Of a stretch of 64,000 bases of DNA, positions 1 to 64,000 are shown piece by piece. The position numbers were made by a program, and so were the translations under genes. The DNA is taken from the IMG/VR virus record IMGVR_UViG_3300025921_000002, positions 1-64,000 of that record, one strand, 5' to 3'. The notes beneath the pieces were generated by a model. The model ran no database searches. It saw nothing but the letters and a program-made list of their open reading frames with translations, and was not told the DNA's origin. Positions within the stretch are counted from its first letter, which is position 1. Every line of letters begins with the position of its first letter. This DNA comes from a virus.

Positions 1-175
1 GCCGGAGTTCCAGTTGCCGGAGTTCCTGTCGCCGGAGTTCCTGTAGCCGGAGTTACTGTCGCCGGAGTTCCAGTTGCCGGAGTTCCAGTTGCCGGAGTTC
101 CAGTTGCCGGAGTTCCAGTTGCCGGAGTTCCTGTAGCCGGAGTTCCAGTTGCCGGAGTTACTGTTGCCGGAGTTC
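1..175. repeat. 15-bp tandem repeat (gccggagtt[c/a]c[a/t]gt[t/c/a]), about 11.5 copies, coding on the - strand
   Basis: Directly visible; 15-nt period equals a 5-aa repeat. Confidence 0.97.
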
Positions 176-501
176 TTTAAACCAGTATTATCTTTACCAC
201 TATTAACAATCCCCAAAACCTCAATCCATGACAATTCACGTATCAATTCTATTTTATAGGTGCAGTGCTTATCACCATCTATTATAGGTGTTCCATGGTC
301 GATTATTTCAAACACCCGATTTTTTGAATCGAATGAATAATAACCGAAACAATCTGCGGCAATGGGGCAGTAGTGAAACCCACGTTCACATATTTCTATA
401 GAACCTTTATGGGTGTAAACTTTGTTTAGCTCATATTGAAATGAGCGGCAATTCATGTTTTCATCGGTTACCTTGTAACCTTTTTTAATTTGATTTTCCA
501 T
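1..501 (-). CDS. Phage pentapeptide-repeat protein, truncated at the left window edge (missing from the ORF track)
   Basis: ATG at 501; reads MENQIKKGYKVTDENMNCRSFQYELNKVY...ICERGFHYC...IELIRELSW, then (N/D/Y)(W/R/S)NSG repeats to the edge with no stop. The N-terminal GYK..CR.FQY..C..GFH.C pattern is typical of this phage family. Confidence 0.85.
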   Translation of the reverse strand, partial: MENQIKKGYKVTDENMNCRSFQYELNKVYTHKGSIEICERGFHYCPIAADCFGYYSFDSKNRVFEIIDHGTPIIDGDKHCTYKIELIRELSWIEVLGIVNSGKDNTGLKNSGNSNSGNWNSGYRNSGNWNSGNWNSGNWNSGNWNSGDSNSGYRNSGDRNSGNWNSG

Positions 502-531
502 TGTTTTGAAAGCTTTTAATTTTGTATGGAA

Positions 532-618
532 CAAATGTATAAAATAGTTTTTAAATACGCAACAATTATTTTTTAATAATTTTTAATTTGCAATTATCAT
601 TTATACTTTTTACCTTTA
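532..618. promoter_or_regulatory. Divergent Bacteroidota-type promoters
   Basis: -7 boxes TACATTTG (-, 532-539) and TACCTTTA (+, 611-618) in an AT-rich gap between divergent ORFs. Confidence 0.6.
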
Positions 619-671
619 CAGTCGTTAACCGGAGCAATAGTTCCTATACTTATTTTAAAAACCTAAAAAAG

Positions 672-965
672 ATGATGACAACAACTTACGGGGGCAACCC
701 ACGGTACTTGCACGAACTACCTGACGGAACATTTTTCGGTAGCCCGTTTGAATCGTTTTTACAGCTGGAATTAAATCAGCTATATCACGAAAAGCTACAG
801 CGATATAGTTCGGCTTTCATCGGCCCCGATTATATTAGGCTTACGGTCGGCGGTAGCGTGGATGAAGTTGTGGCTTCCATTCGGAATATAGTAGGTTCGG
901 ATTATATTGTACACGGAAGCAAGTATGGTTTCAATAAAAATATAACAATAAAAGTTAAGCCATGA
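672..965 (+). CDS. Hypothetical protein (probable start 672)
   Basis: ORF with A-rich leader before ATG 672; overlaps the next ORF by 4 nt. Confidence 0.6.
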   Translation: MMTTTYGGNPRYLHELPDGTFFGSPFESFLQLELNQLYHEKLQRYSSAFIGPDYIRLTVGGSVDEVVASIRNIVGSDYIVHGSKYGFNKNITIKVKP

Positions 966-1967
966 GTAATTTAATAACACAAGCCGCAGATAAAGCCATT
1001 GAGGACTTTAAATACCGTGAAGCATTCGCATTTATAGTCGGTTATATAACCGCTGGCAAGAATTTGGATCAGCCATTAAGCCCTAAAATGTTATTTCAGC
1101 GGGTTTATGACCATTACGGCATTGCACCGATACCTTCTATCTGCGAAGAACTCGGTTTAATTATTAAAGAGCCTAACGACACTAAAAAGTAAAAACCATG
1201 AACGCAAAACCACAAACATTAACCGTAGTCACTCCCAAAGAAAAGCCGACCGGGAAAAAGACAATGAAACAACTGACAGGCAGAAGATATGTTAAGCCTG
1301 TTTTAAACCCACCCGTATTTGGCGAGGAACTGGTTGACTTCAAAGTTAAAGGACTTTTTTGGATGGGTGTTAAACTTTATGAAAGATAAACCACTACATT
1401 ATTGGTTACCACCTCGTATTATAAAGCTAATAAAAGCAGGCAACGTGCGGGTGTATAAGTCGTTGAAGGAATTTAAAGAACGTAACAATGGTGAAGAAAA
1501 CCGATGCGAGAGATAAAATACTCTTTAAACATTATACGTATCGCGGCGGCGCTGAATATGTTGATATTATTACGGCAATGGAGGAATACGCAAACTATAA
1601 AATAAAACCCCTTTTAAAGCGAATAGAAAAATTAAAACAAAATGGCAAAATCAACTAACTGGACACTTTCAGATGCTAACAAAAAATAGAAAAAATGGAT
1701 AATTGGAGTAAAGGTGACGTAAAGTTTAACTTAGGTAAAAAGCCTATTTCGTTCAGTATTTATAATAATCTCCCGAATGTTCCGGGGCTAAGATTAGAAG
1801 ATGCTGTAACTAACTGGCTTGCCCGCACAGACGAATATACGGATGAATCCCTGTGTGCCTATATAATGAGCAAAGATATTAACCTGCGGGCTTATACGGC
1901 TTCTCAATTTGCTAATATACTTTTAGAAATAATGAAAGAAGAAAAACTTGAAGAAGATGGACAATAG
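962..1967 (+). other. Run of small hypothetical genes (962-1192, 1198-1389, ~1379-1516, 1488-1658, 1695-1967)
   Basis: Tightly packed or overlapping short ORFs typical of a phage operon. Confidence 0.6.
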
Positions 1968-2502
1968 CGAATTATCAGCATGGGCTAAAAAAGGCTATGT
2001 TGAATCTAATGGTAAACTTGTACGGGCTTCATCACTGGTAGTTAAAAATGTGAGTAAGTTGCCGGATTTAATGGCTGAATTTGGTGATACTACCTCTAAG
2101 ATTTCAGTTAATAAGAAAGTCCGTAATGCAACTAAGGTTGAAGCCGATGGGGTGAAGTTTGATAGCCGTCTTGAAAAGACCATGTACGACCTTTTAAAAG
2201 GCGCAGGGATTGAGTTTGAATTTCAAAAGGTCTATACCCTTCAAGAAAAGTTCCGTTATGGTACAGAGGCTATTAGGGCTATAACGTGCCGCGTAGATTT
2301 TTACATACCTTCAAAAACGCTGCTTATAGATACAAAGGGCTATGCGAACGATGTTTCACCTATAAAATACAAGATGCTTAAAAATCTATTGTATGAGCAG
2401 TTTGAGGCCGGATATTATAACCTTTTGCCAAATATCGAAATGCCAAAGAACATCAAAGATTGCGAGGCGCTAATCAATAAACTAAAGTACTCAAATATTT
2501 GA
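1948..2502 (+). CDS. DUF1064-like PD-(D/E)xK endonuclease
   Basis: K.RNATKVEADGVKFDSRLE, FQKVYTLQEKF, VDFYIP and IDTKG motifs. Confidence 0.75.
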   Translation: MKKMDNSELSAWAKKGYVESNGKLVRASSLVVKNVSKLPDLMAEFGDTTSKISVNKKVRNATKVEADGVKFDSRLEKTMYDLLKGAGIEFEFQKVYTLQEKFRYGTEAIRAITCRVDFYIPSKTLLIDTKGYANDVSPIKYKMLKNLLYEQFEAGYYNLLPNIEMPKNIKDCEALINKLKYSNI

Positions 2503-2532
2503 TAATAAGCAACTAAAATCGTAACTTATAAC

Positions 2533-2748
2533 GTGAATAGATGTAAAATAATGGACGTAATTGAAGTAAGCGCCCTGTGTGTCACATTCCAAAAACGAAT
2601 ACTTCAATACGGTGGCAGACAAGCAACTTTAGAAGCGATAGAACAAGAGCAACAAACTAAATATGAACCACCAAAACCAAAGTTTATATGGCCTCAAACA
2701 AAATATGGCCGAGCAAAAGCAAGGATGACTTACTTAAAAAACCTATAA
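2533..2748 (+). CDS. Hypothetical protein
   Basis: ORF within the operon. Confidence 0.5.
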   Translation: MNRCKIMDVIEVSALCVTFQKRILQYGGRQATLEAIEQEQQTKYEPPKPKFIWPQTKYGRAKARMTYLKNL

Positions 2749-2751
2749 ATT

Positions 2752-3375
2752 ATGAACACACCAAATTTAGCCAAGGCAGTAATAGCTGTAATGACCGCCG
2801 TAAAGGGGATAGAAAAATCCATGACGGTAGGAACGGGCAATAATTCCTACAAGGGTATTGCCGATAAAGACGTTAAACAGGACATAGGAAAGGCGATGCA
2901 AGCAAACGGCCTGTGCATTCTTCCCATTGGCGTAGAAGCTAAAACGCAAATTGACCGATGGGAAGAAAGTTATAACGGTCAGGCAAAGCAAAAGCAATCG
3001 GTATTAACCGAAGTGGTAACCAAATACCTGCTATTACACGAAAGCGGGGAAAGCATTGAACTGGCGGGTTACGGACACGGCATTGACAGCCAAGACAAAG
3101 CCGCAGGCAAGGCAACAACCTACGCCCTTAAATACACGTTGCTTTACACCTTTATGGTTGCTACGGGTAAGATAGACGACACGGATAACGAGCATTCAGA
3201 TACTAAGGATGTACCAAAGCCATTACCGGGATTATTGCCGGGGACAGACGCATGGGCCAAAGCTGTGGTTTACCTGTCCAAAGACGGAAATGTGGGTGAG
3301 ATAAAGAAGAAATACTATATCGCACCTGACCACGAACAAAAGTTAATGAATGAATCACTTTTAGCAATTCAATAA
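2752..3375 (+). CDS. erf: ERF-family ssDNA-annealing recombinase
   Basis: DSQDKAAGKATTYALKYTLL..F..ATG..DDTD matches the ERF signature G..TYA.(R/K)Y.L...F......D.D. Confidence 0.85.
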   Translation: MNTPNLAKAVIAVMTAVKGIEKSMTVGTGNNSYKGIADKDVKQDIGKAMQANGLCILPIGVEAKTQIDRWEESYNGQAKQKQSVLTEVVTKYLLLHESGESIELAGYGHGIDSQDKAAGKATTYALKYTLLYTFMVATGKIDDTDNEHSDTKDVPKPLPGLLPGTDAWAKAVVYLSKDGNVGEIKKKYYIAPDHEQKLMNESLLAIQ

Positions 3376-3376
3376 C

Positions 3377-3904
3377 ATGAGCGCATCAAAACAGGGATTT
3401 CAGGAAATACGGCAAAGTGCCGGGGATGAAAGAGATTATTTACCCGCTCCGCAGGCGTTACAGAACGGTATCGTAACCCTAAAAACAATAGGGGGTGATG
3501 GTATAGACGAGTTAGCTAAAGAGTTCGTGGCGCGTTATACGGACGGGAATCACAGCCCCGCAGAGGGGTTGGCTTTAGCTAAGAAGTTAGGCGACTTTGT
3601 GGAGTTGGTAAAGGCTAACATTTCAGATAACGCCACTAATGAACTAAAGTTAGGAAAAGGCGAAAAAGCTACGGTAGCCGGAATGGTTGTTAGTGAGCAA
3701 ATGGCAGGCGTTCGCTATGACTACACGGTTTGTAAGGACGTTTTATGGGACAAGTACAATAAGCTGAAAGGTGAACGTGAGGAGTTCTTAAAAACGGTCA
3801 AAGGACAGGTTATAACAGGCGACCCTGAAACAGGGGAAACATGGATGGCACATGAACCGTCTAAATCGGGTAAAATGACTTTGATATTTAAATATCCGAA
3901 GTAA
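3377..3904 (+). CDS. Phage hypothetical protein in the recombination module
   Basis: 175-aa ORF directly after erf. Confidence 0.7.
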   Translation: MSASKQGFQEIRQSAGDERDYLPAPQALQNGIVTLKTIGGDGIDELAKEFVARYTDGNHSPAEGLALAKKLGDFVELVKANISDNATNELKLGKGEKATVAGMVVSEQMAGVRYDYTVCKDVLWDKYNKLKGEREEFLKTVKGQVITGDPETGETWMAHEPSKSGKMTLIFKYPK

Positions 3905-4353
3905 TGCCAGTTAGAAATTACGATGCCATTATCGAAAACGGTACTTACAATTTCGTACACAAAACTTATGTGCTACGGGATATAGCAGAATCCTTTGAAG
4001 ATAAAGACAAAGTAACCATAACGATTAAAAGCCGAAGGAAGCCCCGGAGCTTAAAGCAGAACGCCTACATGCACATGTGTATGCAGATGATAGCGGACGA
4101 AACAGGTAATAGCTTAGAGCGCGTAAAAAGCACGTTAAAAGCGATGTACGCTAAAAAACCTTTACTGGATAAAGAAGGTGAGCAAATATTTGACCCGACA
4201 ACGGGCGAAGCAGTATTTTATATTCAGAACACGTCTGATTTTAGTACGATTGAGGCTTTTGAGTTTACCGAGAATGTCAGAATGTTCGCACAGGATTTTT
4301 GCAACCTTTACGTACCGTTACCTGATGAAAATATTGAACTGCCTTTGAAATGA
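3904..4353 (+). CDS. NinB/Orf-like recombination accessory protein
   Basis: KPRSLKQNAYMH...IADETG...TSDFSTIEAFEF..V..FA....Y.PLP pattern. Confidence 0.7.
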   Translation: MPVRNYDAIIENGTYNFVHKTYVLRDIAESFEDKDKVTITIKSRRKPRSLKQNAYMHMCMQMIADETGNSLERVKSTLKAMYAKKPLLDKEGEQIFDPTTGEAVFYIQNTSDFSTIEAFEFTENVRMFAQDFCNLYVPLPDENIELPLK

Positions 4354-4387
4354 CAGTTTTAAAAACAATTAGTTACGACCCTAAACT

Positions 4388-4848
4388 ATGATTTACGCTA
4401 TTATAAAGTTCTCACAGCCATTTAACCCACAGGTGGTAAAAGATATTTGCTTAGAATATAATATAGTGGCTATGGTAATGAATTTAAAAGAAAATGAATG
4501 GTGTTTAGAGACGGAGGATGCCGCTAACTTCTTTTGGTTCGGGTATGACTATCAGAAAAAGTTTTCAGACTGGTACAGGAATAACTCAATGGTGGTGCTG
4601 GACTTTAAAAGTAAGCAGTTTGGCAGTGAAAAGAAACGTTACGCTAAAAGAAAATGAACTTGCCTGACCATATAATTAAAAAGAATGACAAGTGGTATTT
4701 AAATACTAAAACGTCAAAGTACATTTCGGCTGATTACATCGAAACGTGGCTTGAAAATTATTGGAAATACCACAGTTCAGATAATGTTAAACCGAGATTA
4801 AGTTACGAAAAAAATATCAAATTAGCAAAGAAAAGATGGGATATATAG
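4388..4848 (+). other. Two small hypothetical genes (4388-4657, 4654-4848)
   Basis: ATGA-overlapping ORFs. Confidence 0.55.
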
Positions 4849-4852
4849 GGCT

Positions 4853-4911
4853 AAAAAAAGGAAAAGCCCCATCGGGGTGACGGAGCCTGAATCCTATTAT
4901 GGACGTATGCT
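4853..4911 (-). ncRNA. Putative ~60-nt antisense sRNA
   Basis: Consensus promoter TTTG(4946-4943)-N19-TACTTTTG(4923-4916). The transcript AGCAUACGUCC... ends in a GGCUCCGUC/GAUGGGGCU hairpin followed by U-runs. Confidence 0.6.
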
Positions 4912-4964
4912 GTAACAAAAGTAACAAAAAATTTGCCAAAGTCAAAACTATTTTTTAAATTAGC

Positions 4965-5300
4965 ATGTCGGTTGTATTCATTGTACCGACAGGACGTATG
5001 CTAAAGTCCGCACAAAAACAATAGTCGAAAGTCACGTTACAGCATAAATAGTCCCGCACTGACTTACAAGGTGTCAACGGGCGAACTGATGGGCACGACC
5101 GAGAGCTGTAAATGGTCAATCTAATAGGAGGTACGGGTTACCACCAAAGGGTATTGAAATAAGAAAACGACAAGTAGGCACGAATGGTGAAGGCAAAAAA
5201 TAAAAAAGTTATTTTGATTAAACCATTAAACTCATTGAAAGGAATAAGGTGTTCCCCACCCCTATCAGGAGTATAGACCTTGCTTTGACTAATGATTAAA
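4965..5300 (+). ncRNA. Putative structured leader or ncRNA
   Basis: ORF-free on +. Promoter TTTG(4932)-N20-TAAATTAG(4956). Hairpins tgtcggt/accgaca and ggac-gtatgctaaa-gtcc. Confidence 0.45.
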
Positions 5301-5345
5301 ATATTAATTTTAAATAGCAATCTATTCACTAAACTTTAAAACAAA

Positions 5346-5576
5346 ATGAACTGGATAAAAGCCACAGACCCGGACACATCGCCACCGCAGAATGATAATT
5401 ACGATTGCTCAACTTATAAAGTTCCTGTTATATACCTGACATCTCAAGGGTATAGGGATATTAGCTGTGCATGGGCAGATGTGCAAGACGGTGATATACT
5501 TTGGTTTTGCGATGCTAAAAATTGTGACAGGGTTTTATTTTGGTTAGACAACGTACCTGAATGGGATAAATTATGA
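5346..5576 (+). CDS. Small protein, DUF551-like
   Basis: MNWIK.....PP N-terminus and V.FW...P C-terminus. Confidence 0.45.
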   Translation: MNWIKATDPDTSPPQNDNYDCSTYKVPVIYLTSQGYRDISCAWADVQDGDILWFCDAKNCDRVLFWLDNVPEWDKL

Positions 5577-6013
5577 TGTATTGTCAACCAACCACCTTTA
5601 CAGGCTTACAGCCCTACTCTTTAAAGCCTAAGCCCTGCACTAAGTGCGAAGCTGTAATAAAGAGACGTGAACGCTTTAAAGCCAAACTAAAGCCATTTGT
5701 GGAAGTGTACGGGCGTGAAATGATGAATGCTTTTTACGCTTATTGGAGTGAGTTAAATAAAAGCGGTACAAAGATGCGTTGGGAACTGGAAAAGATTTGG
5801 CAGTTGAATTTAAGACTTTCGAGATGGGAGAAAAACCAAAAGTTTACAACCACACCTAAACAGCAGGCAGAGTTTTTAAACTACTACGATGCGAAGTTTG
5901 AAAAAAGTCTGACAGACGTAGATAAAATGAGATACACCCAATTTTTAATTAAATTAGGATGGATACAAAGAAAAACACATGAAGGCTCTTTTGCGGGCTG
6001 GATAAAACCTTAA
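5573..6013 (+). CDS. Protein resembling the C-terminal domain of Bacteroidota phage replication-initiation proteins
   Basis: YGREMMNAFYAYWSELNKSGTKMRWELEKIW....RL.RW motif; no N-terminal wHTH. Confidence 0.6.
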   Translation: MMYCQPTTFTGLQPYSLKPKPCTKCEAVIKRRERFKAKLKPFVEVYGREMMNAFYAYWSELNKSGTKMRWELEKIWQLNLRLSRWEKNQKFTTTPKQQAEFLNYYDAKFEKSLTDVDKMRYTQFLIKLGWIQRKTHEGSFAGWIKP

Positions 6014-6017
6014 TAAC

Positions 6018-6569
6018 ATGGATTTAGAAATAACCAAGCCGATACATAACGGTGATTACGTAGAAGATTTCCCGCATGAAAATGGCATGTATATGCACAT
6101 TTGTGTTAATTGTAAAGAGAAATTCTTAGGACATAAAAGACGAATTCATTGCAAGACGTGCGATTTAACCAACAGTCCAAGAGTAACATTTTCAGTACCG
6201 GAAATATATAGAGTAAAAACGGGTATCATGGCAAGTGACGAAAGTTACGGCTGTAATGGCGTTTTTATAATCCCAGTCAATTACGATGAACCCGGCGTGA
6301 AGTATTATCAATGCATAGTTTCGGATGGTATGGGTTGGCGACACGTGTCGGTTGTGATGGTTAATGAAAGGAAGGAATCATCAAACGTTTTGCCATCATG
6401 GGAAGATATGTGTTACCTTAAAGATTGTTTTTGGGATAAAGACCAATGCGTTGTTCAATATCACCCGCCAGAAACCGAGTACGTAAACAATCATAATTAC
6501 TGTCTGCATCTTTGGCAACCGACCGAATTTAAATTTCCAATGCCTGATAAAATAATGGTTGGCTTATGA
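6018..6569 (+). CDS. Conserved phage protein with N-terminal CxxC...CxxC zinc ribbon
   Basis: GWRHVSV...PSWEDMC..KD.FW.....VQYHP....YVNNH..CLHLW motif. Confidence 0.75.
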   Translation: MDLEITKPIHNGDYVEDFPHENGMYMHICVNCKEKFLGHKRRIHCKTCDLTNSPRVTFSVPEIYRVKTGIMASDESYGCNGVFIIPVNYDEPGVKYYQCIVSDGMGWRHVSVVMVNERKESSNVLPSWEDMCYLKDCFWDKDQCVVQYHPPETEYVNNHNYCLHLWQPTEFKFPMPDKIMVGL

Positions 6570-6810
6570 AGCAAATATGTTAAACCGTAACCCAACACCC
6601 GAAACAAAAGAACCTATGTGGAACACAGACAAAATACAAGCCTACTTTAAAAGAGAATTACCTAACGAAATACAACTCGATAGTGTTACCAAAATAACTA
6701 ATGTAAGGCGGTTTGTGGATAGTCATATAGCAGTTTTAAGGAACAAAGAAACTAATCCTACCTATTTGCCCTATTATCACAGGCTCTTACAGCTAACCAA
6801 ATTGTTATGA
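6559..6810 (+). CDS. Hypothetical protein
   Basis: ORF within the operon. Confidence 0.6.
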   Translation: MAYEANMLNRNPTPETKEPMWNTDKIQAYFKRELPNEIQLDSVTKITNVRRFVDSHIAVLRNKETNPTYLPYYHRLLQLTKLL

Positions 6811-7091
6811 GATGGTATAATTACATCATTTCCCGCGATCTAAAAGCATTCCATACAGGCTATTGCAAAGACATTATAAAAGCCATAAAGATGCACAAGG
6901 ACTTTCCGGGTATGGTATGGCCGCCACGTCCAAATCTATTAATTCATTTGGAAGCAAGTGCCACCGAAGATGAAGCGCGATGCAGATTAGAAGAAATAAT
7001 AAGTTTAACCCACGCCCAAAAGATAAAACTGGTAGAAACGAACAACCCGGACTTTTTAGAGTTGCAGCCCGGTGTAAACATAATCCTTTAA
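6807..7091 (+). CDS. Degenerate small GIY-YIG (UPF0213/YhbQ-like) protein
   Basis: YNYII...HTGY.KD..KA...H, L.HLE....DEA and K..LVE..NP.F.EL spacing; catalytic Arg apparently lost. Confidence 0.55.
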   Translation: MRWYNYIISRDLKAFHTGYCKDIIKAIKMHKDFPGMVWPPRPNLLIHLEASATEDEARCRLEEIISLTHAQKIKLVETNNPDFLELQPGVNIIL

Positions 7092-7102
7092 AAATCACAA
7101 TT

Positions 7103-7450
7103 ATGACCACAGAGTACTTTGTCGGTTTACCGATAGCAACGCAAAAGGTTTTTTTAAACGATGAGGCAGAGCCAAAAAAGGAAAGGATAACCCAAAAGAT
7201 TTTCGATAATTTTAAAGTTGATATTCTGTTAAAGGATAGTTCAATACGAACAAGGGATGCGGTTCTTGCGCGTCAAGTATCTATGTACTTCGTTAAGAAG
7301 CGCACAGCCTTATCATTAAAGCAAATAGGTGCTTATTTTGGCGGTCGTGACCACAGTACAGTTATTTATGCCATTGAGACCGTAAACGATCTTTATGACA
7401 CTAACAAAGGCTTTAGAACTCGCATTGACGAATTAAATATGGTGGTATGA
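7103..7450 (+). CDS. Stand-alone DnaA domain IV (C-terminal HTH) protein
   Basis: R.R..V.ARQVSMYF....T.LSLKQIG.YFGGRDHSTVIYA is the DnaA_C signature. Confidence 0.9.
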   Translation: MTTEYFVGLPIATQKVFLNDEAEPKKERITQKIFDNFKVDILLKDSSIRTRDAVLARQVSMYFVKKRTALSLKQIGAYFGGRDHSTVIYAIETVNDLYDTNKGFRTRIDELNMVV

Positions 7451-8025
7451 AATTAAAGGCCGGGACTGAATTTACGCGGAATGGAAAGCCCGTGTGGGTT
7501 GAACATGATTTACAGAATGGCTTTGTTAACGTTTGTGACGCCATTACAAGGCTACCAAGCGACAATTACGAAGTGGTTGGTATAGATACACTGTTCCCAA
7601 AAAATAATGGCTCTACGGGCAGGAAATTCGGCAGTACGTTTTTAAGAACTAGGCTAACACCCGAAAAGAAAAGCGAGAAAGAAGAAATGAGAGCTTTTTT
7701 TAAAAGCCTCGAAGTTCCTTTCAATTGTGCCGAATGTGGTAAGCCTTTATATGCTTATGGAGAGTTTGCTAAACGATGTGTTTCAGCACACATTTTGCCA
7801 AAAAATAGTTTTGAAAGTGTTAAAACGTGTGCGGATAATATCGTATATTTAGGTTGTGATTTGGTTGCAGGTGTATGTGATTGTCATACTTTTTACGATT
7901 ATTCCGTAGAGAACAGGATAAAGATGAAAATTTACCCGGCGATAGTTGAACGTTTTGAAACTAAACTTAAACACCTTTTGACCGATAAGGAATTAGTAGA
8001 CGCATTAGATTATTTAGGATTATGA
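7447..8025 (+). CDS. NinG/HNH-like zinc-binding nuclease
   Basis: CAECG...SAHILPK...NIVYL...CH..YD. Confidence 0.55.
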   Translation: MKLKAGTEFTRNGKPVWVEHDLQNGFVNVCDAITRLPSDNYEVVGIDTLFPKNNGSTGRKFGSTFLRTRLTPEKKSEKEEMRAFFKSLEVPFNCAECGKPLYAYGEFAKRCVSAHILPKNSFESVKTCADNIVYLGCDLVAGVCDCHTFYDYSVENRIKMKIYPAIVERFETKLKHLLTDKELVDALDYLGL

Positions 8026-8219
8026 AAATAGAACCTATAAGCACCGAGCTAAATCAGCAGTTGGTTGATTTACAAAGCGTGTACCGGGAAGAACTAAACA
8101 AAATGGGTATCCCTGAAAATTTAGAGGGTAAGATAACTAATCAGGTTGTTTCTACTAATGAAACAAGCAAGCATATTTATGAGGCTTATTTAAGCAGACT
8201 TAAAGCATTCTTGCGTTAG
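8022..8219 (+). CDS. Hypothetical protein
   Basis: Last ORF of the + operon. Confidence 0.5.
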   Translation: MKIEPISTELNQQLVDLQSVYREELNKMGIPENLEGKITNQVVSTNETSKHIYEAYLSRLKAFLR

Positions 8220-8292
8220 CGATTGAAGCGGCATCCTTTGCTTCTATCAGTAAAGATATAGCGGAAAGCGCGACCCGATAGGGTAACGCCCA
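8212..8292 (+). ncRNA. Flavo-1-like structured RNA / Bacteroidota intergenic repeat
   Basis: gcgttagcgattgaagcggcatccttt...aaagatatagcggaaagcgcgacccgatagggtaacgccc closely matches the Flavo-1 consensus as I recall it. Confidence 0.7.
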
Positions 8293-8743
8293 AAAATAAG
8301 AAAAGGCGGCTATTTCTAACCACCTTCAATTTAAGGCACCAAAGCTCAATTATAGGACACTTTCATTTCAAATGGTACTTAGATACCACTAACAAGATAA
8401 ACGTTAACTGATACGCTTATTAGATGCCTTCCTGAACAAATTAGTAAGGTCAAGTAATTCCTTAGACCAATTAACATTAATAAAAAGATAAGCAGCAGAT
8501 ACAATGAGTACCATACCGATAGTAAACTGTAAAAAGTTCATGCTGTAGCCTCCTCTAATAACCAGTCAATAATATAAACCAAGCGGTTTGATGGTTGATA
8601 ATCTGCATCAAAATCCTCTGTTTCGTCGAGGTGGAGGTCAATTTTTTCCCTAAACTCTTGTAAGAGCATTTTTAAATCGTGTGTCATTTGTTTTTAGGTT
8701 TTTAATTGTGTATATTTACGTTAGTTAAAATCGTTCATTGAAA

Positions 8744-9330
8744 TTAGATAGGGAATATGGTATAATTTGGTGTCCATTCTCCGCATAGGTCGCAGAGTAT
8801 TTTAGCAGCTTTAATCATTGTTTCGGCTGTATACTCTTTGTCGCCAGTCATTTCCAATAGTTCAAATGCTGCTCTATTTTGCTGCATAACTTCACTAACA
8901 ATTAAGTTAGCCAGTTTTACGGGATGACCTTCACTTTGCATGAAAAGCCATTTTTGATAAGCGGTTGCTTTCATCTTTTAAGCCCCCTGTAAAAATCCTG
9001 CTTCTCAGCATCGTTCATTAAAATGGTTTCAGGGTGGAATTCTTTATAAAAGTCGTCTGACTCTTTTTGAATATCATACAGAGCTTTAGCGTTTTTCATC
9101 CAAAAGTTTTGGTATGCTTCATCGGCTGTAACAAGTAAGAGATTGCCGCAATATTCGTTTATGTAGTTTTCGCAATCCTCGAAATCTTTCGGGAACATAG
9201 GTATATCCTCAATCTCGGTTGCCCCTGTTAATTCGTTTTCGTTATAGATTTTTTGTGTAAACTCTATAAATTGCTCGTCCGTGTCGAATTCCCATTTAAC
9301 GCCGTCGATGTTTTCTACTGTGGTTTTCAT
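8744..9330 (-). other. Two small early proteins (8744-8974, 8971-9330)
   Basis: Coupled ORFs with A-rich leaders; the second is very acidic. Confidence 0.65.
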
Positions 9331-9417
9331 GTTAATTTATTTGATTTTAAAGGTTTATTTGTCTATATTTATACAAAGTAAAATAACTGTTTTTGCTTTA
9401 GTTCTTTGACGTGTTAG

Positions 9418-9960
9418 TTAAGCCGTTTGTAATGTTTCAAATTCAATCAATTCGTCGATATAATCAATCAATTCGGCAGACCTGAAACATTCAGCCACTT
9501 TTAATTCAAGCTGTGTAAATTCGCAGTTGTTATAATCCCGGTCAGCTATTAAGCCGATGAAATATCCTTTAAGGAGGGACAAATCATTGGAAATACTTAT
9601 ATCTACAATCTCGGATGGTTTAATGTCCCTGTAGATGCATTTTGCGCCCGTGTACTGCATGTTTTCGCAAGAGCAATCGTCACACACCTGTTCGTCATCC
9701 AATTCAATTTTAAGGACTATAACGCGGCAATCTTTAGCTATTGCACAAGCAATTTGACCGCTTTCATTAGCCATTCTAAATGCCTCTTGTTCGTACTGGT
9801 CTTCATCTAAACAATTAGCTTCTCCGCATCCTTTAGGCTCCCAAAGATAAATAGCATCTTCCGAGCAGTTCCACAGCTTATTTTCGCTGCAAGACAGGCC
9901 ATATTTTAAAATTGATTGCAGGTTATCTGCGCTTGTTCCGTGGTAATAAGTAGTTTTCAT
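9418..9960 (-). CDS. ADP-ribosyltransferase-fold protein
   Basis: YYHGTS..NL.SIL..GL, AIYL, VIVLKI and I.P..I motifs. Confidence 0.65.
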   Translation of the reverse strand: MKTTYYHGTSADNLQSILKYGLSCSENKLWNCSEDAIYLWEPKGCGEANCLDEDQYEQEAFRMANESGQIACAIAKDCRVIVLKIELDDEQVCDDCSCENMQYTGAKCIYRDIKPSEIVDISISNDLSLLKGYFIGLIADRDYNNCEFTQLELKVAECFRSAELIDYIDELIEFETLQTA

Positions 9961-10048
9961 GTTATTTTATTTAAGGTTTTTAAAGTGTGTTTAGCGCCCT
10001 ATTCTATGCATGACATAATGTAGTTTTCTTTTTATAGGGCTGTGAGAG

Positions 10049-10375
10049 TTAAATATAGTGATATAAAGGATGTTGATATAAAACGCGTTTACCTTTTGAT
10101 TCGGTTATTTTAACTATACAATGGTCTAACATTGCGCCGCCGCCGTAACTACGTTTATTATACACAAGCAAGGGGATTTTAATGCTGCCAGTTGAGCGAC
10201 CAACATAACCCGTAACATAGTGCATTTCATTCCAGTCACGCCCTGTTGACGTGTCGCCGTAATGTACGCGGATACGATAATTGTTTAAACGGGCATTTTC
10301 AAGTACATTGATAACATTTTGACGGGTTTCCAAGTGGTAAAAAGTCCCGTTAATTGATTGATATTGTTTTTCCAT
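10049..10375 (-). CDS. Conserved phage early protein
   Basis: RIRVHYGD..TGRDW.E....G.VGRSTG..KIPLL..N.RS.GG.A.LDHCIVKI motif. Confidence 0.75.
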   Translation of the reverse strand: MEKQYQSINGTFYHLETRQNVINVLENARLNNYRIRVHYGDTSTGRDWNEMHYVTGYVGRSTGSIKIPLLVYNKRSYGGGAMLDHCIVKITESKGKRVLYQHPLYHYI

Positions 10376-10431
10376 GTTTTACACCTGCTTATTTTAATCC
10401 GTTCAGGTTACGGGCTTTAAAAGGTTTTTAG

Positions 10432-10476
10432 AGACTGTATCAGGAATCGAACACTGATTAAGAACCATTACAGCCT
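10432..10476 (-). ncRNA. tRNA-like minihelix element
   Basis: 7-bp stem aggctgt/acagtct, TGG-containing linker and T-arm with G-TTCGATT-C; no anticodon arm. Confidence 0.5.
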
Positions 10477-10698
10477 GTAGGAGTTAGTTGATCGGCTCTA
10501 TTCTTACATAAGTGCCGAGAAATAGTAATTCTGCTTTTAATCTTTGTGCTTCATTTAAAGTAAGGGGAACTAAATTTATTTTTTTGCTTTGGTGAATTAA
10601 GTTAAAAGTTTCCATAATTTTTAAGTTTTTAAGAACCGGGTGCAATCACGAATTGCCTGTTTTCTATAACCCGATTGATTTTCTCTTAATTGAGACAC

Positions 10699-10710
10699 TT
10701 CAAAGAACAA
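10699..10710 (-). promoter_or_regulatory. boxA-like antitermination element
   Basis: TTGTTCTTTGAA downstream of several hairpins in the early transcript. Confidence 0.4.
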
Positions 10711-10790
10711 AACCATCACGGCTCTTACCGCCAATTGCCCAACTAATTTAATAGTATGGGCTGGCAGACTGCTAAAGACTTAGCAGAACT

Positions 10791-11281
10791 TTAGAGTATT
10801 TTAATTAAATCTTCTCTTGTTTTATATAATCTAACTTCGCTATATGTACCACCACCACAAGCCGAGCCGTAAGAAGCTAACTCATATTCGATATTGATAA
10901 AGGATGCGCTTGCTAATATTCTGATATATGCAATTTTCCCGCGTGTTATTCTGTTATTATTCATAAAATAAACCACATCGCCTATTTTAAATTTGTTGTT
11001 TACTTTCATGGTTAATAGCAGATTAGTGTGTTAATATCGTGGTTAAGCAGGGTACAAAAACCCCTGCTATCAACTGTGTAATAAATCTTTTTATATTGTG
11101 GCTTTCCGGCTACTATTTTAATAGCTTCGTAGTAATATTTGCCGTCTGCATCTTCATAACCCGGCTTGCCTGAATTAAGCCATTTAAGGTCGCTTAATTT
11201 ATAGATGCAATTGGTTGGAACTGCTGAATCGTAGTAAAGACCTGTTTTAAAGTCAAATACTAAAGTTGTTTCTGTTGTCAT
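10791..11281 (-). other. Two small early genes (10791-11009; 11012-~11281)
   Basis: ORFs downstream of the -7 box TATACTTG (11340-11333). Confidence 0.6.
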
Positions 11282-11473
11282 TTTGCTAAGTTTTTTAGTT
11301 TTACTGTTTCCGTCGAACCGTTTCGACAATGCAAGTATACATACTATTTTTCATTTGTCAATACTAATTATGATTTATTTTATATAATCTTATCAAATAA
11401 AAGCTAAGTGACTGAAAATCAACCTAATTCTTTTTCATTTGCAAGTGTGAAATATTGTACTTATATTTGCAGT

Positions 11474-11689
11474 ATGCAAGCAAGGGATATAACCAGTAAA
11501 CTAAAGACGCGGCGCAAAGAGCTAAAACTCACCTTGCAAGATGTTGCTGACCTTACGGGTGAAACCAAACAGTATATAAATATCATTGAAAACGGCGCAA
11601 ACACCAAATTAGATAAGCTAATCAAACTGGCGAAGGCTTTAAACCTCACTGTTACACTATCAGAAAACATAACCTACAAACCCGATTGA
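11474..11689 (+). CDS. XRE/Cro-type HTH regulator, probably leaderless (start 11474)
   Basis: LKTRRKELKLTLQDVADLTG..KQYI..IENG...L.KLAKAL; TATATTTG lies 4 nt before the ATG. Confidence 0.85.
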   Translation: MQARDITSKLKTRRKELKLTLQDVADLTGETKQYINIIENGANTKLDKLIKLAKALNLTVTLSENITYKPD

Positions 11690-12182
11690 AGCCTAATAAA
11701 CCCCTAATAACAAAGAGGAAAGCACTCCTTACTAAGTAATACACCCTAAATAAAGACCTACAGCCAACCAGAGGTAAAAAGCATACTAACTGTCAACCAA
11801 CTACCAAAACCCCCTTAAATCGCCTAAAACACCCCAAAAACAACAAAATAAGACAATACCAGCTAAGGCAATAAGCTACACCAGTAAACAAAGTTTAGTA
11901 TTTGTAAACAATCAAGTGAGTTTATTATATATAGTGCTGTAATAAGGCAATTGTTAGTTACTCATGGCTGTGGTTGACTGATTAAACAGCTTTTTTGAGT
12001 GGTGATGTTATAAGAGAGGCTGAATAAATCCATTTTATTAATGGTAATGCGTTAATAAGGACTAATTTGATAGCTTTATTCAACGGTAATAATCCCTTTT
12101 ACAAAGAAACAAACACAAAATAACAACCCCAAAGCCTAAAACAATAGTATAACTTCACACAACAACATACTACATTTGTAAA

Positions 12183-12365
12183 ATGAGGCACATTTATGTT
12201 ATAATAGACTTAGATAGTAATGATTTACACGCGTATACGCGACTAACCAGCTTAACAAAGAAGCATAAGCTAAACACCCAAACGATCAGGAATCACTACT
12301 GTAAGCATCGTACGAACAAGTACAGCAATGGACTGGTAACAGTCATCAAACTCCCTTTGCGATAG
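12183..12365 (+). CDS. Small basic HTH-like protein, probably leaderless
   Basis: TACATTTG-4 nt-ATG. Confidence 0.55.
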   Translation: MRHIYVIIDLDSNDLHAYTRLTSLTKKHKLNTQTIRNHYCKHRTNKYSNGLVTVIKLPLR

Positions 12366-12762
12366 GGTAGGAGGGAAGGTTTAGTAAGGCTAAACAAAGT
12401 TTAATTAACGTAATGTTTATTATCATACGTAATAAGCTGTTACAACCCATAACCAAAAGGTTATAATGAACACCCAACATTCACCTTTTCAAAAGGACAC
12501 CAGACAATAGCTTTTTAGCTTTCAACTTTTATAAAGTTTTGTTGAGGGGTGTACCCATTGACCCCCCGGGGATGTTCCCAAAAGGTGTTGATGGGGTGGG
12601 AATAGGGGGTGGGTACTCTATACAGAGACGTACACCTTTTCTACAAAAGCACCCCCATGCCTTTTATTAAAGTACCCATATAAAAAAGAGTATATAAGAT
12701 AAGAAGGGGCTTATAAAATAGTATTGTGTATCAATGATTTAACGATTTGTCCATACCACAAC

Positions 12763-12798
12763 GTTGGTAAATACACCGCGATTGTTGGTATATACACC
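12763..12798. repeat. Two 15-bp direct repeats (gttggta[a/t]atacacc), 21-bp period
   Basis: Copies at 12763-12777 and 12784-12798. Confidence 0.75.
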
Positions 12799-12862
12799 AA
12801 AGTCGTTGCATTATTTTTGAAATAAAGTTGCATTTTAAATACAATAGTTTTATCTTTACGGC

Positions 12863-13324
12863 ATGGCTACAAAGCATTTCTTAGAGAGTAAAACAATAAG
12901 CCGTGTAGACCCGGAAACGGGAGAAATAGTTGAGACCGAAGTCAAAAAGCTGGTTAAGGTTAATATGGGCAAGCAGGAGGAATTTTACATGACCTACTGT
13001 AGTTATTTGAGTTCTCTTTATGAATTGACCTATGCCGACGATATAAAGCTCATGGTTAAGTTATGTGAGTGGGGTGAGTTCGATACTGGGGATGTTCAAT
13101 TGACAAGCGCGAGAAGGCAGGAGATAACTGATACGATGGGTATGCACAACTCAAACATCTCGAAGTCTATTAAGAGGTTAAAGGAAAAGAATTTAATTGC
13201 GGGGGACAAGGGAGCGTTTAAAATAAACCCGGTTATCTTTTGGAAAGGCGATAGAGCCGTAAGAAAAGATATTTTGAAAAAGGACGGATTGAGCGTAATG
13301 TTTAACTTTCAGGTTGGGGAATGA
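12863..13324 (+). CDS. RepL-like winged-helix replication/regulatory protein
   Basis: VDPETGEI N-terminus; RQEITDTMG....ISKSIKRL.EKNLI....G.FKINP..FWKG. Confidence 0.7.
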   Translation: MATKHFLESKTISRVDPETGEIVETEVKKLVKVNMGKQEEFYMTYCSYLSSLYELTYADDIKLMVKLCEWGEFDTGDVQLTSARRQEITDTMGMHNSNISKSIKRLKEKNLIAGDKGAFKINPVIFWKGDRAVRKDILKKDGLSVMFNFQVGE

Positions 13325-13584
13325 TTTTAGTAAAGGTAAAACGCTCGGCTCATGGTAAATCGGCATATGCGGAGTATAAAGATGTTGGTTATTCGCTACG
13401 GGTGTACATTTATCATAACAAGCCATGTACGAAAGAATATGGCGAATGGTTTTTAGTTTGCCACCAAACGGAGAAGGGCGAAAGGGAACAAAGAATTGTT
13501 TTTGATAATTATTTAGATTTTAGGAACTTTAGGTCGGAAAAAGATATTGAACTTAATTATGATGAAAAAGCATCCGGGGTTTAA
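13321..13584 (+). CDS. Hypothetical protein
   Basis: ATGA overlap with the upstream gene. Confidence 0.5.
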   Translation: MILVKVKRSAHGKSAYAEYKDVGYSLRVYIYHNKPCTKEYGEWFLVCHQTEKGEREQRIVFDNYLDFRNFRSEKDIELNYDEKASGV

Positions 13585-13714
13585 AGCCGTAGCGGCATCA
13601 ATCTCAAAGAAAAAAGGGGTTAGTAAAAAGAGTGCTGATGCTATTTTAGCGAGTGCATCCCGTAAAAACAAAAAGACAAGTTCTAACCCACGTTTAAAAA
13701 AAGTAAAGGGATGA
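13559..13714 (+). CDS. 51-aa Lys-rich small phage protein (not in the ORF track)
   Basis: MMKKHPGFKAVAASISKKKGVSKKSADAILASASRKNKKTSSNPRLKKVKG; resembles a recurrent phage HPGFKAV...NPRLK.VKG family. Confidence 0.75.
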   Translation: MMKKHPGFKAVAASISKKKGVSKKSADAILASASRKNKKTSSNPRLKKVKG

Positions 13715-14236
13715 TTGAATTAGAAGTTAACGGTCGGAAGTTATTTTTTGATGATGTTCAGGCAAGACAACAACAAGATTGGTTAGATAAGCGTGAAAAT
13801 CATGTGATGTGGGTAATGTCAGGCGGATTATTAGGCAAGAGGGACGAATCAGAACCTGTACAACAATGGCAAAGAACGAACTAATCATAGACCTTACTCA
13901 AGCAAAGACCTCGCTGACTTTTGTTGAGGGCGACCGTCCTGTACACGGCGTTACCCTAAACACCCTTGACGTAGAACAAGCTATTACCGACTGGATAACC
14001 GAGAACACAGAGTGGGCTAAGTTTTTTGAAGGAACACCTATATGACCTTTAGAGAAATAGAGAACGGCTTTAAAGACCAACTGACCGAGTGTAACGTGAA
14101 CGAAACGTTCTATTTGTTACACCACACCGCCCGTCAGTCTAACCATAAACATCTGAACTTCGTACAGACAGAAGAACTGCTTGACCTTTTTATGAAAGTC
14201 TGGAAGGAAATAAAAAAAGGCCACCCAACGGGATAG
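13711..14236 (+). other. Three small hypothetical genes (13711-13884, 13866-14045, 14042-14236)
   Basis: Chained overlapping ORFs. Confidence 0.55.
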
Positions 14237-14248
14237 CCTAATTTCACC

Positions 14249-14500
14249 TTACGAACCGCTAACAAGTGTAGATACAGACTCATTTACAAGGTACACATGG
14301 CTAATGCCTGAATTATTTTCAAAGTCATTAGTGTGAACGGCTGTGTTAATGCCCTGTGAAGCTGCCGGGTAACCGTGCTTTTGGTTTGTAGTAGCCGCCA
14401 CTGCGAACTTGATCTGGTCGCCGGGGATAGCATACGTTGCTGATGGGGACAGGTTTGTGCTGTCTTTGGTGAATACGCTCACCGAAATAAGTTGTGCCAT
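14249..14500 (-). CDS. Small Ser/Thr/Ala-rich protein, possible virion decoration protein
   Basis: Structural-type composition; own promoter (TACATTTA at ~14554-14547). Confidence 0.5.
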   Translation of the reverse strand: MAQLISVSVFTKDSTNLSPSATYAIPGDQIKFAVAATTNQKHGYPAASQGINTAVHTNDFENNSGISHVYLVNESVSTLVSGS

Positions 14501-14585
14501 TTGGAATCGTTAAAAGAAGTCTTAAAAATTAATCGTTAATTACTTGTAAATGTAATTATTATTTGCTTATGTCAAGTACTCTTTT

Positions 14586-14710
14586 TACCTTTACTGACAG
14601 CAGAGTAATTTAGAATGAAACAAGAAATCAAAAACTTCCCGGCAGACCGTCATTCGTTAGTAGATTACTCTGCGGTAAACTCGTCGTTTGTGTCTGACCG
14701 GGTTTTTTAA
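14586..14710 (+). promoter_or_regulatory. Promoter plus structured leader/attenuator with a 31-aa leader ORF (14615-14710)
   Basis: -7 box TACCTTTA; helix gcagagtaat/attactctgc; helix cccggcagac/gtctgaccggg followed by T6. Confidence 0.55.
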
Positions 14711-14720
14711 TTTAAACGCT

Positions 14721-15101
14721 ATGAAATATACAGACGGAGTTGATTTAAAGGACCTGAAAAACATTTTAGCAGGAATGGGCATTCCATATAGCCCTGAAAG
14801 TTCAGCAATAGCCCAAAAGGCAATTAAAGAACATCCCGATGAAGAAGTAGCAGGCGCTATAATGCGATATACTAACTTATTTGAAACCATACCCGGAATT
14901 AAAAGAGAAATGGAAGAAACAGAAGAACAACTACCCTTTAAAGGAATATGCCTTTCAATGGTATTGGATGCCCGTATGCAGGCACTTGACTTAGCCAGAG
15001 AGTTAAACCAAGAAGGGGTTAACCTAAAAACAGCAGGTCAGGCAGAGATTTTGAGGGATGCAGAACAGATTTTTGGTTGGATGCTTAAAGATTTGCAGTA
15101 A
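14721..15101 (+). CDS. Hypothetical protein (probable start 14721)
   Basis: First gene after the structured leader. Confidence 0.6.
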   Translation: MKYTDGVDLKDLKNILAGMGIPYSPESSAIAQKAIKEHPDEEVAGAIMRYTNLFETIPGIKREMEETEEQLPFKGICLSMVLDARMQALDLARELNQEGVNLKTAGQAEILRDAEQIFGWMLKDLQ

Positions 15102-15871
15102 TGGCGCTGATTGTAATTTGCTGTTATGATACCGAAGAAAACGGGCGTTATGAATACACGGATGCAACATTGCGTTCACTTCAAAGAACAGTTGATTGGT
15201 CGAAACACAGATTGATAGTTGTTGATAATGGAAGTGATGAATCGTGCCGAGGAATAATCTTTAGGGGTGTAACGGCGATTGGAGCGAAATTAATTACACT
15301 TCCTGAAAATGTTGGAACAAGTAAAGGGCTGAACGAGGGTATGCGTCTAAGAAAAGAACATGAACACGTTTTGAAAGCAGACAACGATGTCGAATGGCTA
15401 TATCCTAATTGGCTTGATGAGTTAGAAGAAGCAATTGAGCGAGACCCGACAATTGGAATATTAGGTCTTAAACGCAAAGACCTTATCCAAAACCCATATC
15501 ATGAAAGCGAGCAATACCGAAGTGAATATAGGATGCTGCCACATGAACCGGGTCAGCGCTGGATAACCGTAGAAGCCACGGCAGATATTATGGGTACTTG
15601 TACTTTATTCAACTATCGATTAATTGACAAAATAGGAGGTAGCGCACAACCGAAATTATACGGCCTTGAAGATTGTCTCTATTGCCTTCGTTCGCATTTA
15701 GCAGGTTTTTATAATGCTTTCCTTCCTCACATTGAAATAAATCACCTTGACAGGGGAGATAACCCATACGTGCAGGTAAAACAAAGGCAGGCTGGCGAAG
15801 CATGGCCTATCTATCATGAATGGCACAAAGGATATATTGAAGGGACAAGACCATTATACGAAGAAATATGA
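15101..15871 (+). CDS. GT2-family (GT-A) glycosyltransferase
   Basis: LIVVDNGS, N.G.SKGLNEG, DND (DxD) and YGLED..YC.R...AG motifs. Confidence 0.9.
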   Translation: MALIVICCYDTEENGRYEYTDATLRSLQRTVDWSKHRLIVVDNGSDESCRGIIFRGVTAIGAKLITLPENVGTSKGLNEGMRLRKEHEHVLKADNDVEWLYPNWLDELEEAIERDPTIGILGLKRKDLIQNPYHESEQYRSEYRMLPHEPGQRWITVEATADIMGTCTLFNYRLIDKIGGSAQPKLYGLEDCLYCLRSHLAGFYNAFLPHIEINHLDRGDNPYVQVKQRQAGEAWPIYHEWHKGYIEGTRPLYEEI

Positions 15872-16473
15872 TTTTAGGAGACAGCGCAGAGTATGAATAC
15901 CTTTCAGAAGCGGTAGCTTTAAGCAAAGATGTTGAGGGGATGTGCATAGAAATTGGTGTCCGGCGCGGTCTTGGTACTAAGACCATTATCGACGCTGTAA
16001 GGCAATATTGCCCACACAAAACCGTGGTTGCCGTAGACCCATACGGTTCAATACCATACGTTGGGCAAGAGCATATCGGTGAAATAAGGCTGGATTACGA
16101 TAATCCTATGAAGTTTGATTGCATGGTTGATTTATGGAATTATGTTCGTGAAAATCCTGTTAATTTCAGGCCGGAATGCCTTACTGATTATGAGTTTTTT
16201 GATAAGTACCATGACGGTGTACCGAAGTACGACATAGATATTGCAATAGAAAAACTGTATAGTATGGCGCATTTGGATGGGCCTCATAATTTTGAACACG
16301 TAAGTACAGAAATTGAATGGTTTAATCTACGAATGAACGGCGGTTCGGTAATTGTAATTGATGATGTGAGTCCAGAGTATATTGATATTAAGCCAGTAAA
16401 TGAACTGCTTGATTTTTTGGGATGGGATTTGGTAAAAGAAGGTAACAAGAAAAATCTTTATGTTAAACGGTAA
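15868..16473 (+). CDS. Class I SAM-dependent methyltransferase (Methyltransf_24/TylF-like)
   Basis: IEIGVRRG, VAVDPY, AHLDGPH and GSVIVIDD. Confidence 0.85.
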   Translation: MILGDSAEYEYLSEAVALSKDVEGMCIEIGVRRGLGTKTIIDAVRQYCPHKTVVAVDPYGSIPYVGQEHIGEIRLDYDNPMKFDCMVDLWNYVRENPVNFRPECLTDYEFFDKYHDGVPKYDIDIAIEKLYSMAHLDGPHNFEHVSTEIEWFNLRMNGGSVIVIDDVSPEYIDIKPVNELLDFLGWDLVKEGNKKNLYVKR

Positions 16474-17320
16474 ACAGATAGCCTTTTTAAAAAAAGCCAA
16501 AGAACTAAAAGGATGTGGGGTTTATGAAATTTGGTCACCATCAAATAAGGTTTATATAGGGCAGACGACTAACTTTTTCAAAAGGTTTATGTCTTATTTT
16601 TCCATGCAATGCAAAGCGCAAAGAAAGTTATATAATTCATTTTTGAAATACGGAGCGGATAAGCATGACTTTAAAATTGTTTTAGTTGAATATACTTGGC
16701 GCTACGATCAAAAAAGACTTGATGAAACCGAGCAGAGATTAATGGATTTTTATAGAAACCACGACTATGAATTATTAAATCTAAGAGAGGCTGGACATAG
16801 GGGTAAATTTAGTGAAGATAGCAAGCAGAGGCTTAGTGAAGTAAAAAAAGGTAAAAGATTAGGTGAAGATAACCCCAATTGGGGTAAGGGTTGTTTTGGT
16901 GAGGCTAACGGAATGTTTGGGAAGAACCATTCGGCTAAATCGAGACAAAAAATACTTGATACAAAATTAGAAAGATACGGCGAAGTTTGGGCTAAAAATG
17001 CAGCATTAGCCGAGGAAAAGAGACTTGAATCTATAAAAAACTGGAAGAACAAGGTAAGTAAAAACATGACCGGCTCTAAACCAACGCCACGAAAGGTTGT
17101 CCAGCTTTCCGAATCCGGTGAATATATAAATCTATTTGATAGTATGTATAAAGCTGCTACTGCAATTGAAATACATCCTTCTCATATATCAAAAAGCGTC
17201 CGCAAAAACAAGTTTGCGCCTACAACCCGATTTAGATTTATGTACAAGGAGGTATATGAAGATTTAGTAATAACTAAGTTATTTATTGAAACCGGACTAA
17301 TTCATCATATAGCCCTATGA
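16460..17320 (+). mobile_element. Free-standing GIY-YIG homing endonuclease with NUMOD3/NUMOD1-like repeats
   Basis: GVYEI......YIGQT..F.KR...Y; GEDNPNWGK and NGMFGKNHS..SRQK; V.Q....G..I..FDS...AA. Overlaps both neighbours. Confidence 0.88.
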
Positions 17321-17976
17321 ACATCAAACTCATAACCGTAACGTCACATCCTGAATTAGCAGAGAACCTAATCAAGTCAGCCACTAAACACGGTTGGGAT
17401 TTAGAGGTAATTAAAGTTGATTGGAAAGGATTTGGGACAAAGCTAATCGCCACGTACGAATACTTAAAAGCACATCCAGAAGTTGAGCAGTTTGTTTTTG
17501 CAGATGCTTTCGATGTTGTTGTTTTGGGAACCCCACAAGAGTTTGAAGAAAAAATACCTAATATAAATAAAATTTGGCTATCCACTGAAAAGGGTTTGTG
17601 GCCTCCGATTTTAGAACCGTACAGAAAATTATATGTAAGTCCATTTACGGATTTTAAGTTCGTTAATAGCGGGTGTTACTATTCTCCCTCAAAGCGATTC
17701 ATAGATTTGTTTGATACTTTTGAACCCAAACAAGAAACAGATGACCAGTTTTGGTTTAATTTGGCTTATCTATTTTCAACTTACGGAAAGCATCAGTATT
17801 TTAACTCAATAGGAATAGATGAGAATCAAATGCTATTTAATTCTCACAGCCATATGGCAGAAGGTGAATACGGCTATGAAAATAACAGAGTTCAGATACT
17901 TGGAAACGAACCGATATTTATTCATTTTAACGGCAAAACAATAGACCTAATATTTAACGAAAGGATAAAGATATGA
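17317..17976 (+). CDS. PLOD/LH3-type (procollagen glycosyltransferase-like) GT-A domain protein
   Basis: W.GFG.K, FADAFDV, STEK.LWP, FVNSG.Y, DDQ.WF and IH.NG motifs. Confidence 0.8.
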   Translation: MNIKLITVTSHPELAENLIKSATKHGWDLEVIKVDWKGFGTKLIATYEYLKAHPEVEQFVFADAFDVVVLGTPQEFEEKIPNINKIWLSTEKGLWPPILEPYRKLYVSPFTDFKFVNSGCYYSPSKRFIDLFDTFEPKQETDDQFWFNLAYLFSTYGKHQYFNSIGIDENQMLFNSHSHMAEGEYGYENNRVQILGNEPIFIHFNGKTIDLIFNERIKI

Positions 17977-18131
17977 AACGTTTTTTAATAAGTTTTTCTT
18001 ATGCTCTATTATTCGCAATTTTAGCCGTAATTCTATTTAAAAGATTCGATATGGGTCAATTTTTAATGGGATGGATGTCTTGTGTTGTTTTTTATACCGC
18101 GTATTCTGTAACTAAAGAGATTTTAGCATGA
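17973..18131 (+). CDS. 52-aa two-TM membrane protein (not in the ORF track)
   Basis: MKRFLISFSYALLFAILAVILFKRFDMGQFLMGWMSCVVFYTAYSVTKEILA; ATGA overlaps on both sides. Confidence 0.65.
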   Translation: MKRFLISFSYALLFAILAVILFKRFDMGQFLMGWMSCVVFYTAYSVTKEILA

Positions 18132-18826
18132 ACCTACAACAATTGAAAGACGAATGGGCTAATGTGCCGGAGTTTCATAAAGCTATCCATGAAAGTTTCT
18201 GCGACTTTGTTAACGCTGACGAAAAGTTAAAGCGGCATCGTGATTGGGTAGAAACTAATATGTGGGGTTTTGGAGAACGTAGTTTTTGGTGGTTGTGGAA
18301 AATAATCTGTGATGAACTGCCTGAACATGCCGATGTATTGGAAGTAGGAGTTTTTAGAGCCGCGACACTATCCGTAATTGGTATGCTACGCTCTGATATA
18401 TCCTTAACAGGTGTTACGCCATTAAACACAGCCGGAGACGTTTGGGAAAGCGACTATAGGGCAGACATAGACAAGATTTTTGACCTGTTCAACAAAGTAA
18501 GACCAACAATCATTCAAGGATATAGCCAAGAGGAAAGGGTTATTGAAATGGCGAGGCTACTTTCGCCTTATGATGTAGTTTATCTGGATGGAGATCATAG
18601 CTTTGATGGAACTTTAGCCGACTTTAACAACTACGCACCAATGGTAAAGGTAGGTGGCTACTTGGTCGTAGACGACTGCAACAACGATTTAAATTTCCCA
18701 CCACAGGGTTTTTTCACAGGTATCCAAACGGTCACAGATGCTAAGTTAAAGTGGCTTGAAACACAAACGGACTTTGAATTTACCGCAAGTTGTGTTCACA
18801 TTTCAATATTTAGGAGGATAAAATGA
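18128..18826 (+). CDS. Class I SAM-dependent methyltransferase (Methyltransf_24-like)
   Basis: VLEVGVFRA and YDVVYLDGDHS.....DF..Y..MVK.GGYLVVDD. Confidence 0.88.
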   Translation: MNLQQLKDEWANVPEFHKAIHESFCDFVNADEKLKRHRDWVETNMWGFGERSFWWLWKIICDELPEHADVLEVGVFRAATLSVIGMLRSDISLTGVTPLNTAGDVWESDYRADIDKIFDLFNKVRPTIIQGYSQEERVIEMARLLSPYDVVYLDGDHSFDGTLADFNNYAPMVKVGGYLVVDDCNNDLNFPPQGFFTGIQTVTDAKLKWLETQTDFEFTASCVHISIFRRIK

Positions 18827-19095
18827 TAAAGCTAATTTTATTATGGCTCGTAGCTGGATTGCTAATGTCCATATTCAGTTGTAAGAAACAGAATGCTTGC
18901 GAGGTTGGCGACACCTGCTTGGTCAAGAAGCATATTTTCAATGATGGCGCTTATCAGCCACATTCATCATTAAAGGCTTTAAAAATCAACAAAAAATATA
19001 CCGAGTTGTGGGGTAAGACCTATTTAGATTGTTCTGATAGCCGGGACACCATTTGGAATTTTCCGCAGGAAGATTTATACAAAGTTGGAGAATGA
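18823..19095 (+). CDS. Putative lipoprotein
   Basis: Hydrophobic signal followed by the Bacteroidota-type lipobox IFS-C-KK. Confidence 0.55.
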   Translation: MIKLILLWLVAGLLMSIFSCKKQNACEVGDTCLVKKHIFNDGAYQPHSSLKALKINKKYTELWGKTYLDCSDSRDTIWNFPQEDLYKVGE

Positions 19096-19234
19096 GGAAT
19101 CAACAGGCAAGACTTAACTTTTTAATCCGGGAACGAGAAATCGTTTTAAGGGATAACCCTCAATTAAAAGACACACCCATAGTAATAATACATGATATGA
19201 GAATAGAAGCATTGGAAAGGTTCTTGGGGCTAAG

Positions 19235-20212
19235 ATGAGAAAGAAAATACTTTATTACCCGTTGGAGAAACGTGATTCGACCTCGTGGTGGCGGGTAGTG
19301 GGAATACTACCATTCATTTATCACGAAGATATTGATTTATGCGATATATCTGACACCAAAATATTTGATTGGACGGTTTTTTCAGGCGCTTCTGCATTAC
19401 TAATTCAGCGTCCATTTGCCCAAGACCATTTAACGGTCATTATGGGTGCTAAAAATTCAGGATTAAAAATAATTACTGACTATGACGATGATTTAACGTG
19501 TGTAGATATGTTCAACCCCACGCATCAACTTTATCAGCAATTTCAAAATACTTTAAAAGAATGTTTAAAGCTGTCAGATGAGGTTTGGGTTTCTACACAG
19601 GCTATTTTTGATAGCTACAAACAGTACAATTCTAATATACATATAATTCCTAATGCCCACAATGATTATTTTATGCCAGTTAGCAAAAAAAGGGCATTTA
19701 ATATGGATTCAAGGAAGGTTTTTTGGCGTGGAGGAATGTCACATTCGGCAGATGTGCTTGAAAAAGCCGATGAATTAATTAAAATTATTAATGAAAACCC
19801 TAACTGGGATTTTAATTTTTGTGGAAGCCGTTTTGAATATATTGAAATGCGTACAGGGGATAATCACAACATAGTTCAATATATGAGTATGTTAGAGTTT
19901 TTCAGGTATTTTAATAGTGAAAATCCCAACATTACTATTTTCCCATTAAGAACAACCCCGTTTAATAGGGCAAAAAGTAATATAAGCTGGATGGAGGCGA
20001 CTTACGCAGGCTCTTCGTTTTTTGGAAATACCGATTTACCTGAATTTAATCAAAGTGGCGTATACCCAATATCAACACTCCCCGATTATGTAGGCAAAGA
20101 CAGGCATGAAGCATTAGCTTATGCTAATAAAATTTCATGGGAACTTATTTGCGATACGCTTTTACTTTCCAACATAAACAAAATAAGACTGAACCGCCTA
20201 TTGGAGATATGA
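19235..20212 (+). CDS. GT-B (GT4-like) glycosyltransferase
   Basis: IQRP, DYDDD, D.VWVST, IPNA, W.GG.SH..D and PL...FNRAKSNI.W.E..YAG motifs. Confidence 0.85.
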   Translation: MRKKILYYPLEKRDSTSWWRVVGILPFIYHEDIDLCDISDTKIFDWTVFSGASALLIQRPFAQDHLTVIMGAKNSGLKIITDYDDDLTCVDMFNPTHQLYQQFQNTLKECLKLSDEVWVSTQAIFDSYKQYNSNIHIIPNAHNDYFMPVSKKRAFNMDSRKVFWRGGMSHSADVLEKADELIKIINENPNWDFNFCGSRFEYIEMRTGDNHNIVQYMSMLEFFRYFNSENPNITIFPLRTTPFNRAKSNISWMEATYAGSSFFGNTDLPEFNQSGVYPISTLPDYVGKDRHEALAYANKISWELICDTLLLSNINKIRLNRLLEI

Positions 20213-20775
20213 GAGATAAGGCTACCCGTGAACGGATTGAAAGACTCAAGCAGGAGATTTTAGATTTAAAGGCGGAAGTTAAACGTTTAAAAACAAAGCC
20301 ACACGGCCGCCCACGTAAGCCTGTTAAAGAAATAAGGCTAACCAAGAGCTTATCAACGTTGAAGCGAAAGATAAAAGAAGTACGGGAGCGTAAACCCCTT
20401 AAAATAGTCAAAGAGGTAGTTACCGATGCAAAGCTAATAGCTGACCTTAAAAAAGCAGAGCAGAAACTTGAAAATCAAGAAAAGTTCTATAAGTCACGAG
20501 AAACAGAAATAGCTTGGAAAGCCGTAAAAGCATGGGAGAGATTAGCAGAGCAAAAAATCACTACATTTGATGAACTGCGCCTGCTGAACATGGAAGGTAA
20601 CTTTTGGCTGCGTGACATAGGCATAAAAAGAGCGCAGTATTTAAAGTTTGCCAAGCCCTATTTGGAAGCTAACTATTTGAAGAAAAACGAAAAGGGTGGC
20701 AGTTATTACGTCACCTACTTTGGTAAGGAAAGATTACAGGAAATAATGAACCATATTTATAATGAAAGCATCTAA
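20209..20775 (+). CDS. Basic coiled-coil protein with an AT-hook (GRPRK) and a wHTH-like C-terminus (probable start 20209)
   Basis: Sequence motifs; ATGA overlap with the upstream gene. Confidence 0.55.
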   Translation: MRDKATRERIERLKQEILDLKAEVKRLKTKPHGRPRKPVKEIRLTKSLSTLKRKIKEVRERKPLKIVKEVVTDAKLIADLKKAEQKLENQEKFYKSRETEIAWKAVKAWERLAEQKITTFDELRLLNMEGNFWLRDIGIKRAQYLKFAKPYLEANYLKKNEKGGSYYVTYFGKERLQEIMNHIYNESI

Positions 20776-21505
20776 AGGCACATACATCCTGTCAATCATT
20801 GACCACAAGAGCGAGTACGACTTAGGTGGTGTTACTATTCAAATTGAAAAGCAATACGAAAACAACCTGCGGGAGCGCAACCCACAATTAGGAAAAGTTG
20901 AAGGACTACCCGATGATAACTGGTTGAGCCTTGAAATAGGCGATACCATAGCCGTAAACCACTTTACTTTTTACGGGGATATAGGAAAAGACAAAAGTTT
21001 CACCCTGAAAGACCATTTCGAAATAGACGAAGTAAAGTATTTCCCCGCAAAAGCAAACCAGATGTTTTTCAGGTATAATGACGGCATTCCCGAACCGTTT
21101 GACGAGTACGTGCTTTGTGACTACTTCGAGGACGAGTATGAGAAATTTGGCCTATACCTGACCAGAAAAGGCATACGATGCACCCACGGAGAATATGCCG
21201 GACAGGAGGTCTACTGTCTTAAACACTCTATGTATGCTATTGAACTGGACAAGAAAGTATTCTACAAAGTCAGGAAAGACGAAATAGTGATGGTAGGCGA
21301 AGAATTAAGACCGGGATGGAATATTGTTCAGCCCTATCCTGAAACGTTCGTAGACATCATTGGATGGACTCCACCGAATAACCACAGGGCTAAGTGTATA
21401 AAAGGCGATTACGAAGGACAGGATATACAAGTGTTCCGAGGGCAAGGCGTAGAATATGAAGATTACAGGATTATAGACGAAGAAATGATATGTTTTGAAC
21501 TATGA
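20762..21505 (+). CDS. GroES-like co-chaperonin-fold protein
   Basis: GKVEGLP....LEIGDTIAVNH pattern; position upstream of the terminase as in crAss-related phages. Confidence 0.5.
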   Translation: MKASKGTYILSIIDHKSEYDLGGVTIQIEKQYENNLRERNPQLGKVEGLPDDNWLSLEIGDTIAVNHFTFYGDIGKDKSFTLKDHFEIDEVKYFPAKANQMFFRYNDGIPEPFDEYVLCDYFEDEYEKFGLYLTRKGIRCTHGEYAGQEVYCLKHSMYAIELDKKVFYKVRKDEIVMVGEELRPGWNIVQPYPETFVDIIGWTPPNNHRAKCIKGDYEGQDIQVFRGQGVEYEDYRIIDEEMICFEL

Positions 21506-21912
21506 ACAGACCCGATTTAAAAAAAGCAGATAAATCCACTTTGGATTACATAGAATACCTTGAGGGGTGTTTGAATGGCGTTGACGAGCTTTCGTTAGCA
21601 CTTCAATACGCTACCCATATCTTAGCAGGTGACATTTACAAGCTATGCGATGGTACTGGTATTGAAATGAAAGAAACCGATGAGGGCGTAGAGTACATCA
21701 ACCACCTGTCAATCCTTAAGGGAAGCCCAAAAGACAAAACTTTTGACCAATTAATGGATGTTTTTACTAACTTCGGAAGTAAAATAATGGCTGTTAACAA
21801 AAATAACAAGCCACAAGCCCAAGAAAAAGGCAAAATAGGTGTAAAACCGGGAGGAAACCCGTTTGAACACGTTATAACCGAGGTAAAAAGGAATGGCAAT
21901 CCAAGAATTTGA
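21502..21912 (+). CDS. Possible terminase small subunit
   Basis: Position only (overlaps the TerL start). Confidence 0.35.
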   Translation: MNRPDLKKADKSTLDYIEYLEGCLNGVDELSLALQYATHILAGDIYKLCDGTGIEMKETDEGVEYINHLSILKGSPKDKTFDQLMDVFTNFGSKIMAVNKNNKPQAQEKGKIGVKPGGNPFEHVITEVKRNGNPRI

Positions 21913-23971
21913 TATTTATGAAGGGCTTATTTATAAAACGCCCGAAATCCCACCTATAGAATCAATTCGAGGCAGTCACTTACCTAAAGAAGACCAAGTT
22001 TGGTACAGGGACACCACCTATCTAAAATTCAATTGGAATGATAACCCCAAAAACGGCTCTGTTTGGTGGGAAGAACCCGAACCGGGTCAAATTGAATGGT
22101 ACTATGAAGAAATAAACCGAATCCTTAATGGCGAATGGATAATGATTAATGGCGTACCCACGTTCCTTAATCTATTCGCTTATTTTTACCATGCTTGGTT
22201 TGTTACGAAGGAAGGCGTATATCCTGAATACCGGGATACGTCACTATTGTTCTTTCGTTTTGTTGAATTGGTTTATGCCAACCCCAAATGCAGGGGTGGC
22301 AATACGATGAAGGGACGACGAAAAGGCGTTTCCACCATGTGCATGTCTATTATGCTTCAATTTGGTCTTATTAAGCAAAATACAGAACAGGGCATAACAT
22401 CTAAATCAGCCGTCGATGCCGAGAAAATTTTCAAGCTAATGCTTGTCAATGGCTATTCTAAATTGCCTAACTTTTTAAAGCCTCGTCTTAGCGGTAATGA
22501 TTTGCCTGTAAAGACCATGCACATAGTTAAACAGTCAGGCAAGGTTACAAAGGAAAGCCAAACAGGTGCAGAGAAAGAGGGACTAAATAATAAGATAGAA
22601 TGGAGAGCGCCGGGGCTAAACGTATTTGACGGTGACGGCTTATGGTGTTTGCTTCTGGATGAAATTTCCAAATGGGAAGACGTAAATTGCGATGAGTATT
22701 TAGAGATTGCATTGAATATAATCATTGCTGGAAGGAACATTGGAAGGATTATAGCCATTACGACTGTTAACAGGGGCGACAAGGGCGGAACGAGGTATAA
22801 GATAGTTTGGGATAACTCAAGTCAGCTTAAAACAGATGATTTGGGGCAGACTAACAATAAATTATTTCGCTTATTTATGCCGGGTTACATGGGTGGCCGT
22901 GAGGGCGGATGGATTGATAAATATGGTAATTCAGTTTGGGACACACCGACACCTGAACAAACGGAATGGTTAAAGAACGACCCGAACACACTTGACCCAT
23001 ATATCGGTTGTAAAGCCTATTGCGAACTACAACGAAAGTTAAAAGCTAACGACCCCGAAAAGCTACAGGAAGAAATACGAATGTTCCCCTTTAATCCAAA
23101 GGAAGTATTCGATAGCGCAAACAATCAATGTCATTTCAATACTACAGACTTAAATAACCAAAAGGAGCGTGTTTTAAGCCGTATAGAAGCAGCAAATCCA
23201 TACAGGATAGGATTATTCAAAAAAGATGACGCAAGCGGCAGAGTGGAGATAAGAGACTGTAAAGTAGACGACCCTAAAGGCTTCTATTGGTATTTCCTCG
23301 AAACGTTGGATAGGGATGAGTCAAATAAATGGGTTTGGCAGGGAGGGCAAAAAACCCCGAACAACACAGACTACGGTGCGGCAGGTGTCGATACGTTTTC
23401 TAATAGCGAAGCGACAGCCGAAAAAGGCTCTGATGCCGCAATAGTCATTCATAAAAGGTACAACGCTATCGAACCCGAAGAAAGTGGTATGCCCGTTGCT
23501 TTCGGAGTGGGTAGACCAAAGAATAAACTATTTTTCCACCAACAGTTATTTTGGGCTTTAGAGTACTACGGGATAAAAGCTCTTGTTGAACGTGCGCCTA
23601 CGGACTGGTTTGACTATGCAAAAGACAATAAACTTTTAGGCTACCTGATTAAGACAAACCTTAAACTCAATGGGCAGGAAGTTTACGGCATAGCCCCGCA
23701 AGATAAAGAGGGTAGAGAGCAGCATTTAACAGAAATGGTTGAATGGGCAGATAATAATATCGAGAAGCTATGGTTTTTACGCATCATAGAAGATATGTTT
23801 GAATTTAACGTAGATGAGCGAACGCTGTTTGATGGTTGCATGGCTTTTGGTTATGCACTAATGGGCTGTAAAGACAAATACAGGCGACCCGTTATCCCTG
23901 TTAACGAAGCACAAGTGGTAAGAATTTATAATTTACGTGAGAAATATGGAAAACCATCTTACGGGAGATAA
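21893..23971 (+). CDS. terL: Terminase large subunit
   Basis: Walker A KGRRKGVS, Walker B LLLDE, ITT coupling motif, RNase H-like GVDTF...SDAA and a C-terminal D..MAFG.AL. Confidence 0.92.
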   Translation: MAIQEFDIYEGLIYKTPEIPPIESIRGSHLPKEDQVWYRDTTYLKFNWNDNPKNGSVWWEEPEPGQIEWYYEEINRILNGEWIMINGVPTFLNLFAYFYHAWFVTKEGVYPEYRDTSLLFFRFVELVYANPKCRGGNTMKGRRKGVSTMCMSIMLQFGLIKQNTEQGITSKSAVDAEKIFKLMLVNGYSKLPNFLKPRLSGNDLPVKTMHIVKQSGKVTKESQTGAEKEGLNNKIEWRAPGLNVFDGDGLWCLLLDEISKWEDVNCDEYLEIALNIIIAGRNIGRIIAITTVNRGDKGGTRYKIVWDNSSQLKTDDLGQTNNKLFRLFMPGYMGGREGGWIDKYGNSVWDTPTPEQTEWLKNDPNTLDPYIGCKAYCELQRKLKANDPEKLQEEIRMFPFNPKEVFDSANNQCHFNTTDLNNQKERVLSRIEAANPYRIGLFKKDDASGRVEIRDCKVDDPKGFYWYFLETLDRDESNKWVWQGGQKTPNNTDYGAAGVDTFSNSEATAEKGSDAAIVIHKRYNAIEPEESGMPVAFGVGRPKNKLFFHQQLFWALEYYGIKALVERAPTDWFDYAKDNKLLGYLIKTNLKLNGQEVYGIAPQDKEGREQHLTEMVEWADNNIEKLWFLRIIEDMFEFNVDERTLFDGCMAFGYALMGCKDKYRRPVIPVNEAQVVRIYNLREKYGKPSYGR

Positions 23972-24029
23972 TATCGAAAAATTTTCATTATTACAAAAAG
24001 TTATATAGATTTATATCCAAAATAAAAAG

Positions 24030-26465
24030 ATGGTTGATAATGGCACTTACACCAGAGGACAGTTTCCGAGTCCTTTGTTGCCCCGAAAAGAAATGGATAA
24101 ACCCGAAACAGGTCGGGCAGTAGGAAGTGCTATCTATCAAACATCTGTTCTCGGGAGCAATAGTTACTACTTCATAAGAAACCAACAATTCGCAGAAAAT
24201 CGTGTTTTTGGAGCAGGTAAACAGCCATTTCAAACGTATCTTGACCTATTAGGAACAGACGGAAAAGTGTCCTACCTCAACCTGGACTTCCACCCGAGGC
24301 CAATAGCCCCCAAGTTTCGTGACATCCTAATCAACGACATCATGTCCCGTATGGAAAACGTGGACTGTACGGGTTTGTCGCTTGAAATACAGAAGCGCAA
24401 AGACATGAAAAAGACCGAAATGGCCTTTCAAATGGAGCATGGGGATTACTTACAGCAGATACAGCAAAGCGCAGGGGTACAATTAGCGCAAAAACAAGAC
24501 TTCATCCCCGAAAACGAGGAAGAACTGGAACTTTGGGACAACCTAAAACCTAAAGAAAAAGAAGAACAGCTAATGGAATGGGGTATAGACTTCATTCTTT
24601 ATAACAACGACTGGAACTCCATCAAAAAAGAAGTGACAGGTGACTTAGTTGACACAGGGTTAGGTGCGACACAGACTTACTTTGACGGGAGAAAAAGAAT
24701 AAGGGTAAAAAGAGTAAGGCCGGAATACATGGTTTACGGCACAACCAACACGCTGAACTTTAGAAACGTAGCTTACATAGGGCATTTAGAAAGGCTTTCG
24801 ATTACCGATGTGCGCTCTATGTACCCGAATACGCCTGAAAAAGACTTGTACAGGGCGGCTTACCAAAACCGGGGACTTTATGCCAACCCCGACCAACTAA
24901 CCGACTTTATTCAGGACTTTGAAATAGCCTACACCCGACCTTATGACAGTTGGCTCATAGATGTAATGTTCTATGAGTACAAAGTAATGAAAACTATCAA
25001 CTACGTCAAGGGAAAGGATAATAACGACAACCCAATTTTTGATCTGAACCGCAAAACAGACGGAAGCAACCCCAATAAAAAGACCTTTCAATTCCAAATA
25101 CCAACCATCTATAAAGGCGCATGGATGATTGGCTCTGACACGATGCTTGCGTGGGGCGAAATGGAAAACCTGATAAGAAGCCGGGAAGATGTTGAAGATG
25201 TAAAGTTCTCCTATTCGCTTTACATGCTCAACAACAACGGGGATATGTTGCCTACTTCTCCAATGGAAATGATGCGCTCAAGCATTGTGCAGATGGATTT
25301 GGCGATACTAAGGATGCAGAACGTTATAGCCTCAACCCCGCCTAACGGTATGAAGATGGACTTGGATGCCATTACCGAACTTGATTTGGGTAAAGGTATC
25401 GGTAAAGTCGGCCCACTCAAACTAAGGGAACTATGGATGCAGACAGGTGACGTTTACTACTCATCTTCTAAGATTTCAGGTGACAACGCCAACCGTAGTC
25501 CTATTGAGCAAAACATGAATGAGTTGGGGGATAAACTCAAACAGTACATCGAGGTATATAATTTTGAACTGAATTGTATTAGGGACTACTTAGGCATAAA
25601 CGAGGTAAAGGACGGCTCACAGGTCAACCCACGGATAGGGTTAGGGGTGATGCAAGGGCAACAAGCAGCCTCAAACTTGGCCACAGCACACATCTACGGC
25701 GGGTGGGTGTCACTGATGACCGACACCTGCGAAGCAGCGGCGATACTCTTTTGGGATGCACTCAATACCCCAGAAACCAATGATATGTACATTAGGTTGC
25801 TCGGTAAGCAAAATGCCGACTTCTTGCTGTATAACAAGGAACTAACAAGGTCTAACTACCTGACTAAGATAAGCGTTAATATGTCCACGCAGGACAGGAT
25901 GTGGCTCAATCAACAGATAGAAGTAGCATTGGCTCAAGGTAAGTTACAGTTAGAAGATGCTCTTATGGTCAATAAGTACGCAGCCTTTAACATTGAGTAC
26001 GCCATACGTTACCTTTCCTTCATGGAGAAAAAGCGTACCCAAATGGCACAGCGTCAGCAAATGCAGTTAGCGCAGCAGCAACAGCAGGCTACCCAAAGCC
26101 AAGCTGATTCTTTAATGCAACAAAAACAACAAGCAGAAATTGATAAAGATAAGAGAGATGCAGCTAAGATTGAAAAAGAAGCTATTAATGACCATAAATT
26201 ATTAATACAACAATTAATTAATGCTGCACTTTTAGAGCAGCAAAAAACCGGACAACCACTTCCGGATTATGTTCAATTAGCTATAAACGAACAGTTAAAA
26301 GGCAAAGTTTTAGAACAAGAGGCACAGATAGAAGCCCTTACTGACGCATTAGAAATACATGATTTACAAATGACGCAAAATATAATACAGCAACAAAGTC
26401 AACAGTCTCAATCACCGGAAGCAGTTAATCAACAACAGCAAGCGCCGGGGCAGCAAGCGGCTTAA
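24030..26465 (+). CDS. Portal protein (crAss-like)
   Basis: 811 aa after TerL; PKFRDILIN, IRDYLGINE..DG and a Gln-rich C-terminal coiled coil. Confidence 0.85.
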   Translation: MVDNGTYTRGQFPSPLLPRKEMDKPETGRAVGSAIYQTSVLGSNSYYFIRNQQFAENRVFGAGKQPFQTYLDLLGTDGKVSYLNLDFHPRPIAPKFRDILINDIMSRMENVDCTGLSLEIQKRKDMKKTEMAFQMEHGDYLQQIQQSAGVQLAQKQDFIPENEEELELWDNLKPKEKEEQLMEWGIDFILYNNDWNSIKKEVTGDLVDTGLGATQTYFDGRKRIRVKRVRPEYMVYGTTNTLNFRNVAYIGHLERLSITDVRSMYPNTPEKDLYRAAYQNRGLYANPDQLTDFIQDFEIAYTRPYDSWLIDVMFYEYKVMKTINYVKGKDNNDNPIFDLNRKTDGSNPNKKTFQFQIPTIYKGAWMIGSDTMLAWGEMENLIRSREDVEDVKFSYSLYMLNNNGDMLPTSPMEMMRSSIVQMDLAILRMQNVIASTPPNGMKMDLDAITELDLGKGIGKVGPLKLRELWMQTGDVYYSSSKISGDNANRSPIEQNMNELGDKLKQYIEVYNFELNCIRDYLGINEVKDGSQVNPRIGLGVMQGQQAASNLATAHIYGGWVSLMTDTCEAAAILFWDALNTPETNDMYIRLLGKQNADFLLYNKELTRSNYLTKISVNMSTQDRMWLNQQIEVALAQGKLQLEDALMVNKYAAFNIEYAIRYLSFMEKKRTQMAQRQQMQLAQQQQQATQSQADSLMQQKQQAEIDKDKRDAAKIEKEAINDHKLLIQQLINAALLEQQKTGQPLPDYVQLAINEQLKGKVLEQEAQIEALTDALEIHDLQMTQNIIQQQSQQSQSPEAVNQQQQAPGQQAA

Positions 26466-26970
26466 TTATATTTAAGTTTGCAAATTCTCCACGATACTTA
26501 ACCGCAGCGCTATTATATGCGAGAGCTGCTTTTTCTTCTATTTTAAATAACCCCAGATAAACATTTTTACCATCTATTCTAATTTGACTTCTCCAGCATG
26601 TGCTATTGGAAGATTTAAATTTGTAAACCCCCAAATATTGAGATGAAGAATTTCTCATGGATGTTCTATTTTGAGCGTTTTGAATGCGAGATGCTGCTCT
26701 CAAATTTTCAATCCTATCATTCCCGCAGTTTCTATCTATATGGTCGACGTTTTCAGGTAAGTAGCCGTAATGCCATAGGAAAATTATTCGGGAAGCAATA
26801 AACACTTTGCTATTTAAATATACTTTGCGCCTACGCTCGTGCCTTTTGGTGGAAAAATAACCCGCCTCATCACCGGGATTTTTCTTGTAATTACTACTTA
26901 TTATTTTCCAATAAAGGACTCCGTCTTTGTAATCAAATGTATTCCGTACCAGTTCTTGTGTAAGTTCCAT
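26425..26970 (-). mobile_element. HNH-AP2 homing endonuclease
   Basis: VDHIDRN..NDRIENLR.AS..QN..N and AP2 domain YLG.F..E..AA.AYN.AA....GEFA.LN. Confidence 0.92.
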
Positions 26971-26980
26971 AAAAATAAAA

Positions 26981-27063
26981 AAACCTATTAAGGGTTCAAC
27001 CGATTGCGCCAGTCTCCCCCAAATAGGGTTTTAATGTTTTTGATGCGGAGCGCAATTCCGAAT
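26981..27063 (-). ncRNA. HNH-leader pseudoknot RNA, copy 1
   Basis: CGGA-ATTGCGC-TCCG ... GGGGGAGA-ctg-GCGCAAT-cgg-TTGAACCC, downstream of TATATTTG (27078-27071). Confidence 0.7.
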
Positions 27064-27104
27064 TACAATTCAAATATAAGTAATATCCTACTAATTTGCA
27101 ATAG

Positions 27105-27287
27105 TTAACGTAAAGCCAAACTATGTCCATTAACAAACCAAAGTATAGCACCCAATATCACCAATAGGATAATAATGCCTTTAACAATGGTAGGAATAGG
27201 CCAAATATACCGCTCGAATACCCAAAGTATGAGTGCGACAACCCCTAAGAATATCAGTAAGTAAAGAAGTTGTACGAGGATTTGCAT
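27105..27287 (-). CDS. 60-aa two-TM membrane protein
   Basis: Two hydrophobic helices separated by YIWPIP. Confidence 0.7.
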   Translation of the reverse strand: MQILVQLLYLLIFLGVVALILWVFERYIWPIPTIVKGIIILLVILGAILWFVNGHSLALR

Positions 27288-27366
27288 GGTGTGATAACAA
27301 AAAATAATGTCAAAAGTTTGGACATTATTACTTTAAGTTATAGATTTATACAAAAATTGTCAAAAT

Positions 27367-28419
27367 ATGGCTTTGTCGCAACTTGAACAAGAATACTACA
27401 ACGACCTTTTAGCACCACCAATTGATGAAACAATACCACCCGCAGACGACACTCCGCCTGCCGATGATACCCCACCAGTTGACCCGCCAATAGATACTCC
27501 ACTTGCTGACGAAATACCGCCAGTCGATGAAGTTCCGCCCGTAGTAGTGACTCCACCAGTTGTTACACCGCCCGTAGATACGCCTTCGGTTTCAACCAAA
27601 AAATACATCCCTCTCGAAGATGAGAAAACCATCTACGACACTTTAGCTAAAAAGTACGGGCATGAAAGAATGAAACCCGAAGAAAAGGCTTTAGCTTTTA
27701 TAGCACAGCAAAATCCGGGTTTAGACGAAAACGAAATACTATTTATTGCGGCAAATGACTACGGTATAGGCGTTGACAAGATTAGCGACGAAGATTTAAC
27801 CGACGAACAGATATTAAACCTTAAAAAACAGGAAATATCCCGTAAAAAGCTAATGTACCAAGCCGACCAATTCTTTAAAGAAGAAGCCGGAAAGGTAGAA
27901 TTGCAGGGATATGACCCGCTTGACCTTGACCCTGACTATAAATCTTATCAGGAAAGGCAAATTCAGGCTCAAAAAGACGAAGAAGAACGCAGTAAGAAAT
28001 TTAACGAAATATTAAACGATATCCAAACTACCGCCTCATCATTAGCGGAACATACAGAAAAGGTTGAAGTTGACATCGACGAAAGCAAGTTGCCTTTTGA
28101 TTTAAACTTTAAACTGGACAAAACAAAACAAGATAAGCTGTCTGACTATGCACAACGGTATTCGCCGTCTGATGCAGAAGTTAGTCAATTCACAGACCCG
28201 AAAACAGGCAAGTTCGACTATAAGGGTTACCTGACTTATCTTATTCCATCTGTATTTGCCCGTGAATTACTAAAAGCAGGCGTCAAGCAAGGCATCACCA
28301 CAGACCGCGAAAAATTCATCGAAAAGGAACTCAAAAATTCCACGTTAAGGAATAATGAGGCTTCCAAAGTAGTGGATAAGGAGTTTGATTTGGTTGATGC
28401 GTGGACGTTTGGTAAATAA
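27367..28419 (+). CDS. Capsid scaffolding protein (acidic; PPADDTPP repeats at the N-terminus)
   Basis: Position between portal and MCP; acidic low-complexity N-terminus. Confidence 0.65.
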   Translation: MALSQLEQEYYNDLLAPPIDETIPPADDTPPADDTPPVDPPIDTPLADEIPPVDEVPPVVVTPPVVTPPVDTPSVSTKKYIPLEDEKTIYDTLAKKYGHERMKPEEKALAFIAQQNPGLDENEILFIAANDYGIGVDKISDEDLTDEQILNLKKQEISRKKLMYQADQFFKEEAGKVELQGYDPLDLDPDYKSYQERQIQAQKDEEERSKKFNEILNDIQTTASSLAEHTEKVEVDIDESKLPFDLNFKLDKTKQDKLSDYAQRYSPSDAEVSQFTDPKTGKFDYKGYLTYLIPSVFARELLKAGVKQGITTDREKFIEKELKNSTLRNNEASKVVDKEFDLVDAWTFGK

Positions 28420-28454
28420 TTAACAAAAAACGTCGAACTTAACAACTTAAAAAA

Positions 28455-29813
28455 ATGGCATACAACAACACAGGCCAGAACCCATCACAGGTTTCTTTAG
28501 CCAATATTAATTATCAGTACGAATCTGATTTATCTATGCTCGTACCGCGCGCATACCCAAAATTCATTAACCAATTCCCGTCTTTAGCATCTAAAAACTA
28601 CATCGTGATGCGTGAAGGACAGGGCGATATGGTTTACACAGACAACAAGACCTTTTACTTCTGGACTAAAAAAGGAAAGAACGTTCCGTCATTCAAGGTA
28701 TCAACTTTGGTAGCTCCCGGCACACCGTCAGGAACCATCACTTGCTCTACCGCTTATCAGTATGACAGCAACACTCTTTCCCCTTTTGGTAACGGTTGGT
28801 ATTTCTATAACGATAGCACAGGTCAAACTATTCAGTTGACCAACGTGGTAAATTCAGGCGGTGTTACTACTGCTACCGCCACCACAACTGACGGGAGCAA
28901 CCTTTCTATCGCTACTACTGACCTGATGATATTTGACGCTACGGTAGTAGGTGAGGCTTCCGGTTCACAGACCACAATGGCAACCATTGACGTAAAGAAC
29001 ACCAACTATTGCGATACCATCAAAAGTACGCAGACCTTTACCGACTGGTCGTTATTCGAGCGTTTGGACATCCCTAACAATCCCGCAGGTTTCGATAAAA
29101 TCCGCTACCGCCAACAGGCAGATGAGCGTGATCGGTTCCTTTATCAGCAGGAACGTTTGCTGATGTTCAACAAGCCTATCACCAACATCACCGGGGTAAC
29201 CGCACAGCACACAGGCTTATTGCCACAAGTGCAGTTAGGCGGTCAGACTGACACGACCTCAACCATCGTTAATCAGGCTTACTTCGACAACTGGCGCAGG
29301 CTTATCGACGCACAGGGTTATTCAATGGAGTACGATGCTTTGCTAAACGTAGAGCTTCGTATGAAGTGGGAAAACTTTATACAGTCAACCTATAACAATG
29401 GTTCGATTGTGTATTTGGATTCACCTGCTTTCACCCACGGCCCTGCCGATTTGAACAGGAACTTCCAAGCCTACAACTTCCACGGGATTAAATTGAACTT
29501 TATGACCTACGATTACTTCTCAAGCGCCAACATTGCCGGACAAGTTCCGAACTCTGGCTTGTGGAACAACGCCGTATTGTTCATTCCAAGAGGTGAGGGT
29601 ATTGACCCTGCTACCAACGTAAACGTACCACGTTTCAGCGTAAGGTGGCAAGGTGTTGACGAAGGTTCAAGTGCTATCAAACTTCGTTTGACTGGCGGTC
29701 TTGCACCTATCGCAACAGACGACATCGAACACTTAGTTGTATCAACTGTAACCACAAAAGGTTTGCAGGCATTTGGTATCAACGGCTACATGTTCGGTCA
29801 GTTAGCTGCATAA
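28455..29813 (+). CDS. Major capsid protein
   Basis: 452 aa; strongly biased codons; HK97-like TGLLPQV and C-terminal GLQAFGIN; followed by a hairpin. Confidence 0.85.
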   Translation: MAYNNTGQNPSQVSLANINYQYESDLSMLVPRAYPKFINQFPSLASKNYIVMREGQGDMVYTDNKTFYFWTKKGKNVPSFKVSTLVAPGTPSGTITCSTAYQYDSNTLSPFGNGWYFYNDSTGQTIQLTNVVNSGGVTTATATTTDGSNLSIATTDLMIFDATVVGEASGSQTTMATIDVKNTNYCDTIKSTQTFTDWSLFERLDIPNNPAGFDKIRYRQQADERDRFLYQQERLLMFNKPITNITGVTAQHTGLLPQVQLGGQTDTTSTIVNQAYFDNWRRLIDAQGYSMEYDALLNVELRMKWENFIQSTYNNGSIVYLDSPAFTHGPADLNRNFQAYNFHGIKLNFMTYDYFSSANIAGQVPNSGLWNNAVLFIPRGEGIDPATNVNVPRFSVRWQGVDEGSSAIKLRLTGGLAPIATDDIEHLVVSTVTTKGLQAFGINGYMFGQLAA

Positions 29814-29816
29814 TAT

Positions 29817-29851
29817 TAAGGGGGCGGGAATTAACTTGCCCCCTAATTTTT
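29817..29851 (+). terminator. Hairpin/terminator after MCP
   Basis: gggggcggg...cttgccccc followed by a T-run. Confidence 0.6.
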
Positions 29852-29856
29852 ATAAC

Positions 29857-30726
29857 ATGAATGATTTAGCACTCAAGCCCGTAATGGGCAGACCAAAAAA
29901 AGAAAACGTTCCGGTAGAAAAAAAGGAAGAAAGGCTTGTTGACGTAGGTTTTGAGATAGACCCTGAAAAGGACTATATCTTTGAAACCATTAAAAAGTCG
30001 CCAAACCCACGCCACGAAGTATTAGCTTCTACCTGCCGGATATTTGACACCGAAGAAAAGAGGTACAGGGATATTATCTACATTCCTACCGCCCCATCCA
30101 TCTTTAAAGAGGATTTGGACGAAAGCTGGGATGCTATACCCTCACCGCCACTATTCTTTTACCGCGACCAACTGATTATACACGGTCAGGATAAAAGAGG
30201 CATGGAGTATGTGATGATGCACTCTGACTACGAGTTCAGCCCTTTTAAAGTGTCGGGCAGGCAACCTAAGTTTACTTTAGTAGACAAAGAAGTGCAGGAA
30301 AAGATAAAGGCCAAAATACACGAGGCGCAGTTTAAGGCGCAGGAAGCCATTAAAAAACTTCCTATTGAAGATTTACGCCCTATCGCAAGAGTGGTGTTTG
30401 GCGTAACTGAAATAGCCGATACAGCCATTGTGAATAAAATGAATGAAATCGCCAAATCAGACAAAAAAGGAACAGGGAAACTTCCGGCAGAACAAATACT
30501 GGAAAATATCGGAAACCCTGAACTGGTAAGGCGCTACAATATACAGTCAGGCATAGACAACGGTTTAGTATTTATTGACACGAATACAAGTCAGGCAAGG
30601 TTCAGAGAAAACAACGTGTTTATCCTGCAACTAAAAAGCCGCGACTACGTGAAGGAACTGGTGGACTTCTCCAACACAGGCGAGGGCATGGAGTTTTATA
30701 ACCAGTTGAAAAAGAAAATGAATTAA
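29857..30726 (+). CDS. Conserved post-MCP protein (probable start 29857)
   Basis: Position and size as in crAss-like morphogenesis modules. Confidence 0.65.
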   Translation: MNDLALKPVMGRPKKENVPVEKKEERLVDVGFEIDPEKDYIFETIKKSPNPRHEVLASTCRIFDTEEKRYRDIIYIPTAPSIFKEDLDESWDAIPSPPLFFYRDQLIIHGQDKRGMEYVMMHSDYEFSPFKVSGRQPKFTLVDKEVQEKIKAKIHEAQFKAQEAIKKLPIEDLRPIARVVFGVTEIADTAIVNKMNEIAKSDKKGTGKLPAEQILENIGNPELVRRYNIQSGIDNGLVFIDTNTSQARFRENNVFILQLKSRDYVKELVDFSNTGEGMEFYNQLKKKMN

Positions 30727-30777
30727 AATCTCCCTCCTCAAAGGGACTAATTTCATAGGTTTATAGGTTTAGGTTAG

Positions 30778-30813
30778 AGTGATAAGCTGCGAGAGTTTGT
30801 CACTTTATTTTTT
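30778..30813 (+). terminator. Intrinsic terminator
   Basis: agtgataagc/gtttgtcact followed by a T-run. Confidence 0.65.
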
Positions 30814-30853
30814 TATATTTACAATGAGAATTTGGTTTTAGAGTGGTTAATGG

Positions 30854-30882
30854 AAAGCAGGTTTGAATGGCCTGCTTTTTTT
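30854..30882 (+). terminator. Intrinsic terminator
   Basis: aaagcaggt/gcctgcttt running into T7. Confidence 0.75.
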
Positions 30883-30937
30883 GTTTTTAATATCTGAAAT
30901 ATTCTTTACATTTACTACGGTATAACAAAAAAGAATA

Positions 30938-31594
30938 ATGGCGGTTTCGATTGATTACGTTCACCAACTTGTTTACGATCTTGCGGCTAAACAGCTCGCC
31001 TCGTTCCCAAGTCCGAACGATTTTAATAATTACGCTGAACTTGCATCCATAGACCTTTTTAACTACTATAACGACGAAAGAAACAAAGAGTTGATAGATG
31101 TTAAAATGGGGCAGACTATAAATATCCCTAACACACTTTCAGACTTTGTTGTTTATCAGGCCGTAATGGAGCAAAGCGGGAATGAGTTTTTATACCCCGA
31201 TGATTTCATGTATGACTTGGCTTTAACAAACAGCGTATCGAAAGCAGATTTCAAAAAAGTTGACCCTGATAAGATATTCAACTATATCAACAGCACGATT
31301 GATGCGCCAAGTTTGGACTTTCCGATTTATATGCCCCTTGATCAAAGCAGGGTAGTGGTTTATCCTACGGTAATTCCATCGTTAACGTATCTTAGAAAAC
31401 CAATAACACCCGTTTGGGCTTATACAGTAATAAATAATAGACCTGTTTATGACCCGCTAACAAGCGTAGACTTTGACTGGAGTCCGACAGAGGTTTACAG
31501 GCTTACAATGAGAATATTAAACTACTTTGGAATTTCTATTAGGGATACCGAGCTTATGCAAGAGGCACAACAATTAACCATAGGAGCAAGCTAA
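30938..31594 (+). CDS. Tail ring/adaptor protein 1
   Basis: P.DFNNYA..A..D.F, YLRKP..PVWAY and ILNYFGISIRD patterns typical of crAss-like ring proteins. Confidence 0.7.
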   Translation: MAVSIDYVHQLVYDLAAKQLASFPSPNDFNNYAELASIDLFNYYNDERNKELIDVKMGQTINIPNTLSDFVVYQAVMEQSGNEFLYPDDFMYDLALTNSVSKADFKKVDPDKIFNYINSTIDAPSLDFPIYMPLDQSRVVVYPTVIPSLTYLRKPITPVWAYTVINNRPVYDPLTSVDFDWSPTEVYRLTMRILNYFGISIRDTELMQEAQQLTIGAS

Positions 31595-31595
31595 G

Positions 31596-32246
31596 ATGGC
31601 ATTAACTACGAAATTAGAGGTTGTTCAGGAAATACTATACGAGGTATTCGGGGGAATGCAATCCAACCAATCCGCTATTTCCGAAAATTTCATTTTGCGT
31701 AAGTTAAATGACCGGATAGCAGAAGCGGCGGTTAAGTCTGCTTTTGGCTCTTATAATCTCGATGGATGCGTTTGTGTTGATGATATATTCAATCTTACCT
31801 ATTCAGCGTTAACATTGCTTACAGATAGCAATAACGGGCTTAAATATGTGGTACTACCAACGCAGCCAATAGGCTTACCGTCCGGAAGGGCTTTTAATGT
31901 TTATCCACCTAATAATTTGGGCGGTATTCAGCAAAGCACATTCAAACCAATTTCGAGAGGTGAAGTGACCTATATAAGAAGTTTACCGGTAATAAAAAAG
32001 ATATTCCACTTTGTTGAAAACGGAAGGTTATACATCATTGATAATTACAATTTGAGCCAATATTTCCCTACGCTGAATATGACTGTCACTTCTTCGGGGG
32101 CAAATAACCTGACAGATATACTTAACTTGCCCGATGATATGATAGCCGGAGTCAAAATGTTAGTAATACAGGATTGCAAACAAATGATGATGTTAGCAGA
32201 TACAACGCCACTCCCACAAAGCGATGCACCAGAACCAAGAAACTAA
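31596..32246 (+). CDS. Tail ring protein 2
   Basis: Size and position; LP.DM motif near the C-terminus. Confidence 0.6.
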   Translation: MALTTKLEVVQEILYEVFGGMQSNQSAISENFILRKLNDRIAEAAVKSAFGSYNLDGCVCVDDIFNLTYSALTLLTDSNNGLKYVVLPTQPIGLPSGRAFNVYPPNNLGGIQQSTFKPISRGEVTYIRSLPVIKKIFHFVENGRLYIIDNYNLSQYFPTLNMTVTSSGANNLTDILNLPDDMIAGVKMLVIQDCKQMMMLADTTPLPQSDAPEPRN

Positions 32247-33011
32247 ATGGAAAATACACTATCACCACTTATAAGCCTCGATGAGATAGTTAACGGTTAT
32301 CTCGATCAACATCAAAGGCCACAAGGCCAATACAGGCGCATATACAGCATTGCTATTCGTGGTTATAGGTTATTCTACCGTGATAGTTTAGGCTTGCCTA
32401 AAAGCGTTACATTGCCCATACAGGCAAATGGTGTAGCTACCCTACCAACTGATTTTATGAGTAAGATACAGATAGGCGTTTTAAATGAAAGGGGTGAATT
32501 TGCTTCGCTTGTAGAAGATAATAACCTATCGCTTACAGATGCGGTTTCTTCGGACAGGCTTAGTCAAAAACAATACCATACCCAATACGATAACACCGAT
32601 TATATTTTAGGTTTCGAGGACTTTAATAACGGAGTTTATCCCGGTTGGGGTTACGGTCAATTAGGTGTTGGTGGGAATAACCTTATTGGAAGCTACCGTA
32701 TAGACTACACCGACAGGGTAATTGTACTTAACTTTCATTACAGGCCGACAAACCTAATATTAGAGTATTTGGCTATGCCGACCAATAACGGGGAATATGC
32801 AGTACATCCTTTCTTTCAAGAGGCGCTAATAGCTTATATCAGGTGGCAGGACAGCGTAGGTAACAAGACTATTGGGATAAGCCAACAAAGGGATAATAAG
32901 GCTATTTATGATATGGAGTATAAGAATGCAAGGAGAGCCATGCAGCCATTCGATCCGTCCGATGCTTCAAATCAATATCGTAAAAGCCAACGTATGGCCG
33001 TAAAATCATAA
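32247..33011 (+). CDS. Tail ring protein 3
   Basis: SLDEIVN.Y, LPTDF, ILEYL and VHPF.QEAL.AYI.W. Confidence 0.65.
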   Translation: MENTLSPLISLDEIVNGYLDQHQRPQGQYRRIYSIAIRGYRLFYRDSLGLPKSVTLPIQANGVATLPTDFMSKIQIGVLNERGEFASLVEDNNLSLTDAVSSDRLSQKQYHTQYDNTDYILGFEDFNNGVYPGWGYGQLGVGGNNLIGSYRIDYTDRVIVLNFHYRPTNLILEYLAMPTNNGEYAVHPFFQEALIAYIRWQDSVGNKTIGISQQRDNKAIYDMEYKNARRAMQPFDPSDASNQYRKSQRMAVKS

Positions 33012-33015
33012 TACG

Positions 33016-36000
33016 ATGTGCGCGGTAATGAAGGATTTCAAGATGTTCCAAGCCGGGGGTTTGGATTATGATAGCGCAGTTGAAGTCCGTGCTAAAAATG
33101 ATTATTTTCCAGCGTTTAACATTCGCCCTCAAGGGGTAGCAGGCTTAGACGAGGGGTATATAGCTAACATTGAGTCTAATCAGCTTCTTTCAGCCTCGGT
33201 AGCCCCCGGAATATCCCGTTGCATAGGTTCAGCGGGTTTTGAGTCAGCAAGGTTTGGCGTGGGTATTTATTTTAATTCAGCAGGCTATAATCAAATAAGG
33301 AAAGTTGACTACGATACCGACACGGTTACTACGATTGATATTTCAGCGTGGCCTTTAAGCCCTCAAAACTACGTCAACGACATTAAGTTAGTCAATAACG
33401 AATTTTTGTTGATGAATGACGGACATAACCCACCATTCTACGTTAACCTACCTGCACTGGAAGCAGGCGACTATGGGGAAACAACGGCAACAGACTTTAT
33501 GTTAGCCAAGCCGCAGCCGTGGTATCCTGCCTCGGCTTCTTATAGCGATGACGCAAGCAGGGCTGTAAATCTTCTCAATACCAAGTTATTCAGGTTCAGA
33601 ACACAGTTTATAGGACTTTATAACGAACCAAGTATAGATGGGGTTATTTCACCGCTATTCATCCCCGAAGAACAGTCTACACCGAGGGTCGGAACAGACG
33701 TAACCAAAAATAATAATCTAATTATAAAGGTTGACGCGGGAACAGACAGGGTAAAGACTTTGGTACTTGACGGGCAATACGGTGTAACGGATTGGTTTAC
33801 GGTCAGGACAATAGACCGGGCAGATATACTTGCACTTCCTTTAAATATCGACATACCTACGCAAGTTTACGAGGCATACGACCCTGCTACAAACCTCTAT
33901 ACGTTCGTCTTTTATAACGATGGGTTATACGTAAACAAACCTGTACTTGAAACCGACCAACAGTATTCTAACGTTCCTATTACCGCAGGGGCATTAGAGA
34001 TACTCAACGGCAACCAAGTAGTGTTTGGTGATATAACCACAGGTTATTACAAACCCGTAATAGACGTTTCGCTAAGCGCCACAAACTATAATCCCAATTT
34101 AAGCCTGCCATTTACCGATTCAAGCCCGTTAAGGCAACTAATTGTTAACCCCGGTCAGTCAGGTTCGGGATTAGGCAACCACAAGAGGTTAGTACAAATA
34201 GAGTTTACAGGAGTCGTTCAGCAGGGAGATATATTAACCATCGTCATGGTTGACATACGAAACGCAGGGAATACACTGACTTATGTTTTCCCTTGTGACT
34301 TCGCAGAAAGCGGGGACACGGCACTATTTATTACCAATTTAGCCCCTGAAATAGCAAGCACAAGTGTTTACACCCCTACCGACGGTTTTACCATAGGTTT
34401 GAATATTGTAACGCAGCCTTTCTTTACGCTGCAATCTTCGACCATAACATTATTTAACCCCGGCTCAACTGTATTTAAATCCATACATGCTTTAAAACTT
34501 AACTCATCCTATCAATTAGCTTTTGCGGGTTATGATTATTTCGGCAGACCTTTCCCTATAGTGACGGATGCCAGTTGGATATTAAAAACTAACTCTTACG
34601 GGCAGTCACACGGGGCAACGCCACAATTCAACTGGAAAATAAACACGCCAACCGCGCCGGAGGGGATGTATACTTACCAGTGGCTTATATCGCAAAATAA
34701 CACCCACCTGCAAGACCTGTATATGCTTGCTTCCATAATAGCCTATGAGGGGACATGGGATGCCACAGCAAACACCCCGACGCTTGCAGCAAACACAGGA
34801 ACTACGGGTTTCGTGTATAAGATTACTGGCCCCGGCTCACAGAATTTAGGTATGGGGGAAACGGCCTATATGACTAACGACTACGTGCTTTATAATGGGT
34901 CGGCATGGACAGTTATCCCGGGAAGCTATGGTGACCTTTCAGATACCACAGCCTACTACTTTTACCTGAACTCACTTCAAGCGTTTAACGCAAGGAACAA
35001 TACCTCTATTTTAAACTACGACTACACGGTTAACGACAGGTGTACTTTAGCCTATTATGATGATGCCGGAAATATAAACTACTTCGACGGTGTAGTAAAC
35101 CCGATTGTCGATGTGGCTGTTTTGGGTTATGATGCCTCGGTATTCTTTCTAAAGGTCAATAAGGCAAGTGGCTTTGACTCATCTACCATTGTAGGTAAAA
35201 ATGTGATGCTTGAACTTTATACGCCAAAATCGGTTCAGTCAAGCCCCGAAGCACAGGTATTCTACGAAACAGGTGTGGTTTATAAAGTAATAGATGGCCA
35301 GTACGAAACCCTGCAAGGTGTAATAACAGACGGTGACGCCTACTTTAAAACAAGGCAAATCCCCGGCTCAATAGACCCAAATACCACTTATTCAACGGTT
35401 GTTGAAGATTTTAACTTCTCTGATTTTTACCCGTCAAGGTATACTTCCTACGGCAGACCGAGAATAATTGATGATGTTTTAGGCAGGATTAGAAAAATAG
35501 CCAATATCATTTACTCACAACAGTATATTGTAGGCTCAAAGAATAACGGGCTTCCTGTTTTCTACGTAGCAGACGTTTATGGCGAAGCAGGGGGACAAAC
35601 CTCATCTTCTTACGGGGCTATTGTTAAACTTATTCAGATAAACAACGAATTAATTGACCTGCAAGAGTTGAATCACGGCTCTATTCCGGTTTTTATTAAT
35701 ATTATCGAAGATCAAATCGAACAGCAGAATGTAGCCATTTCTGAAAAGATACTCGGTAACATAAGATATACCTATTCAATTCACATTGGGGTAGGCGTAG
35801 CCAAAGAATCCATTGCCGTTTACAACAACATCATCTACTGGATAGACAGCAACAGAAGCGAGCCGATAAGGTGGAATAGCGCAAACGGGGCTATTCCTAT
35901 CAACGAGAAGATGTCAAAATACTTTAGGCAAGTACTGGCAGCGGCTTACGCAGCCGGGCTTAAAGTTATTGGCTATTACGATATTTTCAACGACGAGTAT

Positions 36001-36903
36001 GTCATAGCCATTCAAAGAGAAGATGGGACAGTACATGCTTTTGGCTTCAATGATACTAACTGGCAGTATAGGTTACAATTCTCGGTTTTACCGGGAGAAA
36101 TAACCATTACCACAAACCCTTTACACAGCTCACCATCTTATAATAATGTTACAGGTATCGTTGTAATAACGCCAAGTGTCAATTATGTGGGCAGTGATAG
36201 CTTCCAGTTCTCATTCGGTAACACCCATAGCCCAAGCACAAGGAACTTATGCTACAATTGGATTTCTGGGAGTGGTATAGTTTATGACTTTTACTTTAAC
36301 GAGGTAAGTGGTGCGCCACAATCCACAGAAATAGCCTCCAACACCATTTCAGTGGGTGGAAATGATTATGCTGTACCAATAAGTATTGTTGGTACAAGTT
36401 CACCTGAATACTCAGTAAACGGCGGGGCGTGGACAAACGCATCCGGAACGGTAAATGCAGGCGATATTGTCCAAGTAAGGCTAATCAGTGCAGGCGCACC
36501 ATCAAGTATAGAAACTGCCACGTTAACCATCGACAGCAAATCAGCAGAGTTCGATGTAGTAACAGGAACGGTAGATAATTTCGTGGTAGCACCGGGCAAT
36601 TACGGGATAAGCATAAGAGGGGTGAATGATGTAACAACTACTGGAGTTCCACCATCACTAAGCACCATTAACGTTGCGCCGGGCAACACGCTAAATACGG
36701 CTTACACTGCGGTAACAGCAGGGCAGATACACGTAAATATATCAGGCACACCAGTTATCCCGGGACACGTCAGGATTTATACTTCGGTAGGTGGTGTTCC
36801 TTTCGATAATGCAAATTTAGTTACAGGGCAAACAATATATAGTTTAAATTTACCATCGGCAAGCGACCCAACGCAAATTAAAATTGGGACGGAAACTTTT
36901 TAG
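33016..36903 (+). CDS. Tail muzzle/stabilization protein, N-terminal part, with appended Ig-like domains
   Basis: GGLDYD start; NQVVFGDIT.GY; YQLA...YD.FGR; YGAIVKL; GYYDIFNDEYV; then P..NYVGSDSF Ig-like modules. Confidence 0.75.
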   Translation: MCAVMKDFKMFQAGGLDYDSAVEVRAKNDYFPAFNIRPQGVAGLDEGYIANIESNQLLSASVAPGISRCIGSAGFESARFGVGIYFNSAGYNQIRKVDYDTDTVTTIDISAWPLSPQNYVNDIKLVNNEFLLMNDGHNPPFYVNLPALEAGDYGETTATDFMLAKPQPWYPASASYSDDASRAVNLLNTKLFRFRTQFIGLYNEPSIDGVISPLFIPEEQSTPRVGTDVTKNNNLIIKVDAGTDRVKTLVLDGQYGVTDWFTVRTIDRADILALPLNIDIPTQVYEAYDPATNLYTFVFYNDGLYVNKPVLETDQQYSNVPITAGALEILNGNQVVFGDITTGYYKPVIDVSLSATNYNPNLSLPFTDSSPLRQLIVNPGQSGSGLGNHKRLVQIEFTGVVQQGDILTIVMVDIRNAGNTLTYVFPCDFAESGDTALFITNLAPEIASTSVYTPTDGFTIGLNIVTQPFFTLQSSTITLFNPGSTVFKSIHALKLNSSYQLAFAGYDYFGRPFPIVTDASWILKTNSYGQSHGATPQFNWKINTPTAPEGMYTYQWLISQNNTHLQDLYMLASIIAYEGTWDATANTPTLAANTGTTGFVYKITGPGSQNLGMGETAYMTNDYVLYNGSAWTVIPGSYGDLSDTTAYYFYLNSLQAFNARNNTSILNYDYTVNDRCTLAYYDDAGNINYFDGVVNPIVDVAVLGYDASVFFLKVNKASGFDSSTIVGKNVMLELYTPKSVQSSPEAQVFYETGVVYKVIDGQYETLQGVITDGDAYFKTRQIPGSIDPNTTYSTVVEDFNFSDFYPSRYTSYGRPRIIDDVLGRIRKIANIIYSQQYIVGSKNNGLPVFYVADVYGEAGGQTSSSYGAIVKLIQINNELIDLQELNHGSIPVFINIIEDQIEQQNVAISEKILGNIRYTYSIHIGVGVAKESIAVYNNIIYWIDSNRSEPIRWNSANGAIPINEKMSKYFRQVLAAAYAAGLKVIGYYDIFNDEYVIAIQREDGTVHAFGFNDTNWQYRLQFSVLPGEITITTNPLHSSPSYNNVTGIVVITPSVNYVGSDSFQFSFGNTHSPSTRNLCYNWISGSGIVYDFYFNEVSGAPQSTEIASNTISVGGNDYAVPISIVGTSSPEYSVNGGAWTNASGTVNAGDIVQVRLISAGAPSSIETATLTIDSKSAEFDVVTGTVDNFVVAPGNYGISIRGVNDVTTTGVPPSLSTINVAPGNTLNTAYTAVTAGQIHVNISGTPVIPGHVRIYTSVGGVPFDNANLVTGQTIYSLNLPSASDPTQIKIGTETF

Positions 36904-36934
36904 GAAAATAAATAAAATGAGTATATTTACAATA

Positions 36935-37013
36935 CCGACCGCAAGCGGATTTAAGAAACTTAAAGAGCCATTAAACGGGGGAGATGTCTTGCGGCGTTGA
37001 ACCCGGTTAATGG
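36935..37013 (+). ncRNA. HNH-leader pseudoknot RNA, copy 2
   Basis: CCG-ACCGCAAG-CGG ... GGGGGAGA-tgt-CTTGCGG-cg-TTGAACCC, downstream of TATATTTA (36922-36929). Confidence 0.7.
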
Positions 37014-37027
37014 TATTCTTTTTTAAA

Positions 37028-37468
37028 ATGAAACCGACTATATTTTCAGATGGTAGATTGTATGGGTTTACAAACGAACAAAGATTTAAAACTAAATTTG
37101 AAGTAAATGAAGAAACAGGATGTTGGGAGTGGAATGGTAGAATTAATAAAGGTGGCTACGGAAAGTTCACTTTTAATAACAAAGAATTAACGGCTCACAG
37201 AGTTTCATACATGCTACACAAAGGGGAAATACCTGATGGACTGCATGTATGCCATACCTGTGACGTAAGGCATTGCGTCAACCCAGATCATTTATGGTTG
37301 GGGACGAATGCTGATAATATGGCTGATAAAGTTAAAAAAGGGAGATTTGCAACAACCCATGGGACATACCAAATGTATTTTAGAAGAGGGTGTCGCTGTG
37401 AAATATGTGTAGATTGGTCAAGAAAAAGATATAGAAAAGGTGACCGGATTGACTCAAATAGAGAATAA
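37028..37468 (+). mobile_element. HNH homing endonuclease (probable start 37028)
   Basis: GCWEW.G....GYG.F......AHRVSY....G.IP.G..VCHTCD...CVNPDHL.LGT..DN..D. Confidence 0.93.
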
Positions 37469-38333
37469 CAGAATCATAATAGATTTAACCCAAGCGGCTT
37501 TATCTACCGGCTGGTCTGTTAATGGAAGCCAAGCTGACCATGTGCAGTGTAATGCCGGGGATATATTTTTGCTTGGCTACCCTCTTGTTGTAGGTCAATC
37601 CTACCGATATACCGTACAGGCAACAGTAAGTTCAGGCTATTTACAGGCTATGGGTGGCGTACAGCACACTACGGGAGGTTTTATTGAAGAAACTATTGTT
37701 GCCACAGGAACACAATTCTTTTTTTACGCTAACGGTAACTGCACGATACAAGACTTCGTTATTGAAGCATTTGCCCCGACTGTAAGCATTTATGAGCAAA
37801 GTACGGTAGCTTTTTCAGAAAGGTTGAATAAATGGACTTCATTCTACACCAAACGCCCTGAAAGCGCCTATTCGATGTATAAAAAGACTTATGAATGGCT
37901 TGAGGGTGATGTTTACCTTGTAGAAAGTGGGTCAAATGACAGGTGTAAGTTCTTTGGAGTACAATACCCTGCTACTATTTGGTTCTCTACAAATCAGCAA
38001 CCAACGCTTGCTAAGACGTTTATGTCTATTAATTACCAAGCAAGCCAATTGTTAATAACACCACCAAGCGGAGTTTATACATCGACAGGGCAATACTCGG
38101 AATTAATTGAGCAGGATTTCTTACAGGACACCTTAAACAACGGTGATAAGGTCTACTTTACGGAAGGCCTCGCACAGGCTTATTACATGAGGGCAATCCC
38201 AGATATGATAGAGGGGCAACAATTGAAAGGCAATTATCTTGAAATGGGTTTGCAGACCACATCGCCAAGTTCAATATTGACTTTATTTAGCACAGAAATA
38301 GGTTATGTGCATTCTTACCAAAATATAAGATAA
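37440..38333 (+). CDS. Tail muzzle/stabilization protein, C-terminal part
   Basis: TVAFSE..NKWTSFY...PE, FFGVQY...I.F..N.....K.F..I and G..LKGNYL are motifs normally found at the end of the single-gene muzzle protein. Confidence 0.7.
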
Positions 38334-38350
38334 TTACATATATTTATACC

Positions 38351-38785
38351 ATGAATGAGGCGATTGCTTTAACGTACGAAGAAAACATTGAAGCGGTAAA
38401 GTTAGAAATGATTAAACTTGGCCTTAAAACGCCAAACGTGGAAGGATTTTTTACACCGGGGCTTTATACAAGGGTGGCTTTTTTTGACGCAGGAGATTAT
38501 ATTATAAGCGAAAAGCATAAAACTGAACATCCTTTTTGCCTATTGAGTGGTAAGATACGAATAATTAACTTTGACGAGGGAGAACATGAGTTAGAAGCCC
38601 CGTTCATAGGCGTTACAGCCCCCGGAACGATACGCTTCGCGCAGGCAGTAACTAAAGTAGTTTGGGCAACGTTCCACCCTACTAAGATAAAAGTGAATGG
38701 TGATTTTGAAGCGGCGGTTAAAAAGGTTGAGAAAAAGGTTATTGAAAAAGATAAAAGAAAGGAATTAAGAGTATGTCATGGGTAG
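38351..38785 (+). CDS. Cupin-fold protein of the virion-ejection gene cluster
   Basis: FTPGLY.R..F..AG......HK.EH...L.SG.I...APF.....PG..R.....VW.T.H. Confidence 0.65.
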   Translation: MNEAIALTYEENIEAVKLEMIKLGLKTPNVEGFFTPGLYTRVAFFDAGDYIISEKHKTEHPFCLLSGKIRIINFDEGEHELEAPFIGVTAPGTIRFAQAVTKVVWATFHPTKIKVNGDFEAAVKKVEKKVIEKDKRKELRVCHG

Positions 38786-39417
38786 CAGTTGCCGTAGCAG
38801 GCGCAACGTTAACATATAAAGTAGCTAAAGGTATTTCTGATAAGCACACCGCCAACCAGATTGATAAGGGCAATCCCTTTCCTACAGAAAACGTACAGCC
38901 CGAATATCAGGAAAACGTTAATCAGGCACAGCAAATGGCTCAAACTGGCCTACCCGAACAGCAATATAATAACCAGCTTAATAATATTCAACGAAACCAA
39001 GCGGGGGGCTTAATGGCTATTTCGCGCTCCGCTAACCCCGGTGCTAACGTAGCTTCTATATTAAGAACAGGCAACGACTCCACCAATACCCTGAACGCAC
39101 AGGACGCTATGATGCGTAACCGCAATCTTTTAAACCTTTTAAACCAAAGGATGCAACTGGCTCAACAAAAAGACAAGGCATGGGACTGGAATCATCAACA
39201 AAGATATTTACAGAACTTGGCCAAAGCCAACGCATACAGGAGCGCAGGTAATCAAAGCATCAATTCGGGGGTAAGCGAAGCCGCAGGAACAGTGACAGCC
39301 GCTAATGGCGCAGGAGCATTTTCAGGAGGAGGTGGTGGTATGGGTGGAGGCGGTTATTCAGGCGGATTTACAGATAGTTCCGCAGGTACAGGTCAACAAT
39401 TTGCATCCTACGCATAA
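38773..39417 (+). CDS. Internal virion/ejection protein (small)
   Basis: MSWVAVAVAG hydrophobic start, Gln/Asn-rich coiled coil and Gly-rich tail. Confidence 0.7.
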   Translation: MSWVAVAVAGATLTYKVAKGISDKHTANQIDKGNPFPTENVQPEYQENVNQAQQMAQTGLPEQQYNNQLNNIQRNQAGGLMAISRSANPGANVASILRTGNDSTNTLNAQDAMMRNRNLLNLLNQRMQLAQQKDKAWDWNHQQRYLQNLAKANAYRSAGNQSINSGVSEAAGTVTAANGAGAFSGGGGGMGGGGYSGGFTDSSAGTGQQFASYA

Positions 39418-40775
39418 TGGCAGAGATACAACCAAACTGGAACTCTTATTACAGCCCACAGGCTTACGATACCTTTAAAGGCAATCCCGGCCTCGACGAC
39501 CTTAATAAACGCTATGCCCAAATAGAAAAGGATAGGGAACTTGACAGACAGTTATTAGGTCAGCAAATCTCTAAAATGAACTTTGGTGGCGTTAAGCCTG
39601 CCGACGTGGGTGACCTGCAAAACCAGTACAACGATATTCTAAACGCCTATCAAAAGGCAAGGTCAATCACCGACCCTATGAAACGGGCGCAACTGACTAT
39701 GGAGTTGAGGCAGAAGATGAACGGTCTGCAATATAACGTGGAGAATAAAAAAGAGAACCACAGTCAGGAATTAAAGATGTTCGAGCAAATGAACCATCCT
39801 AATGCTTTCCCGGCTGACAACGCACAACAATTAGTAGGTGATGTGATAGGTACACCAACCGGAAGCCCCGAATATCAAACAAAATTAGAGGCTTTCAGAA
39901 ACGGTTGGCAGGATAAACCTGTTGACTTGGGAAAACTAACAACAACAGCCTTTACTAAAAACCTGACCAAAAGCACCAATTCAGGGCAAGAAATAAAAGA
40001 CCCCGCGACAGGACTTTTCAGGAATCAGATTATCAAAACCTCTGATGTTCCAAAAGCCGCTTACACCAACGAGATTGTAAACAGCGCATTAGGCGACAAA
40101 AGAACACTACATACCATAAGTAAGCTATACCCTGATTTGCCACCTGCACAAGCAGTTACACAATTTGCAAATGATAGTTATGAAGACCAAAAGCGTAAGT
40201 TGATAAGTGACACAACTTATAGCGCACCGCATATGAGTTATGACCAACATTTAGGCTTACAGGAAAATGCTGCAAGGCTTAAATCTAAATACCCATCGTT
40301 CGGTCAACAGCAAAACCTTACACCAATTTATAGGCAAAAATTAGTTGGTGATATGTTGAATGGTGTGCCGGGAAGTGGCGAAACTTTAGTCAATAAACTA
40401 AAAGCAGACCCATCCTATCAAAGACCTTTGGGTATTAAGGTAAATGGAGATAATATTCAATTTACAATACCCGATAAATTAAAAAATAAAATAGATAGTG
40501 ATGGAAAACCGTCGTGGCAGGTAGAAGTTCCTACACGGGTTGTTACAATTAATAAAAAAGACCCAAATGCAGATGTTCAGCTTAACGAATTAGTTAACCA
40601 ACTTACAGGCGAAAAAGTTGACATTTCCTCTTTAAGGACACAAGGCGGTAAAAAGCATGTTGCAGTTTCGGTTAGCAGTCAACCTGCAAAAGTAACCAGT
40701 CAAGACGAATACAATAAAGTACCTAAGGGCACTCAATACATAGCACCTGATGGTAAAATTTATATCAAAAAATAA
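39417..40775 (+). CDS. Internal virion/ejection protein (medium)
   Basis: Position; C-terminal EYNKVPKGTQYIAPDGKIYIK motif. Confidence 0.6.
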   Translation: MAEIQPNWNSYYSPQAYDTFKGNPGLDDLNKRYAQIEKDRELDRQLLGQQISKMNFGGVKPADVGDLQNQYNDILNAYQKARSITDPMKRAQLTMELRQKMNGLQYNVENKKENHSQELKMFEQMNHPNAFPADNAQQLVGDVIGTPTGSPEYQTKLEAFRNGWQDKPVDLGKLTTTAFTKNLTKSTNSGQEIKDPATGLFRNQIIKTSDVPKAAYTNEIVNSALGDKRTLHTISKLYPDLPPAQAVTQFANDSYEDQKRKLISDTTYSAPHMSYDQHLGLQENAARLKSKYPSFGQQQNLTPIYRQKLVGDMLNGVPGSGETLVNKLKADPSYQRPLGIKVNGDNIQFTIPDKLKNKIDSDGKPSWQVEVPTRVVTINKKDPNADVQLNELVNQLTGEKVDISSLRTQGGKKHVAVSVSSQPAKVTSQDEYNKVPKGTQYIAPDGKIYIKK

Positions 40776-43700
40776 TGGGACAATTTAGCTGGACTCCACC
40801 ATCAACTGATGAACCTGTAAAGAAAACAGGATGGACTCCACCTGCTTCTGATATTCCTGTCGTTGAAAAAAAAAGTCCAGTTGGCAACGCTTCTGTGGCT
40901 ACCTCAACGCAGTCTGGCGATGGCTCAAGTCCTTCCCCTCTCCAACAAAGTCTTACTAATGCTATGAAAGCGTATAGCATTACGCATACGCCAAAAGAAG
41001 TTAGTGATGTTCAAAACACAGTAAGCCAACAAAAACAAGAGGATAAAATAGCAAGAACCCCCGATGCTGTAGTTGCCCATGAGAAATACATGGAAACACC
41101 CTTAGGTAAAACACAGGGCGCTTTTCAATATGTTGGCTCTAAAGCCTCTAAAGGTGCTTTACAGATAGCTAAAGGCGCTACGTGGCTATATAATCATACT
41201 TCGGCCAATCCAATTCAGGGAATGATTGATGAAGTAAGTAATCAGCATAAAGGACAGGAAGATTTTTTCAACAAAGCAGATAAGGCAACTAACTTAGGTT
41301 TGACAGCTACCGACCTGCAAAACATTGAAAGCAATAAAGGTATAGGTGCTTCTGCCTTACGCACCGCAGGAACGTTCGCCGAGATAGCGCCAACAATATT
41401 AGGCGGCGAAGCATCTGGCGCACCAAAACTTGCCTTTGCATTACAGGGATTAGGACAGGGAAAAGAAACAATGGATGCAGTTGACCCCGACCATAAAGTT
41501 AACCCTGCAATAAGGGACGGCTTTATAGCCCTGAATGGCGCTTTTAATGCCGCTTTAATGGGTGACGCAGCAGAAACTAACTTTGCTAAAATGCCTGCCG
41601 CATTACGCGGTAAAATAAGTTCAGCTTTAGCTATGGACGCTATTAAGCAAAATGGCGAAAAAGAAATAACTGGTGAACTTGTTGACCATACCGTAAAAGA
41701 CTTTGCCCATAACTTTTATAAATTAGGCACAGACTATGTACAAAAGGTAGCCCGTACAGGCGTTGACCTTTCAGCATTGCAAGCAGCAACTGGCTTAGCT
41801 AAATATGGTGTAAATAAAGCAAGTGGGCAGGAGGTTTTTAAAAATCCCGCAGGAGAAACCGCAGAAGGGGTAAGCAACGCTGTTTTACAGCAAGCACCTG
41901 TTTTTGGTGCAGCAGGTACAGTAGGTGACCTTTCAAAGTTAACTCCTTATTCATCTTTTAAAAACGAGGTTTTTGAGAATATTGTTAAAGACCCAAGCCA
42001 AACAGATGCTATTAAACAGGAAATAGCACAACATGGTCAGGAAAGAGGATGGACACCGGAAGAAATTCAGGCCACTAACGACCATATTGACCAAATAAAA
42101 ACAGTAGCGCAAAGACTCCCTGAAACTATTAAACCTGAAAAAAAATCAGATGCAGTTCAATTAGTACTTGATCGGGATGCCCTAAAGAAACAACTGGCTA
42201 ATGAAGTTGGTAAAAGAGGCGCGATGGATGAGTCTGTTAAGGATTTGCCTAATGCTCACGAAGAATGGCTTACTGACAAGATTGAGCAAGCGAACGATAA
42301 GTTAAGGGCTATGGCTACGGGCAAGCGTACAACTTATTCTAAAGGCGTTGGCGACGAGGAAGGAAAGTTCTTCAAAACTACCAACGGCGAAAAGGAAGAA
42401 ATAACTGAAAATAGGTATAACTTAGAGAAGTTAGAACGCACAGCAAATGAAAATACTAATGAACAAGAAAAAATAAACAACAATGAAAAAATCAGCAACC
42501 AAAGCGAACAAGAAAGCGGTGTTCAGCAAACCGCCAGCGGGGAAAAAGTGGCAGAACAGCCCGGCAACCCCACCGAAAGCGTCCAAGCCATCGGCAACGG
42601 TAGTAGCGAAAATGAAGAAAGGCTGTTAACAACAGGGGGTGAACAGCCCCCTTTAAAAGCCATTAAAAACAAGGTTGATGAAAAAAATGCTCAAGACCCG
42701 GATTTTTCAGAAAAGAATTATGACGCATGGGAAGAGCACCGAATGGGTTTGGAAAAACAAATATTCCATGAGCCAATAGATGAAAATTTACCCATTAGTG
42801 AAAATATTAAACTTTTAAATAAATCATTAGAACCTGAATTTGAAAAAATAAAACAAGTTATAGGCGATGATGAAGTTGCTGATAAGTATATTTCAGCTAT
42901 CCAACGTAACCCAAAACGTGCTGAAAAAATAAGGAATGAATTACCAAAAGATGTTCAGGGTAAACTATTCAACCGAATAAATGAGGATGATTTTGAAGAT
43001 AATAAACAGCAAACTGACGAATTTGAACATCTTAATTCAGAAAGCGATAGGGATATAACAGACGAAATGAAATTTTCATGGATAGGGAAAAAAATAACCT
43101 CTCCATCCGACATGCAAAAGCCATTTAATCGAGTTATTGTGAAGGATTTAATTTCCCAATTGGCTGACAAGGGTTATTCGCAGGAAGAAATAGTCCGAAG
43201 GGCTATGCAAGACCGTGTTAGTCGGGGCGATAATGCCGAGCATGTAACTGAATTGGTTAAGGCTGTTTTGGAAGAACACGGTAAAAAATCTGAACCACAA
43301 CAAAAACAAATAGAAGGAGGTAAAAATGCCACTAAAACCGGGAACATCGAAGAAAACAATCAGCAGCAACATCAAGGAACTGTTGGACAGCAACAGGGGG
43401 TCGAAGAAAATCGGCAACACCAAGAAGAACCTGTCGCTAAAAGCCAAACAGAAACAGGCGGTAGCAATAGCATTGAGCAAGGCGGCCAAGTCAAAAAAAC
43501 AATCCTAACTAAACGAGCCTACGAAGGAGAGATACAGCTCGAAGTAAAAAAGCATCTTGAAGAAAAGGGGCTGACACGTAAGTCATTCTCACAAGAGGAA
43601 CGCTCTAAACAAGCTACCGACTTTATTAATAAGTTTGGTGAAGAAGCGGCACAAAAAGCAGTTGAAGCAGGAGATATAGACGGTGGTATGGCCGCATCTG

Positions 43701-45898
43701 TATTAGCACAACTAAAAATAAAAACCGATAAGGCAATGTCCGATTTCCCCGAAGGAAGTGAGGAACGCGATGCTTTGGCTAAAAAGCAAGCCGACATAAT
43801 AAACCTCATGGAAAAAAAGGGTTATTTAGGCGGTGAATTTAACGGGCAGTTAGCGCATGAATACCAAAACGCTGAATTAGACTTTGCCAATGTTAAAAGA
43901 CAAGTTGAGGACTTAACTAAAAAGCCACTTACCGCAGGTCAGGAAAAGAAGATCAAAGAAATTACTTCTGAAAACGAAAAGCTAAAAGCACAATTACAGG
44001 AAGCCGAAGCTAAGCTAATTGAAGAAACTGACAAGGCTTTTGAATCTGGCAAAGAAGCCGCTAAAACAGAAACCAACGCTGAAAAAGCAAAAAGAATAGC
44101 TCAAAAACTAAGAGATAATGCCAAGCTAAATAAACCGGGCATTTTTTCTGCGGCAACACCTGCATCTTTAATTTGGGACGGTGCTATTGAAGTAACAGCC
44201 AAAAGCATTGAAGCAGGCGGTAAACTGGCTGACGCTATTGAAGCAGGTATCAAACATATCAAAGCAAGCGATTGGTATAAAAACCTGCCTGCAAACAAGA
44301 AAGAACTTGCTGAAAAAGAGTTTAAACGTGTTAATTACGAACATTCAGGCAGTACCGATGTAGAGGACTTGCAGGAAAGGTTTGTTGACAAAACCGACAA
44401 TAAGTTCACCCCCAACGAGGCTAAAGACATTTGGGGCTACATGAAGAAAACCTATATTGAAAATGGCACTTCATATCGGGATGCCCTTTCAAAAACAGCC
44501 GAAGATTTAGGGCTTTCTTGGAGGCAAGTTAGCGAAGCCGTAACCACGCCAAAGGTCAAAAGAATGTCGGATGAAATGTGGAAACGTCAATCCGAATACA
44601 CCCGAAACAGAACCGCTATTAAGAATTGGATAGATACTCAAACAGCTAATCCTTTTATGAAAGCCCTTAGAAAGGTTTCAGGTGCTTTTAGGGGGTTGGC
44701 TGTATTTGGTCACGGTGGCATATTTGTTGGCACACACGCGGGTACGACAGTATTTAATCCGTCTATGTGGAATAAAACAATACCTGCTTTTTTTAGAGGT
44801 TGGAAGTTTGCCTACGGAAACGAGGGTAATTATCAGCGTTCAATGGAAGAATTAAAAAATTCTCCAAATTATCTTATTGCTCAAAGAGCGGGTTTGAAAA
44901 ATAATCCTGAAAGAATAAATACAGAGGAATATCAAAAATCTCAACAATATTTAGGCAGAGCAGGATTAGCCGGAGAAAGAGGATTTAATGCCATAAAAGT
45001 GCTTCGGCAGGACTTATTTGACTATCATTTCAATAAACTGTCACCTGCGGAAAGAGATGACCCGGAAGTAGCTAAGAGCATAGCTAAATTAGTTAATTTG
45101 GCTACAGGAGCGACTAACTTAAAAATACCATCATGGGTACAAGAAGTTTCATTTGCCGGGGGTATGGAGGGTTCAAGATGGGAAAAGTGGCTAAGAAGCC
45201 CCGCAGAGGCCGCAGATATTGCCATGAAAGCCATATTCACGCCTGACAAAGCAACTACCGAGGAGCGTATTTTTGCAAAAGTATGGGCAAGACGGGTTGG
45301 TGAGCAATTGGCCACATTCAGTGCGCTACTTTTAGCTAATTCTGCTATTCAAAATACTTTAAATCCTAAAAATCCTGTAAATTATACAAACCCCGATAAG
45401 CCGGACTTTATGAAATTTAAGTTTGGAGATAGGACTATTGACCCAACATCGGGCATGTTAGGTGTAGGAAAGTTTATATATAAAGTAGGTAAATTACCAT
45501 TCCAAAGCGAAAAAGAATTACATGGTGATAAAAAGATTGCCGCTTTAGGTAAGGATTTGCTTCAATACGGTAGAGGAAAACTTGCTCCATTTTATGGCAC
45601 GGTAGCCGATGTATTTACAGGAAGGGATTTTAACGGAAACCCGCTACCATATAGTAAGGAAAAACCGGGTAAAGGGCATCATAAATTAGGTTATGGAGAG
45701 TACGCTTTAAGTAAAGCCCCGTTGCCGGGAGCGGAAGCTGCAAATGTTACTTATAAATCAGCCGAAGAACATGGAGCGCATGTCCCTACATTGGATGATG
45801 TGATAAAAGGATTCTGGTCAGGGGCTATTTCAGGGGCAACAGGATTTAGGGTTGGCGAATACGATGCCAACTCCCCTGAAAATAAAAAGAAAAAATAA
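40775..45898 (+). CDS. Large internal virion/ejection protein (1707 aa)
   Basis: Size, Ala/Gly-rich then helical composition, position after the smaller ejection genes. Confidence 0.7.
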   Translation: MGQFSWTPPSTDEPVKKTGWTPPASDIPVVEKKSPVGNASVATSTQSGDGSSPSPLQQSLTNAMKAYSITHTPKEVSDVQNTVSQQKQEDKIARTPDAVVAHEKYMETPLGKTQGAFQYVGSKASKGALQIAKGATWLYNHTSANPIQGMIDEVSNQHKGQEDFFNKADKATNLGLTATDLQNIESNKGIGASALRTAGTFAEIAPTILGGEASGAPKLAFALQGLGQGKETMDAVDPDHKVNPAIRDGFIALNGAFNAALMGDAAETNFAKMPAALRGKISSALAMDAIKQNGEKEITGELVDHTVKDFAHNFYKLGTDYVQKVARTGVDLSALQAATGLAKYGVNKASGQEVFKNPAGETAEGVSNAVLQQAPVFGAAGTVGDLSKLTPYSSFKNEVFENIVKDPSQTDAIKQEIAQHGQERGWTPEEIQATNDHIDQIKTVAQRLPETIKPEKKSDAVQLVLDRDALKKQLANEVGKRGAMDESVKDLPNAHEEWLTDKIEQANDKLRAMATGKRTTYSKGVGDEEGKFFKTTNGEKEEITENRYNLEKLERTANENTNEQEKINNNEKISNQSEQESGVQQTASGEKVAEQPGNPTESVQAIGNGSSENEERLLTTGGEQPPLKAIKNKVDEKNAQDPDFSEKNYDAWEEHRMGLEKQIFHEPIDENLPISENIKLLNKSLEPEFEKIKQVIGDDEVADKYISAIQRNPKRAEKIRNELPKDVQGKLFNRINEDDFEDNKQQTDEFEHLNSESDRDITDEMKFSWIGKKITSPSDMQKPFNRVIVKDLISQLADKGYSQEEIVRRAMQDRVSRGDNAEHVTELVKAVLEEHGKKSEPQQKQIEGGKNATKTGNIEENNQQQHQGTVGQQQGVEENRQHQEEPVAKSQTETGGSNSIEQGGQVKKTILTKRAYEGEIQLEVKKHLEEKGLTRKSFSQEERSKQATDFINKFGEEAAQKAVEAGDIDGGMAASVLAQLKIKTDKAMSDFPEGSEERDALAKKQADIINLMEKKGYLGGEFNGQLAHEYQNAELDFANVKRQVEDLTKKPLTAGQEKKIKEITSENEKLKAQLQEAEAKLIEETDKAFESGKEAAKTETNAEKAKRIAQKLRDNAKLNKPGIFSAATPASLIWDGAIEVTAKSIEAGGKLADAIEAGIKHIKASDWYKNLPANKKELAEKEFKRVNYEHSGSTDVEDLQERFVDKTDNKFTPNEAKDIWGYMKKTYIENGTSYRDALSKTAEDLGLSWRQVSEAVTTPKVKRMSDEMWKRQSEYTRNRTAIKNWIDTQTANPFMKALRKVSGAFRGLAVFGHGGIFVGTHAGTTVFNPSMWNKTIPAFFRGWKFAYGNEGNYQRSMEELKNSPNYLIAQRAGLKNNPERINTEEYQKSQQYLGRAGLAGERGFNAIKVLRQDLFDYHFNKLSPAERDDPEVAKSIAKLVNLATGATNLKIPSWVQEVSFAGGMEGSRWEKWLRSPAEAADIAMKAIFTPDKATTEERIFAKVWARRVGEQLATFSALLLANSAIQNTLNPKNPVNYTNPDKPDFMKFKFGDRTIDPTSGMLGVGKFIYKVGKLPFQSEKELHGDKKIAALGKDLLQYGRGKLAPFYGTVADVFTGRDFNGNPLPYSKEKPGKGHHKLGYGEYALSKAPLPGAEAANVTYKSAEEHGAHVPTLDDVIKGFWSGAISGATGFRVGEYDANSPENKKKK
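42483..42629 (+). CDS. Nested +1-frame 48-aa Lys-rich protein
   Basis: MKKSATKANKKAVFSKPPAGKKWQNSPATPPKASKPSATVVAKMKKGC, preceded by the A-rich leader aataaacaaca. Confidence 0.5.
   Translation: MKKSATKANKKAVFSKPPAGKKWQNSPATPPKASKPSATVVAKMKKGC
43326..43508 (+). CDS. Nested +1-frame 60-aa Lys-rich protein (MPLK.G.S.KTIS.NI.E...QKQAVAIALS.A family)
   Basis: Recognisable small phage protein pattern; GAAGGAGG-TAAAA-ATG upstream. Confidence 0.75.
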   Translation: MPLKPGTSKKTISSNIKELLDSNRGSKKIGNTKKNLSLKAKQKQAVAIALSKAAKSKKQS

Positions 45899-46417
45899 TT
45901 AACACTTTCTATTTTTTCTATATTCAGCATTTCTCGCTAATACCATTTCTCTATTATTTTGGTAATATTCAGCTTGTTTTCGCTTATTACTTTCGGCATT
46001 ATTTAATCGCCACTGTTTTTGATATTCCCTTTCTAATTCTACGCAGCCGTCGCACCTGCATCCATTTCTAAACATGCTTCTTGATGGACATTGCGCCGTT
46101 GGCAATCTTCCTTTGTTCTGTGCATCATTTATATTTTCTTTATTTGTGCCTATCCACAAATGAAATGGGCTAACGCATTTTCTATTATCACATCTATGGC
46201 AAACAAACATTCCTTCTGGAATTTCTCCAATATAAAATTGATAAGAAAATCTATGTGCAAGTATTCTTTCTTGTTTTATCTTAAAATTACCATAGCCGCT
46301 TACATTTAATGGAGATTGCCATTCCCAGCATTGCGTTTCTGGATTTATAAGATATTTTTTTGTAAATCTTTCTATTGGGGATACCGCTAAATAATCCTTT
46401 CTCCCAAGTCCAGCCAT
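45899..46417 (-). mobile_element. HNH homing endonuclease (probable start 46417)
   Basis: CWEW......GYG.F......AHRFSY....GEIP.G..VCHRCDN..CV.P.HL..GT..EN..D, plus a C-terminal GCRCDGC shared with the 37028 HNH. Confidence 0.93.
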
Positions 46418-46426
46418 AGTAATAAA

Positions 46427-46510
46427 AAGTCCTGTTCCGGGTTCAAGCGATTGCGCCACTCTCCCCCAAAACAGGACTCTAAATATCTTTATTCGGAGCG
46501 CAATTCCGAT
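46427..46510 (-). ncRNA. HNH-leader pseudoknot RNA, copy 3
   Basis: CGGA-ATTGCGC-TCCG ... GGGGGAGA-gtg-GCGCAAT-cgc-TTGAACCC, downstream of TACCTTCG (46526-46519). Confidence 0.7.
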
Positions 46511-46581
46511 TACTTATACGAAGGTAAGAAAAAACTTTTTTATATTATTCTTTTTGTTATTTTTACTAAAAAATAAATATC

Positions 46582-47915
46582 ATGGCTATCATAATCACAT
46601 CGCCTGTTACTGGAAGTTTAAGGATTCAGTCAACCGCAGCATCTCCGCAGGTAAGTTATCTGACTAATATAGCTACTTGTATTGTTTCGGGTGATTACAG
46701 TTCTAATTCTGTTTTAATAACAGATACAGACAACAGGTTACTCGAACAGTTCCCGGTATCAAGCATTACCCGTATATCAGCATCAACACAAGGATTCGAT
46801 TTAACTTTCGCTGTTGACGCAATTGCAAGCCTTATAATGAAGTAGCCATGAGCGTAGTAACATCAGCATTAATAACCCAGTCCCCAAGTGGAAGCGTAGT
46901 TACCTTTACAGATAACACAACCGGATTGGTTGGTACGATTACCCGAACGCTTGCCGTTTATGATGATAATGGCAACCTTTTAGCTAATCCTGTTTTTAGC
47001 GGGAATGTGGCGACCTATGATATTACCTCTGATATTTTTATGGCGTTTGTAGAAAACATAACCGATGATAACGGCTCTTATACACAGACCCTGCATTATC
47101 AATCTACGGCATTTTTTGAAAACTCTTTTTCTAATGCCATTGCAGGGGTAACTTCGCCATATGGAAATGATAGTGGCACTATATATAATTTGAACTTAGC
47201 GATGGACTATTATATGGCTTGTTTGCGCTTCTTTATTGGTGGATTTGGCGTTTCGGCTCAAAACATGATAACCCAAGCGAATTTTTACGTGTCGACTCCT
47301 TTCTACAGTTTATAAATTATGCCGAGCCAACAAGAGATACAAGACGTAATATTATCAGCACAGTATAAAGAGGCTATACTGGTACAGAAAAACTATGACC
47401 TTGTTAATTCAGGCAACCCACAACAAAACTACCCTTTAATTAACTATTTAAGACTCAATATAACGGGGCTTTCCTTTCAGCTAAATAGACCTGATTACAC
47501 AAGTTCAACAACGTTAACTATTTACGACAGGCTTCAAAACATCATAGGATTTGACACTACTATCAACTCACTTGACCCTGACGCACAGATACCGGGAACA
47601 GTAATAGAGATAGTTAACCCTGCGGGATATACCGCACCAATAGACTTTGGATGGGCTGATTTTAGTACAGATGGAAGCCCAGACGGAGGCCAAACTCGTG
47701 TGCAATACCTTAACGCTAATTGGGCAGGCTTAAACCCATTTATGGAACTAATAAGCCCGGCAGGAACAGCTTTGGTATTAGGGTTAGATTACTCAATTTT
47801 AAGTGCCGGGGGCATAATGATTTTAGATACTTCAATAGTCCTACCCGGAATCGGAAGTGGTGCGGGAATTGTAGATGGTCAGACTTTACGGGCTTATAGT
47901 TACGCTTTAGCTTAA
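46582..47915 (+). other. Three putative tail hub/fibre-attachment genes (46582-46845, 46848-47315, 47319-47915)
   Basis: Ser/Thr/Gly-rich, charge-poor virion-like composition; upstream of the fibre-like genes. Confidence 0.55.
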
Positions 47916-47920
47916 ACAAT

Positions 47921-50900
47921 ATGAGAAAATGGTTACTGCTTTTTCTGCTTTTACCTTTAAAAATATTTGCCGCAACATGGTTCGTCAGTCCGACCGGGAA
48001 TGATGGCAATAGTGGCACAAGTTCCGGCTCGCCATTCCTCACGCTCGCAAGAGTTCAAACGGCCTACCATGCAGGCGATATTATAGAATTACAATGCAAT
48101 GGGACTTATATAGGTACTTTAACCATAAGCGCGGCATCACAAGTAATTAAATATGGGTCGGGGACTCAACCATTAATAAGTGGCTTTGAAACATTAAGTG
48201 GATGGGCAAGCGTTGGGACTAACCTTTGGCGTGTACACGACGCTAATTTAGGCGCTACTGTTAAGGTTTTCACTATAAACGGCACTCAATACGCACCGGG
48301 ACGTTTTCCTAAAGTCGGTTATTCAATTTACACGGCCTCAACTGCCAACACTTCAATAACAGCCGCAGGATTAGCCGGGACATGGGGAGCAAACGCACAG
48401 GTAGTTATTCGTAAGAACCATTTTAACATGACTACCTATCCTATCGTTTCGGTAGTTGGAAACGTAATAACTTATAGTGGTGGCAGTGGCGATGTCCCAA
48501 CACCGGGTTCAGGCGCTTTCATTCAAAATAGCTTAAATGCTTTAAGTCAAAACGGGGACTGGTATTATGATGGCGCAGGTAATATAACCCTTTATTGGGT
48601 AGGAACACCACCAGTAAACATTCAAGCGTCAAGATACGACAGGTTAATAAATATAACAAGCGGAAGCGGCGCTATTGTAAATGGGATTAACCTGACAGGT
48701 GCAAATGCCTATGCTATTTACGGCAACAACACTACATCGGCTCAAATAGTCAATTGTACCATTACTCAAAGTGACATTGGTGTTTATCTGAATAACAACA
48801 CCTCATCAATTATAAATGGCTGTATTTTCAACCAAATTAATGGAAATTCCATCACTTTAGCTACCTCAAACTCTAATACTATTAACAATACGACGGTAAC
48901 TACTTCAGGCATGATACCGGGGATTGCTACGGAATATTCGGGTATAAGAGTAATACCAAACACAGCAAGAAACACAATCATCACCAATAGCACAGTAAGT
49001 AACACGGGTTACAATGGATATTTTGTTCAAGGGCAAGTAACCATGCAAAATGATATAGGTCACGACTGCCTGAATTTACTTGATGATGGCGCGATTTATT
49101 ATTTTGACGTCGGCCAAACGGCTGTTACAATCCCCGCTTCTGTGGTTAGTAATTGCATAGGGTACAATGCAAATGGCGCACCCGTAGGAACAAACGATGG
49201 CAAGAATGAAGCAGTTGTCTTTTACGCAGACGATAACACCAATCACTTTACGTTCTCACATTGCGTAGGTTATAATGCGGGGCAGTACATTTTTTTCAGC
49301 CATAACAATCAAAATGTGACGTGGAGTAATTGCTTAGGATATAACGCAGGCATTTCCACAATGGCTATGATACACGACAGATTAGGTGGTAAGCTATCCA
49401 ACATTACTTTAGCAAACAACCAATTTATAAACACCATAGGGCAAATCCTGATACTGCGCTCAATTTGGACAGACTCAACTCCGGCAGACTTAACCAATTG
49501 GGGCGTTGCAACGAATAATGCGTACGGCAACAACGTAACCGTAGCCAACCCCTTTCAAACCCAACTATACAGCCAACCCGTACAAAACTTAACGTTCGCA
49601 GGTTGGAAAACAGCCACAGGGCAAGACGGTTCAAGTTCGTACCAAACTATTCCAAGCCCCTCGGCTTTGTACCCTAATCCCACAAGCACAAGTACCACTA
49701 CTACTCTTTCAGCAGTTTATAAAGACCTATTAGGTAACTCTTATAGTGGGGTGACAAGTATAGCCGCGTATAGTGCTTTGTATTTGTACTATTTTGGGGC
49801 TATCCCGCCCGTTGCACCTTCAATTTCGTATAGCCCAAATAATTATACGTTTTACGTTAATGACCCCATACCAAGCCCTATTACCCCGGTTAACGTTGGC
49901 GGAGCAATGACAAGTGCAGCGATTAACACTCCACAACCATCGGGCATTTTATTTAACACCACAACCGCAGTTTTTACAGGAACGCCACTTGCTTTAAGCC
50001 CCTCACATACTTATACCGTGAACGGAATTAACGCCGGAGGTTCAAGTTCAACACCAATCACGTTTGCTATTATCGACCACCCTCCAGTAGTATCTTACAA
50101 TAATAGCCCCCAAACAGCTACTATTAACGTTGCTATGACTCCGATGAGTCCTACACTTGTGAGTGGTGGGGCGGTTACAAATTATACTTCGGCTACGGCA
50201 CTTCCGGCAGGCGTTACTATAAATTCAGTTTCCGGTGTTATCAGTGGGGTGCCTACGGTTTTGATACCCCTGACCACATTCAATATAAATTGCTCGAACT
50301 CGGGGGGTGTGTATGTAGTTCCCATTCAACTCGGTGTTACCAATCCTGCCCCCGCTTTGCCTCACGTGACTTATAGTCCATCCACTGTTGTATTGCCTAT
50401 TAATATTTCAATGGTACCATTAGTGCCAACATCGACTGGTGGCGTAGTGGCAAGCTATTCAGCCGCTTCATTACCTGTGGGCGTTTCGCTGAATACAAGT
50501 ACCGGAGTTGTCAGCGGTACCCCTACTACTTTAACTTCGCCAACCGTATACCCAATCATTGCCCATAATGTAACAGGTGATTATACAACTAACATAACTT
50601 TGTCGGTAATCAACACGACCCCCAACCCTCCTGTGCCATCATATAACCCAGCTACGGTAGTTTTTCAGTTAGGACATATAATTACACCAATGGTTCCTTT
50701 CAATAGTTCTGACCCCGCTACAAGTTGGTCTATTGCGCCTGCTGTGAGTGCCGGATTATCCTTTAGTTTAACTACAGGAATTTTAACAGGAACCCCAAGT
50801 GCTTTATCACCTGTTACTTCTTATACGGTTCGGGCAGATAACACAGGCGGCCACAATAATACGACCATCACTTTATCAGTAGTCAATCCACCTCCTACGC

Positions 50901-50953
50901 CAGTTATACGTGTACGCACCTCGAAGCATCCAATATTTATCAATAGGCATTAA
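47921..50953 (+). CDS. Sec-signal protein with a right-handed beta-helix (pectate-lyase-like) and about four putative Ig repeats; depolymerase/adhesin-like
   Basis: MRKWLLLFLLLPLKIFA|ATWFVSPTGNDGNSGTS.GSPF.T; DDGAIY; repeated LP.G.S.N..TG..SGTPT. Confidence 0.85.
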   Translation: MRKWLLLFLLLPLKIFAATWFVSPTGNDGNSGTSSGSPFLTLARVQTAYHAGDIIELQCNGTYIGTLTISAASQVIKYGSGTQPLISGFETLSGWASVGTNLWRVHDANLGATVKVFTINGTQYAPGRFPKVGYSIYTASTANTSITAAGLAGTWGANAQVVIRKNHFNMTTYPIVSVVGNVITYSGGSGDVPTPGSGAFIQNSLNALSQNGDWYYDGAGNITLYWVGTPPVNIQASRYDRLINITSGSGAIVNGINLTGANAYAIYGNNTTSAQIVNCTITQSDIGVYLNNNTSSIINGCIFNQINGNSITLATSNSNTINNTTVTTSGMIPGIATEYSGIRVIPNTARNTIITNSTVSNTGYNGYFVQGQVTMQNDIGHDCLNLLDDGAIYYFDVGQTAVTIPASVVSNCIGYNANGAPVGTNDGKNEAVVFYADDNTNHFTFSHCVGYNAGQYIFFSHNNQNVTWSNCLGYNAGISTMAMIHDRLGGKLSNITLANNQFINTIGQILILRSIWTDSTPADLTNWGVATNNAYGNNVTVANPFQTQLYSQPVQNLTFAGWKTATGQDGSSSYQTIPSPSALYPNPTSTSTTTTLSAVYKDLLGNSYSGVTSIAAYSALYLYYFGAIPPVAPSISYSPNNYTFYVNDPIPSPITPVNVGGAMTSAAINTPQPSGILFNTTTAVFTGTPLALSPSHTYTVNGINAGGSSSTPITFAIIDHPPVVSYNNSPQTATINVAMTPMSPTLVSGGAVTNYTSATALPAGVTINSVSGVISGVPTVLIPLTTFNINCSNSGGVYVVPIQLGVTNPAPALPHVTYSPSTVVLPINISMVPLVPTSTGGVVASYSAASLPVGVSLNTSTGVVSGTPTTLTSPTVYPIIAHNVTGDYTTNITLSVINTTPNPPVPSYNPATVVFQLGHIITPMVPFNSSDPATSWSIAPAVSAGLSFSLTTGILTGTPSALSPVTSYTVRADNTGGHNNTTITLSVVNPPPTPVIRVRTSKHPIFINRH

Positions 50954-51108
50954 TAATTAAAAAGTCATACCCATTTTACTAATCTCACGCTATCAGGACA
51001 CTTGCTTTCGATTTTCTTGCACTTAGTACAGATATACAAAGGTCTATTCCCTGCTGTTTTAATCCAAGAATGACCTAATAATTTACAAGTCCAGTTCTTC
51101 ATGGTGGT

Positions 51109-51354
51109 TTATTTTGTTACTACTTTTACCATAGCCCCGCCTGCATCAATGGTTTCGGCTAATTTGTTGTCTTTATATAGCAGGTAGGTATTGCCGTTTT
51201 TTACGTATTTATCGCAGTAGTGGATGTAGCCTATGATGCCCATATAAAACGTCAACTCATATTTTCTATCCTTATTATTAATAACTTTTGACTGATTGCA
51301 GGAGTTTAAACATAGTGCAAAATAATAATAACTGCGACTGCACACGTTGCCCAT
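51109..51354 (-). CDS. Small possibly lipoprotein-like protein
   Basis: LNS-C motif near the N-terminus; start uncertain. Confidence 0.35.
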   Translation of the reverse strand: MGNVCSRSYYYFALCLNSCNQSKVINNKDRKYELTFYMGIIGYIHYCDKYVKNGNTYLLYKDNKLAETIDAGGAMVKVVTK

Positions 51355-51437
51355 AATTGCCAAACTTTTGTAAACGGGCAACCGACCATTAGCAAATAAC
51401 CTTCTTCTTCTATCATTTTGTTTCTACTGATTTAACT

Positions 51438-51767
51438 TTAAATGATTCCATTTCGTCTAACAATTCCGCATAGTTTGTTAACTTCATCGTTTTGGTTAAC
51501 CGAATGAGATTTATCAAATTCAGATTCATACAAACCGGGAATATCATAGGTGACGAATTTATTCAAATCCATTTTTAGCCACGAACATATTTTAAATAAG
51601 GTATCAACCTCGAATGTTTTTTTGGACAGTACCCGCGATAATGTAGGGGTTGATATGCCGATTTCCTTAGAGAAAAACCTAAGCCCTAATTTCTTATTAT
51701 TAGCGTAGTTAGCTAAAAACATCTTATCATTAATGGACTTAATGAAAAACCACTGATTAAATTTCAT
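51438..51767 (-). CDS. XRE HTH regulator
   Basis: LGLRFFSKEIGISTPTLSRV......VDTLFKICSWL; TATCTTTG 3 nt before the ATG. Confidence 0.8.
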   Translation of the reverse strand: MKFNQWFFIKSINDKMFLANYANNKKLGLRFFSKEIGISTPTLSRVLSKKTFEVDTLFKICSWLKMDLNKFVTYDIPGLYESEFDKSHSVNQNDEVNKLCGIVRRNGII

Positions 51768-51847
51768 AATCAAAGATACAGTTATCCAATATCAATTGCA
51801 ACTTTTTTATTAAATAAATATTTTTAACTTTACGCAACAATTCAGCT

Positions 51848-54800
51848 ATGCGTAAATACTTATTACTGCTTCTGTTCCTTTTCCCCCTAATCTGTTTTGC
51901 GCAAGCAATCACACAGCAGGTAAAATCTCCAGCATCAGGTAGTTCAGCGGGTAATTCCTTTTTCCAATGGTACTCCGGCAACTACACTGGCTATCTTGGT
52001 GTTCCTTTCGGTACTAATGCAGTAACCAACAGGGCAACTGACATGAACGGTCTGATATATGTTCAGCTTGCCGACAGTACATTGCAATTCCGCTACAATG
52101 GCACATGGATACCCATTGGAAGCGGTGGAGGTGCTACAAGTGCTATCTACTTTTCGACCCAATTTGCGGGGTTAGGCACAATAGTTTCGCCCATCATTCC
52201 GAATGCAGACTCAATATTATTAGCGAACCAAATTACCAAACAGAATGTTTATAGTTATTTCAGAAAAGTAAGAACAGATACCGCCTTTTTTGGTCAGACA
52301 AGCCCCTCCTTAATCACAGGTGGACTACAGGCCGGAGTACTATCCTTACCCACCGCTACAAGCGGAACTAAAGGCGGATTAGGTGTACAGCTACTCGCTC
52401 AACCCACAGGCAACACCTCAATAGGCTACAACTCTATTATTTCAAGCGTTGAAACAGACACTTTAGAGGGCAGAAACTTTACCAACTATATGAATGCGTT
52501 CACTGGCGCAGTCAAGCACAGAGGTACAGGAATAGTAACTAACGCGAGTGATTTTGTAGCCCAAAGCCCCTACATTTCAAGCGGCGGAACAATAGCTAAC
52601 CAGTCAGGTATCGTTATACAGCCTCAAAAAATAACAGGGGTAACTAACGGGTATAGTATTTTACAATTAGGTACAACCGATAAGAACATCTTTAACGGGC
52701 CGATACACGCCTTTAACGTCCCCGTAGATTCATCCCCTGACACAGTTTTAACCCTTGTAAACGGTAAGATTTCAAGAGCAGCTTATATAGGTGGTACAAG
52801 CGGTAATGCTATCATTTCAGGGCTTGCCATGAGCTTATTCATCAATGGAAGCGGGGATACCTCTATAGTTGTCAGCCCCGGAACATGGCGAATTAACAAC
52901 ACCATCTATTCTAAAGCTACTTCATCTTTTTTCCCTATTTTACCAAGACCGATAGCAGGTGAGTTCTTTTACGAAACAGCCTACGCCACTACTTCTAATA
53001 CGATTTCTATCATAGCCGGAACATCAAGCCCCACACCAATAGAACCTGCTATACCTGCTAATACCGTTAGGGTAGGTTCGGCTTTAGTGAGCAATACGGG
53101 GATAGTGATAACTCCGACTACGCAAAGTACAATATACAACAATAACGACAGTTTAACAAGCAATAGAACGGTTTTTTTTAGCAATCATTATTTACAAATG
53201 GGCGATACGCTAAATAATAAAGCTCTATTTATAATCCAACCTATTGGAAATTCAATAGCTATGCTGGATTATAATTTAACCTCCGCAGAAAATGGACAAA
53301 TTGGTATTAGTCAAAATGCATCATCTATTGTTTATCAAGACACTTTGGGCAATAATAGCCAAGCAATAACTACAACGTCATTCTCATCGATAGCGTCTCA
53401 ATCTCTGGGGCAGGAATTTTCACTTTCATTAAATGGCGGCGTATCGGTTTCCCATGATGCTATCTTTGCTGATAGCTATAATTTTAGAGGCATTGAATAT
53501 GACCATGCCACCCACTACACTCCTAACGACTATACCCTGTTAAGCAAATACATGGCTGATAGCCTTTATTCAGGTGGTGTTAACATTTACAATTCAGACG
53601 GTACGTTAACCGGGGCAAGAACAGTTTCCGGTGGTGGTAATACCCTTCAATTTAGTTTACCAATAGAAGATTTTTCAGGAACAGAAACTTCAAGTCTAAA
53701 TCTTAATGGCACATCCACAAGCTTAATAGCCAGTTATGGTACAGGGGACACTTATAATTTATCCTCAACTATATCGGGAACAAATACCTCATTAGTTATA
53801 AATAGGATAAATTCAGCAAATGTAACTGGCTTTGAAATAAATAACACAGGTACAGGGATTATTGTTAAAGACGAGATAGGGGCTATAGGCCTTGTAGCTA
53901 ACACTTCGATTGATACCGCCAATATGACATCCAATCCTAAAGCATACGTTACGAGTGAGTGGGTGGCGGGACGTAGTGTGGGTGCTTTCCTTCCCCTAAC
54001 TTTCCCAACAGATCAGCACATAGACGGGGCACATCATTCACTGGTTTTTGAAACATTTACATCCGATAACGTAAATGAAGGAGTTTTAGCCATTGATTCA
54101 AGTGGATTTTATTTAGGGGCTTATACCTCCGGTAATCAGGTCATTAGAACAGGCCATTATACCGCTACAGGGAGCGGTTTAGATGTTGTTAATGATTTAG
54201 GCACCGGATTTAAATATAGCAATGCCGCTGACTATGCGACTATAGGTACGACTGATACATTAGGCATGGCCCCTGTTGGATGGGTTCAGCGATACGTGGC
54301 AGCGCATGCAGGAACTGGAACTGTAACCTCTGTATCCGGAACAACCAATAGAATAACCTCTACAGGCGGAGCAACCCCTGTAATTGATATATCTTCAACA
54401 TTTGAGGCTCTTTTAGGTAAGGTTGCAAATCCCTTATCTCAATTCGCCTCAACCACATCTGCTCAATTGGCGGGGGTGTTGAGTGATGAAAGCGGAACCG
54501 GGGTAGTGGCTTATACCACCAATCCGGTATTTACAACACCGAATTTAGGGACGCCATCGGCTGTTACTTTAACTAATGGGATGGGGCTGCCTGCTACCGG
54601 GCTGACAGGGACGCTTCAAGTTGCTCAATTCCCGGCGCTAACCGGAGATGTTACAACGTCAGCTGGCTCGCTGGCAACAGCTATCGGCGCAGGGAAAGTA
54701 ACCAACACGATGCTTGCCGGGAGTATATCCGCTTCAAAATTGGTTGGGACGGATATAACAACGGTCGGCACATTAGCGGCTGGTTCGATACCCTATTCGC

Positions 54801-55651
54801 TATTGACCGGAACGCCAACAATACCTACCGGAGCCAATCCAACAGCAAGCGCAGGTTTATCGGCGGTAAATGGTTTAGCGGCTACATTTATGCGCAGCGA
54901 TGGGGCGCCCGCTATAGATCAAAGCATATCCCCCACATGGACAGGGTTTCATACATGGAGTAAATCCAATATCGGAACGGGAGTTGGAACAGCCTTAGCT
55001 AACGTACTCGGGCTATGGAAAAATCCGACAGCCGCATTGGTCGGAGCAGTTCAAAATTCGCCTTTTAGCGGGTGGGAGGCCCAAGATTGGAATACATCTG
55101 CCGGAGGTTCATCGCAGGCGGTCGATATTTTGGTGCGCGCAGAAGCTGTGCAGGGAACAAACGCAAGTGCCGATCTGGCATTCTATTTAGCCGTTAATGG
55201 TGGTAATCCCGCTGCTACTGGCGTTAAGATTGGTGGAACGGGGAGAATCACTGCTCCTGCCTATACGATCAGTAACGCACCATCAACATCTGCATCTACG
55301 TATGATATTTTAACACGCAATACCTCTACTGGAGTGCAAGAGAAAATAACGTCAGCCACACTTTTACCCGCAGCTTCGGTTTCATCCGCCGGAACTCTAA
55401 CGCTGGCTCATGGCATTGATTATGTATTTACAGGCACCACAGCAACCTATACATTGCCTGCCATATCGGCAACAACCACTGGCAGGGCATACCAGATAAC
55501 AATAAAAAACAGAGGCAGTGGTTTGTTGACGGTTAACTCGGCAGCGGGTGGTAATGATATTTATACGACATCAGCCGTATCTACTTTTACTATATCAGCA
55601 GGTAGTTCTGCTACGCTAATGCCGGATGGCACATATTTTAACCTTGAGTGA
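51848..55651 (+). CDS. Mosaic tail-fibre-like protein with a Sec signal peptide
   Basis: MRKYLLLLLFLFPLICFA|Q; fibre shaft motifs NIYNSDGTLTGARTV, GTGTVTSVSGTTNRITSTGG, SDE.GTG...F.TP.LGTPS and LTGDVT; C-terminal T.TLPA..GR.Y..IKN.G.G.LTV. Confidence 0.8.
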   Translation: MRKYLLLLLFLFPLICFAQAITQQVKSPASGSSAGNSFFQWYSGNYTGYLGVPFGTNAVTNRATDMNGLIYVQLADSTLQFRYNGTWIPIGSGGGATSAIYFSTQFAGLGTIVSPIIPNADSILLANQITKQNVYSYFRKVRTDTAFFGQTSPSLITGGLQAGVLSLPTATSGTKGGLGVQLLAQPTGNTSIGYNSIISSVETDTLEGRNFTNYMNAFTGAVKHRGTGIVTNASDFVAQSPYISSGGTIANQSGIVIQPQKITGVTNGYSILQLGTTDKNIFNGPIHAFNVPVDSSPDTVLTLVNGKISRAAYIGGTSGNAIISGLAMSLFINGSGDTSIVVSPGTWRINNTIYSKATSSFFPILPRPIAGEFFYETAYATTSNTISIIAGTSSPTPIEPAIPANTVRVGSALVSNTGIVITPTTQSTIYNNNDSLTSNRTVFFSNHYLQMGDTLNNKALFIIQPIGNSIAMLDYNLTSAENGQIGISQNASSIVYQDTLGNNSQAITTTSFSSIASQSLGQEFSLSLNGGVSVSHDAIFADSYNFRGIEYDHATHYTPNDYTLLSKYMADSLYSGGVNIYNSDGTLTGARTVSGGGNTLQFSLPIEDFSGTETSSLNLNGTSTSLIASYGTGDTYNLSSTISGTNTSLVINRINSANVTGFEINNTGTGIIVKDEIGAIGLVANTSIDTANMTSNPKAYVTSEWVAGRSVGAFLPLTFPTDQHIDGAHHSLVFETFTSDNVNEGVLAIDSSGFYLGAYTSGNQVIRTGHYTATGSGLDVVNDLGTGFKYSNAADYATIGTTDTLGMAPVGWVQRYVAAHAGTGTVTSVSGTTNRITSTGGATPVIDISSTFEALLGKVANPLSQFASTTSAQLAGVLSDESGTGVVAYTTNPVFTTPNLGTPSAVTLTNGMGLPATGLTGTLQVAQFPALTGDVTTSAGSLATAIGAGKVTNTMLAGSISASKLVGTDITTVGTLAAGSIPYSLLTGTPTIPTGANPTASAGLSAVNGLAATFMRSDGAPAIDQSISPTWTGFHTWSKSNIGTGVGTALANVLGLWKNPTAALVGAVQNSPFSGWEAQDWNTSAGGSSQAVDILVRAEAVQGTNASADLAFYLAVNGGNPAATGVKIGGTGRITAPAYTISNAPSTSASTYDILTRNTSTGVQEKITSATLLPAASVSSAGTLTLAHGIDYVFTGTTATYTLPAISATTTGRAYQITIKNRGSGLLTVNSAAGGNDIYTTSAVSTFTISAGSSATLMPDGTYFNLE

Positions 55652-55692
55652 GACACGCCTTTTCAAAATTATAGTTATTATATTTACAAGAC

Positions 55693-56142
55693 ATGCAACC
55701 GACCGAACAGGAACTTAAAACAGTCAGGATAACCGCAAGATTATTTTTCTCGGTTAGCGTTATATTTGCTGTCTGCCTTGCATTTGTTTTCGCCAAGTCA
55801 GCAGAATATAATCCAGCCGTAAAATACTTTACGTCGGCGGGGGCTATCAACCAGCCTGTACGGGTTTGGGATGGCATTATAACAGTCACAACTGGCACGG
55901 CGCAATCGGTTGATATATCAAGTGCCGGATTTACCTCTATCAATTCTGTAGTTGTTACACCAGCTAATAACACAGCATCAACAACATCGATGCCAATAGT
56001 TTCAATAAAATCGTACACGGCTACCTCGGTCGTTTTTAATACTTTGGTTAGCAACACTGCCGGAATCGGTATTTTGGTAGGGCTTATTGTCCCATCATCA
56101 ACCACTGGAATGCAGGTTCATGTGCACGTAGACGGATGGTAA
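55693..56142 (+). CDS. Signal/anchor helix plus a small beta-rich fibre-tip-like domain
   Basis: Hydrophobic residues ~17-34, then a Ser/Thr-rich domain ending VHVDGW. Confidence 0.6.
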   Translation: MQPTEQELKTVRITARLFFSVSVIFAVCLAFVFAKSAEYNPAVKYFTSAGAINQPVRVWDGIITVTTGTAQSVDISSAGFTSINSVVVTPANNTASTTSMPIVSIKSYTATSVVFNTLVSNTAGIGILVGLIVPSSTTGMQVHVHVDGW

Positions 56143-56160
56143 ATTTAAACTCAACACGAT

Positions 56161-56385
56161 ATGGAAACAGCAATTGATTACCTTAAAAGAATATATGACG
56201 AACAGCCTGACTTATTTGATGCTTTGGCCATAGCTACTATTAAACGTCATATAGGCATTGAGCCCCTAACAGGCGGATGCAATCCCGACAACTGCCACGG
56301 TACGGTTGGATGCAGCAAATCAACATCACATGGCGCCTGCTCATGTGTCGGAAATGTATGTACATGGGTTCCTGATTTGGGATGA
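56161..56385 (+). CDS. Peptide precursor-like ORF: 39-aa leader, Gly-Gly, 35-aa six-Cys core
   Basis: ...EPLTGG|CNPDNCHGTVGCSKSTSHGACSCVGNVCTWVPDLG. Confidence 0.65.
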   Translation: METAIDYLKRIYDEQPDLFDALAIATIKRHIGIEPLTGGCNPDNCHGTVGCSKSTSHGACSCVGNVCTWVPDLG

Positions 56386-56762
56386 AAGCCATTGTATTTA
56401 TAACATGCTGGACTATTTATCTTTTCGGGTTTGGTTTCTATATTTTTGCCGAAGTTTTTACAGATTGGCCTGTTTTTCAGGTTAGGTGCATTTTATGGTG
56501 TTCTTTAATGGAACTTTTTATCGCTATGGCTGTTTTAGAGAACATACCGAATAGATGGTTAGCCGATACATTTTTATATAAACAGTTTATTCTTATTGCG
56601 TGGTTTACTTTAATTGTTACAGCAGGATTTGTCATGCTGAACGGGAATGGATTAGTACAAAATCCCTACTTGAATTTAGGGTGTTTTTACTGCGCGAATT
56701 TGTTATTTAGTTTCATTATCTTAAGCACCGGAATTAAAAATGGAATTTTCAAAGAGCATTAG
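56382..56762 (+). CDS. Four-TM membrane protein
   Basis: Four hydrophobic segments; ATGA-coupled to the peptide gene. Confidence 0.8.
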   Translation: MKAIVFITCWTIYLFGFGFYIFAEVFTDWPVFQVRCILWCSLMELFIAMAVLENIPNRWLADTFLYKQFILIAWFTLIVTAGFVMLNGNGLVQNPYLNLGCFYCANLLFSFIILSTGIKNGIFKEH

Positions 56763-56763
56763 A

Positions 56764-57093
56764 ATGACACAACCCCAAACTTATAATCTCGACTGGATGG
56801 CCTTAGGGGAATGGGCAATATCAGTAGTCGGCATATTAATCGCTTTTTTCGGGTTTACAAACAAGTGGTTTAAAGATAGGGTTGATGCCCGTGAAAAATA
56901 CGCACAACAGCAAAAGCAGGAAAAGCAAGATTTTATTGAAAAGGTAGTTATTGCTACCGTATCTGCAACGCTTAACAGTACCCTCGGTGGCATAAAAGAA
57001 GATATTGCGACCCTATTTAAATATCGTGAAGATGACAGAACCCATAGTGACGGTCAATTCAGGGAATTGATGAAAGAGATAAGAAAGCCGTAA
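56764..57093 (+). CDS. Single-TM coiled-coil protein, holin-like (probable start 56764)
   Basis: N-terminal TM and a charged helical C-terminus. Confidence 0.55.
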   Translation: MTQPQTYNLDWMALGEWAISVVGILIAFFGFTNKWFKDRVDAREKYAQQQKQEKQDFIEKVVIATVSATLNSTLGGIKEDIATLFKYREDDRTHSDGQFRELMKEIRKP

Positions 57094-57102
57094 CTTTGCC
57101 GA

Positions 57103-57414
57103 ATGCTTGAAATATTCAAAGAATATGGTTTACCATTAGGGATATTAATTGTACTTGCCTATTGGTATGCTAAAAAAGATAAACAGCACCGCGAGGAACG
57201 TGAAATTTTGGAACGTACCCGAAAGGAAGAACGCGAAACCTTAGAAAAACTTCACCGCGATGAACGGGAAAGTGTGGAGCGGTCACACAAAGAAGAACGA
57301 GATACTCTTCGTAAGACCGTAGAGGGCATCGCAGATAATTCAAACAAAGCGTTTAACAACTCCACCCAAGCCTTAACAGAGTTATCTACTCTTGTTAAAT
57401 CTATGAAGAAATGA
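57103..57414 (+). CDS. BhlA/UviB-like single-TM holin-like protein with four 11-aa repeats
   Basis: EYGLPLGILIVLAYW, then a charged coiled coil. Confidence 0.55.
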   Translation: MLEIFKEYGLPLGILIVLAYWYAKKDKQHREEREILERTRKEERETLEKLHRDERESVERSHKEERDTLRKTVEGIADNSNKAFNNSTQALTELSTLVKSMKK

Positions 57415-57585
57415 CTACTTAAGTAAGGTCTTAACCCAATCCCTGAATAGTTGGTTAAAAGAACGCCCAAAGATGGCACGTATTGCTTCTTTATCCTTTT
57501 CAGGTATCAGAACTTCCATAGGTACGTAATCTGTTTTTTTACGGCCTGAATTAGGTCTTGCTCCACCTCTGCTTTTAGTAGTCAA
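57415..57585 (-). CDS. Small GGARPNSGRK-motif DNA-binding protein (TTG start; not in the ORF track)
   Basis: RGGARPNSGRKK..YVPMEVLIP; overlaps the upstream stop codon. Confidence 0.6.
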   Translation of the reverse strand: MTTKSRGGARPNSGRKKTDYVPMEVLIPEKDKEAIRAIFGRSFNQLFRDWVKTLLK

Positions 57586-58886
57586 TGTTTTTTATTCTTA
57601 ATATCTCTTATTACAAATGTGTCGGTATTGTCTTTTATATTTTCACCCTGAATTTTAAACATCTTAATCTCTTTGCCATGAGCAAAAATACTATCACTGA
57701 CGATACCATATAGAGACTCATCTGAAATATCAAAACCAGTCCCTTCCAATGCCTGCTTGTCAATGTTAAATTTCTTTTTCATAAAGAGCATTGATTCAGG
57801 TTATGTGGTTCTTCGCAAGATACTACCAAGTATCTTAGGTCATCTTCTTGACCAATTTTTTGAACATATAACCCTCGATTACGCAACTCATCAAAAAGCA
57901 ATTCATTCCTTTCACTCACAGAACCTGCTGGAAATTGCGTTCTTTTAATGACACTCATCTTTTTTGACTGATTAATAACATTGTGATATGCAGATGGATT
58001 TTTATATTGCTCACGTTCCTCAAAAGGAGTGTTTGCCCAAAGCGGCCTATCTTTATTTTCCATGTTATTTAAAATAGTGATGAGCCAATTCCGTTCCTTT
58101 TATAATTATAAGCATAATTGCTCCGATAATCATAACAACATCAACACATTTCCGAGCGTGTTCTATCGTTCCAAACTTTTCCATAACTTACAAATTTTTT
58201 AGTGCAATGGCTATTATAAATAGCGACCAACAAATAATGTAAAACCATTTGTTATAAAATAACTTGTTCATCTTTTTATCCTTAAAATTATGTTAATTAA
58301 AATTCCGAATAACAGTAACTCTATCATAGCTTAAAATAACTTTAGCATTTTGGCAATAATAATTGCGGCTACCTGCGAAAAAGAACCAATGCAAAACCAA
58401 ATGGCTCTTATCTTATTCTCCCTTTGCATAAAAAGTAAACCTTGTACCAAAAACAGTAACATGCAAATCATGCATTGCGCCAACAGGTGTTTCAGGTGTC
58501 GGCTCTACAAACGATGGCACTTTTCCAAAGTTTTTTGACAAATACAACTCAAGTTGCATCCTGAACTTTTGATTGTTATCGAATTTTACGTTTCTTATCC
58601 CAAGATTTTTCAAAGCCCTGCATAATTCTTGCAGATACAACTCAAAATGCTTTGGTTCTAAATCCAAATCGTTTGCCGTGGTGGTTTTTTCTTCTTCCAT
58701 TTTAATCATTGATTTAAAAAAGTCTTTAGGAGTAGATAATTTATCCAATCCAAAAGATTTCATATCTTGTACAGTGTAATGGGTAGTAAATATATTTCCA
58801 CACCTATCTATAATCACACTTCCCCCATTTTTATTGGAATAAACGTCTCTTATGTCAAGATGAGAAGTTATTTTAGCTTTTTCCAT
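57582..58886 (-). other. Minus-strand island of small genes (57582-~57782, 57779-58063, several <60 aa, 58413-58886)
   Basis: Chained ORFs starting from TATCTTTG-4 nt-ATG at 58886. Confidence 0.6.
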
Positions 58887-58963
58887 ACACCAAAGATAAA
58901 AACAATTATTGAATTAAACAAGTGTTTTTCAAAGTATTTGGAGAATTGTTTTATATTTACAAC

Positions 58964-59260
58964 ATGACATCCGAACATTTAGAAATGCTTGCCAGTCAAA
59001 TCATGTTTTGGGGCATAACTGTTTTCTCCTGTATGATATGGTGGGAATTTTATAAGTCAAGGGATGGCAGGATGAGGGTGCTTGTCCTCTATCTATTCGG
59101 AAGTAAAACGTTTATTTACGGGGGTGCGGGACTCTTTTTTCTCCTTTATGATTTCGGCTATTTCCGTGACTTCCCTCAACTCTATCTTAGGCTTATTTTA
59201 AACGCCCCCATGATAGTTATTATGGTAGAATGGTACAGATATATCAAGTATAAAAAATAA
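58964..59260 (+). CDS. Three-TM membrane protein (probable start 58964)
   Basis: TATATTTA-4 nt-ATG; hydrophobic helices. Confidence 0.7.
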   Translation: MTSEHLEMLASQIMFWGITVFSCMIWWEFYKSRDGRMRVLVLYLFGSKTFIYGGAGLFFLLYDFGYFRDFPQLYLRLILNAPMIVIMVEWYRYIKYKK

Positions 59261-59460
59261 TGGCTTATATCGCTTTATTTGGCTTTGGTTTTTTAATGGG
59301 ATTAATTGCTCCGCATCATAAACTATACATTAAAATAGCTGACTTATACCAAAAGGCCACTAAGAAATTTATAAAGGCTATGAGGCGACGCGGAAAAAAG
59401 ATTAACCGATTAATGGTTGAACGTAATGAATTAAAACAAAGACTTGGTGAGCCTGTTTAA
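59260..59460 (+). CDS. Single-TM basic coiled-coil protein
   Basis: Hydrophobic N-terminus and basic tail. Confidence 0.6.
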   Translation: MAYIALFGFGFLMGLIAPHHKLYIKIADLYQKATKKFIKAMRRRGKKINRLMVERNELKQRLGEPV

Positions 59461-59525
59461 TAATCAGCTTCCACACTTTCAAAAAATGGCATATCACTCG
59501 ACAAGATAATGAGGGTATGCCATTT

Positions 59526-62500
59526 TCATGGATGCTCGTTTGCTATTTTCATTAATCTGATTTCTTCACGCAGCCGCCCGTTTTCTTCTCTCAACTGGTT
59601 TTGCAAATCATCGTTATATTTCGTCAGACTATCAGGATAGTACGGGCAATTTTTATGATGTTTAATTTCTCCACCGTCATAATGCATACATCCCATTACG
59701 CATTTAGATTCGGCGGCTTGTTTGTTAGTGGGTGTCATGCTGTTGATTTTTTAAGCGTTGATCTATTTTTTCCATTACTGAATTATAGAGACTGTTACAT
59801 TGCTCCTCACTAAGTTTTTTATCCAGGATGAATTCGTCTATATTATTTCCGCCCGTGGTCAGTAAAGCGGCCTGAATAACCCGTAACTCATCATGCGTAA
59901 ATTTCATGTTTGCCATTATCATTCTCCTTCTTTGCTTATGGTGGGTGGTGATGGTAATGGACGCCAGTGGGTGACGTTGATTTTATGCCTGTCAATGGTT
60001 CTAAAACAAGGGTCGTCAAGCCCCCAATATAATTCAACGGGACGGCTAAATCCATTCTGCCATGTTAGATAATATGAGCTTGCTTCCGGCAGCCTATCTT
60101 CAACACTTGTCCACTCATTCTCCTTTCTCAACCTCTCATTCTCTTCAGCTAATTGTTGGGTGTGGAGGGATAGTTGTTGGGTGGCGTAAAACTCCATCGC
60201 TTCTAAAGCTTCCTTTTTGCTCACATCGCCGTTATCCCATTCAGCATCAAAAGAACCAGTAACGGCCTTTGTTAAATAATCCTCCGCGCTTTTACTCTCC
60301 GGTTTGGCGGGGATGGATTGTTCTGTCTTATTCATGGGTGAGTTTTTATCGTTCATAACCTTTTCAACCGCTTTTGCGGCTTTATTAAAAAGCTTTGCGC
60401 CAAATCGTTTTTTAACGACCTCGGTATTTTCGGCTATCCGTTTGTTAAGTGCCTTAAGCTGCTTGGCGGTTAGGCCGGCCGGGGCGTTATCTTCTTTTTT
60501 CATTTCAATGCTTGGTTAATGGCTGGAGTTATTTTATATGAATCTTGATATTCAAGCCTGTTTTTATATTCCAGTATTATAGATAAATTCAGCTCCTTGA
60601 ACTCTTTAAGAGCTTCTTTTGCCTGAAACTGTTCTGATTCTGTAGCTAATGAGTTTGTAATCAAGTCGGCCACTTTATTGTAACTAAGAACCAGTTTTGT
60701 TATGTGGTCATGTTCTGGCTGCCCTGTGCCGATTATGCCGCTTGGGTGTGCATCTTCCCAAAGAGATTTATAGCATTTCTCATCTTCATTTTTAGGTTCT
60801 ATGCAATAAACTGCATTCAACCATCCACAGGCTGTACCATGAAGATAATTGGGTACGCCGCAAACACATTTTTCATTATCTAAGTTTTCCATTTTTCTAT
60901 AAATTTAATAGTATATTTATTTGTTGTACCTGATATTCCAAATCTTCAAGCCGTTCTTCAATTGTCTTTTCCCCCTGCTTATCTTCTTTCGGCTCTGCGG
61001 GGGTGATGATGCGCCAGATATATCTATGCGTTCCTATTGGAGTTGCCTCTGATTCATCCTTTAAATCGCGCCATGTCCCAGCGAAAAGCCTTTGGAATAT
61101 CAGTTCAGCCTCTTTCGGTTCGTTGCCTTTATATGGCTGCATATCGGGCGTAAATACAAGGAAATGATTTCCGTATTCATCAGTGCCCATTTCGTTATTG
61201 GTAGTTATTTTGCTCATTATATACCCCTTTCTAATTGGTAAAGTAATTGACTTATTTCCGACGCGAAATTCATTTCCTTATTTGGAGCGGGGCCAGTTTC
61301 GCTATCTCTAATATCCTGCCGATCTTCCATATACTCCAAAAGCTCGATCAGTAAATCCTCCGCATTAACGCTATATGGCAATACCCTTTCGTATTTCCTG
61401 ACAGGTAGGATTTGCCAAATTTGCCTAATATCACAGCCTTTAAAATTTTGAGCGTCCTTATCGGTTCGCCATACATCCGTTATAACATCCTGATACTGCC
61501 ATACCAACTCCGCTTCCACCTCTCCGTCTAACATAAATTTATCCCCGTTGGGTAGATAGCAGTCGTGTGTTTGGACGGTGCGCTCGAATTGAGTCCATAA
61601 GGCATGGTCTTGTTTCATTCGACGTATTTCAGCCTGCTCTTGCTCGTCAGCCATTATAGCTGCGTCTCCGCGTGTCCAGTCCGATCTTGGCTCTTTGTCC
61701 CCGTAAGGATTTTTTAGTCGCCCTTTGCCGTTATTGGTTTGAATTTTCATGGTTAACTTTTTTATAGCTGCGATATGGTAAAAAGTTGTGCTGATATAGG
61801 TATTTAAAGAAATTCGTCGGAACATTGTAGCCCTCTTTTCTGTAGACTTTCCACGATGAATAACTTATGTGTATTATTACCCACCCAACAGGCATTATAA
61901 ATAACAGCACATAGCAGAAGTAGTTTAATGCCTTTCTCATAAGTAAAAGTATTTAAGATAGTTTGGGGTAATAAACAAATCTTCGCCTTTATTATCAGTC
62001 AGGCAGTTATTGTCCGGCGAATCGTACATTTCATTTTTGGTGAATAGCTCACCCTGTCCGATTATATTAATGGTTTCCCGGCATTCGATCCGGCTACCCT
62101 TTTTGATCATTATTTCTTTAAGTTCCATAGCTAATTATTTTGAGTCTGATTAACGAGTTTAGCCTTATTAAAGGCTTCTAAAGCCTCTGATAATATTTCG
62201 CCGACTATTTCTATATCTCCGCGATAAACGATGTAACAGCCGTCTTCTTTCGAGCCTCCAATGCTCAATCTATTGGTTATCGGGTCTATTGGTTCTTTGA
62301 CTATCTTAAATCTGAAACCATTTGGCGTGGTTAGTAAAATTGCTTTTTCCATTTTCTACTTAGTTTTCACCCACCCCAACTCAATTATCTCCTCCGGTGA
62401 CAGGGTGCGTGGTTCGCCGGAGTGGGTGAGGTAGGTTTTCATTATTTCCTGCTGTTAAGTGTTTACTGTTGGGGTGGGTGGGTTAACCAATTGCCTTTTC

Positions 62501-62915
62501 GCATTTTTTACAGCGTTGCTTTTCAGGCAGTAAAAAGAATGTTTTTACGTCAGGGTTCGCCCGGTTAATGGCATTACTCTCTGTCACTTCGAGGCCGCAA
62601 AAGGTTTGGTCTGCCATTGATATTCGTAAATGGTGCTTTTTCATGATCTTCTTTAAGTTATTATTCTATTGTAGAGCCATCTGATTCCTATATTTCTATT
62701 TGTTTAAGCCGTTTTATTATGCACTTTTCGCATGTTGCAACAGTATCAACTTCATGCCATCCGTTCCCTCTTATGCCCGGTTTAGCACCACATAAGGCAG
62801 CATTCCCCCAATATCCGGCAGTTCCTTTCGGCAACGGCTCAACAAAATGAACAACGCTGCCTTTATCTCTTTCAAAGCCGTTAAATGCTCTGCCTGATTT
62901 TATTGCTGTTTTCAT
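59526..62915 (-). other. Run of small hypothetical genes, including a DUF551-type C-terminus in 59919-60503
   Basis: Overlapping ORFs; WTSVEDRLPE...VTHWRPLPSPP. Confidence 0.7.
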
Positions 62916-63130
62916 AATCTATCTTTTTTTAAACCTGTTATTTGTTTAGTCCAGTAATTCTATTCCCATTTGGCGTTGTTGCCGTACCTAAGCAGACATT
63001 GCAGGTTTTTAAATCCTTAGCTTGCTTGCTCTTGGTTTGATACATATTACCGCATTTTTTACAGCGGCATCTTACCGTTTGGCTCATGGCGTTATTTGTT
63101 TAGTAGGGATGGGGATTGGTAGAGGTTACC

Positions 63131-64000
63131 TTATTGAAAAGGTTCGCAACTTTCCGCGCAATCTTCCTGTTCGTCTAAGTCAAAATCATATTCAGCACCA
63201 TCTGTTTTTAATGATTGATCGTCCCATCTATCAAATGGCTGTTTGCTTTCTTCAATCAATTCGTCTATGCTTTCACCTTGCCTAAAAAATCGGACTGGTG
63301 TTTTATCGGATCGCATCTTAGCGGGTTTAACCTGCTCATATTTGTTTTCCATGCCTCTATTCCATTCGGGCTGGCAATCGCCGTCCTGGAGTTGCGTTAA
63401 TAGCTTACGCTTAGATTTTTTATGGCATAGATTACAGTTTCCCTCATAGTCTTTTAATTGTAAGTCAAAAGATTGGTTAAGCCAAAATACAGCAACATCG
63501 GCTTTATTAATATTCCAATCCCAAAGTGGATACCACTGGTGCTTTTCTTTTGCCTTAATGAGATTGACTCTTTTTGGTTCGTCTTTTCTGTATCCAATAA
63601 CGGTGGTGTAATTCCTAAAATCGCCCCATCCAATCGATCTTGCATAGCTACGAATAGGATTAGTTTTTAACTCCCGCGTACAATGCTTGAATTTAGCATT
63701 AGGTATGCCATATTTCTTTATAACTTCTTCAAAAACCTCGCCTTTCCTTTTGGCTGTTTCAAAATTAACTACCCTGTGCGTAGATGATTTACGGCTCCCG
63801 TGATGCACAACGGCTTCAACCCATACAATCGGTAGTCCAAATATTGTTTCCAATTGATGAACAAAAACCAAAGTAGCTTCCTTCTCCCGACTGGTATTTG
63901 CAAAAACAAATATCATCTCATAAGCATCCTTAAACCTTTTCCATAGCATATATGCCATTAACGCCGAAGTTCTGCCGCCGCTTGTTGATATTAAAATCCG
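63131..64000 (-). CDS. PAPS-reductase-like (PP-loop) protein with a Cys cluster, 5'-truncated
   Basis: The frame is open to the edge: RILISTSGGRTSALM, FANT.RE, CTRELK..P, GYRKDE..R, GNC.LC..K and C.ESC. Confidence 0.85.
   Translation of the reverse strand, partial: RILISTSGGRTSALMAYMLWKRFKDAYEMIFVFANTSREKEATLVFVHQLETIFGLPIVWVEAVVHHGSRKSSTHRVVNFETAKRKGEVFEEVIKKYGIPNAKFKHCTRELKTNPIRSYARSIGWGDFRNYTTVIGYRKDEPKRVNLIKAKEKHQWYPLWDWNINKADVAVFWLNQSFDLQLKDYEGNCNLCHKKSKRKLLTQLQDGDCQPEWNRGMENKYEQVKPAKMRSDKTPVRFFRQGESIDELIEESKQPFDRWDDQSLKTDGAEYDFDLDEQEDCAESCEPFQ

Follow-up and report, generated by a model that had tools for sequence, protein, structure and literature searches.

The 497-nt gap at positions 4849-5345 of this phage genome, between the genes 4654-4848 and 5346-5576, probably holds an RNA regulatory module consisting of a divergently transcribed small RNA and a structured leader RNA, with promoters that overlap in their upstream halves. 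In an alignment with the diverged viral record L023, the seed and target sites of the two RNAs are kept complementary, and the promoters, the terminator, and several helices of the leader are conserved.

The window, meaning the whole 64,000-nucleotide stretch of DNA that was analyzed, covers the initial 64 kb of an IMG/VR virus record of 74,996 bp, rated as complete by CheckV. DNA nearly identical to that of the phage is present in rhizosphere metagenomes, and the Bacteroidota-style promoters of the genome, together with a match to the Flavo-1 RNA at 8208-8279, point to a Bacteroidota-type host. All of the genes from 588 to 8219 are on the plus strand, including those encoding Erf, a resolvase-like DUF1064 protein, and NinB. 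The gap that interrupts this gene block is one of about five of comparable size in the genome and contains no open reading frame of at least 40 amino acids. A tRNA or tmRNA was looked for in the gap and rejected, as was a hidden protein gene on either strand, the open reading frames being junk-like and not conserved.

Predicted divergent promoters, small RNA, and leader

The predicted features of the gap are as follows, where P(-) and P(+) denote the promoters and P1, P2, P3, P4, and P6 denote helices of the leader RNA.

4853-4911, minus strand: predicted small RNA gene of about 59 nt, with a free 5' seed (AGCAUACGUCC), an A/U-rich linker, a terminator hairpin, and a U-tail
4864-4888, minus strand: intrinsic terminator stem-loop of the small RNA, 10 pairs, followed by a U-tract at 4863-4853
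4901-4911, plus strand: copy 1 of the 11-mer GGACGTATGCT, the DNA encoding the small RNA seed, ending at the predicted start site 4911
4916-4946, minus strand: promoter P(-), with the -33 element TTTG at 4946-4943, a 19-nt spacer, and the -7 box TACTTTTG at 4923-4916
4931-4963, plus strand: promoter P(+), with the -33 element TTTG at 4931-4934, a 21-nt spacer, and the -7 box TAAATTAG at 4956-4963
4967-5345, plus strand: proposed whole leader RNA, from the P(+) start to the next start codon at 5346, with a structured part of about 320 nt (about 4967-5290)
4967-4990, plus strand: P1, a 6-bp hairpin at the extreme 5' end of the leader, with a closing G-C pair that is A-U in L023
4992-5002, plus strand: copy 2 of the 11-mer GGACGTATGCT, forming the 5' arm and seven loop bases of P2
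4992-5009, plus strand: P2, the target hairpin GGAC-(10-nt loop)-GUCC, directly following P1; GGAA-loop-UUCC in L023
5036-5054, plus strand: inverted partial copy (the "mimic"), in which 5036-5046 is a perfect 11-nt inverted repeat of 4906-4916; lineage specific
5046-5093, plus strand: 48-nt core, identical in both phages, comprising hairpin P3 and the 5' arm of P4
5051-5056 with 5078-5082 and 5060-5063 with 5073-5076, plus strand: P3, with its loop at 5064-5072
5086-5268, plus strand: P4, a long-range helix of 8 pairs between CUGAUGGG (5086-5093) and CCCUAUCAG (5261-5268), closing a variable domain
5183-5227, plus strand: P6, a two-part hairpin pairing AAUGGU (5183-5188) with ACCAUU (5222-5227), plus an inner stem (z = -2.3)
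5264-5284, plus strand: second invariant block of 21 nt, identical in both phages and containing ACCUUG (5277-5282)

The start site of the small RNA is predicted at 4911, the last base of copy 1, because the -7 box is taken to occupy positions -12 to -5, as the sigma-A box TAnnTTTG does in Flavobacterium psychrophilum (PMC9723704). Exact matches to TTTG-N17-23-TAnnTTTG number five on the two strands of the genome, P(-) among them, a count to be set beside the roughly four that are expected by chance, as estimated from base composition. The small RNA is predicted to leave nucleotides 1 to 16 unpaired ahead of a 10-bp hairpin (z = -2.7), and opening nucleotides 1 to 11 costs 0.2 kcal/mol. The terminator, which follows 22 nt after the predicted start site at 4911, ranked first among the terminator-like sites in positions 1-20000, and its stem requires G.U pairs and can therefore form on the minus strand only. 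The presence of such an "orphan" terminator inside a plus-strand gene block argues by itself for a minus-strand transcript. The small RNA ends 5 nt beyond the stop of the upstream gene (4848), and it overlaps no gene, only possible read-through RNA.

P(+) is predicted to start transcription at 4967/4968, at the foot of the 6-bp hairpin P1. The upstream halves of the two promoters overlap, with interleaved -33 regions, and the two start sites are 56 to 57 bp apart. The target, copy 2, lies 25 to 35 nt from the 5' end of the leader and about 350 nt from the next start codon. Toward the 3' end of the leader, the ACCUUG motif at 5277-5282 is complementary to CAAGGU at 5067-5072 in the P3 loop (duplex energy, -7.5 kcal/mol), making the two a candidate pseudoknot; both sites are invariant, so the pairing carries no covariation signal. 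The folding energies of the plus strand are ordinary, with z = -0.6 for the whole gap and -0.4 to +0.6 for the 5' and central parts. A search of the 4,227 Rfam models, one of the checks put forward with the original prediction, placed neither the small RNA nor the leader of either phage in a family, with best E values of 1.1 to 6.8 at scores far below the gathering thresholds.

The 11-mer GGACGTATGCT has exactly two exact copies in the 74,996-bp genome, at 4901-4911 and 4992-5002, and P(-) matches the consensus TTTG-N19-TACTTTTG exactly over 4946-4916, both as first predicted. Short repeats of this kind are not rare: there are 14 exact direct 11-mer pairs within 200 nt in the genome, compared with about 5.5 expected per shuffled genome, and shuffled genomes contain about as many inverted 11-mer pairs (about 5.5) as direct ones. 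A direct 11-mer pair overlapping an 11-nt inverted repeat, as seen here at 4906-4916 and 5036-5046, arose in 17 of 668 shuffles. A duplex of 11 bp is short, and the genome offered an equally good site to 48 of 68 shuffled seeds. No single sequence feature excludes chance alone, and it is the comparison with L023 that lifts the module above chance.

Concerted change in the relative L023

L023 is a 42.5-kb IMG/VR record, about 55% complete, that was found through alignment of the upstream 64-amino-acid protein. Its homologue of the gap aligns along 301 nt at 73% identity, with a further segment at 71% (76% in another alignment), and the comparative statistics given here are those of this one diverged homologue plus near-identical strains. 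Both copies of the 11-mer in L023 read GGAACTATGCA, at 3235-3245 and 3329-3339, 94 bp apart, so that positions 4, 5, and 11 have changed identically in both copies relative to this phage. We estimate the chance of the second copy independently matching the first at all 11 positions at about 6e-5 (0.75^8 x (0.083)^3, at about 25% divergence). The two copies are the only sites within one mismatch of GGAACTATGCA in the 42.5-kb record.

The surroundings of the repeats are kept as well. The minus-strand promoter of L023 has the form TTTG-N20-TAGTTTTG at the aligned place, with changes confined to the free "nn" positions, and the aligned -7 box of the plus-strand promoter is a perfect TATATTTG. Copy 1 (3235-3245) again ends at the predicted start site, 3245, and the small RNA unit, 56 nt at 3190-3245 on the minus strand (z = -2.5), likewise leaves its 5' end free and closes with a terminator hairpin of 12 bp whose sequence is different. 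The proposals that the divergent promoters overlap and that the minus-strand promoter yields a short, terminator-ended RNA with a 5' end complementary to copy 2 are thus both borne out at the level of prediction, as both sets of -33 and -7 boxes and the layout of the small RNA are retained in L023.

The predicted cognate duplexes between small RNA and target have energies of -20.3 and -18.6 kcal/mol, compared with -10.2 and -11.4 kcal/mol for the cross pairings. In this phage, the seed-target duplex itself is predicted at -17.9 kcal/mol, and opening the target costs 4.3 to 5.7 kcal/mol, leaving a net energy of about -12 to -13 kcal/mol; the gain from cofolding is 11.6 kcal/mol.

Concerted change of the two copies would also be expected from an altered specificity of a protein, if the 11-mers were DNA sites (an operator or a roadblock) of one phage protein that controls the divergent promoters and with which both copies coevolve. 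The repeats flank the divergent promoter pair, copy 1 occupies +1 to +11 of P(-), and five same-strand AWAGTC motifs, of 40 on that strand genome-wide, fall within 4938-5053. Even so, we regard protein sites as quite improbable. Identity at 11 of 11 positions in both lineages exceeds the usual need of a protein site, and where copy 2 has changed from C to A, the hairpin arm has changed from G to U, a match accounted for only by a single-strand fold. Copy 1 ends at the start site in both phages, whereas copy 2, at +25 to +35, is at an odd position for an operator. Neither the AWAGTC cluster nor the inverted third copy is conserved in L023, and no candidate binding protein travels with the module. 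The AWAGTC motifs, striking as they are in this phage, were also considered as "iterons" and were rejected since they are not conserved in L023.

The structure of the leader adds to the case for paired RNAs. The RNAalifold consensus of 4967-5292 and L023 3302-3598 has 50 pairs, including 9 with compensatory changes, 6 with one-sided changes, and none broken. When the 3' partners were slid by 1 to 3 columns, there were 0 to 3 compensatory pairs and 29 to 47% pairing, and none of 500 shuffles reached the observed compensatory and pairing values. Covariation in relatives, which had been suggested as a check, is seen in the pairing elements of L023 at 73 to 76% identity. The plus-strand hairpin GGAC-loop-GUCC at 4992-5009, likewise proposed at the outset, is found in the folds and changes from GGAC/GUCC to GGAA/UUCC in L023; position 4 of the 11-mer covaries both with the seed and with the hairpin arm. 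P6 differs by five compensatory double changes in L023 (AAUGAC/GUCAUU, with inner A-U pairs changed to G-C). Watson-Crick compensations of this type are compatible with either strand, but P4 favors the plus strand: one G.U pair here is G-C in L023, and a minus-strand fold cannot form that helix. Within the leader, the core at 5046-5093 is identical at 48 of 48 positions, compared with about 73 to 76% overall.

P6 also bears on whether the locus could be a cassette like a type I toxin-antitoxin or leader-peptide system, with the small RNA controlling a 30-codon open reading frame (5184-5276) whose AUG is buried in this hairpin. The layout fits that of tisB/istR-1, shoB/ohsC, and zorO/orzO (PMC3919570), and an open reading frame of 30 to 32 codons is present in both phages (3492-3590 in L023), with a common stop codon and similar C-terminal halves. 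The peptide, however, is basic rather than hydrophobic and has no family match. The two phages do not use homologous start codons, and the N-terminal half is thrown out of frame by a 7-nt indel. Where codons are conserved, they fall on the 3' arms of P6 and P4, and the partner arms, which lie outside the open reading frame, covary. The frame at 5184-5276 is probably not a gene, and we hold a toxin or leader peptide at this locus to be very unlikely.

The original prediction included an alternative helix between the target and positions 5041-5054. Such a helix appears in the folds of this phage, but its AGCAUA half (5041-5046), like the 11-nt inverted repeat, is replaced by unrelated sequence at that place in L023. 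What remains in both phages is the invariant AUAGUCC, which offers the 5' portion of the target (GGAC-G-UAU here; GGA-A-CUAU in L023) a weak pairing of 7 bp with one bulge, at -5.2 kcal/mol here and -4.0 kcal/mol in L023. This pairing would compete with the base of P3. A conformational switch operating through AUAGUCC at the edge of the core is possible.

Known antisense systems and proposed function

In the tisB/istR-1, shoB/ohsC, and zorO/orzO loci, the 5' end of a divergent small RNA matches 18 to 21 nt far upstream in a long structured 5' untranslated region (PMC3919570). The phage locus resembles these in having a divergent, nonoverlapping small RNA gene with a short perfect 5' match that derives from a direct DNA repeat, and also in that the specificity of OrzO versus OrzP rests on a few bases, as it would for this phage versus L023 (PMC3919570). 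The adjacent small RNA is predicted to pair with its target, as in type I systems, with cognate duplexes about 8 to 10 kcal/mol better than cross duplexes. Unlike the divergent type I loci, the phage module has no conserved small hydrophobic toxin open reading frame, its match is 11 nt instead of 18 to 21 nt, and its leader precedes ordinary phage genes that differ between the two phages. Its host would also belong to a group, the Bacteroidota, that is not known to have Hfq. Because the toxin open reading frame that defines the divergent type I toxin-antitoxin class is missing, the module falls outside that class.

The c4 RNAs of P1 and P7 and the CI RNA of P4 are immunity antisense RNAs that are cut from the same transcript and strand as their targets and act in lysogeny. 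Like these systems, the phage module places short matched RNA elements in a phage regulatory leader, and related phages differ by covarying changes; unlike them, it encodes the small RNA on the opposite strand as a unit with a separate promoter and terminator, in a phage that lacks a recognizable integrase. The Sar RNA of P22 and the OOP RNA of lambda (the latter covered in PMC5869508) both overlap their target gene, in its coding or start region. The small RNA predicted here is similar to OOP and Sar in being a terminated RNA of that size class (about 60 to 77 nt), on the opposite strand inside an early gene block, and in being fully antisense to read-through RNA. It differs in overlapping no gene and in having as its conserved target a separate 11-nt copy, 91 bp away, on the divergent transcript.

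An RNA-only switch for superinfection immunity like that of P4 CI or P1 c4, or for RNA-primed replication of the ColE1 type, was the function suggested by the original prediction. The idea has some appeal, in that short matched RNA elements define P1/P7 and P4 immunity. Moreover, searches of the genome found no DnaB-type helicase, Pol A, or Prim-Pol, and with a DnaA domain IV protein as its only such component, the phage must borrow host replication functions. The suggestion also named replication-type genes downstream; the gene for the DnaA domain IV protein is indeed present at 6980-7450 on the plus strand, but an "initiator C-terminal domain" gene was not found. The immunity role did not hold up: it is unlikely because no tyrosine or serine recombinase (PF00589, PF00239) was found in the CheckV-complete record, in a search confined to integrase and resolvase types, and because the small RNA, instead of being cut out of the target transcript, has a dedicated opposite-strand promoter. 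An attP-like tRNA fragment was considered in the leader core and rejected, there being no integrase.

Replication priming likewise found no backing. The gap has no DnaA boxes and no GC-skew turn, and an origin of replication there was rejected on these grounds. Relatives do not carry the module and the DnaA-domain-IV gene together, the downstream genes differ, and three relatives that have the flanking genes are without the module, which is hard to square with an origin. In contrast to a ColE1-type RNA-primed origin, the two RNAs do not overlap and no origin signature is present. Overall, we consider an immunity or priming switch extremely unlikely.

The reading that we favor is that of a small RNA acting on the leader of the next gene block. 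We infer that both RNAs are produced. P(-) would drive synthesis of the small RNA of about 59 nt (4911 to 4853), which has an unstructured seed at its 5' end and a terminator of its own, and P(+) that of the structured leader of about 320 nt, which would continue into the gene block beyond. P2 would be the pairing site for nucleotides 1 to 11 of the small RNA, contact probably beginning at the seven exposed loop bases and then invading the 5' arm of the stem. Pairing may lower or reprogram expression of the downstream block, either by destabilizing the leader or by refolding its 5' part against the invariant core. In addition, the firing of one promoter may hinder the other, and any transcript reading through from the upstream gene block would contain the full complement of the small RNA; promoter competition and antisense pairing to read-through RNA would both reinforce control by the small RNA. 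Most likely, the module sets the timing (or level) at which a lytic phage, growing in a Bacteroidota-type host, expresses a delayed-early gene block, and, by analogy, the direction of the effect is most likely repression.

The small RNA could instead have its main target elsewhere, with the leader hairpin serving as a decoy or as one target among several. The best site for the seed in the genome, its own gene aside, is at 68024-68037, a 14-bp match with one G.U pair inside a plus-strand gene for a 301-amino-acid protein (phrog_10079). This site scores -25.9 kcal/mol, a value reached by 1 of 68 shuffled seeds, and has a net energy of about -18 kcal/mol after opening. It is in the middle of the gene, however, and the concerted evolution that is observed concerns the site at 4992. 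The L023 record, at about 55% completeness, contains no homologue of the 301-amino-acid gene and no third match to the seed, and thus gives no conservation signal for this site in either direction. A main target away from the leader is, in our judgment, of low probability.

A further and more speculative proposal, which we think rather unlikely, is that the leader is a new class of cis-regulatory RNA, sensing a protein or ligand or acting in antitermination. It would be gated by the small RNA, which would compete with the AUAGUCC edge of the core for the P2 strand, and would form part of a portable two-RNA switch that phages infecting Bacteroidota-type hosts put ahead of different gene blocks. 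Its defining parts would be the 48-nt invariant core, the long-range closing helix, and the candidate pseudoknot between loop and tail.

Little has been mapped of RNA-based regulation in Bacteroidota and the phages that infect them, and a search of the literature found no validated phage small RNA-target pair for Bacteroidota. To our knowledge, Bacteroidota are without Hfq and ProQ. The locus provides a compact, covariation-supported pair, and with 3 of the 11 seed and target positions changed between this phage and L023, neither small RNA should act on the other phage's target. With it comes an uncatalogued structured leader of about 320 nt that has an unusually invariant core. The locus further suggests that the divergent-promoter, duplicated-seed layout familiar from type I toxin-antitoxin loci of enterobacteria can occur where there is no toxin.

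Distribution among relatives and possible traces of transcription

Two metatranscriptome contigs from two studies fall inside the predicted leader, at 4987-5169 (run X5) and 5059-5320 (run X4); the data are unstranded and of low depth, with DNA carry-over possible. The contigs are a weak hint of leader transcription and say nothing on the small RNA. Neither metatranscriptome has a contig over 4769-4986, which is not evidence against the small RNA, as an RNA of about 59 nt is not expected to assemble.

Searches for further homologues of the module had a narrow yield. No useful relative was found among GenBank phages by blastn, or in IMG/VR by single flanking proteins, paired 11-mers, or the hairpin plus target. 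Thirteen distant loci found through the 146-amino-acid protein have no homologous gap. The center of the core, searched in IMG/VR and GTDB genomes, matched only L023's own record, and the second invariant block (5264-5284) had no match in GTDB genomes. In JGI metagenomes, the downstream protein used as a query gave one match, which begins inside the gene and is without upstream DNA. The flanking proteins (P0004-P0007) have relatives at 70 to 80%.

Three other relatives with the flanking genes (related phages G001, G003, and G004) do not have the module, and, going by these genomes, it is dispensable. The genes downstream of it also differ between this phage and L023. Among close relatives, a 97% variant from a soil metagenome (run X6) covers 4499-5066, with listed differences in the gap at 4851, 4913, 4950, 4951, and 4995. 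None of these is in the body of the small RNA, the promoter boxes, or P1. The sole listed change in a pairing element, C4995T in copy 2, keeps the pairing as G.U. L022, one of the three relatives without the RNA module, keeps a promoter of the form TTTG-spacer-TAAATTAG after its homologous gene for the 64-amino-acid protein.

Seed match and shared promoter sequences

With the small RNA's own gene excepted, the top site genome-wide for its seed (the free 5' end of this predicted minus-strand RNA) was found at genome positions 68024-68037, which correspond to positions 4024-4037 of L016, the part of the genome beyond the window. Nucleotides 1 to 14 of the small RNA pair with this site to form 14 bp, including one G.U, in a duplex of -25.9 kcal/mol, a score reached by 1 of 68 shuffled seeds. 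The site, which may be a second target of the small RNA, falls within the following gene:

Gene containing genome 68024-68037, plus strand: gene of 301 aa, phrog_10079, function unassigned

Sequences related to the divergent-promoter region were found in two other places, the first of which is a promoter:

Genome 67547-67578, minus strand: promoter of a gene block that reads leftward, TTTG-N20-TACTTTTGTT

This promoter and P(-), the minus-strand promoter of the small RNA, have the extended -7 box TACTTTTGTT in common, which suggests that a strong promoter type is used in common within the phage. The second place, window positions 7793-7814 on the plus strand, has an inverted exact 15-nt match (AAAAAATAGTTTTGA) to positions 4931-4956 of the divergent-promoter region, and TTTGCCAAA is also common to the two. 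This site falls within the gene at 7447-8025 and may be an internal promoter serving 8022-8219.

Variability and boundary of the early region

Five of the 40 plus-strand genome copies of A[AT]AGTC are packed into 116 nt (window 4938-5053), as are two of the three genome copies of AGTCC(C)GCAC. Because only the last copy of the cluster is kept in L023, a diverged relative with the whole RNA module, the cluster looks like a local duplication particular to the lineage. In G001, a 74.7-kb relative, the module is replaced, ahead of a homologous 76-aa gene, by a 166-aa gene with weak similarity to RepL (positions 2436-2936 of L017, DNA of G001) that has its own divergent promoter region upstream. 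This replacement shows that the early region is strongly mosaic. The rightward early gene block has an RNA at its end, which is opposed by a leftward terminator (8327-8302):

Window 8208-8279, plus strand: Flavo-1 RNA (RF01705), 52.7 bits versus a gathering score of 42

Ends of the record

Both record ends (window 1-165 and genome 74800-74996) are made up of a 15-nt tandem repeat, with the unit GCCGGAGTTCCAGTT and variants of it. The same repeat at both ends means that the linear record is cut within a repetitive array and not at a true genome end; the array is probably coding.

Follow-up and report, generated by a model that had tools for sequence, protein, structure and literature searches.

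A conserved two-hairpin RNA leader with covarying loop-loop pairing in Bacteroidota phages

How does a small structured RNA in front of phage genes compare with the leaders and RNA partners already described? HEARO, the omegaRNA of IscB (Rfam RF02033), is a structured RNA that lies by HNH-domain genes and guides a RuvC-HNH nuclease. In ColE1 RNA I/RNA II and other 7-nt kissing hairpins, two complementary loops pair between molecules in antisense control. The T-even phages carry mobile homing endonuclease genes (mobE, segF, I-TevI-III and segB) whose dose is kept low through 5' RNA structure; mobE and segF have 5' terminators, and ~30% of transcripts end at that of mobE (PMC2988022). The put RNA of phage HK022 acts in cis on the transcribing polymerase; its ~70 nt form two stem-loops directly behind an early promoter (PMC9378689). 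The guanidine-IV (mepA) riboswitch, another leader with two hairpins, couples a kissing loop to an intrinsic terminator; this kissing loop is ligand-dependent and favors read-through by dissociating the terminator (PMC11611296). Finally, the PeSL cassettes of T4-type phages are ~100-bp composites whose conservation exceeds that of the variable mobile ORFs that carry them; their stem-loop, in which the stem often has polyG/polyC, is placed between −35 and −10 or over −10 and terminates upstream transcription (PMC2839356, PMC4122927).

The window, by which we mean the whole 64,000-nt stretch of phage DNA analyzed here, contains three copies of a leader in which a −7 box of the Bacteroidota type precedes two hairpins, first the small P1 and then the long P2, with an A-rich linker between them. 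Searches of viral, metagenome and genome collections brought the family to 16 members (type A) that share the P2 core. This RNA is much shorter than HEARO and is not tied to HNH genes, and no cmscan match to HEARO was found at E values up to 10. It shares with the ColE1-type hairpins a loop-loop helix of ~7 nt, but here both loops lie within one leader. The T-even structures, in contrast, are plain hairpins in the coding 5' end or over the ribosome-binding site, with no second hairpin, loop-loop pairing or conserved G.A core; they are not common to replication genes, and they belong to phages of another host phylum. We rejected a translational hairpin of the T-even type, since no start is sequestered and the ATG lies 10–25 nt beyond P2 in all 16 members. 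Like put, the leader has its two stem-loops close behind a phage promoter. While put suppresses termination and has no terminator of its own, a terminator-like P2 is built into the present leader, which argues against a simple put equivalence; in addition, the text of PMC9378689 mentions no loop-loop pairing, and there is no apparent sequence likeness. The guanidine-IV riboswitch was rejected because the loops vary freely here (13 loop sequences), because it is the terminator-like hairpin itself whose loop P1 pairs with, so that pairing and terminator are compatible, and because there is no Rfam match. A PeSL cassette was rejected likewise: PeSLs are without pseudoknot covariation, whereas the present leader would be transcribed from its own promoter, the −7 box lying 3–19 nt upstream of P1 across the family, so that both hairpins fall within the predicted transcript.

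Three copies in the window

In every copy in the window, P2 contains the strands GGGGGAGA and TTGAACCC and ends in a U-run, and an ATG follows 10–14 nt on (Table 1). The pattern GGGGAGA-N(8-20)-TTGAACCC has three matches in the window, compared with 0.00 in 100 shuffles. The minimum-energy fold calculated by RNAfold is P1 plus P2 in 3/3 copies, with z values of −0.99, −2.69 and −5.13; at −0.99, the copy 1 fold is no better than that of shuffled sequences. All three copies were found where the original prediction had placed them, and it had correctly quoted both the P1/P2 loops (ATTGCGC/GCGCAAT in two copies, CCGCAAG/CTTGCGG in one) and the outer P2 stems (ctatt/aatag, ccattaa/ttaatgg and agtcctgtt/aacaggact). 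As it had also stated, the motif is absent from GIY-YIG genes, near which the covariance model gives no copy. Its claim that the RNA precedes all three HNH genes holds for the window (3/3). The whole genome of 74,996 bp has a fourth HNH_3 gene, located beyond the window at ~70470-71047 (−), and upstream of it there is a plain terminator only and no motif.

Table 1. Coordinates of the leader features in the window.
Copy	Feature	Position	Strand	Remarks
1	Leader, ~85 bases	27060-26983	−	Between promoter and HNH gene
1	−7 promoter box TATATTTG	27071-27078	−	From sequence; 10 nt upstream of P1
1	P1 hairpin CGGA-ATTGCGC-TCCG	27046-27060	−	Loop 27056-27050; RNAfold
1	P2 hairpin	26983-27027	−	Outer stem CCTATT/AATAGG; covariance model 67.7 bits
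1	P2 core GGGGGAGA, TTGAACCC	27020-27013, 26999-26992	−	
1	P2 loop GCGCAAT	27009-27003	−	Pairs with P1 loop
1	U-run	26982-26971	−	After P2
1	HNH_3 endonuclease gene, 181 aa	26425-26970	−	Weak AP2 match; ATG 13 nt past P2
2	Leader, ~85 bases	36935-37013	+	Between promoter and HNH gene
2	−7 box TATATTTA	36922-36929	+	5/6 matches
2	P1 hairpin CCG-aCCGCAAG-CGG	36935-36948	+	Loop 36939-36945; RNAfold
2	P2 hairpin	36968-37013	+	Outer stem CCATTAA/TTAATGG; covariance model 65.2 bits
2	P2 core GGGGGAGA, TTGAACCC	36977-36984, 36997-37004	+	
2	P2 loop CTTGCGG	36988-36994	+	
2	U-rich tail	37014-37027	+	After P2
2	HNH_3 endonuclease gene, 146 aa	37028-37468	+	
3	Leader, ~85 bases	46509-46428	−	Between promoter and HNH gene
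3	Weak −7-like boxes TACCTTCG, TATAAGTA	46511-46526	−	5/6 matches
3	P1 hairpin TCGGA-ATTGCGC-TCCGA	46493-46509	−	Loop 46504-46498; RNAfold
3	P2 hairpin	46428-46478	−	Outer stem AGTCCTGTT/AACAGGACT; covariance model 73.4 bits
3	P2 core GGGGGAGA, TTGAACCC	46467-46460, 46446-46439	−	
3	P2 loop GCGCAAT	46456-46450	−	
3	U-run	From 46427	−	After P2
3	HNH_3 endonuclease gene, 172 aa	45899-46417	−	ATG 10 nt past P2

Conserved fold, promoter and gene contexts of the family

What is conserved across the family? The P1 loop is complementary to the P2 loop over 6–9 nt in 16 of 16 members, which contain 13 different loop sequences, whereas non-cognate loop pairs show a mean complementarity of 3.3 nt; the partner always falls within the P1 loop, 22–37 nt ahead of the core. 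The P1 stems and the P2 stems both covary. Within P2, 10 of 14 pairs vary on both sides and all seven outer-stem pairs covary, and 94% of cells are paired, compared with 68% after shuffling. On these points the prediction is borne out by the 16 members: the structured RNA is conserved, its loop-loop pseudoknot covaries, and it lies directly downstream of a −7 promoter. Its lack of a named family is upheld as well: at the gathering threshold, Rfam 15 returned for the whole window only Flavo-1, elsewhere in the window, with no match to HEARO, guanidine-IV/mepA, small ribozymes or ssNA-helicase, and cmscan of copies 1 and 3 (E up to 10) and of seven other members (E up to 5) returned only unrelated families at chance level. 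We conclude that the folded RNA is real and absent from Rfam.

Approximately 16 nucleotides are near-invariant across the family. The P2 core consists of GGG/CCC, a symmetric 3x3 loop GGA/GAA, and then a G.U and an A-U pair. In the canonical core, G5/A38 and A6/G37 can form tandem G.A pairs, with A6/A37 or C6/A37 as variants, and by its sequence the core may hold tandem sheared G.A pairs; the GA/GA pair is retained in the divergent version (type B) of phage JQ. However, the core is not, as had been proposed, kink-turn-like: a kink-turn needs a 3-nt bulge beside the tandem sheared G.A pairs, and the pairing of G7 with U36 or C36 (12 G.U, 6 G-C) and of A8 with U35 (18/18) leaves none. In P1-less variants the core is retained and P2 is closed by a GAAA-type loop, which fits a role for P1 as a cap. 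The leader always has the orientation of the next gene, and this constancy, together with the G.U pairs, indicates that the structure forms in the RNA of this strand.

The P2 stem is followed by 5–7 U in every member, and the U-run comes directly after the outer stem in all 16 type A members, including four that were found by a pattern without a U-run. The linker ahead of P2 is A-rich in many members, like that of terminators with an A-tract. The U-run and the partly A-rich linker, both overlooked in the original prediction, make P2 resemble an intrinsic terminator. A simple terminator scan leaves P2 unflagged on account of its large apical part, and no conserved alternative (antiterminator) fold was seen.

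The −7 box is a perfect TAnnTTTG in 7 of 16 members, compared with a background of 1.4%, and it has at least 5/6 matches in 15 of 16, compared with 18.6%. The ATG lies 10–14 nt past P2 in 12 of the 16 type A members and 10–25 nt past it in all of them, and the start codon is outside the structure in 16/16. We note that copy 2 has an alternative in-frame ATG at 37010, inside the 3' strand of P2, which is the less likely start. A metatranscriptome contig (26699-27069) covers the whole copy 1 leader and the 5' part of its HNH gene, running through P2 and ending 2 nt past the −7 box; as an assembled contig from an RNA library it carries no strand, ends or level, and DNA carry-over is possible. With this reservation, the contig indicates that the leader of copy 1 is co-transcribed with its HNH gene.

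Where does the leader occur? Two further HNH genes with the leader are found on related crAss-like contigs, L054 and L196. The copy 3 leader is ~95% identical to that of L196 while their HNH proteins are 42% identical, which points to selection on the RNA. In these crAss-like relatives promoter, leader and HNH gene move as a cassette, as the notion of a portable module had anticipated; the cassettes occupy differing sites among syntenic phages, and conservation is much higher in the leader than in the ORFs around it. Specificity for HNH genes is not borne out: among the HNH_3 relatives in IMG/VR, only 1 of 80 has the RNA and 79 are without it, and the genes downstream are non-HNH in at least nine members. 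Outside the crAss-like phages, the leader precedes SNF2 helicases, primase/helicase operons, a recombination module and unknown genes. It heads either replication/recombination modules in same-direction gene arrays or free-standing HNH cassettes, and it is common to phages that share almost no proteins, with a nearly invariant core. Most phages have a single copy. Type B is found in the cultured Cellulophaga phages phi10:1 and phi19:1 and in Tenacibaculum phage JQ; much of its core is replaced and its ATG is 16–53 nt away, and tight coupling to the start codon is therefore not universal. Nor is the leader a host element: a search of 151 Sphingobacteriaceae genomes gave matches on one phage-like contig only.

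A proposed terminator-like leader and its alternatives

We propose, with moderate confidence, that the RNA is a cis-acting 5' leader of Bacteroidota phages in which P2 would serve as an intrinsic-terminator-like attenuator that doses or times DNA-acting genes. The −7 promoter would direct host RNA polymerase to initiate a few bases upstream of P1, which would fold first; as P2 emerges, its loop would pair over ~7 bp with that of P1, and this would cap and stiffen the weak P2 tip. P2 would close through the conserved core and the outer stem, the U-run that follows at once giving it the look of a terminator. Most transcripts would end at this U-run; a set proportion would continue into the gene, which begins with an ATG 10–25 nt downstream. 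In this manner the leader could dose or time mobile HNH nucleases, helicases and primases. Its presence ahead of DNA-replication genes in other phages of Bacteroidota makes it probable that the leader serves phage gene dosing in general and is not the partner of a nuclease. The near-invariance of the core in phages sharing almost no proteins makes a host component the probable reader of the G.A core; candidates include RNA polymerase or Nus factors, an RNase, and the ribosome. As no conserved antiterminator fold was seen, read-through may be a fixed leak. One copy in most phages is few for a general timing signal, and this counts against the dosing reading. A more elaborate version, which we regard as doubtful, is a self-contained switch of a hitherto undescribed kind, whose terminator fires only when the tip is locked by the 5' hairpin and whose G.A core is recognized by a ligand or by the apparatus with which the host transcribes or translates; this would be a host-keyed device shared by unrelated Bacteroidota phages and selfish nuclease cassettes for DNA-metabolism genes.

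Could the short terminated RNA (~90 nt) itself be the product? Promoter, structured RNA and terminator are the layout of sRNA genes and type III toxin-antitoxin loci, and an abundant, compact phage sRNA acting in trans, with the downstream gene using leak-through, would suit the one copy per phage in most records, the adjoining replication initiator and primase genes, and a near-invariant set of nucleotides that exceeds the need of a plain attenuator. Such an RNA might be, for example, a host-protein sponge acting through the G.A core, an antitoxin-like inhibitor or, for the replication module, a primer or an origin transcript. We consider it unlikely given the fixed orientation and ATG spacing relative to the next gene, the travel with HNH cassettes, where a trans RNA has no obvious use, and the contig that joins leader and HNH message. 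The ToxIN-like type III form was rejected outright, as each locus has a single unit with no tandem repeats and the downstream genes encode HNH nucleases, helicases, primases and others. About equally improbable is a leader that sets mRNA stability or translation start without terminating transcription, by shielding the message from 5'-end-dependent decay, by keeping the U-rich 10–14 nt ahead of the ATG single-stranded for the Shine-Dalgarno-independent Bacteroidota ribosomes, or as the operator of a translational repressor. The hairpin base 10–14 nt ahead of the ATG in 12/16, the start of the structure a few bases from the predicted transcript start and the read-through seen in the RNA contig all suit this reading, as do the stable hairpins that T-even phages place beside homing-endonuclease starts, including that of Aeromonas phage 25 seg43(25), which leaves the ribosome-binding site uncovered (PMC2988022). 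However, the stem followed by 5–7 U in every member is a terminator signature, the start codon is never within the structure, and in type B the ATG can be 40–53 nt away.

The highly conserved internal loop, invariant GGG/CCC and tertiary pairing recall aptamers, the terminator is part of the conserved fold, and the guanidine-IV riboswitch provides a precedent for tying kissing loops to a terminator (PMC11611296). The leader might accordingly be imagined as a riboswitch in which the kissing loops scaffold an aptamer and the ligand of the G.A core is a small molecule or an ion, perhaps one that signals metal or nucleotide-pool status to DNA enzymes, with ligand-dependent folding of the P2 tip setting the speed at which the terminator closes. 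We judge this very unlikely: the downstream genes are too varied for one metabolite, there is no alternative fold, type B replaces much of the core, and no Rfam riboswitch model matches. The nuclease-bound RNA or HNH-specific riboregulator of the original prediction drew on the 3/3 HNH genes in the window, to which L054 and L196 can be added; the mixed gene contexts, the fourth HNH gene and the service of two unrelated HNH architectures largely refute it. Nothing points to a self-cleaving ribozyme, also envisaged there, for the RNA has a single conserved loop and matches no ribozyme family; we give an HNH-dedicated RNA or ribozyme hardly any weight. Just as improbable in our estimation is an element acting as DNA, either a recombination linker that shuffles cassettes or a single-strand initiation or origin signal. 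The motif does lie near primase genes, and PeSLs are promoter plus stem-loop composites that mediate the kind of shuffling suggested by a leader outlasting its flanking ORFs and by HNH cassettes at differing sites (PMC2839356, PMC4122927). But the conserved G.U, and the compensatory changes in the two hairpins and in their loop-loop helix, need selection on a single folded strand of one polarity, and orientation and distances to promoter and ATG are fixed; recombination might take place alongside an RNA role, but it is unable to explain the covariation.

Finally, little is known of how phages of Bacteroidota, the crAss-like ones among them, regulate their genes, and their hosts have unusual promoters and Shine-Dalgarno-independent translation. 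The terminator-like leader described here is a compact RNA with strong covariation, new to Rfam, that marks replication modules and homing-endonuclease cassettes in unrelated phages, and its divergent version occurs in three phage-host systems that can be cultured and is thus testable at the bench. The variable loop pairs could also supply RNA engineers working with Bacteroidota with orthogonal kissing pairs of natural origin. Should a host factor read the core, the leader would represent a control point exploited by phages and their selfish genes alike.

Architecture of the leader and membership of its family

The three sites at which the original prediction placed a pseudoknot RNA before HNH genes of the window read as described. 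Read in the sense of its gene, each copy has a −7 box, then a small hairpin (P1), a linker rich in A, a long hairpin (P2), a U-run abutting the 3′ side of P2, and the ATG of the HNH_3 gene, 10–14 nt past P2. The −7 boxes are of the Bacteroidota type (TATATTTG, TATATTTA), with a weaker box in copy 3. The outer stem of P2 varies in sequence among the three copies while the inner GGGGGAGA ... TTGAACCC is invariant, and this core pattern is found three times in the window and 0.00 times in shuffles. The RNAfold minimum-energy structure consists of P1 and P2 in every copy; since the z-scores of copies 1, 2 and 3 are −0.99, −2.69 and −5.13, energy alone is persuasive for copies 2 and 3 only. The parent 74,996-bp IMG/VR virus record, which comes from the rhizosphere and is rated complete, contains exactly three leader copies. 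It also carries a Flavo-1 RNA, a Flavobacteria motif of unknown function found here inside a phage genome.

Coordinates of the features discussed, in the window unless another record is named
Feature	Position	Strand	Remark
Leader copy 1	27060-26983	-	
Leader copy 2	36935-37013	+	
Leader copy 3	46509-46428	-	
Copy 1 P2, reverse complement	26979-27039	+	18.6 bits with P2-only covariance model (R1)
RNA contig over copy 1	26699-27069		
ORF at whose ATG RNA contigs begin	27367-28419		
ORF preceding the HNH insertion in L196 (homologue)	32247-33011		
ORF adjoining copy 2 HNH gene	37440-38333		weak crAss muzzle-domain match (protein)
Flavo-1 RNA (Rfam RF01705)	8208-8279	+	52.7 bits; gathering score 42
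GIY-YIG domain gene	16514-16759	+	
GIY-YIG domain gene	65809-66063	-	whole phage genome (G000)
Fourth HNH_3 gene	70470-71047	-	G000, outside the window; L262 10470-11066
Direct repeats, Tenacibaculum phage JQ	3700-3900		L265; record about 34840-35040

Relatives were sought in three collections with the core only, P1 being unused in finding members. The exact core occurred at 91 loci in IMG/VR, nearly all by chance, with the full architecture in four. Scans for the core plus U-run in metagenome and genome collections gave L196, the near-identical L203, L208 and L216, L210, and L226, a contig of a Daejeonella MAG on which the P2-only model then found a second, divergent copy. Because this copy revealed variability in the core, a degenerate pattern was used, adding L237, L238, L242, L243 and L246 and bringing the members with the window-type core (type A) to 16. 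Most phages carry one copy. A relaxed GGGG/CC core yielded no further kissing members, only the P1-less hairpin group L183–L188. A search of 151 Sphingobacteriaceae genomes gave hits at E ≤ 1e-6 on the phage-like Daejeonella MAG contig alone and a weak match in one other genome (G076, E 0.007), and GenBank phages gave no match to 20.6 kb of the window (megablast) or to the copy 3 leader (blastn).

GenBank phages were reached instead through the primase/helicase beside one member, five whole records being scanned with a second covariance model. Tenacibaculum phage JQ gave a weak match in the same context, in the order leader, small ORF, hypothetical protein and a gene annotated as helicase, the primase/helicase homologue. 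The JQ element has the same architecture and a different core, AUGAUUUGAG...CUCAAUGAUU, in which the GA/GA pair is kept, and its loops pair over 8 bp (CATCCTAC with GTAGGATG). The same divergent element, type B, is found in Cellulophaga phages phi10:1 and phi19:1 (GTACGAC/GTCGTAC). A type B pattern scan returned at least five real members, most matches being chance and many apparently in coding sequence; at least four of the members were new, each with 7–8 bp of cognate pairing. With these, type A has at least 16 members and type B about seven. About 1 kb upstream of its leader, JQ also has several iteron-like direct repeats (about GCACTTTAAAAGAAACAG), which may mark an origin or operator region.

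Loop-loop pairing and the conserved core

Is the pairing between the P1 and P2 loops maintained outside the window? Every one of the 16 type A members has a stretch of 6–9 nt upstream that exactly complements its P2 loop, always 22–37 nt before the core and within a hairpin loop, and these members contain 13 different kissing sequences; the P1 stem sequence itself also varies. Because the P1 loops fall out of register in MAFFT alignments, the pseudoknot was assessed by comparing cognate with non-cognate pairs; the P2 loop set against another member's upstream region gave a mean complement of only 3.3 nt. The predicted covarying pseudoknot is therefore upheld on independent sequences. In a model-based P2 alignment of 18 sequences, 94% of cells are paired, versus 68% when shuffled, with changes on both sides in 10 of 14 pairs and covariation at all seven outer-stem pairs. 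G7 forms a G.U pair with U36, replaced by G-C in six of the 18; this conserved G.U pair, together with the constant orientation, places the fold in the RNA of the gene strand and not in the DNA.

The GGG/CCC segment is near-invariant (G-C in 17, 18 and 18 of the 18 sequences). Above it lie a 3×3 loop, 5′-GGA / 5′-GAA, then G7 with U or C, then A8-U35; A6/A37 and C6/A37 variants also occur. Judged from its sequence, the 3×3 loop can form tandem sheared G.A pairs. The core was originally described as kink-turn-like, an identity that we reject because the 3-nt bulge is absent.

Two further observations concern these hairpins. Kissing sequences recur with the P1 and P2 strands exchanged, as in TGTCGG/CCGACA and CCGACA/TGTCGG (L007 and the L226 copy at 4220) or CTGCAAC/GTTGCAG and GTTGCAG/CTGCAAC (L226 at 1259 and L246), and the copy 2 P2 loop CTTGCGG resembles the L054 P1 loop ATTGCGG. 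Such recurrence is much more frequent than chance; part-palindromic cores (TGCA, GCGC) account for some cases but not for TGTCGG. In addition, hairpins lacking P1 (L005, L033, L201, L212; L183, L186, L187, L188) have the same or nearly the same core beneath GAAA-type closing loops, for example AGTTTA-GGGGGAGA-TGTGAAAACA-TTGAACCC-TAAGCT; some lack the U-run, and they may be an ancestral or minimal form.

Downstream genes and mobility

Five members precede HNH genes: the three window copies, L054 and L196. Elsewhere the motif precedes an SNF2 helicase gene (L007, L242), a BT4734-like primase gene and then a primase (L226b), a phrog_15333 gene and then an exonuclease (L226a), or a small ORF with either a replication initiator and primase/helicase (L237, L238) or a primase/helicase directly (L243) behind it; the remaining members precede phrog_4652 genes, a DUF6283 gene or small unknown ORFs. 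In the non-crAss phages the motif is embedded in an array of co-oriented genes, at the junction where those for replication start. Conversely, just one of 80 HNH_3 relatives from IMG/VR has the motif, on the contig already known as L054, and the fourth HNH_3 gene of the window's phage, co-directional with its upstream gene, is preceded by a plain hairpin terminator and not by a kissing-loop leader. Neither of the two GIY-YIG genes in the genome has a leader, as the original prediction had it for such a gene.

Comparison with L196, which is syntenic with the window at 24–33 kb, indicates that promoter, leader and HNH gene act as a cassette. L196 has no HNH gene at the site of copy 1; its HNH gene and leader lie after the homologue of an ORF that in the window is followed by a 4-nt gap. 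Over about 85 nt the leaders of L196 and copy 3 share about 95% identity, whereas their HNH proteins share 42% and their upstream DNA is not related; thus, either constraint on the leader greatly exceeds that on the gene, or the leader is exchanged alone. Of the portable RNA-HNH module originally envisaged, the cassette behavior stands and the exclusive tie to HNH genes does not.

Expression and a proposed attenuator

Within the 28 nt preceding P1, seven of 16 members have a perfect TAnnTTTG (background 1.4%), and 15 of 16 have at least five of six −7-box matches (background 18.6%), which makes the promoter part of the module and puts the RNA start at or just before P1. A simple promoter/terminator scan, which used sigma-70 boxes and whose loop limit P2 exceeds, was uninformative. 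Parts of the phage are present in two rhizosphere metatranscriptome runs, where one assembled contig covers the whole leader from P1 through the linker and P2 to the U-run, together with the 5′ portion of the first HNH gene, ending 2 nt past the −7 box; cover is absent over copies 2 and 3, which is uninformative on their expression. The highly uneven cover of the phage points to RNA more than to DNA carry-over, although contigs cannot prove a start, end or strand. At face value, this contig makes the leader the 5′ end of the first HNH message, with some transcripts reading through P2. In two separate runs, contigs start at 27367 and 27368, exactly at the ATG of an ORF and not at a predicted start, so contig ends are unreliable as transcript ends; these starts could reflect an assembly artefact or a message that is leaderless or processed.

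P2 looks like an intrinsic terminator, with 5–7 U immediately after the stem and often an A-tract before it, and its arrangement, with a promoter immediately upstream and a gene immediately downstream, is that of an attenuator. The P2 tip is weak, with 1–3 pairs above the G.U and A-U pairs, and is closed by the P1 pairing or, in P1-less variants, by a GAAA-type loop; we therefore read P1 as a cap, which would speed the folding of the large apical domain, leaving time for the basal stem to close at the U-run. No antiterminator alternative fold was found by eye. On the opposite strand, the copy 1 P2 also has a T-rich tail and could halt + transcription running antisense through the HNH gene; the copy 3 tail is weaker.

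The rivals to attenuation include a riboswitch, a trans-acting small RNA and an element of mRNA stability or translation. The guanidine-IV riboswitch likewise couples a kissing loop to a terminator, but its loops are conserved and its logic is opposite (PMC11611296). An RNA or ribozyme dedicated to HNH genes, as first predicted, is largely excluded by the gene contexts. Strand-specific covariation excludes a recombination or origin element acting purely at the DNA level, while a recombination-linker role like that of PeSL cassettes, which partly resemble the leader, could coexist with an RNA role (PMC2839356). Other published systems also resemble the leader only in part: in T-even phages, 5′ terminators and hairpins keep homing endonuclease genes in check (PMC2988022), and the HK022 put RNA likewise places two hairpins behind a promoter (PMC9378689). 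The original prediction had matched the motif to no named family; no Rfam 15 family matches any member, and full-text literature searches found no such motif.

No candidate phage partner protein emerged from an all-against-all BLASTP of ORFs in 13 motif-bearing records, many of them fragmentary, in which the widest family, primase/helicase, occurs in no more than six. The near-invariant core is common to phages with almost no other shared proteins, and it would most simply be a site bound or read by a factor common to their hosts. We propose that the leader is most likely an attenuator-like element whose cap, formed by kissing loops, is unusual and whose G.A core is conserved, with termination, dosing and partner recognition as putative steps. 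It serves mobile nucleases, helicases and primases, genes for which low or delayed expression is a plausible need.

Follow-up and report, generated by a model that had tools for sequence, protein, structure and literature searches.

A conserved adenine run near the start of a giant phage virion-module gene as a probable recoding site with two predicted products

Introduction

Does a run of nine adenines located 30 codons into a 1707-codon gene of an uncultivated phage simply encode lysine residues within a giant protein, or does it also give entry to a second, much shorter product in the -1 frame? The gene is part of a 75-kb genome, of which a 64-kb window (the whole stretch of DNA that was analyzed) is considered here. 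Transcriptional slippage on a 9-nt homopolymer underlies production of the tau and gamma proteins from dnaX of Thermus thermophilus, run lengths of 9–10 are reported to slip efficiently in bacteria, and polymerase stuttering is known at Ebola GP/sGP (A7), paramyxovirus P/V and potyvirus P3N-PIPO (PMC5009743). Comparison across homologous loci, which is an analysis of sequences, indicates that the site in the window very probably is a real and selected recoding site with two products. Given such a site, transcriptional slippage would probably be the main route to the second product. No published description of this recoding site was found.

Results

The giant gene is encoded in the virion/packaging module, as terminase, portal, virion and tail genes are located at 21.9–39 kb and fibre-like genes lie downstream of it (Table 1). 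The TAA codon of the upstream gene overlaps the ATG of the giant gene (TAATG), and the final ~35 residues of the upstream protein co-vary with the type of N-terminal motif in the giant protein across loci. The giant protein matched no Pfam family at E ≤ 0.01 and no PHROG, and the upstream protein matched nothing in either collection. Homologues of the giant protein (n = 28) share a conserved N-domain (about residues 95–565) and possess variable C-terminal halves. The predicted structure of the N-domain is all-alpha, with a model of mediocre quality (pLDDT 62); Foldseek searches with this model, a PDB profile search and the ESM Atlas produced nothing usable for the giant protein. The N-terminal motif differs among homologues, but invariably is present in two copies that are placed before the run. 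The WTPP version was considered as a targeting motif shared with other phage proteins and was rejected, as it was found only in this gene and in one chance match. The terminase shares just 25% identity with its counterparts from Flavobacterium and Cellulophaga podoviruses, and the hosts probably are Bacteroidota, with MAG binning pointing to Mucilaginibacter. The INPHARED phage collection contained zero DNA or protein matches to the giant gene or to the alternative-frame peptide: within the scope of that search, the recoding system is in no cultured relative.

Table 1. Positions of the features in the 64-kb window.
Feature	Position	Strand	Basis
Upstream gene, 452 aa, no Pfam/PHROG match	39417-40775	+	ORF list
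Giant virion-module gene P0001, 1707 aa, 0-frame product	40775-45898	+	ORF list
First WTPP motif, common to both predicted products	40790-40801	+	Translation
Second WTPP motif	40832-40843	+	Translation
TGA stop closing the tail frame upstream, directly 5' of the run	40864-40866	+	Translation
A9 slippery run, GAA AAA AAA AGT	40866-40874	+	Codons 31-34; read from sequence
Heptamer A_AAA_AAA, 0-frame phase	40867-40873	+	Sequence
Tail-frame (-1) predicted coding stretch, 30 codons	40867-40956	+	Translation, leave-group-out HMM, AlphaFold
TAA stop of the predicted short product	40957-40959	+	Sequence and translation

The ATG at 40775 sets the codons GAA (31), AAA (32), AAA (33) and AGT (34) at the run, exactly where an earlier note on this DNA had placed nine adenines. 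The run is the longest homopolymer in the window. The complete genome includes two A9 runs; the second (66342–66350) was rejected as another recoding site because its position is intergenic. Translation of the -1 frame up to the TAA codon was identical to the peptide quoted in the earlier note, and the predicted product that carries the doubled WTPP N-terminus is 61 aa, in agreement with the ~61 aa given there. The alternative-frame segment of this product, termed here the tail, consists of KKK followed by an amphipathic, Trp-rich helix and an F-P-x-P end, and overlaps a Ser/Pro-rich linker in the giant protein. The description of this linker as low-complexity and Ser-rich is borne out by a content of 70% S/T/P/G/N/Q and zero aromatic residues over the same bases. 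The proposed basic amphipathic helix likewise is supported by a helical moment of 0.57, a net charge of +7 and a helix that AlphaFold predicts for tail residues 5–22. Taken alone, the open -1 frame in the window is weak evidence, since openness of this length or more is found at 4% of the -1-frame positions in the same gene (p ~0.04). Its significance derives instead from the homologues.

An A run is present at the same place in 22 of 24 related phage lineages, comprising 12 examples of A10, seven of A9, two of A7 and one of A6; thus, 19 lineages possess A9 or A10 and three possess short runs. Long A/T runs are avoided elsewhere in the homologous loci: among 18 A/T runs of at least 9 nt in 146.8 kb (22 non-redundant homologous loci), 17 are at the homologous site, a number that includes the run of L022 which was assigned to the site by a separate analysis. 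Locus L050 contributes one more A10 beyond these 17. AAA is used for all Lys codons at the site compared to 66% in gene bodies, and none of the 12 KKK triplets located away from the site is encoded entirely by AAA. Where the run starts at a third codon position, the preceding codon always ends in A (background 35%). Furthermore, a length of 9–10 is held despite different encoded residues (EKKS, QKKS, VKKKA, LKKN, and others), and run starts are found in codon phases 0, 1, and 2. The run is therefore conserved at the nucleotide level beyond the need of the encoded residues. Loci L011 and L015 are without the run and stop codons fill their -1 frames; this joint loss of run and tail was counted as support for a selected recoding site. 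A separate gene for the tail peptide was sought in these two loci and not found, in a search of limited sensitivity that likewise failed to detect the divergent short tails in L020 and L022. A second scan of IMG/VR that was seeded from the divergent clade yielded zero new contigs.

The tails form a family across loci in which the helix ends W[LI][KR]x[FY]Px[FY]P. They align mostly gap-free with an invariant residue W19 and, in most cases, a PxxP-type end; in the 15 loci with the latter, the stop codon is located 0–5 codons from that end. Thus, both features for which the earlier note had sought conservation in homologues, the A run and the -1 frame, are kept. When hidden Markov models were built with each group left out in turn, the tail was the top-ranked six-frame ORF in 17 of 17 loci, with E values from 5e-7 to 6e-14 in 15 of these and weaker values for L017 (1e-3) and L019 (4.5e-3). 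In a search of every six-frame ORF in the 64-kb window, the window tail scored E = 5e-7. The tail frame was the highest-scoring frame in 17 of 17 loci, with mean scores of 30.6 bits compared to 12.8 bits for the less conserved frame of the giant protein and 17.2 bits for the third frame. The corresponding values in the window were 22.3 bits (tail frame), 5.2 bits (0 frame), and 4.2 bits (+1 frame), of which the first is the third-lowest leave-out score for a tail frame; of all the tails, that of the window is the most divergent at its end, which reads FPSPTKSY versus FPKFP. Third positions of tail-frame codons show the highest nucleotide variability. The tail frame is open across 16 representatives with a Fisher p of ~3e-12, a combined value that overstates independence because the loci share ancestry. 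The codons ATG, GTG, and TTG are absent from 17 of 18 tail ORFs, including that of the window. The alternative-frame peptide accordingly is conserved as coding sequence, and the tail is reachable only through the run and not by its own initiation.

The arrangement of frames around the run is not uniform. In L020 and L021 the ATG and the doubled motif share the frame of the tail, with the giant ORF at +1, whereas in L022 and L023 an ORF of 69–72 aa ends in the tail and the frame of the giant protein (-1) opens exactly at an A10 run. The giant ORF therefore is 0, +1, or -1 relative to the N-terminus depending on the clade. A further example is P0033, a called protein of 105 aa that comprises the doubled motif, KKK, and the tail (E = 4e-10 against 1.8 billion proteins); P0033 was not found in IMG/VR. 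Judged from their reading frames, the two permuted clades would produce the short peptide in frame and would require a +1 or -1 shift for the giant protein. Each of the two arrangements is backed by two independent samples. Although the giant ORF is out of frame in these consensus genomes, it is intact over more than 1300 codons, from which it follows that the ORF must still be expressed. Automatic annotation misses the short product entirely, and wrongly starts the giant gene of the permuted clades at an internal ATG.

Transcripts from the region were represented in one metatranscriptome in which two RNA contigs, 40713–40874 and 40865–41051, break at the run. A DNA contig of similar depth crosses the run. 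The RNA contigs are assemblies with a depth of 2–4, in which length variants of the run would not show, and their breaks are at most a weak hint of transcriptional slippage.

Discussion

We infer that both products are made. Standard decoding would yield the 1707-aa virion-module protein, and a shift to the -1 frame on the run would yield the ~61-aa protein in which residues 1–33, with two WTPP motifs and the Lys cluster, are followed by a basic, aromatic amphipathic helix of 27 aa that terminates with F-P-x-P. In the favored route, RNA polymerase would add an extra A on the homopolymer of 9–10 nt to produce a mixed pool of mRNAs, and the in-phase A_AAA_AAA heptamer may add some -1 ribosomal frameshifting. 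The site displays four properties of bacterial-type slippage sites, namely an A/T run of ~9 nt or more within a coding sequence, conservation at the nucleotide level, an ORF in the alternative frame that is accessed only via the run, and independence of codon phase with more than one usable alternative frame.

The main competing explanation, that ribosomes slip on A_AAA_AAA and all mRNAs retain the genomic A9, is distinctly less probable than slippage by the polymerase. An in-phase heptamer is present in all loci, those with A6 and A7 included, and the three short-run lineages, L016 (A_AAA_AAC), L009, and L024 (both A_AAA_AAA), possess it in the correct X_XXY_YYZ phase without exception. Moreover, L024 has acquired a lineage-specific, GC-rich hairpin insertion of 21 nt at a distance of 3 nt past the run, and the downstream fold in L009 is significant (z = -2.3). 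The phase in all three short-run lineages and the hairpin in L024 point to ribosomal frameshifting at least there, and this route seems likelier in the few lineages with A6 or A7. However, seven adenines would suffice for ribosomal frameshifting, yet 19 of 22 lineages maintain 9–10. A stimulatory hairpin or pseudoknot 5–9 nt downstream is not conserved: a clear GC hairpin is seen in L024 alone and a weaker fold in L009, the 3' region in the window folds no better than shuffled sequences (z = +0.8), that in L007 is essentially unstructured, and the fold of the alignment lacks a conserved helix (-1.05 kcal/mol). Nor is the alternative product in the -1 frame in all members, as the giant ORF of L020 and L021 is +1 and its product would need a +1 (or -2) shift. 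Between the two routes that the earlier note had left open, the evidence leans to transcriptional slippage over -1 ribosomal frameshifting because the modal run of 9–10 corresponds to the length of the RNA:DNA hybrid and to the length that slips efficiently in bacteria, because all three codon phases are used, because the +1 arrangement is out of reach of a -1 ribosomal shift, and because 3' RNA structure is neither conserved nor significant.

An improbable alternative is phase variation at the DNA level, in which replication slippage at A9 or A10 would generate phage subpopulations, some coding for the giant protein and others for the short peptide, while neither RNA nor protein would be recoded. 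Homopolymers as long as this one are hypermutable, and the fixation of different frame arrangements in related lineages reveals that indels in the tract have occurred during evolution. Nevertheless, the permuted arrangements are stable consensus states that recur in independent samples, and the out-of-frame giant ORF has been preserved without interruption. A DNA contig with a depth of 38 also shows a single run length, although contigs hide minor variants.

It is very improbable that the run is merely a Lys cluster in an A-rich genome, with the -1 ORF as a shadow of conservation in the 0 frame. KK or KKK is conserved in the 0 frame of homologues, the genome has 40% GC with an A-rich coding strand, and the openness of the frame in the window by itself gives p = 0.04. 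Against this, the exclusive use of AAA, the lengthening of the run by flanking codons, and the avoidance of long runs elsewhere are properties of the nucleotide sequence. In addition, conservation in the tail frame exceeds that in the 0 frame in every locus, third-position variability tracks the tail frame, run and tail have been lost together, and the tail is encoded in frame as a called gene in some lineages. Finally, an overlapping gene in which the tail ORF has its own start codon is scarcely credible, as the window ORF begins immediately after a TGA codon without ATG, GTG, or TTG and start codons are missing in 17 of 18 loci.

With selected recoding by slippage as the preferred explanation, a function for the two products can be envisaged. 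The earlier note had suggested a tail that may be membrane-active, possibly in a pilot peptide for genome ejection. The doubled N-terminal motif may act as a docking module whose target possibly is the C-terminal domain of the upstream gene product. The short form would then fill docking sites of the giant protein and offer a small membrane- or protein-binding helix in place of a 190-kDa body. Speculatively, and with a low probability in our estimation, the run might be a frame-agnostic dosing device that fixes the ratio of giant protein to mini-protein. The docking partner of both forms would be the C-terminal domain of the upstream virion protein, a domain that co-varies with the type of motif; the mini-protein would occupy docking sites, not all of which can accommodate a 190-kDa body, and would expose its membrane- or partner-binding helix at ejection. 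If correct, this would be a previously undescribed principle of assembly and ejection in an entire lineage of uncultivated phages, the hosts of which probably are Bacteroidota.

The closest parallel is dnaX of T. thermophilus. Both systems involve a 9-nt A/T run within an ORF, a long product from mRNA of genomic run length, a shorter product with the same N-terminus from slipped mRNA, and no need for a stimulatory RNA structure. The dnaX frames of other bacteria have the opposite arrangement, in which it is the long form that needs the shift, and this is comparable to the permuted clades. In contrast, the shifted frames of dnaX run into stop codons very soon and the short form is simply truncated behind a large common segment, whereas here only ~33 residues are common to both products and the shifted frame would add a conserved, functional-looking tail of 27 aa from bases that also encode the linker in the giant protein. 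The sequences are unrelated.

The tail-assembly-chaperone frameshift of tailed phages, typified by lambda gpG/gpGT, similarly is a conserved recoding event in a virion-module gene that provides a pair of proteins with the same N-terminus, presumably at a fixed ratio. However, the G/GT shift is a -1 shift by the ribosome, takes place close to the 3' end of a small gene between those for the major tail protein and tape measure, and produces a longer, rarer product. The predicted shift described here is 30 codons into a gene of 1707 codons and would lead to a much shorter product; there is no homology and no PHROG or Pfam match to a chaperone. In the viral stuttering sites, polymerase slippage on an A run also generates proteins with the same N-terminus and different C-terminal parts, and the Ebola genome, like the L022-type clade, encodes the short form and needs an extra A for the full-length protein. 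Those examples are in eukaryotic RNA viruses that supply an RNA-dependent polymerase themselves and have shorter runs, unlike a dsDNA phage that presumably is transcribed by a bacterial-type RNA polymerase.

The site adds a well-supported and deeply conserved case to the short list of recoding sites in dsDNA phages, and is the first to be described for this family of giant virion-module proteins, probably from Bacteroidota phages. The location of the 27-aa tail over a disordered linker offers clean dual coding in which the stronger constraint is on the alternative frame. The range of run lengths (6–10), the single lineage with a gained hairpin, and the three frame arrangements constitute a natural experiment that could separate slippage from ribosomal frameshifting.

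The giant gene also resembles those for polyvalent, virion-packaged giant proteins (Iyer et al., 2017; PMC5512222), a study in which frameshifting and slippage are mentioned zero times. P0001 is without a recognizable enzymatic domain and so differs from polyvalent proteins, which are defined by several unrelated enzymatic domains. The likeness resides in the location of the gene among virion genes, in the conserved N-terminal and variable C-terminal regions, and in two homologues that carry domains of this kind: a PBECR3 nuclease domain in P0014 (91 bits) and a weak, sub-threshold match to ART-PolyVal in P0017.

The A9 run and its two reading frames

The ORF of the giant gene begins with an ATG that shares bases with the upstream stop codon (TAATG). 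Counted from this ATG the run falls in codons 31-34, and across codons 30-34 the window reads GTT GAA AAA AAA AGT. An earlier note on this DNA had described the run at these codons as GAA-AAA-AAA-AGT; the same coordinates and phase were found here. In the -1 frame a TGA is followed by 30 sense codons up to a TAA, exactly as the note had stated. This peptide (the tail) has a net charge of +7 and a W/F/Y content of 23%. The 0 frame over the same bases encodes a Ser/Pro/Gly/Thr-rich linker with 70% STPGNQ and no aromatic residues, which bears out the note's low-complexity Ser-rich linker. The run is the longest homopolymer of the window. The 75-kb virus record (G000) has just a single further A9, which is intergenic, flanked by small ORFs and not within a long ORF. 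Taken alone, the open -1 frame of the window is unremarkable: open stretches of equal or greater length occur at 4% of the -1-frame positions of the giant gene.

Coordinates of features in the virus record and in homologous loci of related phages (L numbers)
Feature	Position	Strand	Remark
Terminase, portal, virion and tail genes	21.9-39 kb		Before giant gene
Upstream gene	39417-40775	+	
Last ~35 residues of upstream gene	40670-40775		Matching ends compared in L004-L029
Metatranscriptome contigs	40547-41051		
Giant gene	40775-45898	+	1707 aa, P0001
Run with flanking codons	40862-40876		
TGA of -1 frame	40864-40866		
A9 run	40866-40874		
Tail	40867-40956		-1 frame
TAA of tail	40957-40959		
HNH endonuclease gene	45899-46459	-	Pfam HNH_3, E = 2e-9; adjoins stop of giant gene
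Large beta-helix/Ig proteins			Past giant gene and HNH endonuclease
Further A9	66342-66350		L049:1501-1509; outside window
A9 within giant gene	L015:5000-5008		
GC-rich hairpin	L024:1603-1625		21 nt
Insertions after run	L005:2533-2685; L008:2467-2610; L017:2125-2304		20-30 codons

Conservation of the run

The comparison set was DNA of another 23 non-redundant lineages, drawn from IMG/VR, metagenomes of JGI/NCBI and a single MAG. In all 23 the N-terminus consists of a short motif in two copies, then a Lys cluster and a low-complexity linker; the doubled motif varies by lineage (WTPP, DPFAKYGG, DWSQYEV, DPLGIL, DGLPIL, LPDMP or longer helical modules). A run of A residues lies at the Lys cluster in 22 of the 24 lineages, the window counted (A10, n=12; A9, n=7; A7, n=2; A6, n=1), and 17 of the 18 A/T runs of at least nine in 146.8 kb from 22 of these loci, that of L022 included, are at the homologous site. 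Lys codons at the site are all AAA compared to 66% in gene bodies; elsewhere, each of 12 KKK triplets contains a codon other than AAA. In every case of a run beginning at codon position 3, the codon before it ends in A (background 35%), and run length stays at 9-10 although the encoded residues vary. On this comparative evidence selection acts on the run as nucleotides, beyond the lysines alone.

The only long run off the conserved site in 147 kb, an A9 encoding N-K-K-K-G, is deep within the giant gene of L015, a lineage that lacks the N-terminal run.

The shifted frame as coding sequence

Across lineages, few gaps are needed to align the tail-frame peptides. In the common pattern KKK and four variable residues precede R-[FCW]-x-x-[YW]-[LCI]-x-x-I-x-x-W, which continues as [LIW]-[KR]-x-[FY]-P-x-[FY]-P with a stop 0-5 residues later; the peptide is longer in three lineages, and in another three it is a shorter aromatic-basic form. 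In leave-group-out HMM searches the tail was the best match among all six-frame ORFs at 17/17 loci; its E value was 5e-7 when the 64-kb window was searched. Of the 17 E values, 15 were between 5e-7 and 6e-14, and the weakest were those of L019 (4.5e-3) and L017 (1e-3). When the same nucleotides were scored per frame, the tail frame gave 30.6 bits versus 12.8 for the frame of the giant gene and 17.2 for the third, and was the top-scoring frame in every locus. Column entropy peaked at the third position of tail codons (1.24 bits versus 0.99 and 1.01), which is the second position of the codons of the giant gene. Frame openness combined over 16 representatives gave p ~3e-12, a value that is generous because the loci are related. 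Judged from these comparisons, the shifted frame is evidently conserved coding sequence.

ATG, GTG and TTG are absent from 17 of 18 tail ORFs, and in many of these ORFs a stop no more than three codons ahead of the run closes the frame; thus, the tail is reachable solely via a frame shift on the run. The run-less lineages L011 and L015 have no tail either, their -1 frames being full of stops, and a search of limited sensitivity found no tail-like sequence elsewhere in their contigs.

Three loci (L005, L008 and L017) carry an insertion after the run across which both frames are open, resulting in a dual-coded stretch of 45-57 codons. Within it a ..F-T-H-G-Y-x-P-T..E-D-type motif in the 0 frame and an additional aromatic-basic helix in the tail frame each appear conserved.

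Permutation of the frames between clades

In L020 and L021 (two samples) the upstream-abutting ATG and doubled motif are in frame with the short tail as a 46-aa ORF, and the giant ORF proceeds in the +1 frame from an A9. In L022 and L023 (two samples) the N-terminal module, KKK and amphipathic tail form a single ORF of 69-72 aa, and a protein of 70% identity (P0031) belongs with them. The giant frame (-1) becomes open precisely at an A10, with its first ATG 40 codons beyond. A profile search against 1.8 billion proteins also recovered a called 105-aa protein (P0033, E = 4e-10) that combines a doubled motif, KKK and a tail of the long type in a single frame. The product pairing therefore is conserved, but the genome-encoded member of the pair is not.

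Probable route of the proposed recoding

The run very probably is a genuine, selected recoding site, and the comparative evidence supports the earlier proposal of a short isoform arising by a shift on it. Transcriptional slippage is the probable main route: each codon phase and both of the alternative frames are in use, runs of 9-10 match the length of the RNA:DNA hybrid, and no conserved 3' RNA structure was found across loci. Bacterial RNA polymerase slips efficiently at such run lengths, as used by Thermus dnaX (PMC5009743). A weak hint of slippage is provided by one metatranscriptome in which contigs stop at 40874 and resume at 40865; a DNA contig of similar depth spans the run. Short contigs from 40547-41051 occur in two rhizosphere metatranscriptome libraries; since they may stem from DNA carry-over, they do not prove transcription of this segment.

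Ribosomal -1 frameshifting is less likely as the main route. In its favour are an in-phase A_AAA_AAA heptamer throughout, the correct phase in all three short-run lineages, and a GC-rich hairpin, specific to L024 and inserted 3 nt past its A7, that may be a frameshift stimulator offsetting the short run. This hairpin, absent from other loci, adds seven residues to the L024 tail. DNA-level variation or a mixture of routes is less likely still.

Slippage or frameshifting at poly-A that yields products with identical N-termini is a mechanism of known kind. The present case differs from known ones in the gene family, in the location of the site (after 30 of 1707 codons), in the short shifted product with its conserved trans-frame tail, in dual coding dominated by the alternative frame, and in the permutation of frames between clades. 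Full-text literature searches found no published description of this site.

Genomic setting and the giant protein

The window makes up 64 kb of an IMG/VR virus record of 74,996 bp and ~40% GC, and sequencing runs containing the sequence are from rhizosphere and soil. The closest cultured phages by terminase comparison are Flavobacterium and Cellulophaga podoviruses (25% identity). A 57.9-kb relative with an A10 and typical tail (L050, MAG contig CAZZVY010000001.1) was binned in an uncultured Mucilaginibacter MAG, which points weakly to Sphingobacteriaceae as the host family.

For the giant protein, no match was obtained in Pfam, PHROG or PDB sequences, or by fold. Its conserved N-domain (~residues 95-565), predicted with modest confidence to be all-alpha, is common to the homologues, whose C-terminal halves differ; a PBECR3 nuclease domain (91 bits) occurs in one homologue and an ART-PolyVal match below threshold in a second. 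This C-terminal diversity and the putative enzymatic domains fit virion-packaged polyvalent proteins (PMC5512222), a definition outside which the window's own giant protein falls. The paper on that type mentions neither frameshifting nor slippage.

Predicted properties of the short product

A helix is predicted over residues 5-22 of the tail (pLDDT ~91 mid-helix), followed by a non-helical F-P-x-P end. Helical moments are 0.5-0.9, usually above those of shuffles, and every tail is basic (+5 to +13). The tail end fits [KR]-x-aromatic-P-x-aromatic-P in most lineages, a pattern that suggests a resemblance to a PxxP ligand. These properties are compatible with a putative membrane-surface helix, as proposed earlier, or a putative protein-docking peptide.

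The C-terminus of the upstream gene product co-varies with the doubled-motif type of the giant gene: ..LPKG..PDG..Y.K accompanies the WTPP type, ..GYTE.QI.EA.KLGTLK the DPLGIL type and ..KKAA.DYGL the VYAALKDNL type. The co-variation may reflect docking of this C-terminus on the N-terminal motif or plain linkage of adjacent DNA. In L010, L012 and L018 the tails and N-domains are near-identical, yet the upstream end and the motif type both differ.

Follow-up and report, generated by a model that had tools for sequence, protein, structure and literature searches.

A putative small gene of a widespread phage family nested in the +1 frame of a giant gene with polyvalent-type relatives

The locus described here raises the question of whether a 183-nt open reading frame (ORF) lying entirely within the coding sequence of a giant phage protein is itself a gene, and, if so, how the longer frame came to run through it. 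In the window, by which is meant the whole stretch of 64,000 nucleotides that was analysed, the following features are concerned.

39417..40775, + strand: upstream ORF of 452 aa, whose stop overlaps the host ATG (ATGA)
40775..45898, + strand: host ORF of 1707 aa, by homologue comparison a giant phage protein with polyvalent-type relatives
40775..42655, + strand: host residues 1-627, the N-terminal part, with conservation in some members of the host family (P0017 61%, P0023 44% and P0028 44% over query residues 1-627)
42656..43489, + strand: host residues 628-905, a polar linker of low complexity and variable sequence, with the embedded gene taking up its last 55 codons
43311..43313, + strand: in-frame TAG closing the frame of the small gene five codons 5' of its ATG, the open frame being 64 codons long
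43313..43320, + strand: GAAGGAGG, a Shine-Dalgarno (SD)-like motif with a 5-nt spacer to the embedded ATG, read E-G-G in the host frame
43326..43508, + strand: embedded gene of 183 nt and 60 aa (ATG at 43326, TAA at 43506-43508)
43490..45898, + strand: host residues 906-1707, the conserved C-terminal module, starting VKKTILTKRAYEGE

The embedded ORF lies wholly inside the 1707-residue host ORF, on the same strand and in its +1 frame (2551 mod 3 = 1). It starts with ATG-CCA-CTA (M-P-L), and its 60-residue translation is identical to the peptide quoted in the initial annotation, whose description of the ORF as nested in the +1 frame behind a rare upstream motif was borne out, as the GAAGGAGG octamer occurs only once in the window with both strands counted. 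The peptide has a pI of 10.8, with 16 Lys and Arg residues, 2 Asp and Glu residues, no Cys and no aromatics. A contig from an independent DNA run spans positions 43129-44054 with zero differences from the window, which excludes an assembly error as the source of the frame structure. In two rhizosphere metatranscriptome runs fragments 100% identical to the giant gene were found, with no contig covering 43305-43865, and these runs are uninformative on the ORF. On the strength of the sequence comparisons set out below, we consider it likely that the 183-nt ORF is a functional gene with its own ATG, and that ribosomes passing through it in the -1 frame on the same mRNA would make the 1707-residue protein. 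The comparisons place the protein-level constraint in the small frame, the host frame over these 61 codons being no more than a stop-free polar linker.

It had been proposed from the sequence that the peptide is a member of an identifiable family of small phage proteins, encoded in many phages by a stand-alone gene, and a profile search of the peptide was suggested. That search confirmed the proposal, giving a match to phrog_2423 with an E value of 1.8e-10 in two stretches (profile positions 1-24 and onward) and returning homologues that are mostly stand-alone. Close homologues among called proteins number 14, the closest being P0003 (79% identical) and P0004 (71%); more than 437 family loci were found in viral contigs, and 7,401 representatives of protein clusters fall into the family at E<=1e-3. 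Taken together, these matches indicate that the assignment to the family is not due to chance. The peptide has every invariant column of family alignments of 15 and 86 sequences, the invariance of "MPL" being partly a matter of ascertainment, since the search patterns and the regex relied on that motif. With phrog_2423 members the window copy shares its motifs (MPLKxGxS...SxNI...QAVAIAL), its size class, its basic charge and a predicted two-helix fold. An AF2 model of the peptide gave a helix-loop-helix (pLDDT 87) with helices at residues 9-22 and 38-59; a fold search with this model against the PDB returned no match at E<=0.001, and its structural neighbours in BFVD were family members from Ralstonia phage RSB1 and Burkholderia phages BcepF1, BcepNY3 and BCSR52. 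A likeness of KQAVAIALSKAGK to TALE repeats, seen in a profile search of PDB sequences, was set aside as a motif resemblance only, being a summed weak match in which the single repeats were insignificant.

A Pfam search with the peptide found no match even at E<=1, so that it is not assigned to DUF6496 (PF20106). Four of 15 relatives do match DUF6496, with a best E value of 9.5e-5, and 17% of the members of a neighbouring Atlas cluster carry it; the relationship between the family and DUF6496 is a distant one only. No paper was found in a literature search for DUF6496. Searches of cultured phages by tblastn with the 60-residue peptide and by megablast with the host gene gave nothing, and a more typical family member used as query gave 144 records. 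Cultured phages with stand-alone copies include Ralstonia phage RSB1, Acinetobacter and phiCbK-like phages and cyanophage KBS-S-2A.

Most members of the family are stand-alone genes located 3' of portal or head-morphogenesis genes, the contexts seen being after a portal gene, after a head-morphogenesis gene, or after a minor-capsid gene together with Nudix. Known phrog_2423 members nearly all stand alone or form the N-terminal module of proteins of 140-580 aa, adjoining portal or head-morphogenesis genes. Unlike them, the window copy has no intergenic space and lies inside the coding sequence of another gene, a giant gene downstream of tail-fibre-like genes, and no portal gene was identified in the window. 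Of the best 150 representatives, most have the module starting at residue 1, and in the ten long fused forms tested its start always fell within residues 1-14. By its gene position the family is connected with the portal, MuF-like and cargo apparatus.

The same +1 nesting was found in seven other contigs (L008, L016, L027, L059, L082, L094 and L163), in all of which the host is a giant ORF, and no nested copy was found in +2. Six of the seven other hosts have no BLAST similarity to the window host outside the overlap, while the host of L163 (P0018) is related to the window host (P0002), with 76% identity in the C-terminal module. Comparison by BLAST among the host ORFs and among their N-terminal parts gave no similarity beyond the overlap, except between L008 and L027 (E 0.003). 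The hosts in L008 and L027 carry Pfam LPD38 (about 1e-33), and one host carries GNAT. Nested copies are few, totalling eight, with six of them among the 160 family loci fetched. Of the host's own family about 4 in 119 have one, and the set includes copies that are relatives of one another (L008 with L016). A scan of genome contigs gave two loci, neither with a nested gene. The repeated occurrence of one gene inside the other in these seven contigs makes translation of both frames probable.

Both frames also look selected. In 119 distinct stand-alone copies the frame equivalent to the host frame has a mean of 5.3 stops, and 12 copies, nested ones included, have none. When the window copy was recoded synonymously with the codon usage of the phage, the host frame stayed open in 38 of 20,000 trials (~0.2%), and T is entirely missing from the third codon positions of the small ORF, as compared with 30% genome-wide. 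It might be argued that the small gene is a relic, a once-separate gene swallowed by a fusion of its flanking genes, whose +1 frame is untranslated and has not yet decayed. The layout could plausibly have come from a fusion or read-through event, two of the nested copies (L082 and L094) have no SD-like motif, and the small gene is dispensable in a near relative, G001, which is 98% complete and has no copy. Nevertheless, after divergence to 40-78% identity none of the eight nested copies has lost its ATG, its family motifs or its uninterrupted reading frame. Pairwise comparison of the nested copies gave higher identity in the small frame (0.40-0.78) than in the host frame (0.21-0.57) for all 28 pairs, with differences peaking at third positions of the small frame in 24 of them. 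The +1 frame of the given host peptide would be open by chance in just 4.7% of cases, and six of the eight nested copies have an SD-like 4-mer at -18..-4, the background inside the same host ORFs being 5-17%. Such a relic is therefore improbable, and the absence of the gene from G001 suggests, with low confidence, that the small gene is accessory rather than essential.

How the nested gene would be started is suggested by the region before its ATG, which in the window copy is A-rich (top 5%) and weakly folded (-3.3 versus a mean of -6.75 kcal/mol). An SD-like core of at least 4 nt precedes just 3 of 40 long genes of the window, and SD sequences seem to go unused in the hosts of such phages; for that reason GAAGGAGG may not work as a classical ribosome-binding site. 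The TAG at 43311-43313 excludes a long N-terminal extension of the small protein as well as entry by frameshifting from far upstream. As recoding elsewhere in the giant gene had been suspected in the initial annotation, programmed ribosomal frameshifting out of the giant frame was considered, which would make a truncated giant protein with a basic tail and would need no independent initiation. This is hardly credible, because the TAG leaves only 12 nt for the shift and no slippery heptamer occurs there, because nearly every member of the family has the module at its N-terminus, and because the ATG is kept in all nested copies.

The host protein belongs to a group of more than 140 relatives of 1000-2900 aa with a common C-terminal module, some of which carry ART-PolyVal, Kinase-PolyVal, LPD3, ddrB-ParB, His_Phos_1 or GNAT; among the giants with the C-terminal module of the host, PF18760, PF18762, PF18763, PF18798 and PF18823 were found in some members. 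In P0002 itself a Pfam search found no domain, a match to PF07704 being disregarded at an E value of 0.031, below the cut-off. Nothing useful came from a Pfam search of 28 host relatives, a MuF domain was found neither in P0002 nor in 27 relatives nor in the five other host ORFs of nested copies, and the host-family profile had no match in the PDB. An ORF of 420-490 aa also precedes the giant ORF in L082, L027 and L059; BLAST found no sequence similarity between these upstream ORFs of about 450 aa, and the comparison gives no support for positional orthology. The label "ejection gene" and the coupled synthesis of capsid-internal components, both put forward in the initial annotation, would follow from gene position only.

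Since the small gene lies between separate genes in most phages, and the host frame over the overlap is of low complexity and poorly conserved, the locus could also be read as three genes, an N-part, the small gene and a C-part, with the open host frame across the small gene being accidental. However, openness of the host frame would arise by chance at only the ~0.2% given above, and it is seen at eight loci. Moreover, the C-terminal module begins at residue 906, inside the overlap, where the stop codon of the embedded gene falls in the I-L-T codons of the module, and with no in-frame ATG, GTG or TTG between host residues 840 and 971 the module is left without a start codon of its own. Relatives that do not have the small gene show the same N-linker-C architecture as a single ORF, and the sequence is confirmed by the independent contig. 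We regard three separate genes as very improbable. The linker over the small gene, of which host residues 851-911 are 79% polar or disorder-promoting, connects the conserved C-terminal module of the giant protein with its variable middle part.

As to the origin of the layout, stand-alone copies that are overlapped by an upstream long ORF were found in two arrangements, with an overlap of 11-26 nt in the same +1 relation for 24 copies and a 1-nt overlap in +2 for another 12. The commonest ancestral layout may have been one in which an upstream head gene stops 11 nt into the small gene, at a TAA split as T/AA between Leu3 (CTT) and Lys4 (AAR). Loss of this stop, together with purging of about five more stops, would let the upstream frame run through the small gene, and the resulting dual-coding segment would then have persisted in, or moved between, giant polyvalent-type genes. 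This would be a simple route to the nested state, a single synonymous change in Leu3 being enough to delete the stop of the upstream gene, and the finding that nesting is always +1 fits a read-through of the common 11-nt overlapped arrangement. A requirement of the module for a free N-terminus (MPLKxGxS), suggested by its location at residue 1 of nearly every protein that has it, may explain why overprinting is seen instead of an in-frame fusion. The overlapping frame of L150, at first taken as an intermediate with a 104-nt overlap, is spurious, and next to it is a 793-aa gene that stops short of the small gene.

A related proposal is that the small gene is expressed and that a stop-free dual-coding segment was recombined as a mobile cassette into the variable linker of the host, in keeping with the shuffling of modules among polyvalent-type genes, with no functional link to the giant protein. 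Cassette recombination into polyvalent loci has been proposed (PMC5512222). Within the host's own family the nested gene is sporadic, being present in the window, L163 and probably P0036 and P0052, of about 119; homologous hosts carry different subtypes, long in the window and short in L163; and the near relative G001 is without it. On the family tree the nested copies are clustered more than in any of 500 shuffles, and the best tree requires 5 changes, with a single clade not rejected (AU p 0.355). On the other hand, such recombination would leave the existence of the layout unexplained, and a functional link with the head and cargo apparatus is favoured by the regular occurrence of the family next to portal, MuF-like and cargo genes. 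We consider this proposal possible but on balance unlikely; it differs from the explanation that we favour only on the origin in this lineage and on functional linkage.

Under the favoured explanation, the product may be a strongly basic small protein of two helices that works together with the head, portal or cargo apparatus, although confidence in this is low. With equally low confidence, it would be a basic helical hairpin associated with the virion or its cargo, probably packaged and binding nucleic acid. A bolder suggestion, which we think rather doubtful, is that the MPLK protein is a dedicated partner of capsid-delivered cargo (a pilot, adaptor or DNA-end-binding factor) that needs a free N-terminal Pro after removal of Met. 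Its gene would then be a portable dual-coding cassette, with partner and linker frames, residing in and moving between giant polyvalent genes, and the strong SD would provide separate translational control in hosts that make no other use of SD sequences.

Only a small number of embedded genes are known from phages, and automated annotation generally drops such genes. In the Rz/Rz1 spanin genes of lambda and relatives a small gene is likewise contained entirely in a larger one, in its +1 frame, and across phages this pair occurs in separated, overlapped and embedded layouts. The layouts of the present family are parallel, with separated, 1-nt overlapped, 11-26-nt overlapped and embedded forms found. 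Unlike the spanin Rz1, the 60-residue peptide has no signal peptide, lipobox, Cys or hydrophobic stretch and is not a spanin, and in place of a lysis cassette its family has a head and cargo context. A further difference from Rz/Rz1 is that the ancient and widely conserved member of the pair is the one inside, and the frame around it is young.

Polyvalent proteins were described from phages and conjugative elements by Iyer, Burroughs, Anand, de Souza and Aravind in 2017 (PMC5512222), and like them the hosts of the nested copies are giant and multi-module; the relatives of the window host have a variable middle and conserved ends. The window host differs in having no Pfam domain of its own and no detected MuF domain. 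The text of that paper does not contain the terms "overlapping" or "frameshift", and its sole "reading frame" passage deals with separate small ORFs near a polyvalent locus; the architecture as described there, unlike that of the window, has no module in another frame with its own start. Classical viral overprinting, as in the phiX174 genes and the MS2 lysis gene, has been reviewed (PMC8227390). As in those cases, two proteins share one DNA stretch in different frames, one of them disordered and of low complexity and the other constrained. In classical overprinting, however, a new gene is born inside an old one, whereas in the window the old gene would be inside, with a new linker laid over it by extension of the neighbouring frame. 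The direction of overprinting would thus be reversed, and comparison shows an ancient, very widespread small gene (thousands of clusters) surviving within giant polyvalent-type genes in eight contigs.

The nested layout lends itself to clean genetic tests, as mutations exist that disrupt either one of the two proteins and leave the other unaltered. A "four-product locus", as the initial annotation had it, found no support beyond the one embedded gene, the other +1 ORF, of 48 aa (42483-42629), being without a PHROG family. Its expectation that gene callers would miss the embedded gene did hold: the exact peptide is absent from a collection of 15 billion proteins that does contain the host protein. 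Four of the seven other nested copies are missing from the same collection, making five of eight overall and pointing to a blind spot in gene calling.

The small gene lies in the +1 frame of the giant host gene, and its own frame is closed by a TAG five codons upstream of its ATG. The window, with a G+C content of 40%, comes from an IMG/VR virus record of 74,996 bp, rated complete by CheckV, and 43129-44054 showed zero differences from a contig of another DNA run. The features concerned are as follows.

40775-45898, + strand, giant host ORF of 1707 aa (P0002)
43313-43320, + strand, Shine-Dalgarno (SD)-like motif GAAGGAGG, 5 nt upstream of the nested ATG
43326-43508, + strand, small gene, 60 residues as initially quoted
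43490-45898, + strand, conserved C-terminal module (host residues 906-1707), beginning with VKKTILTKRAYEGE at residue 906 and overlapping the last codons of the small gene

It was initially proposed that the peptide belongs to a recognizable family of phage small proteins, and the homology searches bore this out, stand-alone relatives included. The 60-aa peptide matched phrog_2423, a family of unknown function, at E 1.8e-10; an exhaustive HMMER search recovered 7,401 cluster representatives (E<=1e-3), of which 2,638 reached E<=1e-10, and tblastn with a typical member as query matched 144 cultured-phage records, with matches in Acinetobacter, phiCbK-like Caulobacter, Pseudomonas, Burkholderia and Ralstonia RSB1 phages and in cyanophages. 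A pattern scan of viral contigs located more than 437 family loci, and metagenomes yielded 105. The motif MPLKxGxSxKTISxNI...QAVAIAL is common to 14 called proteins of 46-72 aa, the invariance of its "MPL" being partly due to ascertainment, as the motif was part of the search patterns. Judged by its sequence, the peptide truly belongs to this family. A Pfam search of the window's copy gave no match; DUF6496 was touched by 4 of 15 relatives, as well as by an Atlas neighbour cluster, and the literature yielded no paper mentioning DUF6496.

The peptide is strongly basic (pI 10.8; 16 K+R, 2 D+E) and contains neither Cys nor aromatic residues. From 86 sequences AlphaFold2 confidently predicted a two-helix hairpin (pLDDT 87; helices 9-22 and 38-59), for which a fold search found no match among solved structures and whose BFVD structural neighbours are uncharacterised family members. 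The second helix, at positions 28-43 of the family profile (KQAVAIALSKAGKS), is similar to QVVAIAS-GGKQ, the core of TALE repeats (PDB 4hpz). The E of 2e-5 for the whole sequence arises by summation over nine repeats, each insignificant alone; this likeness may be a mere coincidence of helix-loop motifs.

Most family copies are stand-alone genes, typically directly downstream of a portal gene of about 790 aa, of a "head morphogenesis" gene that itself comes after the portal (cyanophages KBS-S-2A and MED4-184), or of a minor-capsid gene plus a Nudix gene (Burkholderia phage BCSR129). The copy of Prochlorococcus phage MED4-184 (NC_020847.1, 5001-5111) lies in an unannotated gap just downstream of the head-morphogenesis gene and a 63-aa ORF, likewise in Cyanophage MED4-117, and neither GenBank record has a feature under the match. 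Where the module is fused to longer proteins (140-580 aa) it is N-terminal, from residue 1 or 14 (10 of 10 tested), and in most of the best 150 of the 7,401 representatives it begins at residue 1; the remainder, for the most part short proteins, seem to have had their starts called too far upstream. Tentatively, the product can be read as a small, basic and helical accessory protein that depends on a free N-terminus and acts together with the portal, head-morphogenesis or cargo apparatus; it would probably be packaged and bind nucleic acid.

The same layout recurs. Among 160 fetched family loci, six further copies lay inside long ORFs, all in +1 and none in +2, and a seventh was found in a relative of the window's host, bringing the nested copies to only 8, window included.

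L008, nested +1 copy; host ORF of 2586 aa, LPD38 at ~1e-33
L016, nested +1 copy inside a long ORF
L027, nested +1 copy; host ORF of 2535 aa, LPD38 at ~1e-33
L059, nested +1 copy; host ORF of 1942 aa, GNAT domain
L082, nested +1 copy, closest to the window's (67% identical)
L094, nested +1 copy inside a long ORF
L163, short form of the small gene; host (P0018) 76% identical to the window's

By BLAST, the first six hosts had no similarity to the window's host outside the overlap. The variable region of P0018 contains an internal duplication: between the nested gene and the conserved C-terminal module, residues 887-947 repeat a segment similar to P0002 residues 1102-1162.

The pattern of constraint makes it likely that both frames are translated. 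In stand-alone copies the frame corresponding to the host frame is interrupted by 5.3 stops on average, and only 12 of 119 copies, the nested ones among them, have none; when the window's small protein was recoded with this phage's codon usage, 38 of 20,000 trials left the host frame open. The actual small ORF has no T at third codon positions, versus 30% genome-wide. Identity was higher in the small frame (0.40-0.78) than in the host frame (0.21-0.57) in 28 of 28 nested-copy pairs, with differences peaking at small-frame third positions in 24 of 28, and 79% of host-frame residues across the overlap are polar or disorder-promoting. Since host residues 840-971 contain no ATG, GTG or TTG, the C-terminal module can only be made by read-through.

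As to origin, in 24 stand-alone copies the upstream long gene overlaps by 11-26 nt in the same +1 relation, by exactly 11 nt in 17 of them, where its stop T|AA is formed by Leu3 CTT and Lys4 AAR; 12 further copies have a 1-nt, +2 overlap. In the window Leu3 is CTA, so that the host frame reads A-T-K and stays open. The +1 embedding would thus be a read-through version of the commonest overlapped layout, which would account for the lack of +2 cases. On the family tree the nested copies are clustered (5 changes versus 7.9 in shuffles), and a single clade is not rejected (AU p 0.355); they may go back to one origin, followed by transfer of a dual-coding cassette, or to several independent ones.

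The SD-like motif was rightly considered unusual for this genome, as GAAGGAGG is unique in 64 kb and even a 4-nt core precedes only 3 of 40 long genes of the window. Since the host-protein relatives derive from Bacteroidota MAGs, initiation in the phage's host is probably SD-independent. A core was present at -18..-4 of 6 of 8 nested ATGs, versus 5-17% of random positions in the same ORFs, and the initiation region of the window's small gene ranks in the top 5% for A-richness and in the top 16% for weak folding. L163 likewise has a strong motif, AAAGGAGA (1184-1191), ahead of its nested ATG. Both are phages of an apparently SD-independent, Bacteroidota-type host group, and such a motif is near-absent from other window genes; its presence before the nested ATGs hints that initiation there differs in mode or timing.

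That gene callers would miss the nested ORF was confirmed: the window's exact peptide is absent from a 15-billion-protein collection that holds its giant host protein. The same absence applies to 5 of the 8 nested proteins, the window's included, and the other 3 come from contigs of 1-8 kb. The wider model of a "four-product locus" found no support beyond the 60-aa gene, as the 48-aa basic +1 ORF (42483-42629, +) matched no PHROG family (E<=0.1) and so far lacks the comparative support that the 60-aa ORF has.

Conservation of the last 600 residues of the window's host extends to more than 140 giant proteins (1000-2900 aa), whose variable parts carry ART-PolyVal, Kinase-PolyVal, LPD3, ddrB-ParB, His_Phos_1 and GNAT domains. 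Given the LPD38 and PolyVal-type domains in hosts and relatives, the giant host genes are polyvalent-type in the sense of PMC5512222, a text in which the words "overlapping" and "frameshift" are absent. The C-terminal module had no relative in Pfam, PHROG or PDB and represents a large, uncharacterised domain in the polyvalent-type proteins of Bacteroidota phages; it is strongly conserved, with invariant motifs including GHGGIFVGTH and GFNAIKVLRQD. The nested gene is sporadic in this family, being absent from 12 of 14 fetched loci (one more is too truncated to tell) and from the whole of a 98%-complete near relative, and, judging from host-frame signatures, about four of 119 host-family proteins would carry it.

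Directly abutting the giant gene's stop codon on the opposite strand is a 186-aa ORF (45899-46459, -), a putative HNH endonuclease gene. At 37440-38333 (+) a weak match, below threshold, to PF25729, the C-terminal domain of the crAss-like muzzle protein (E 6e-4; 20.5 bits, cut-off 27), hints at a distant crAss-like tail architecture. The phage comes from rhizosphere soil. The searched stretch, 42300-44500, is present in full or for the most part in three rhizosphere DNA runs, one of them covering the whole of 40500-46100. Two rhizosphere metatranscriptome runs contain short fragments that are 100% identical to parts of the giant gene (e.g. 42467-42698 and 43999-44433), and phage RNA may be present in these libraries.
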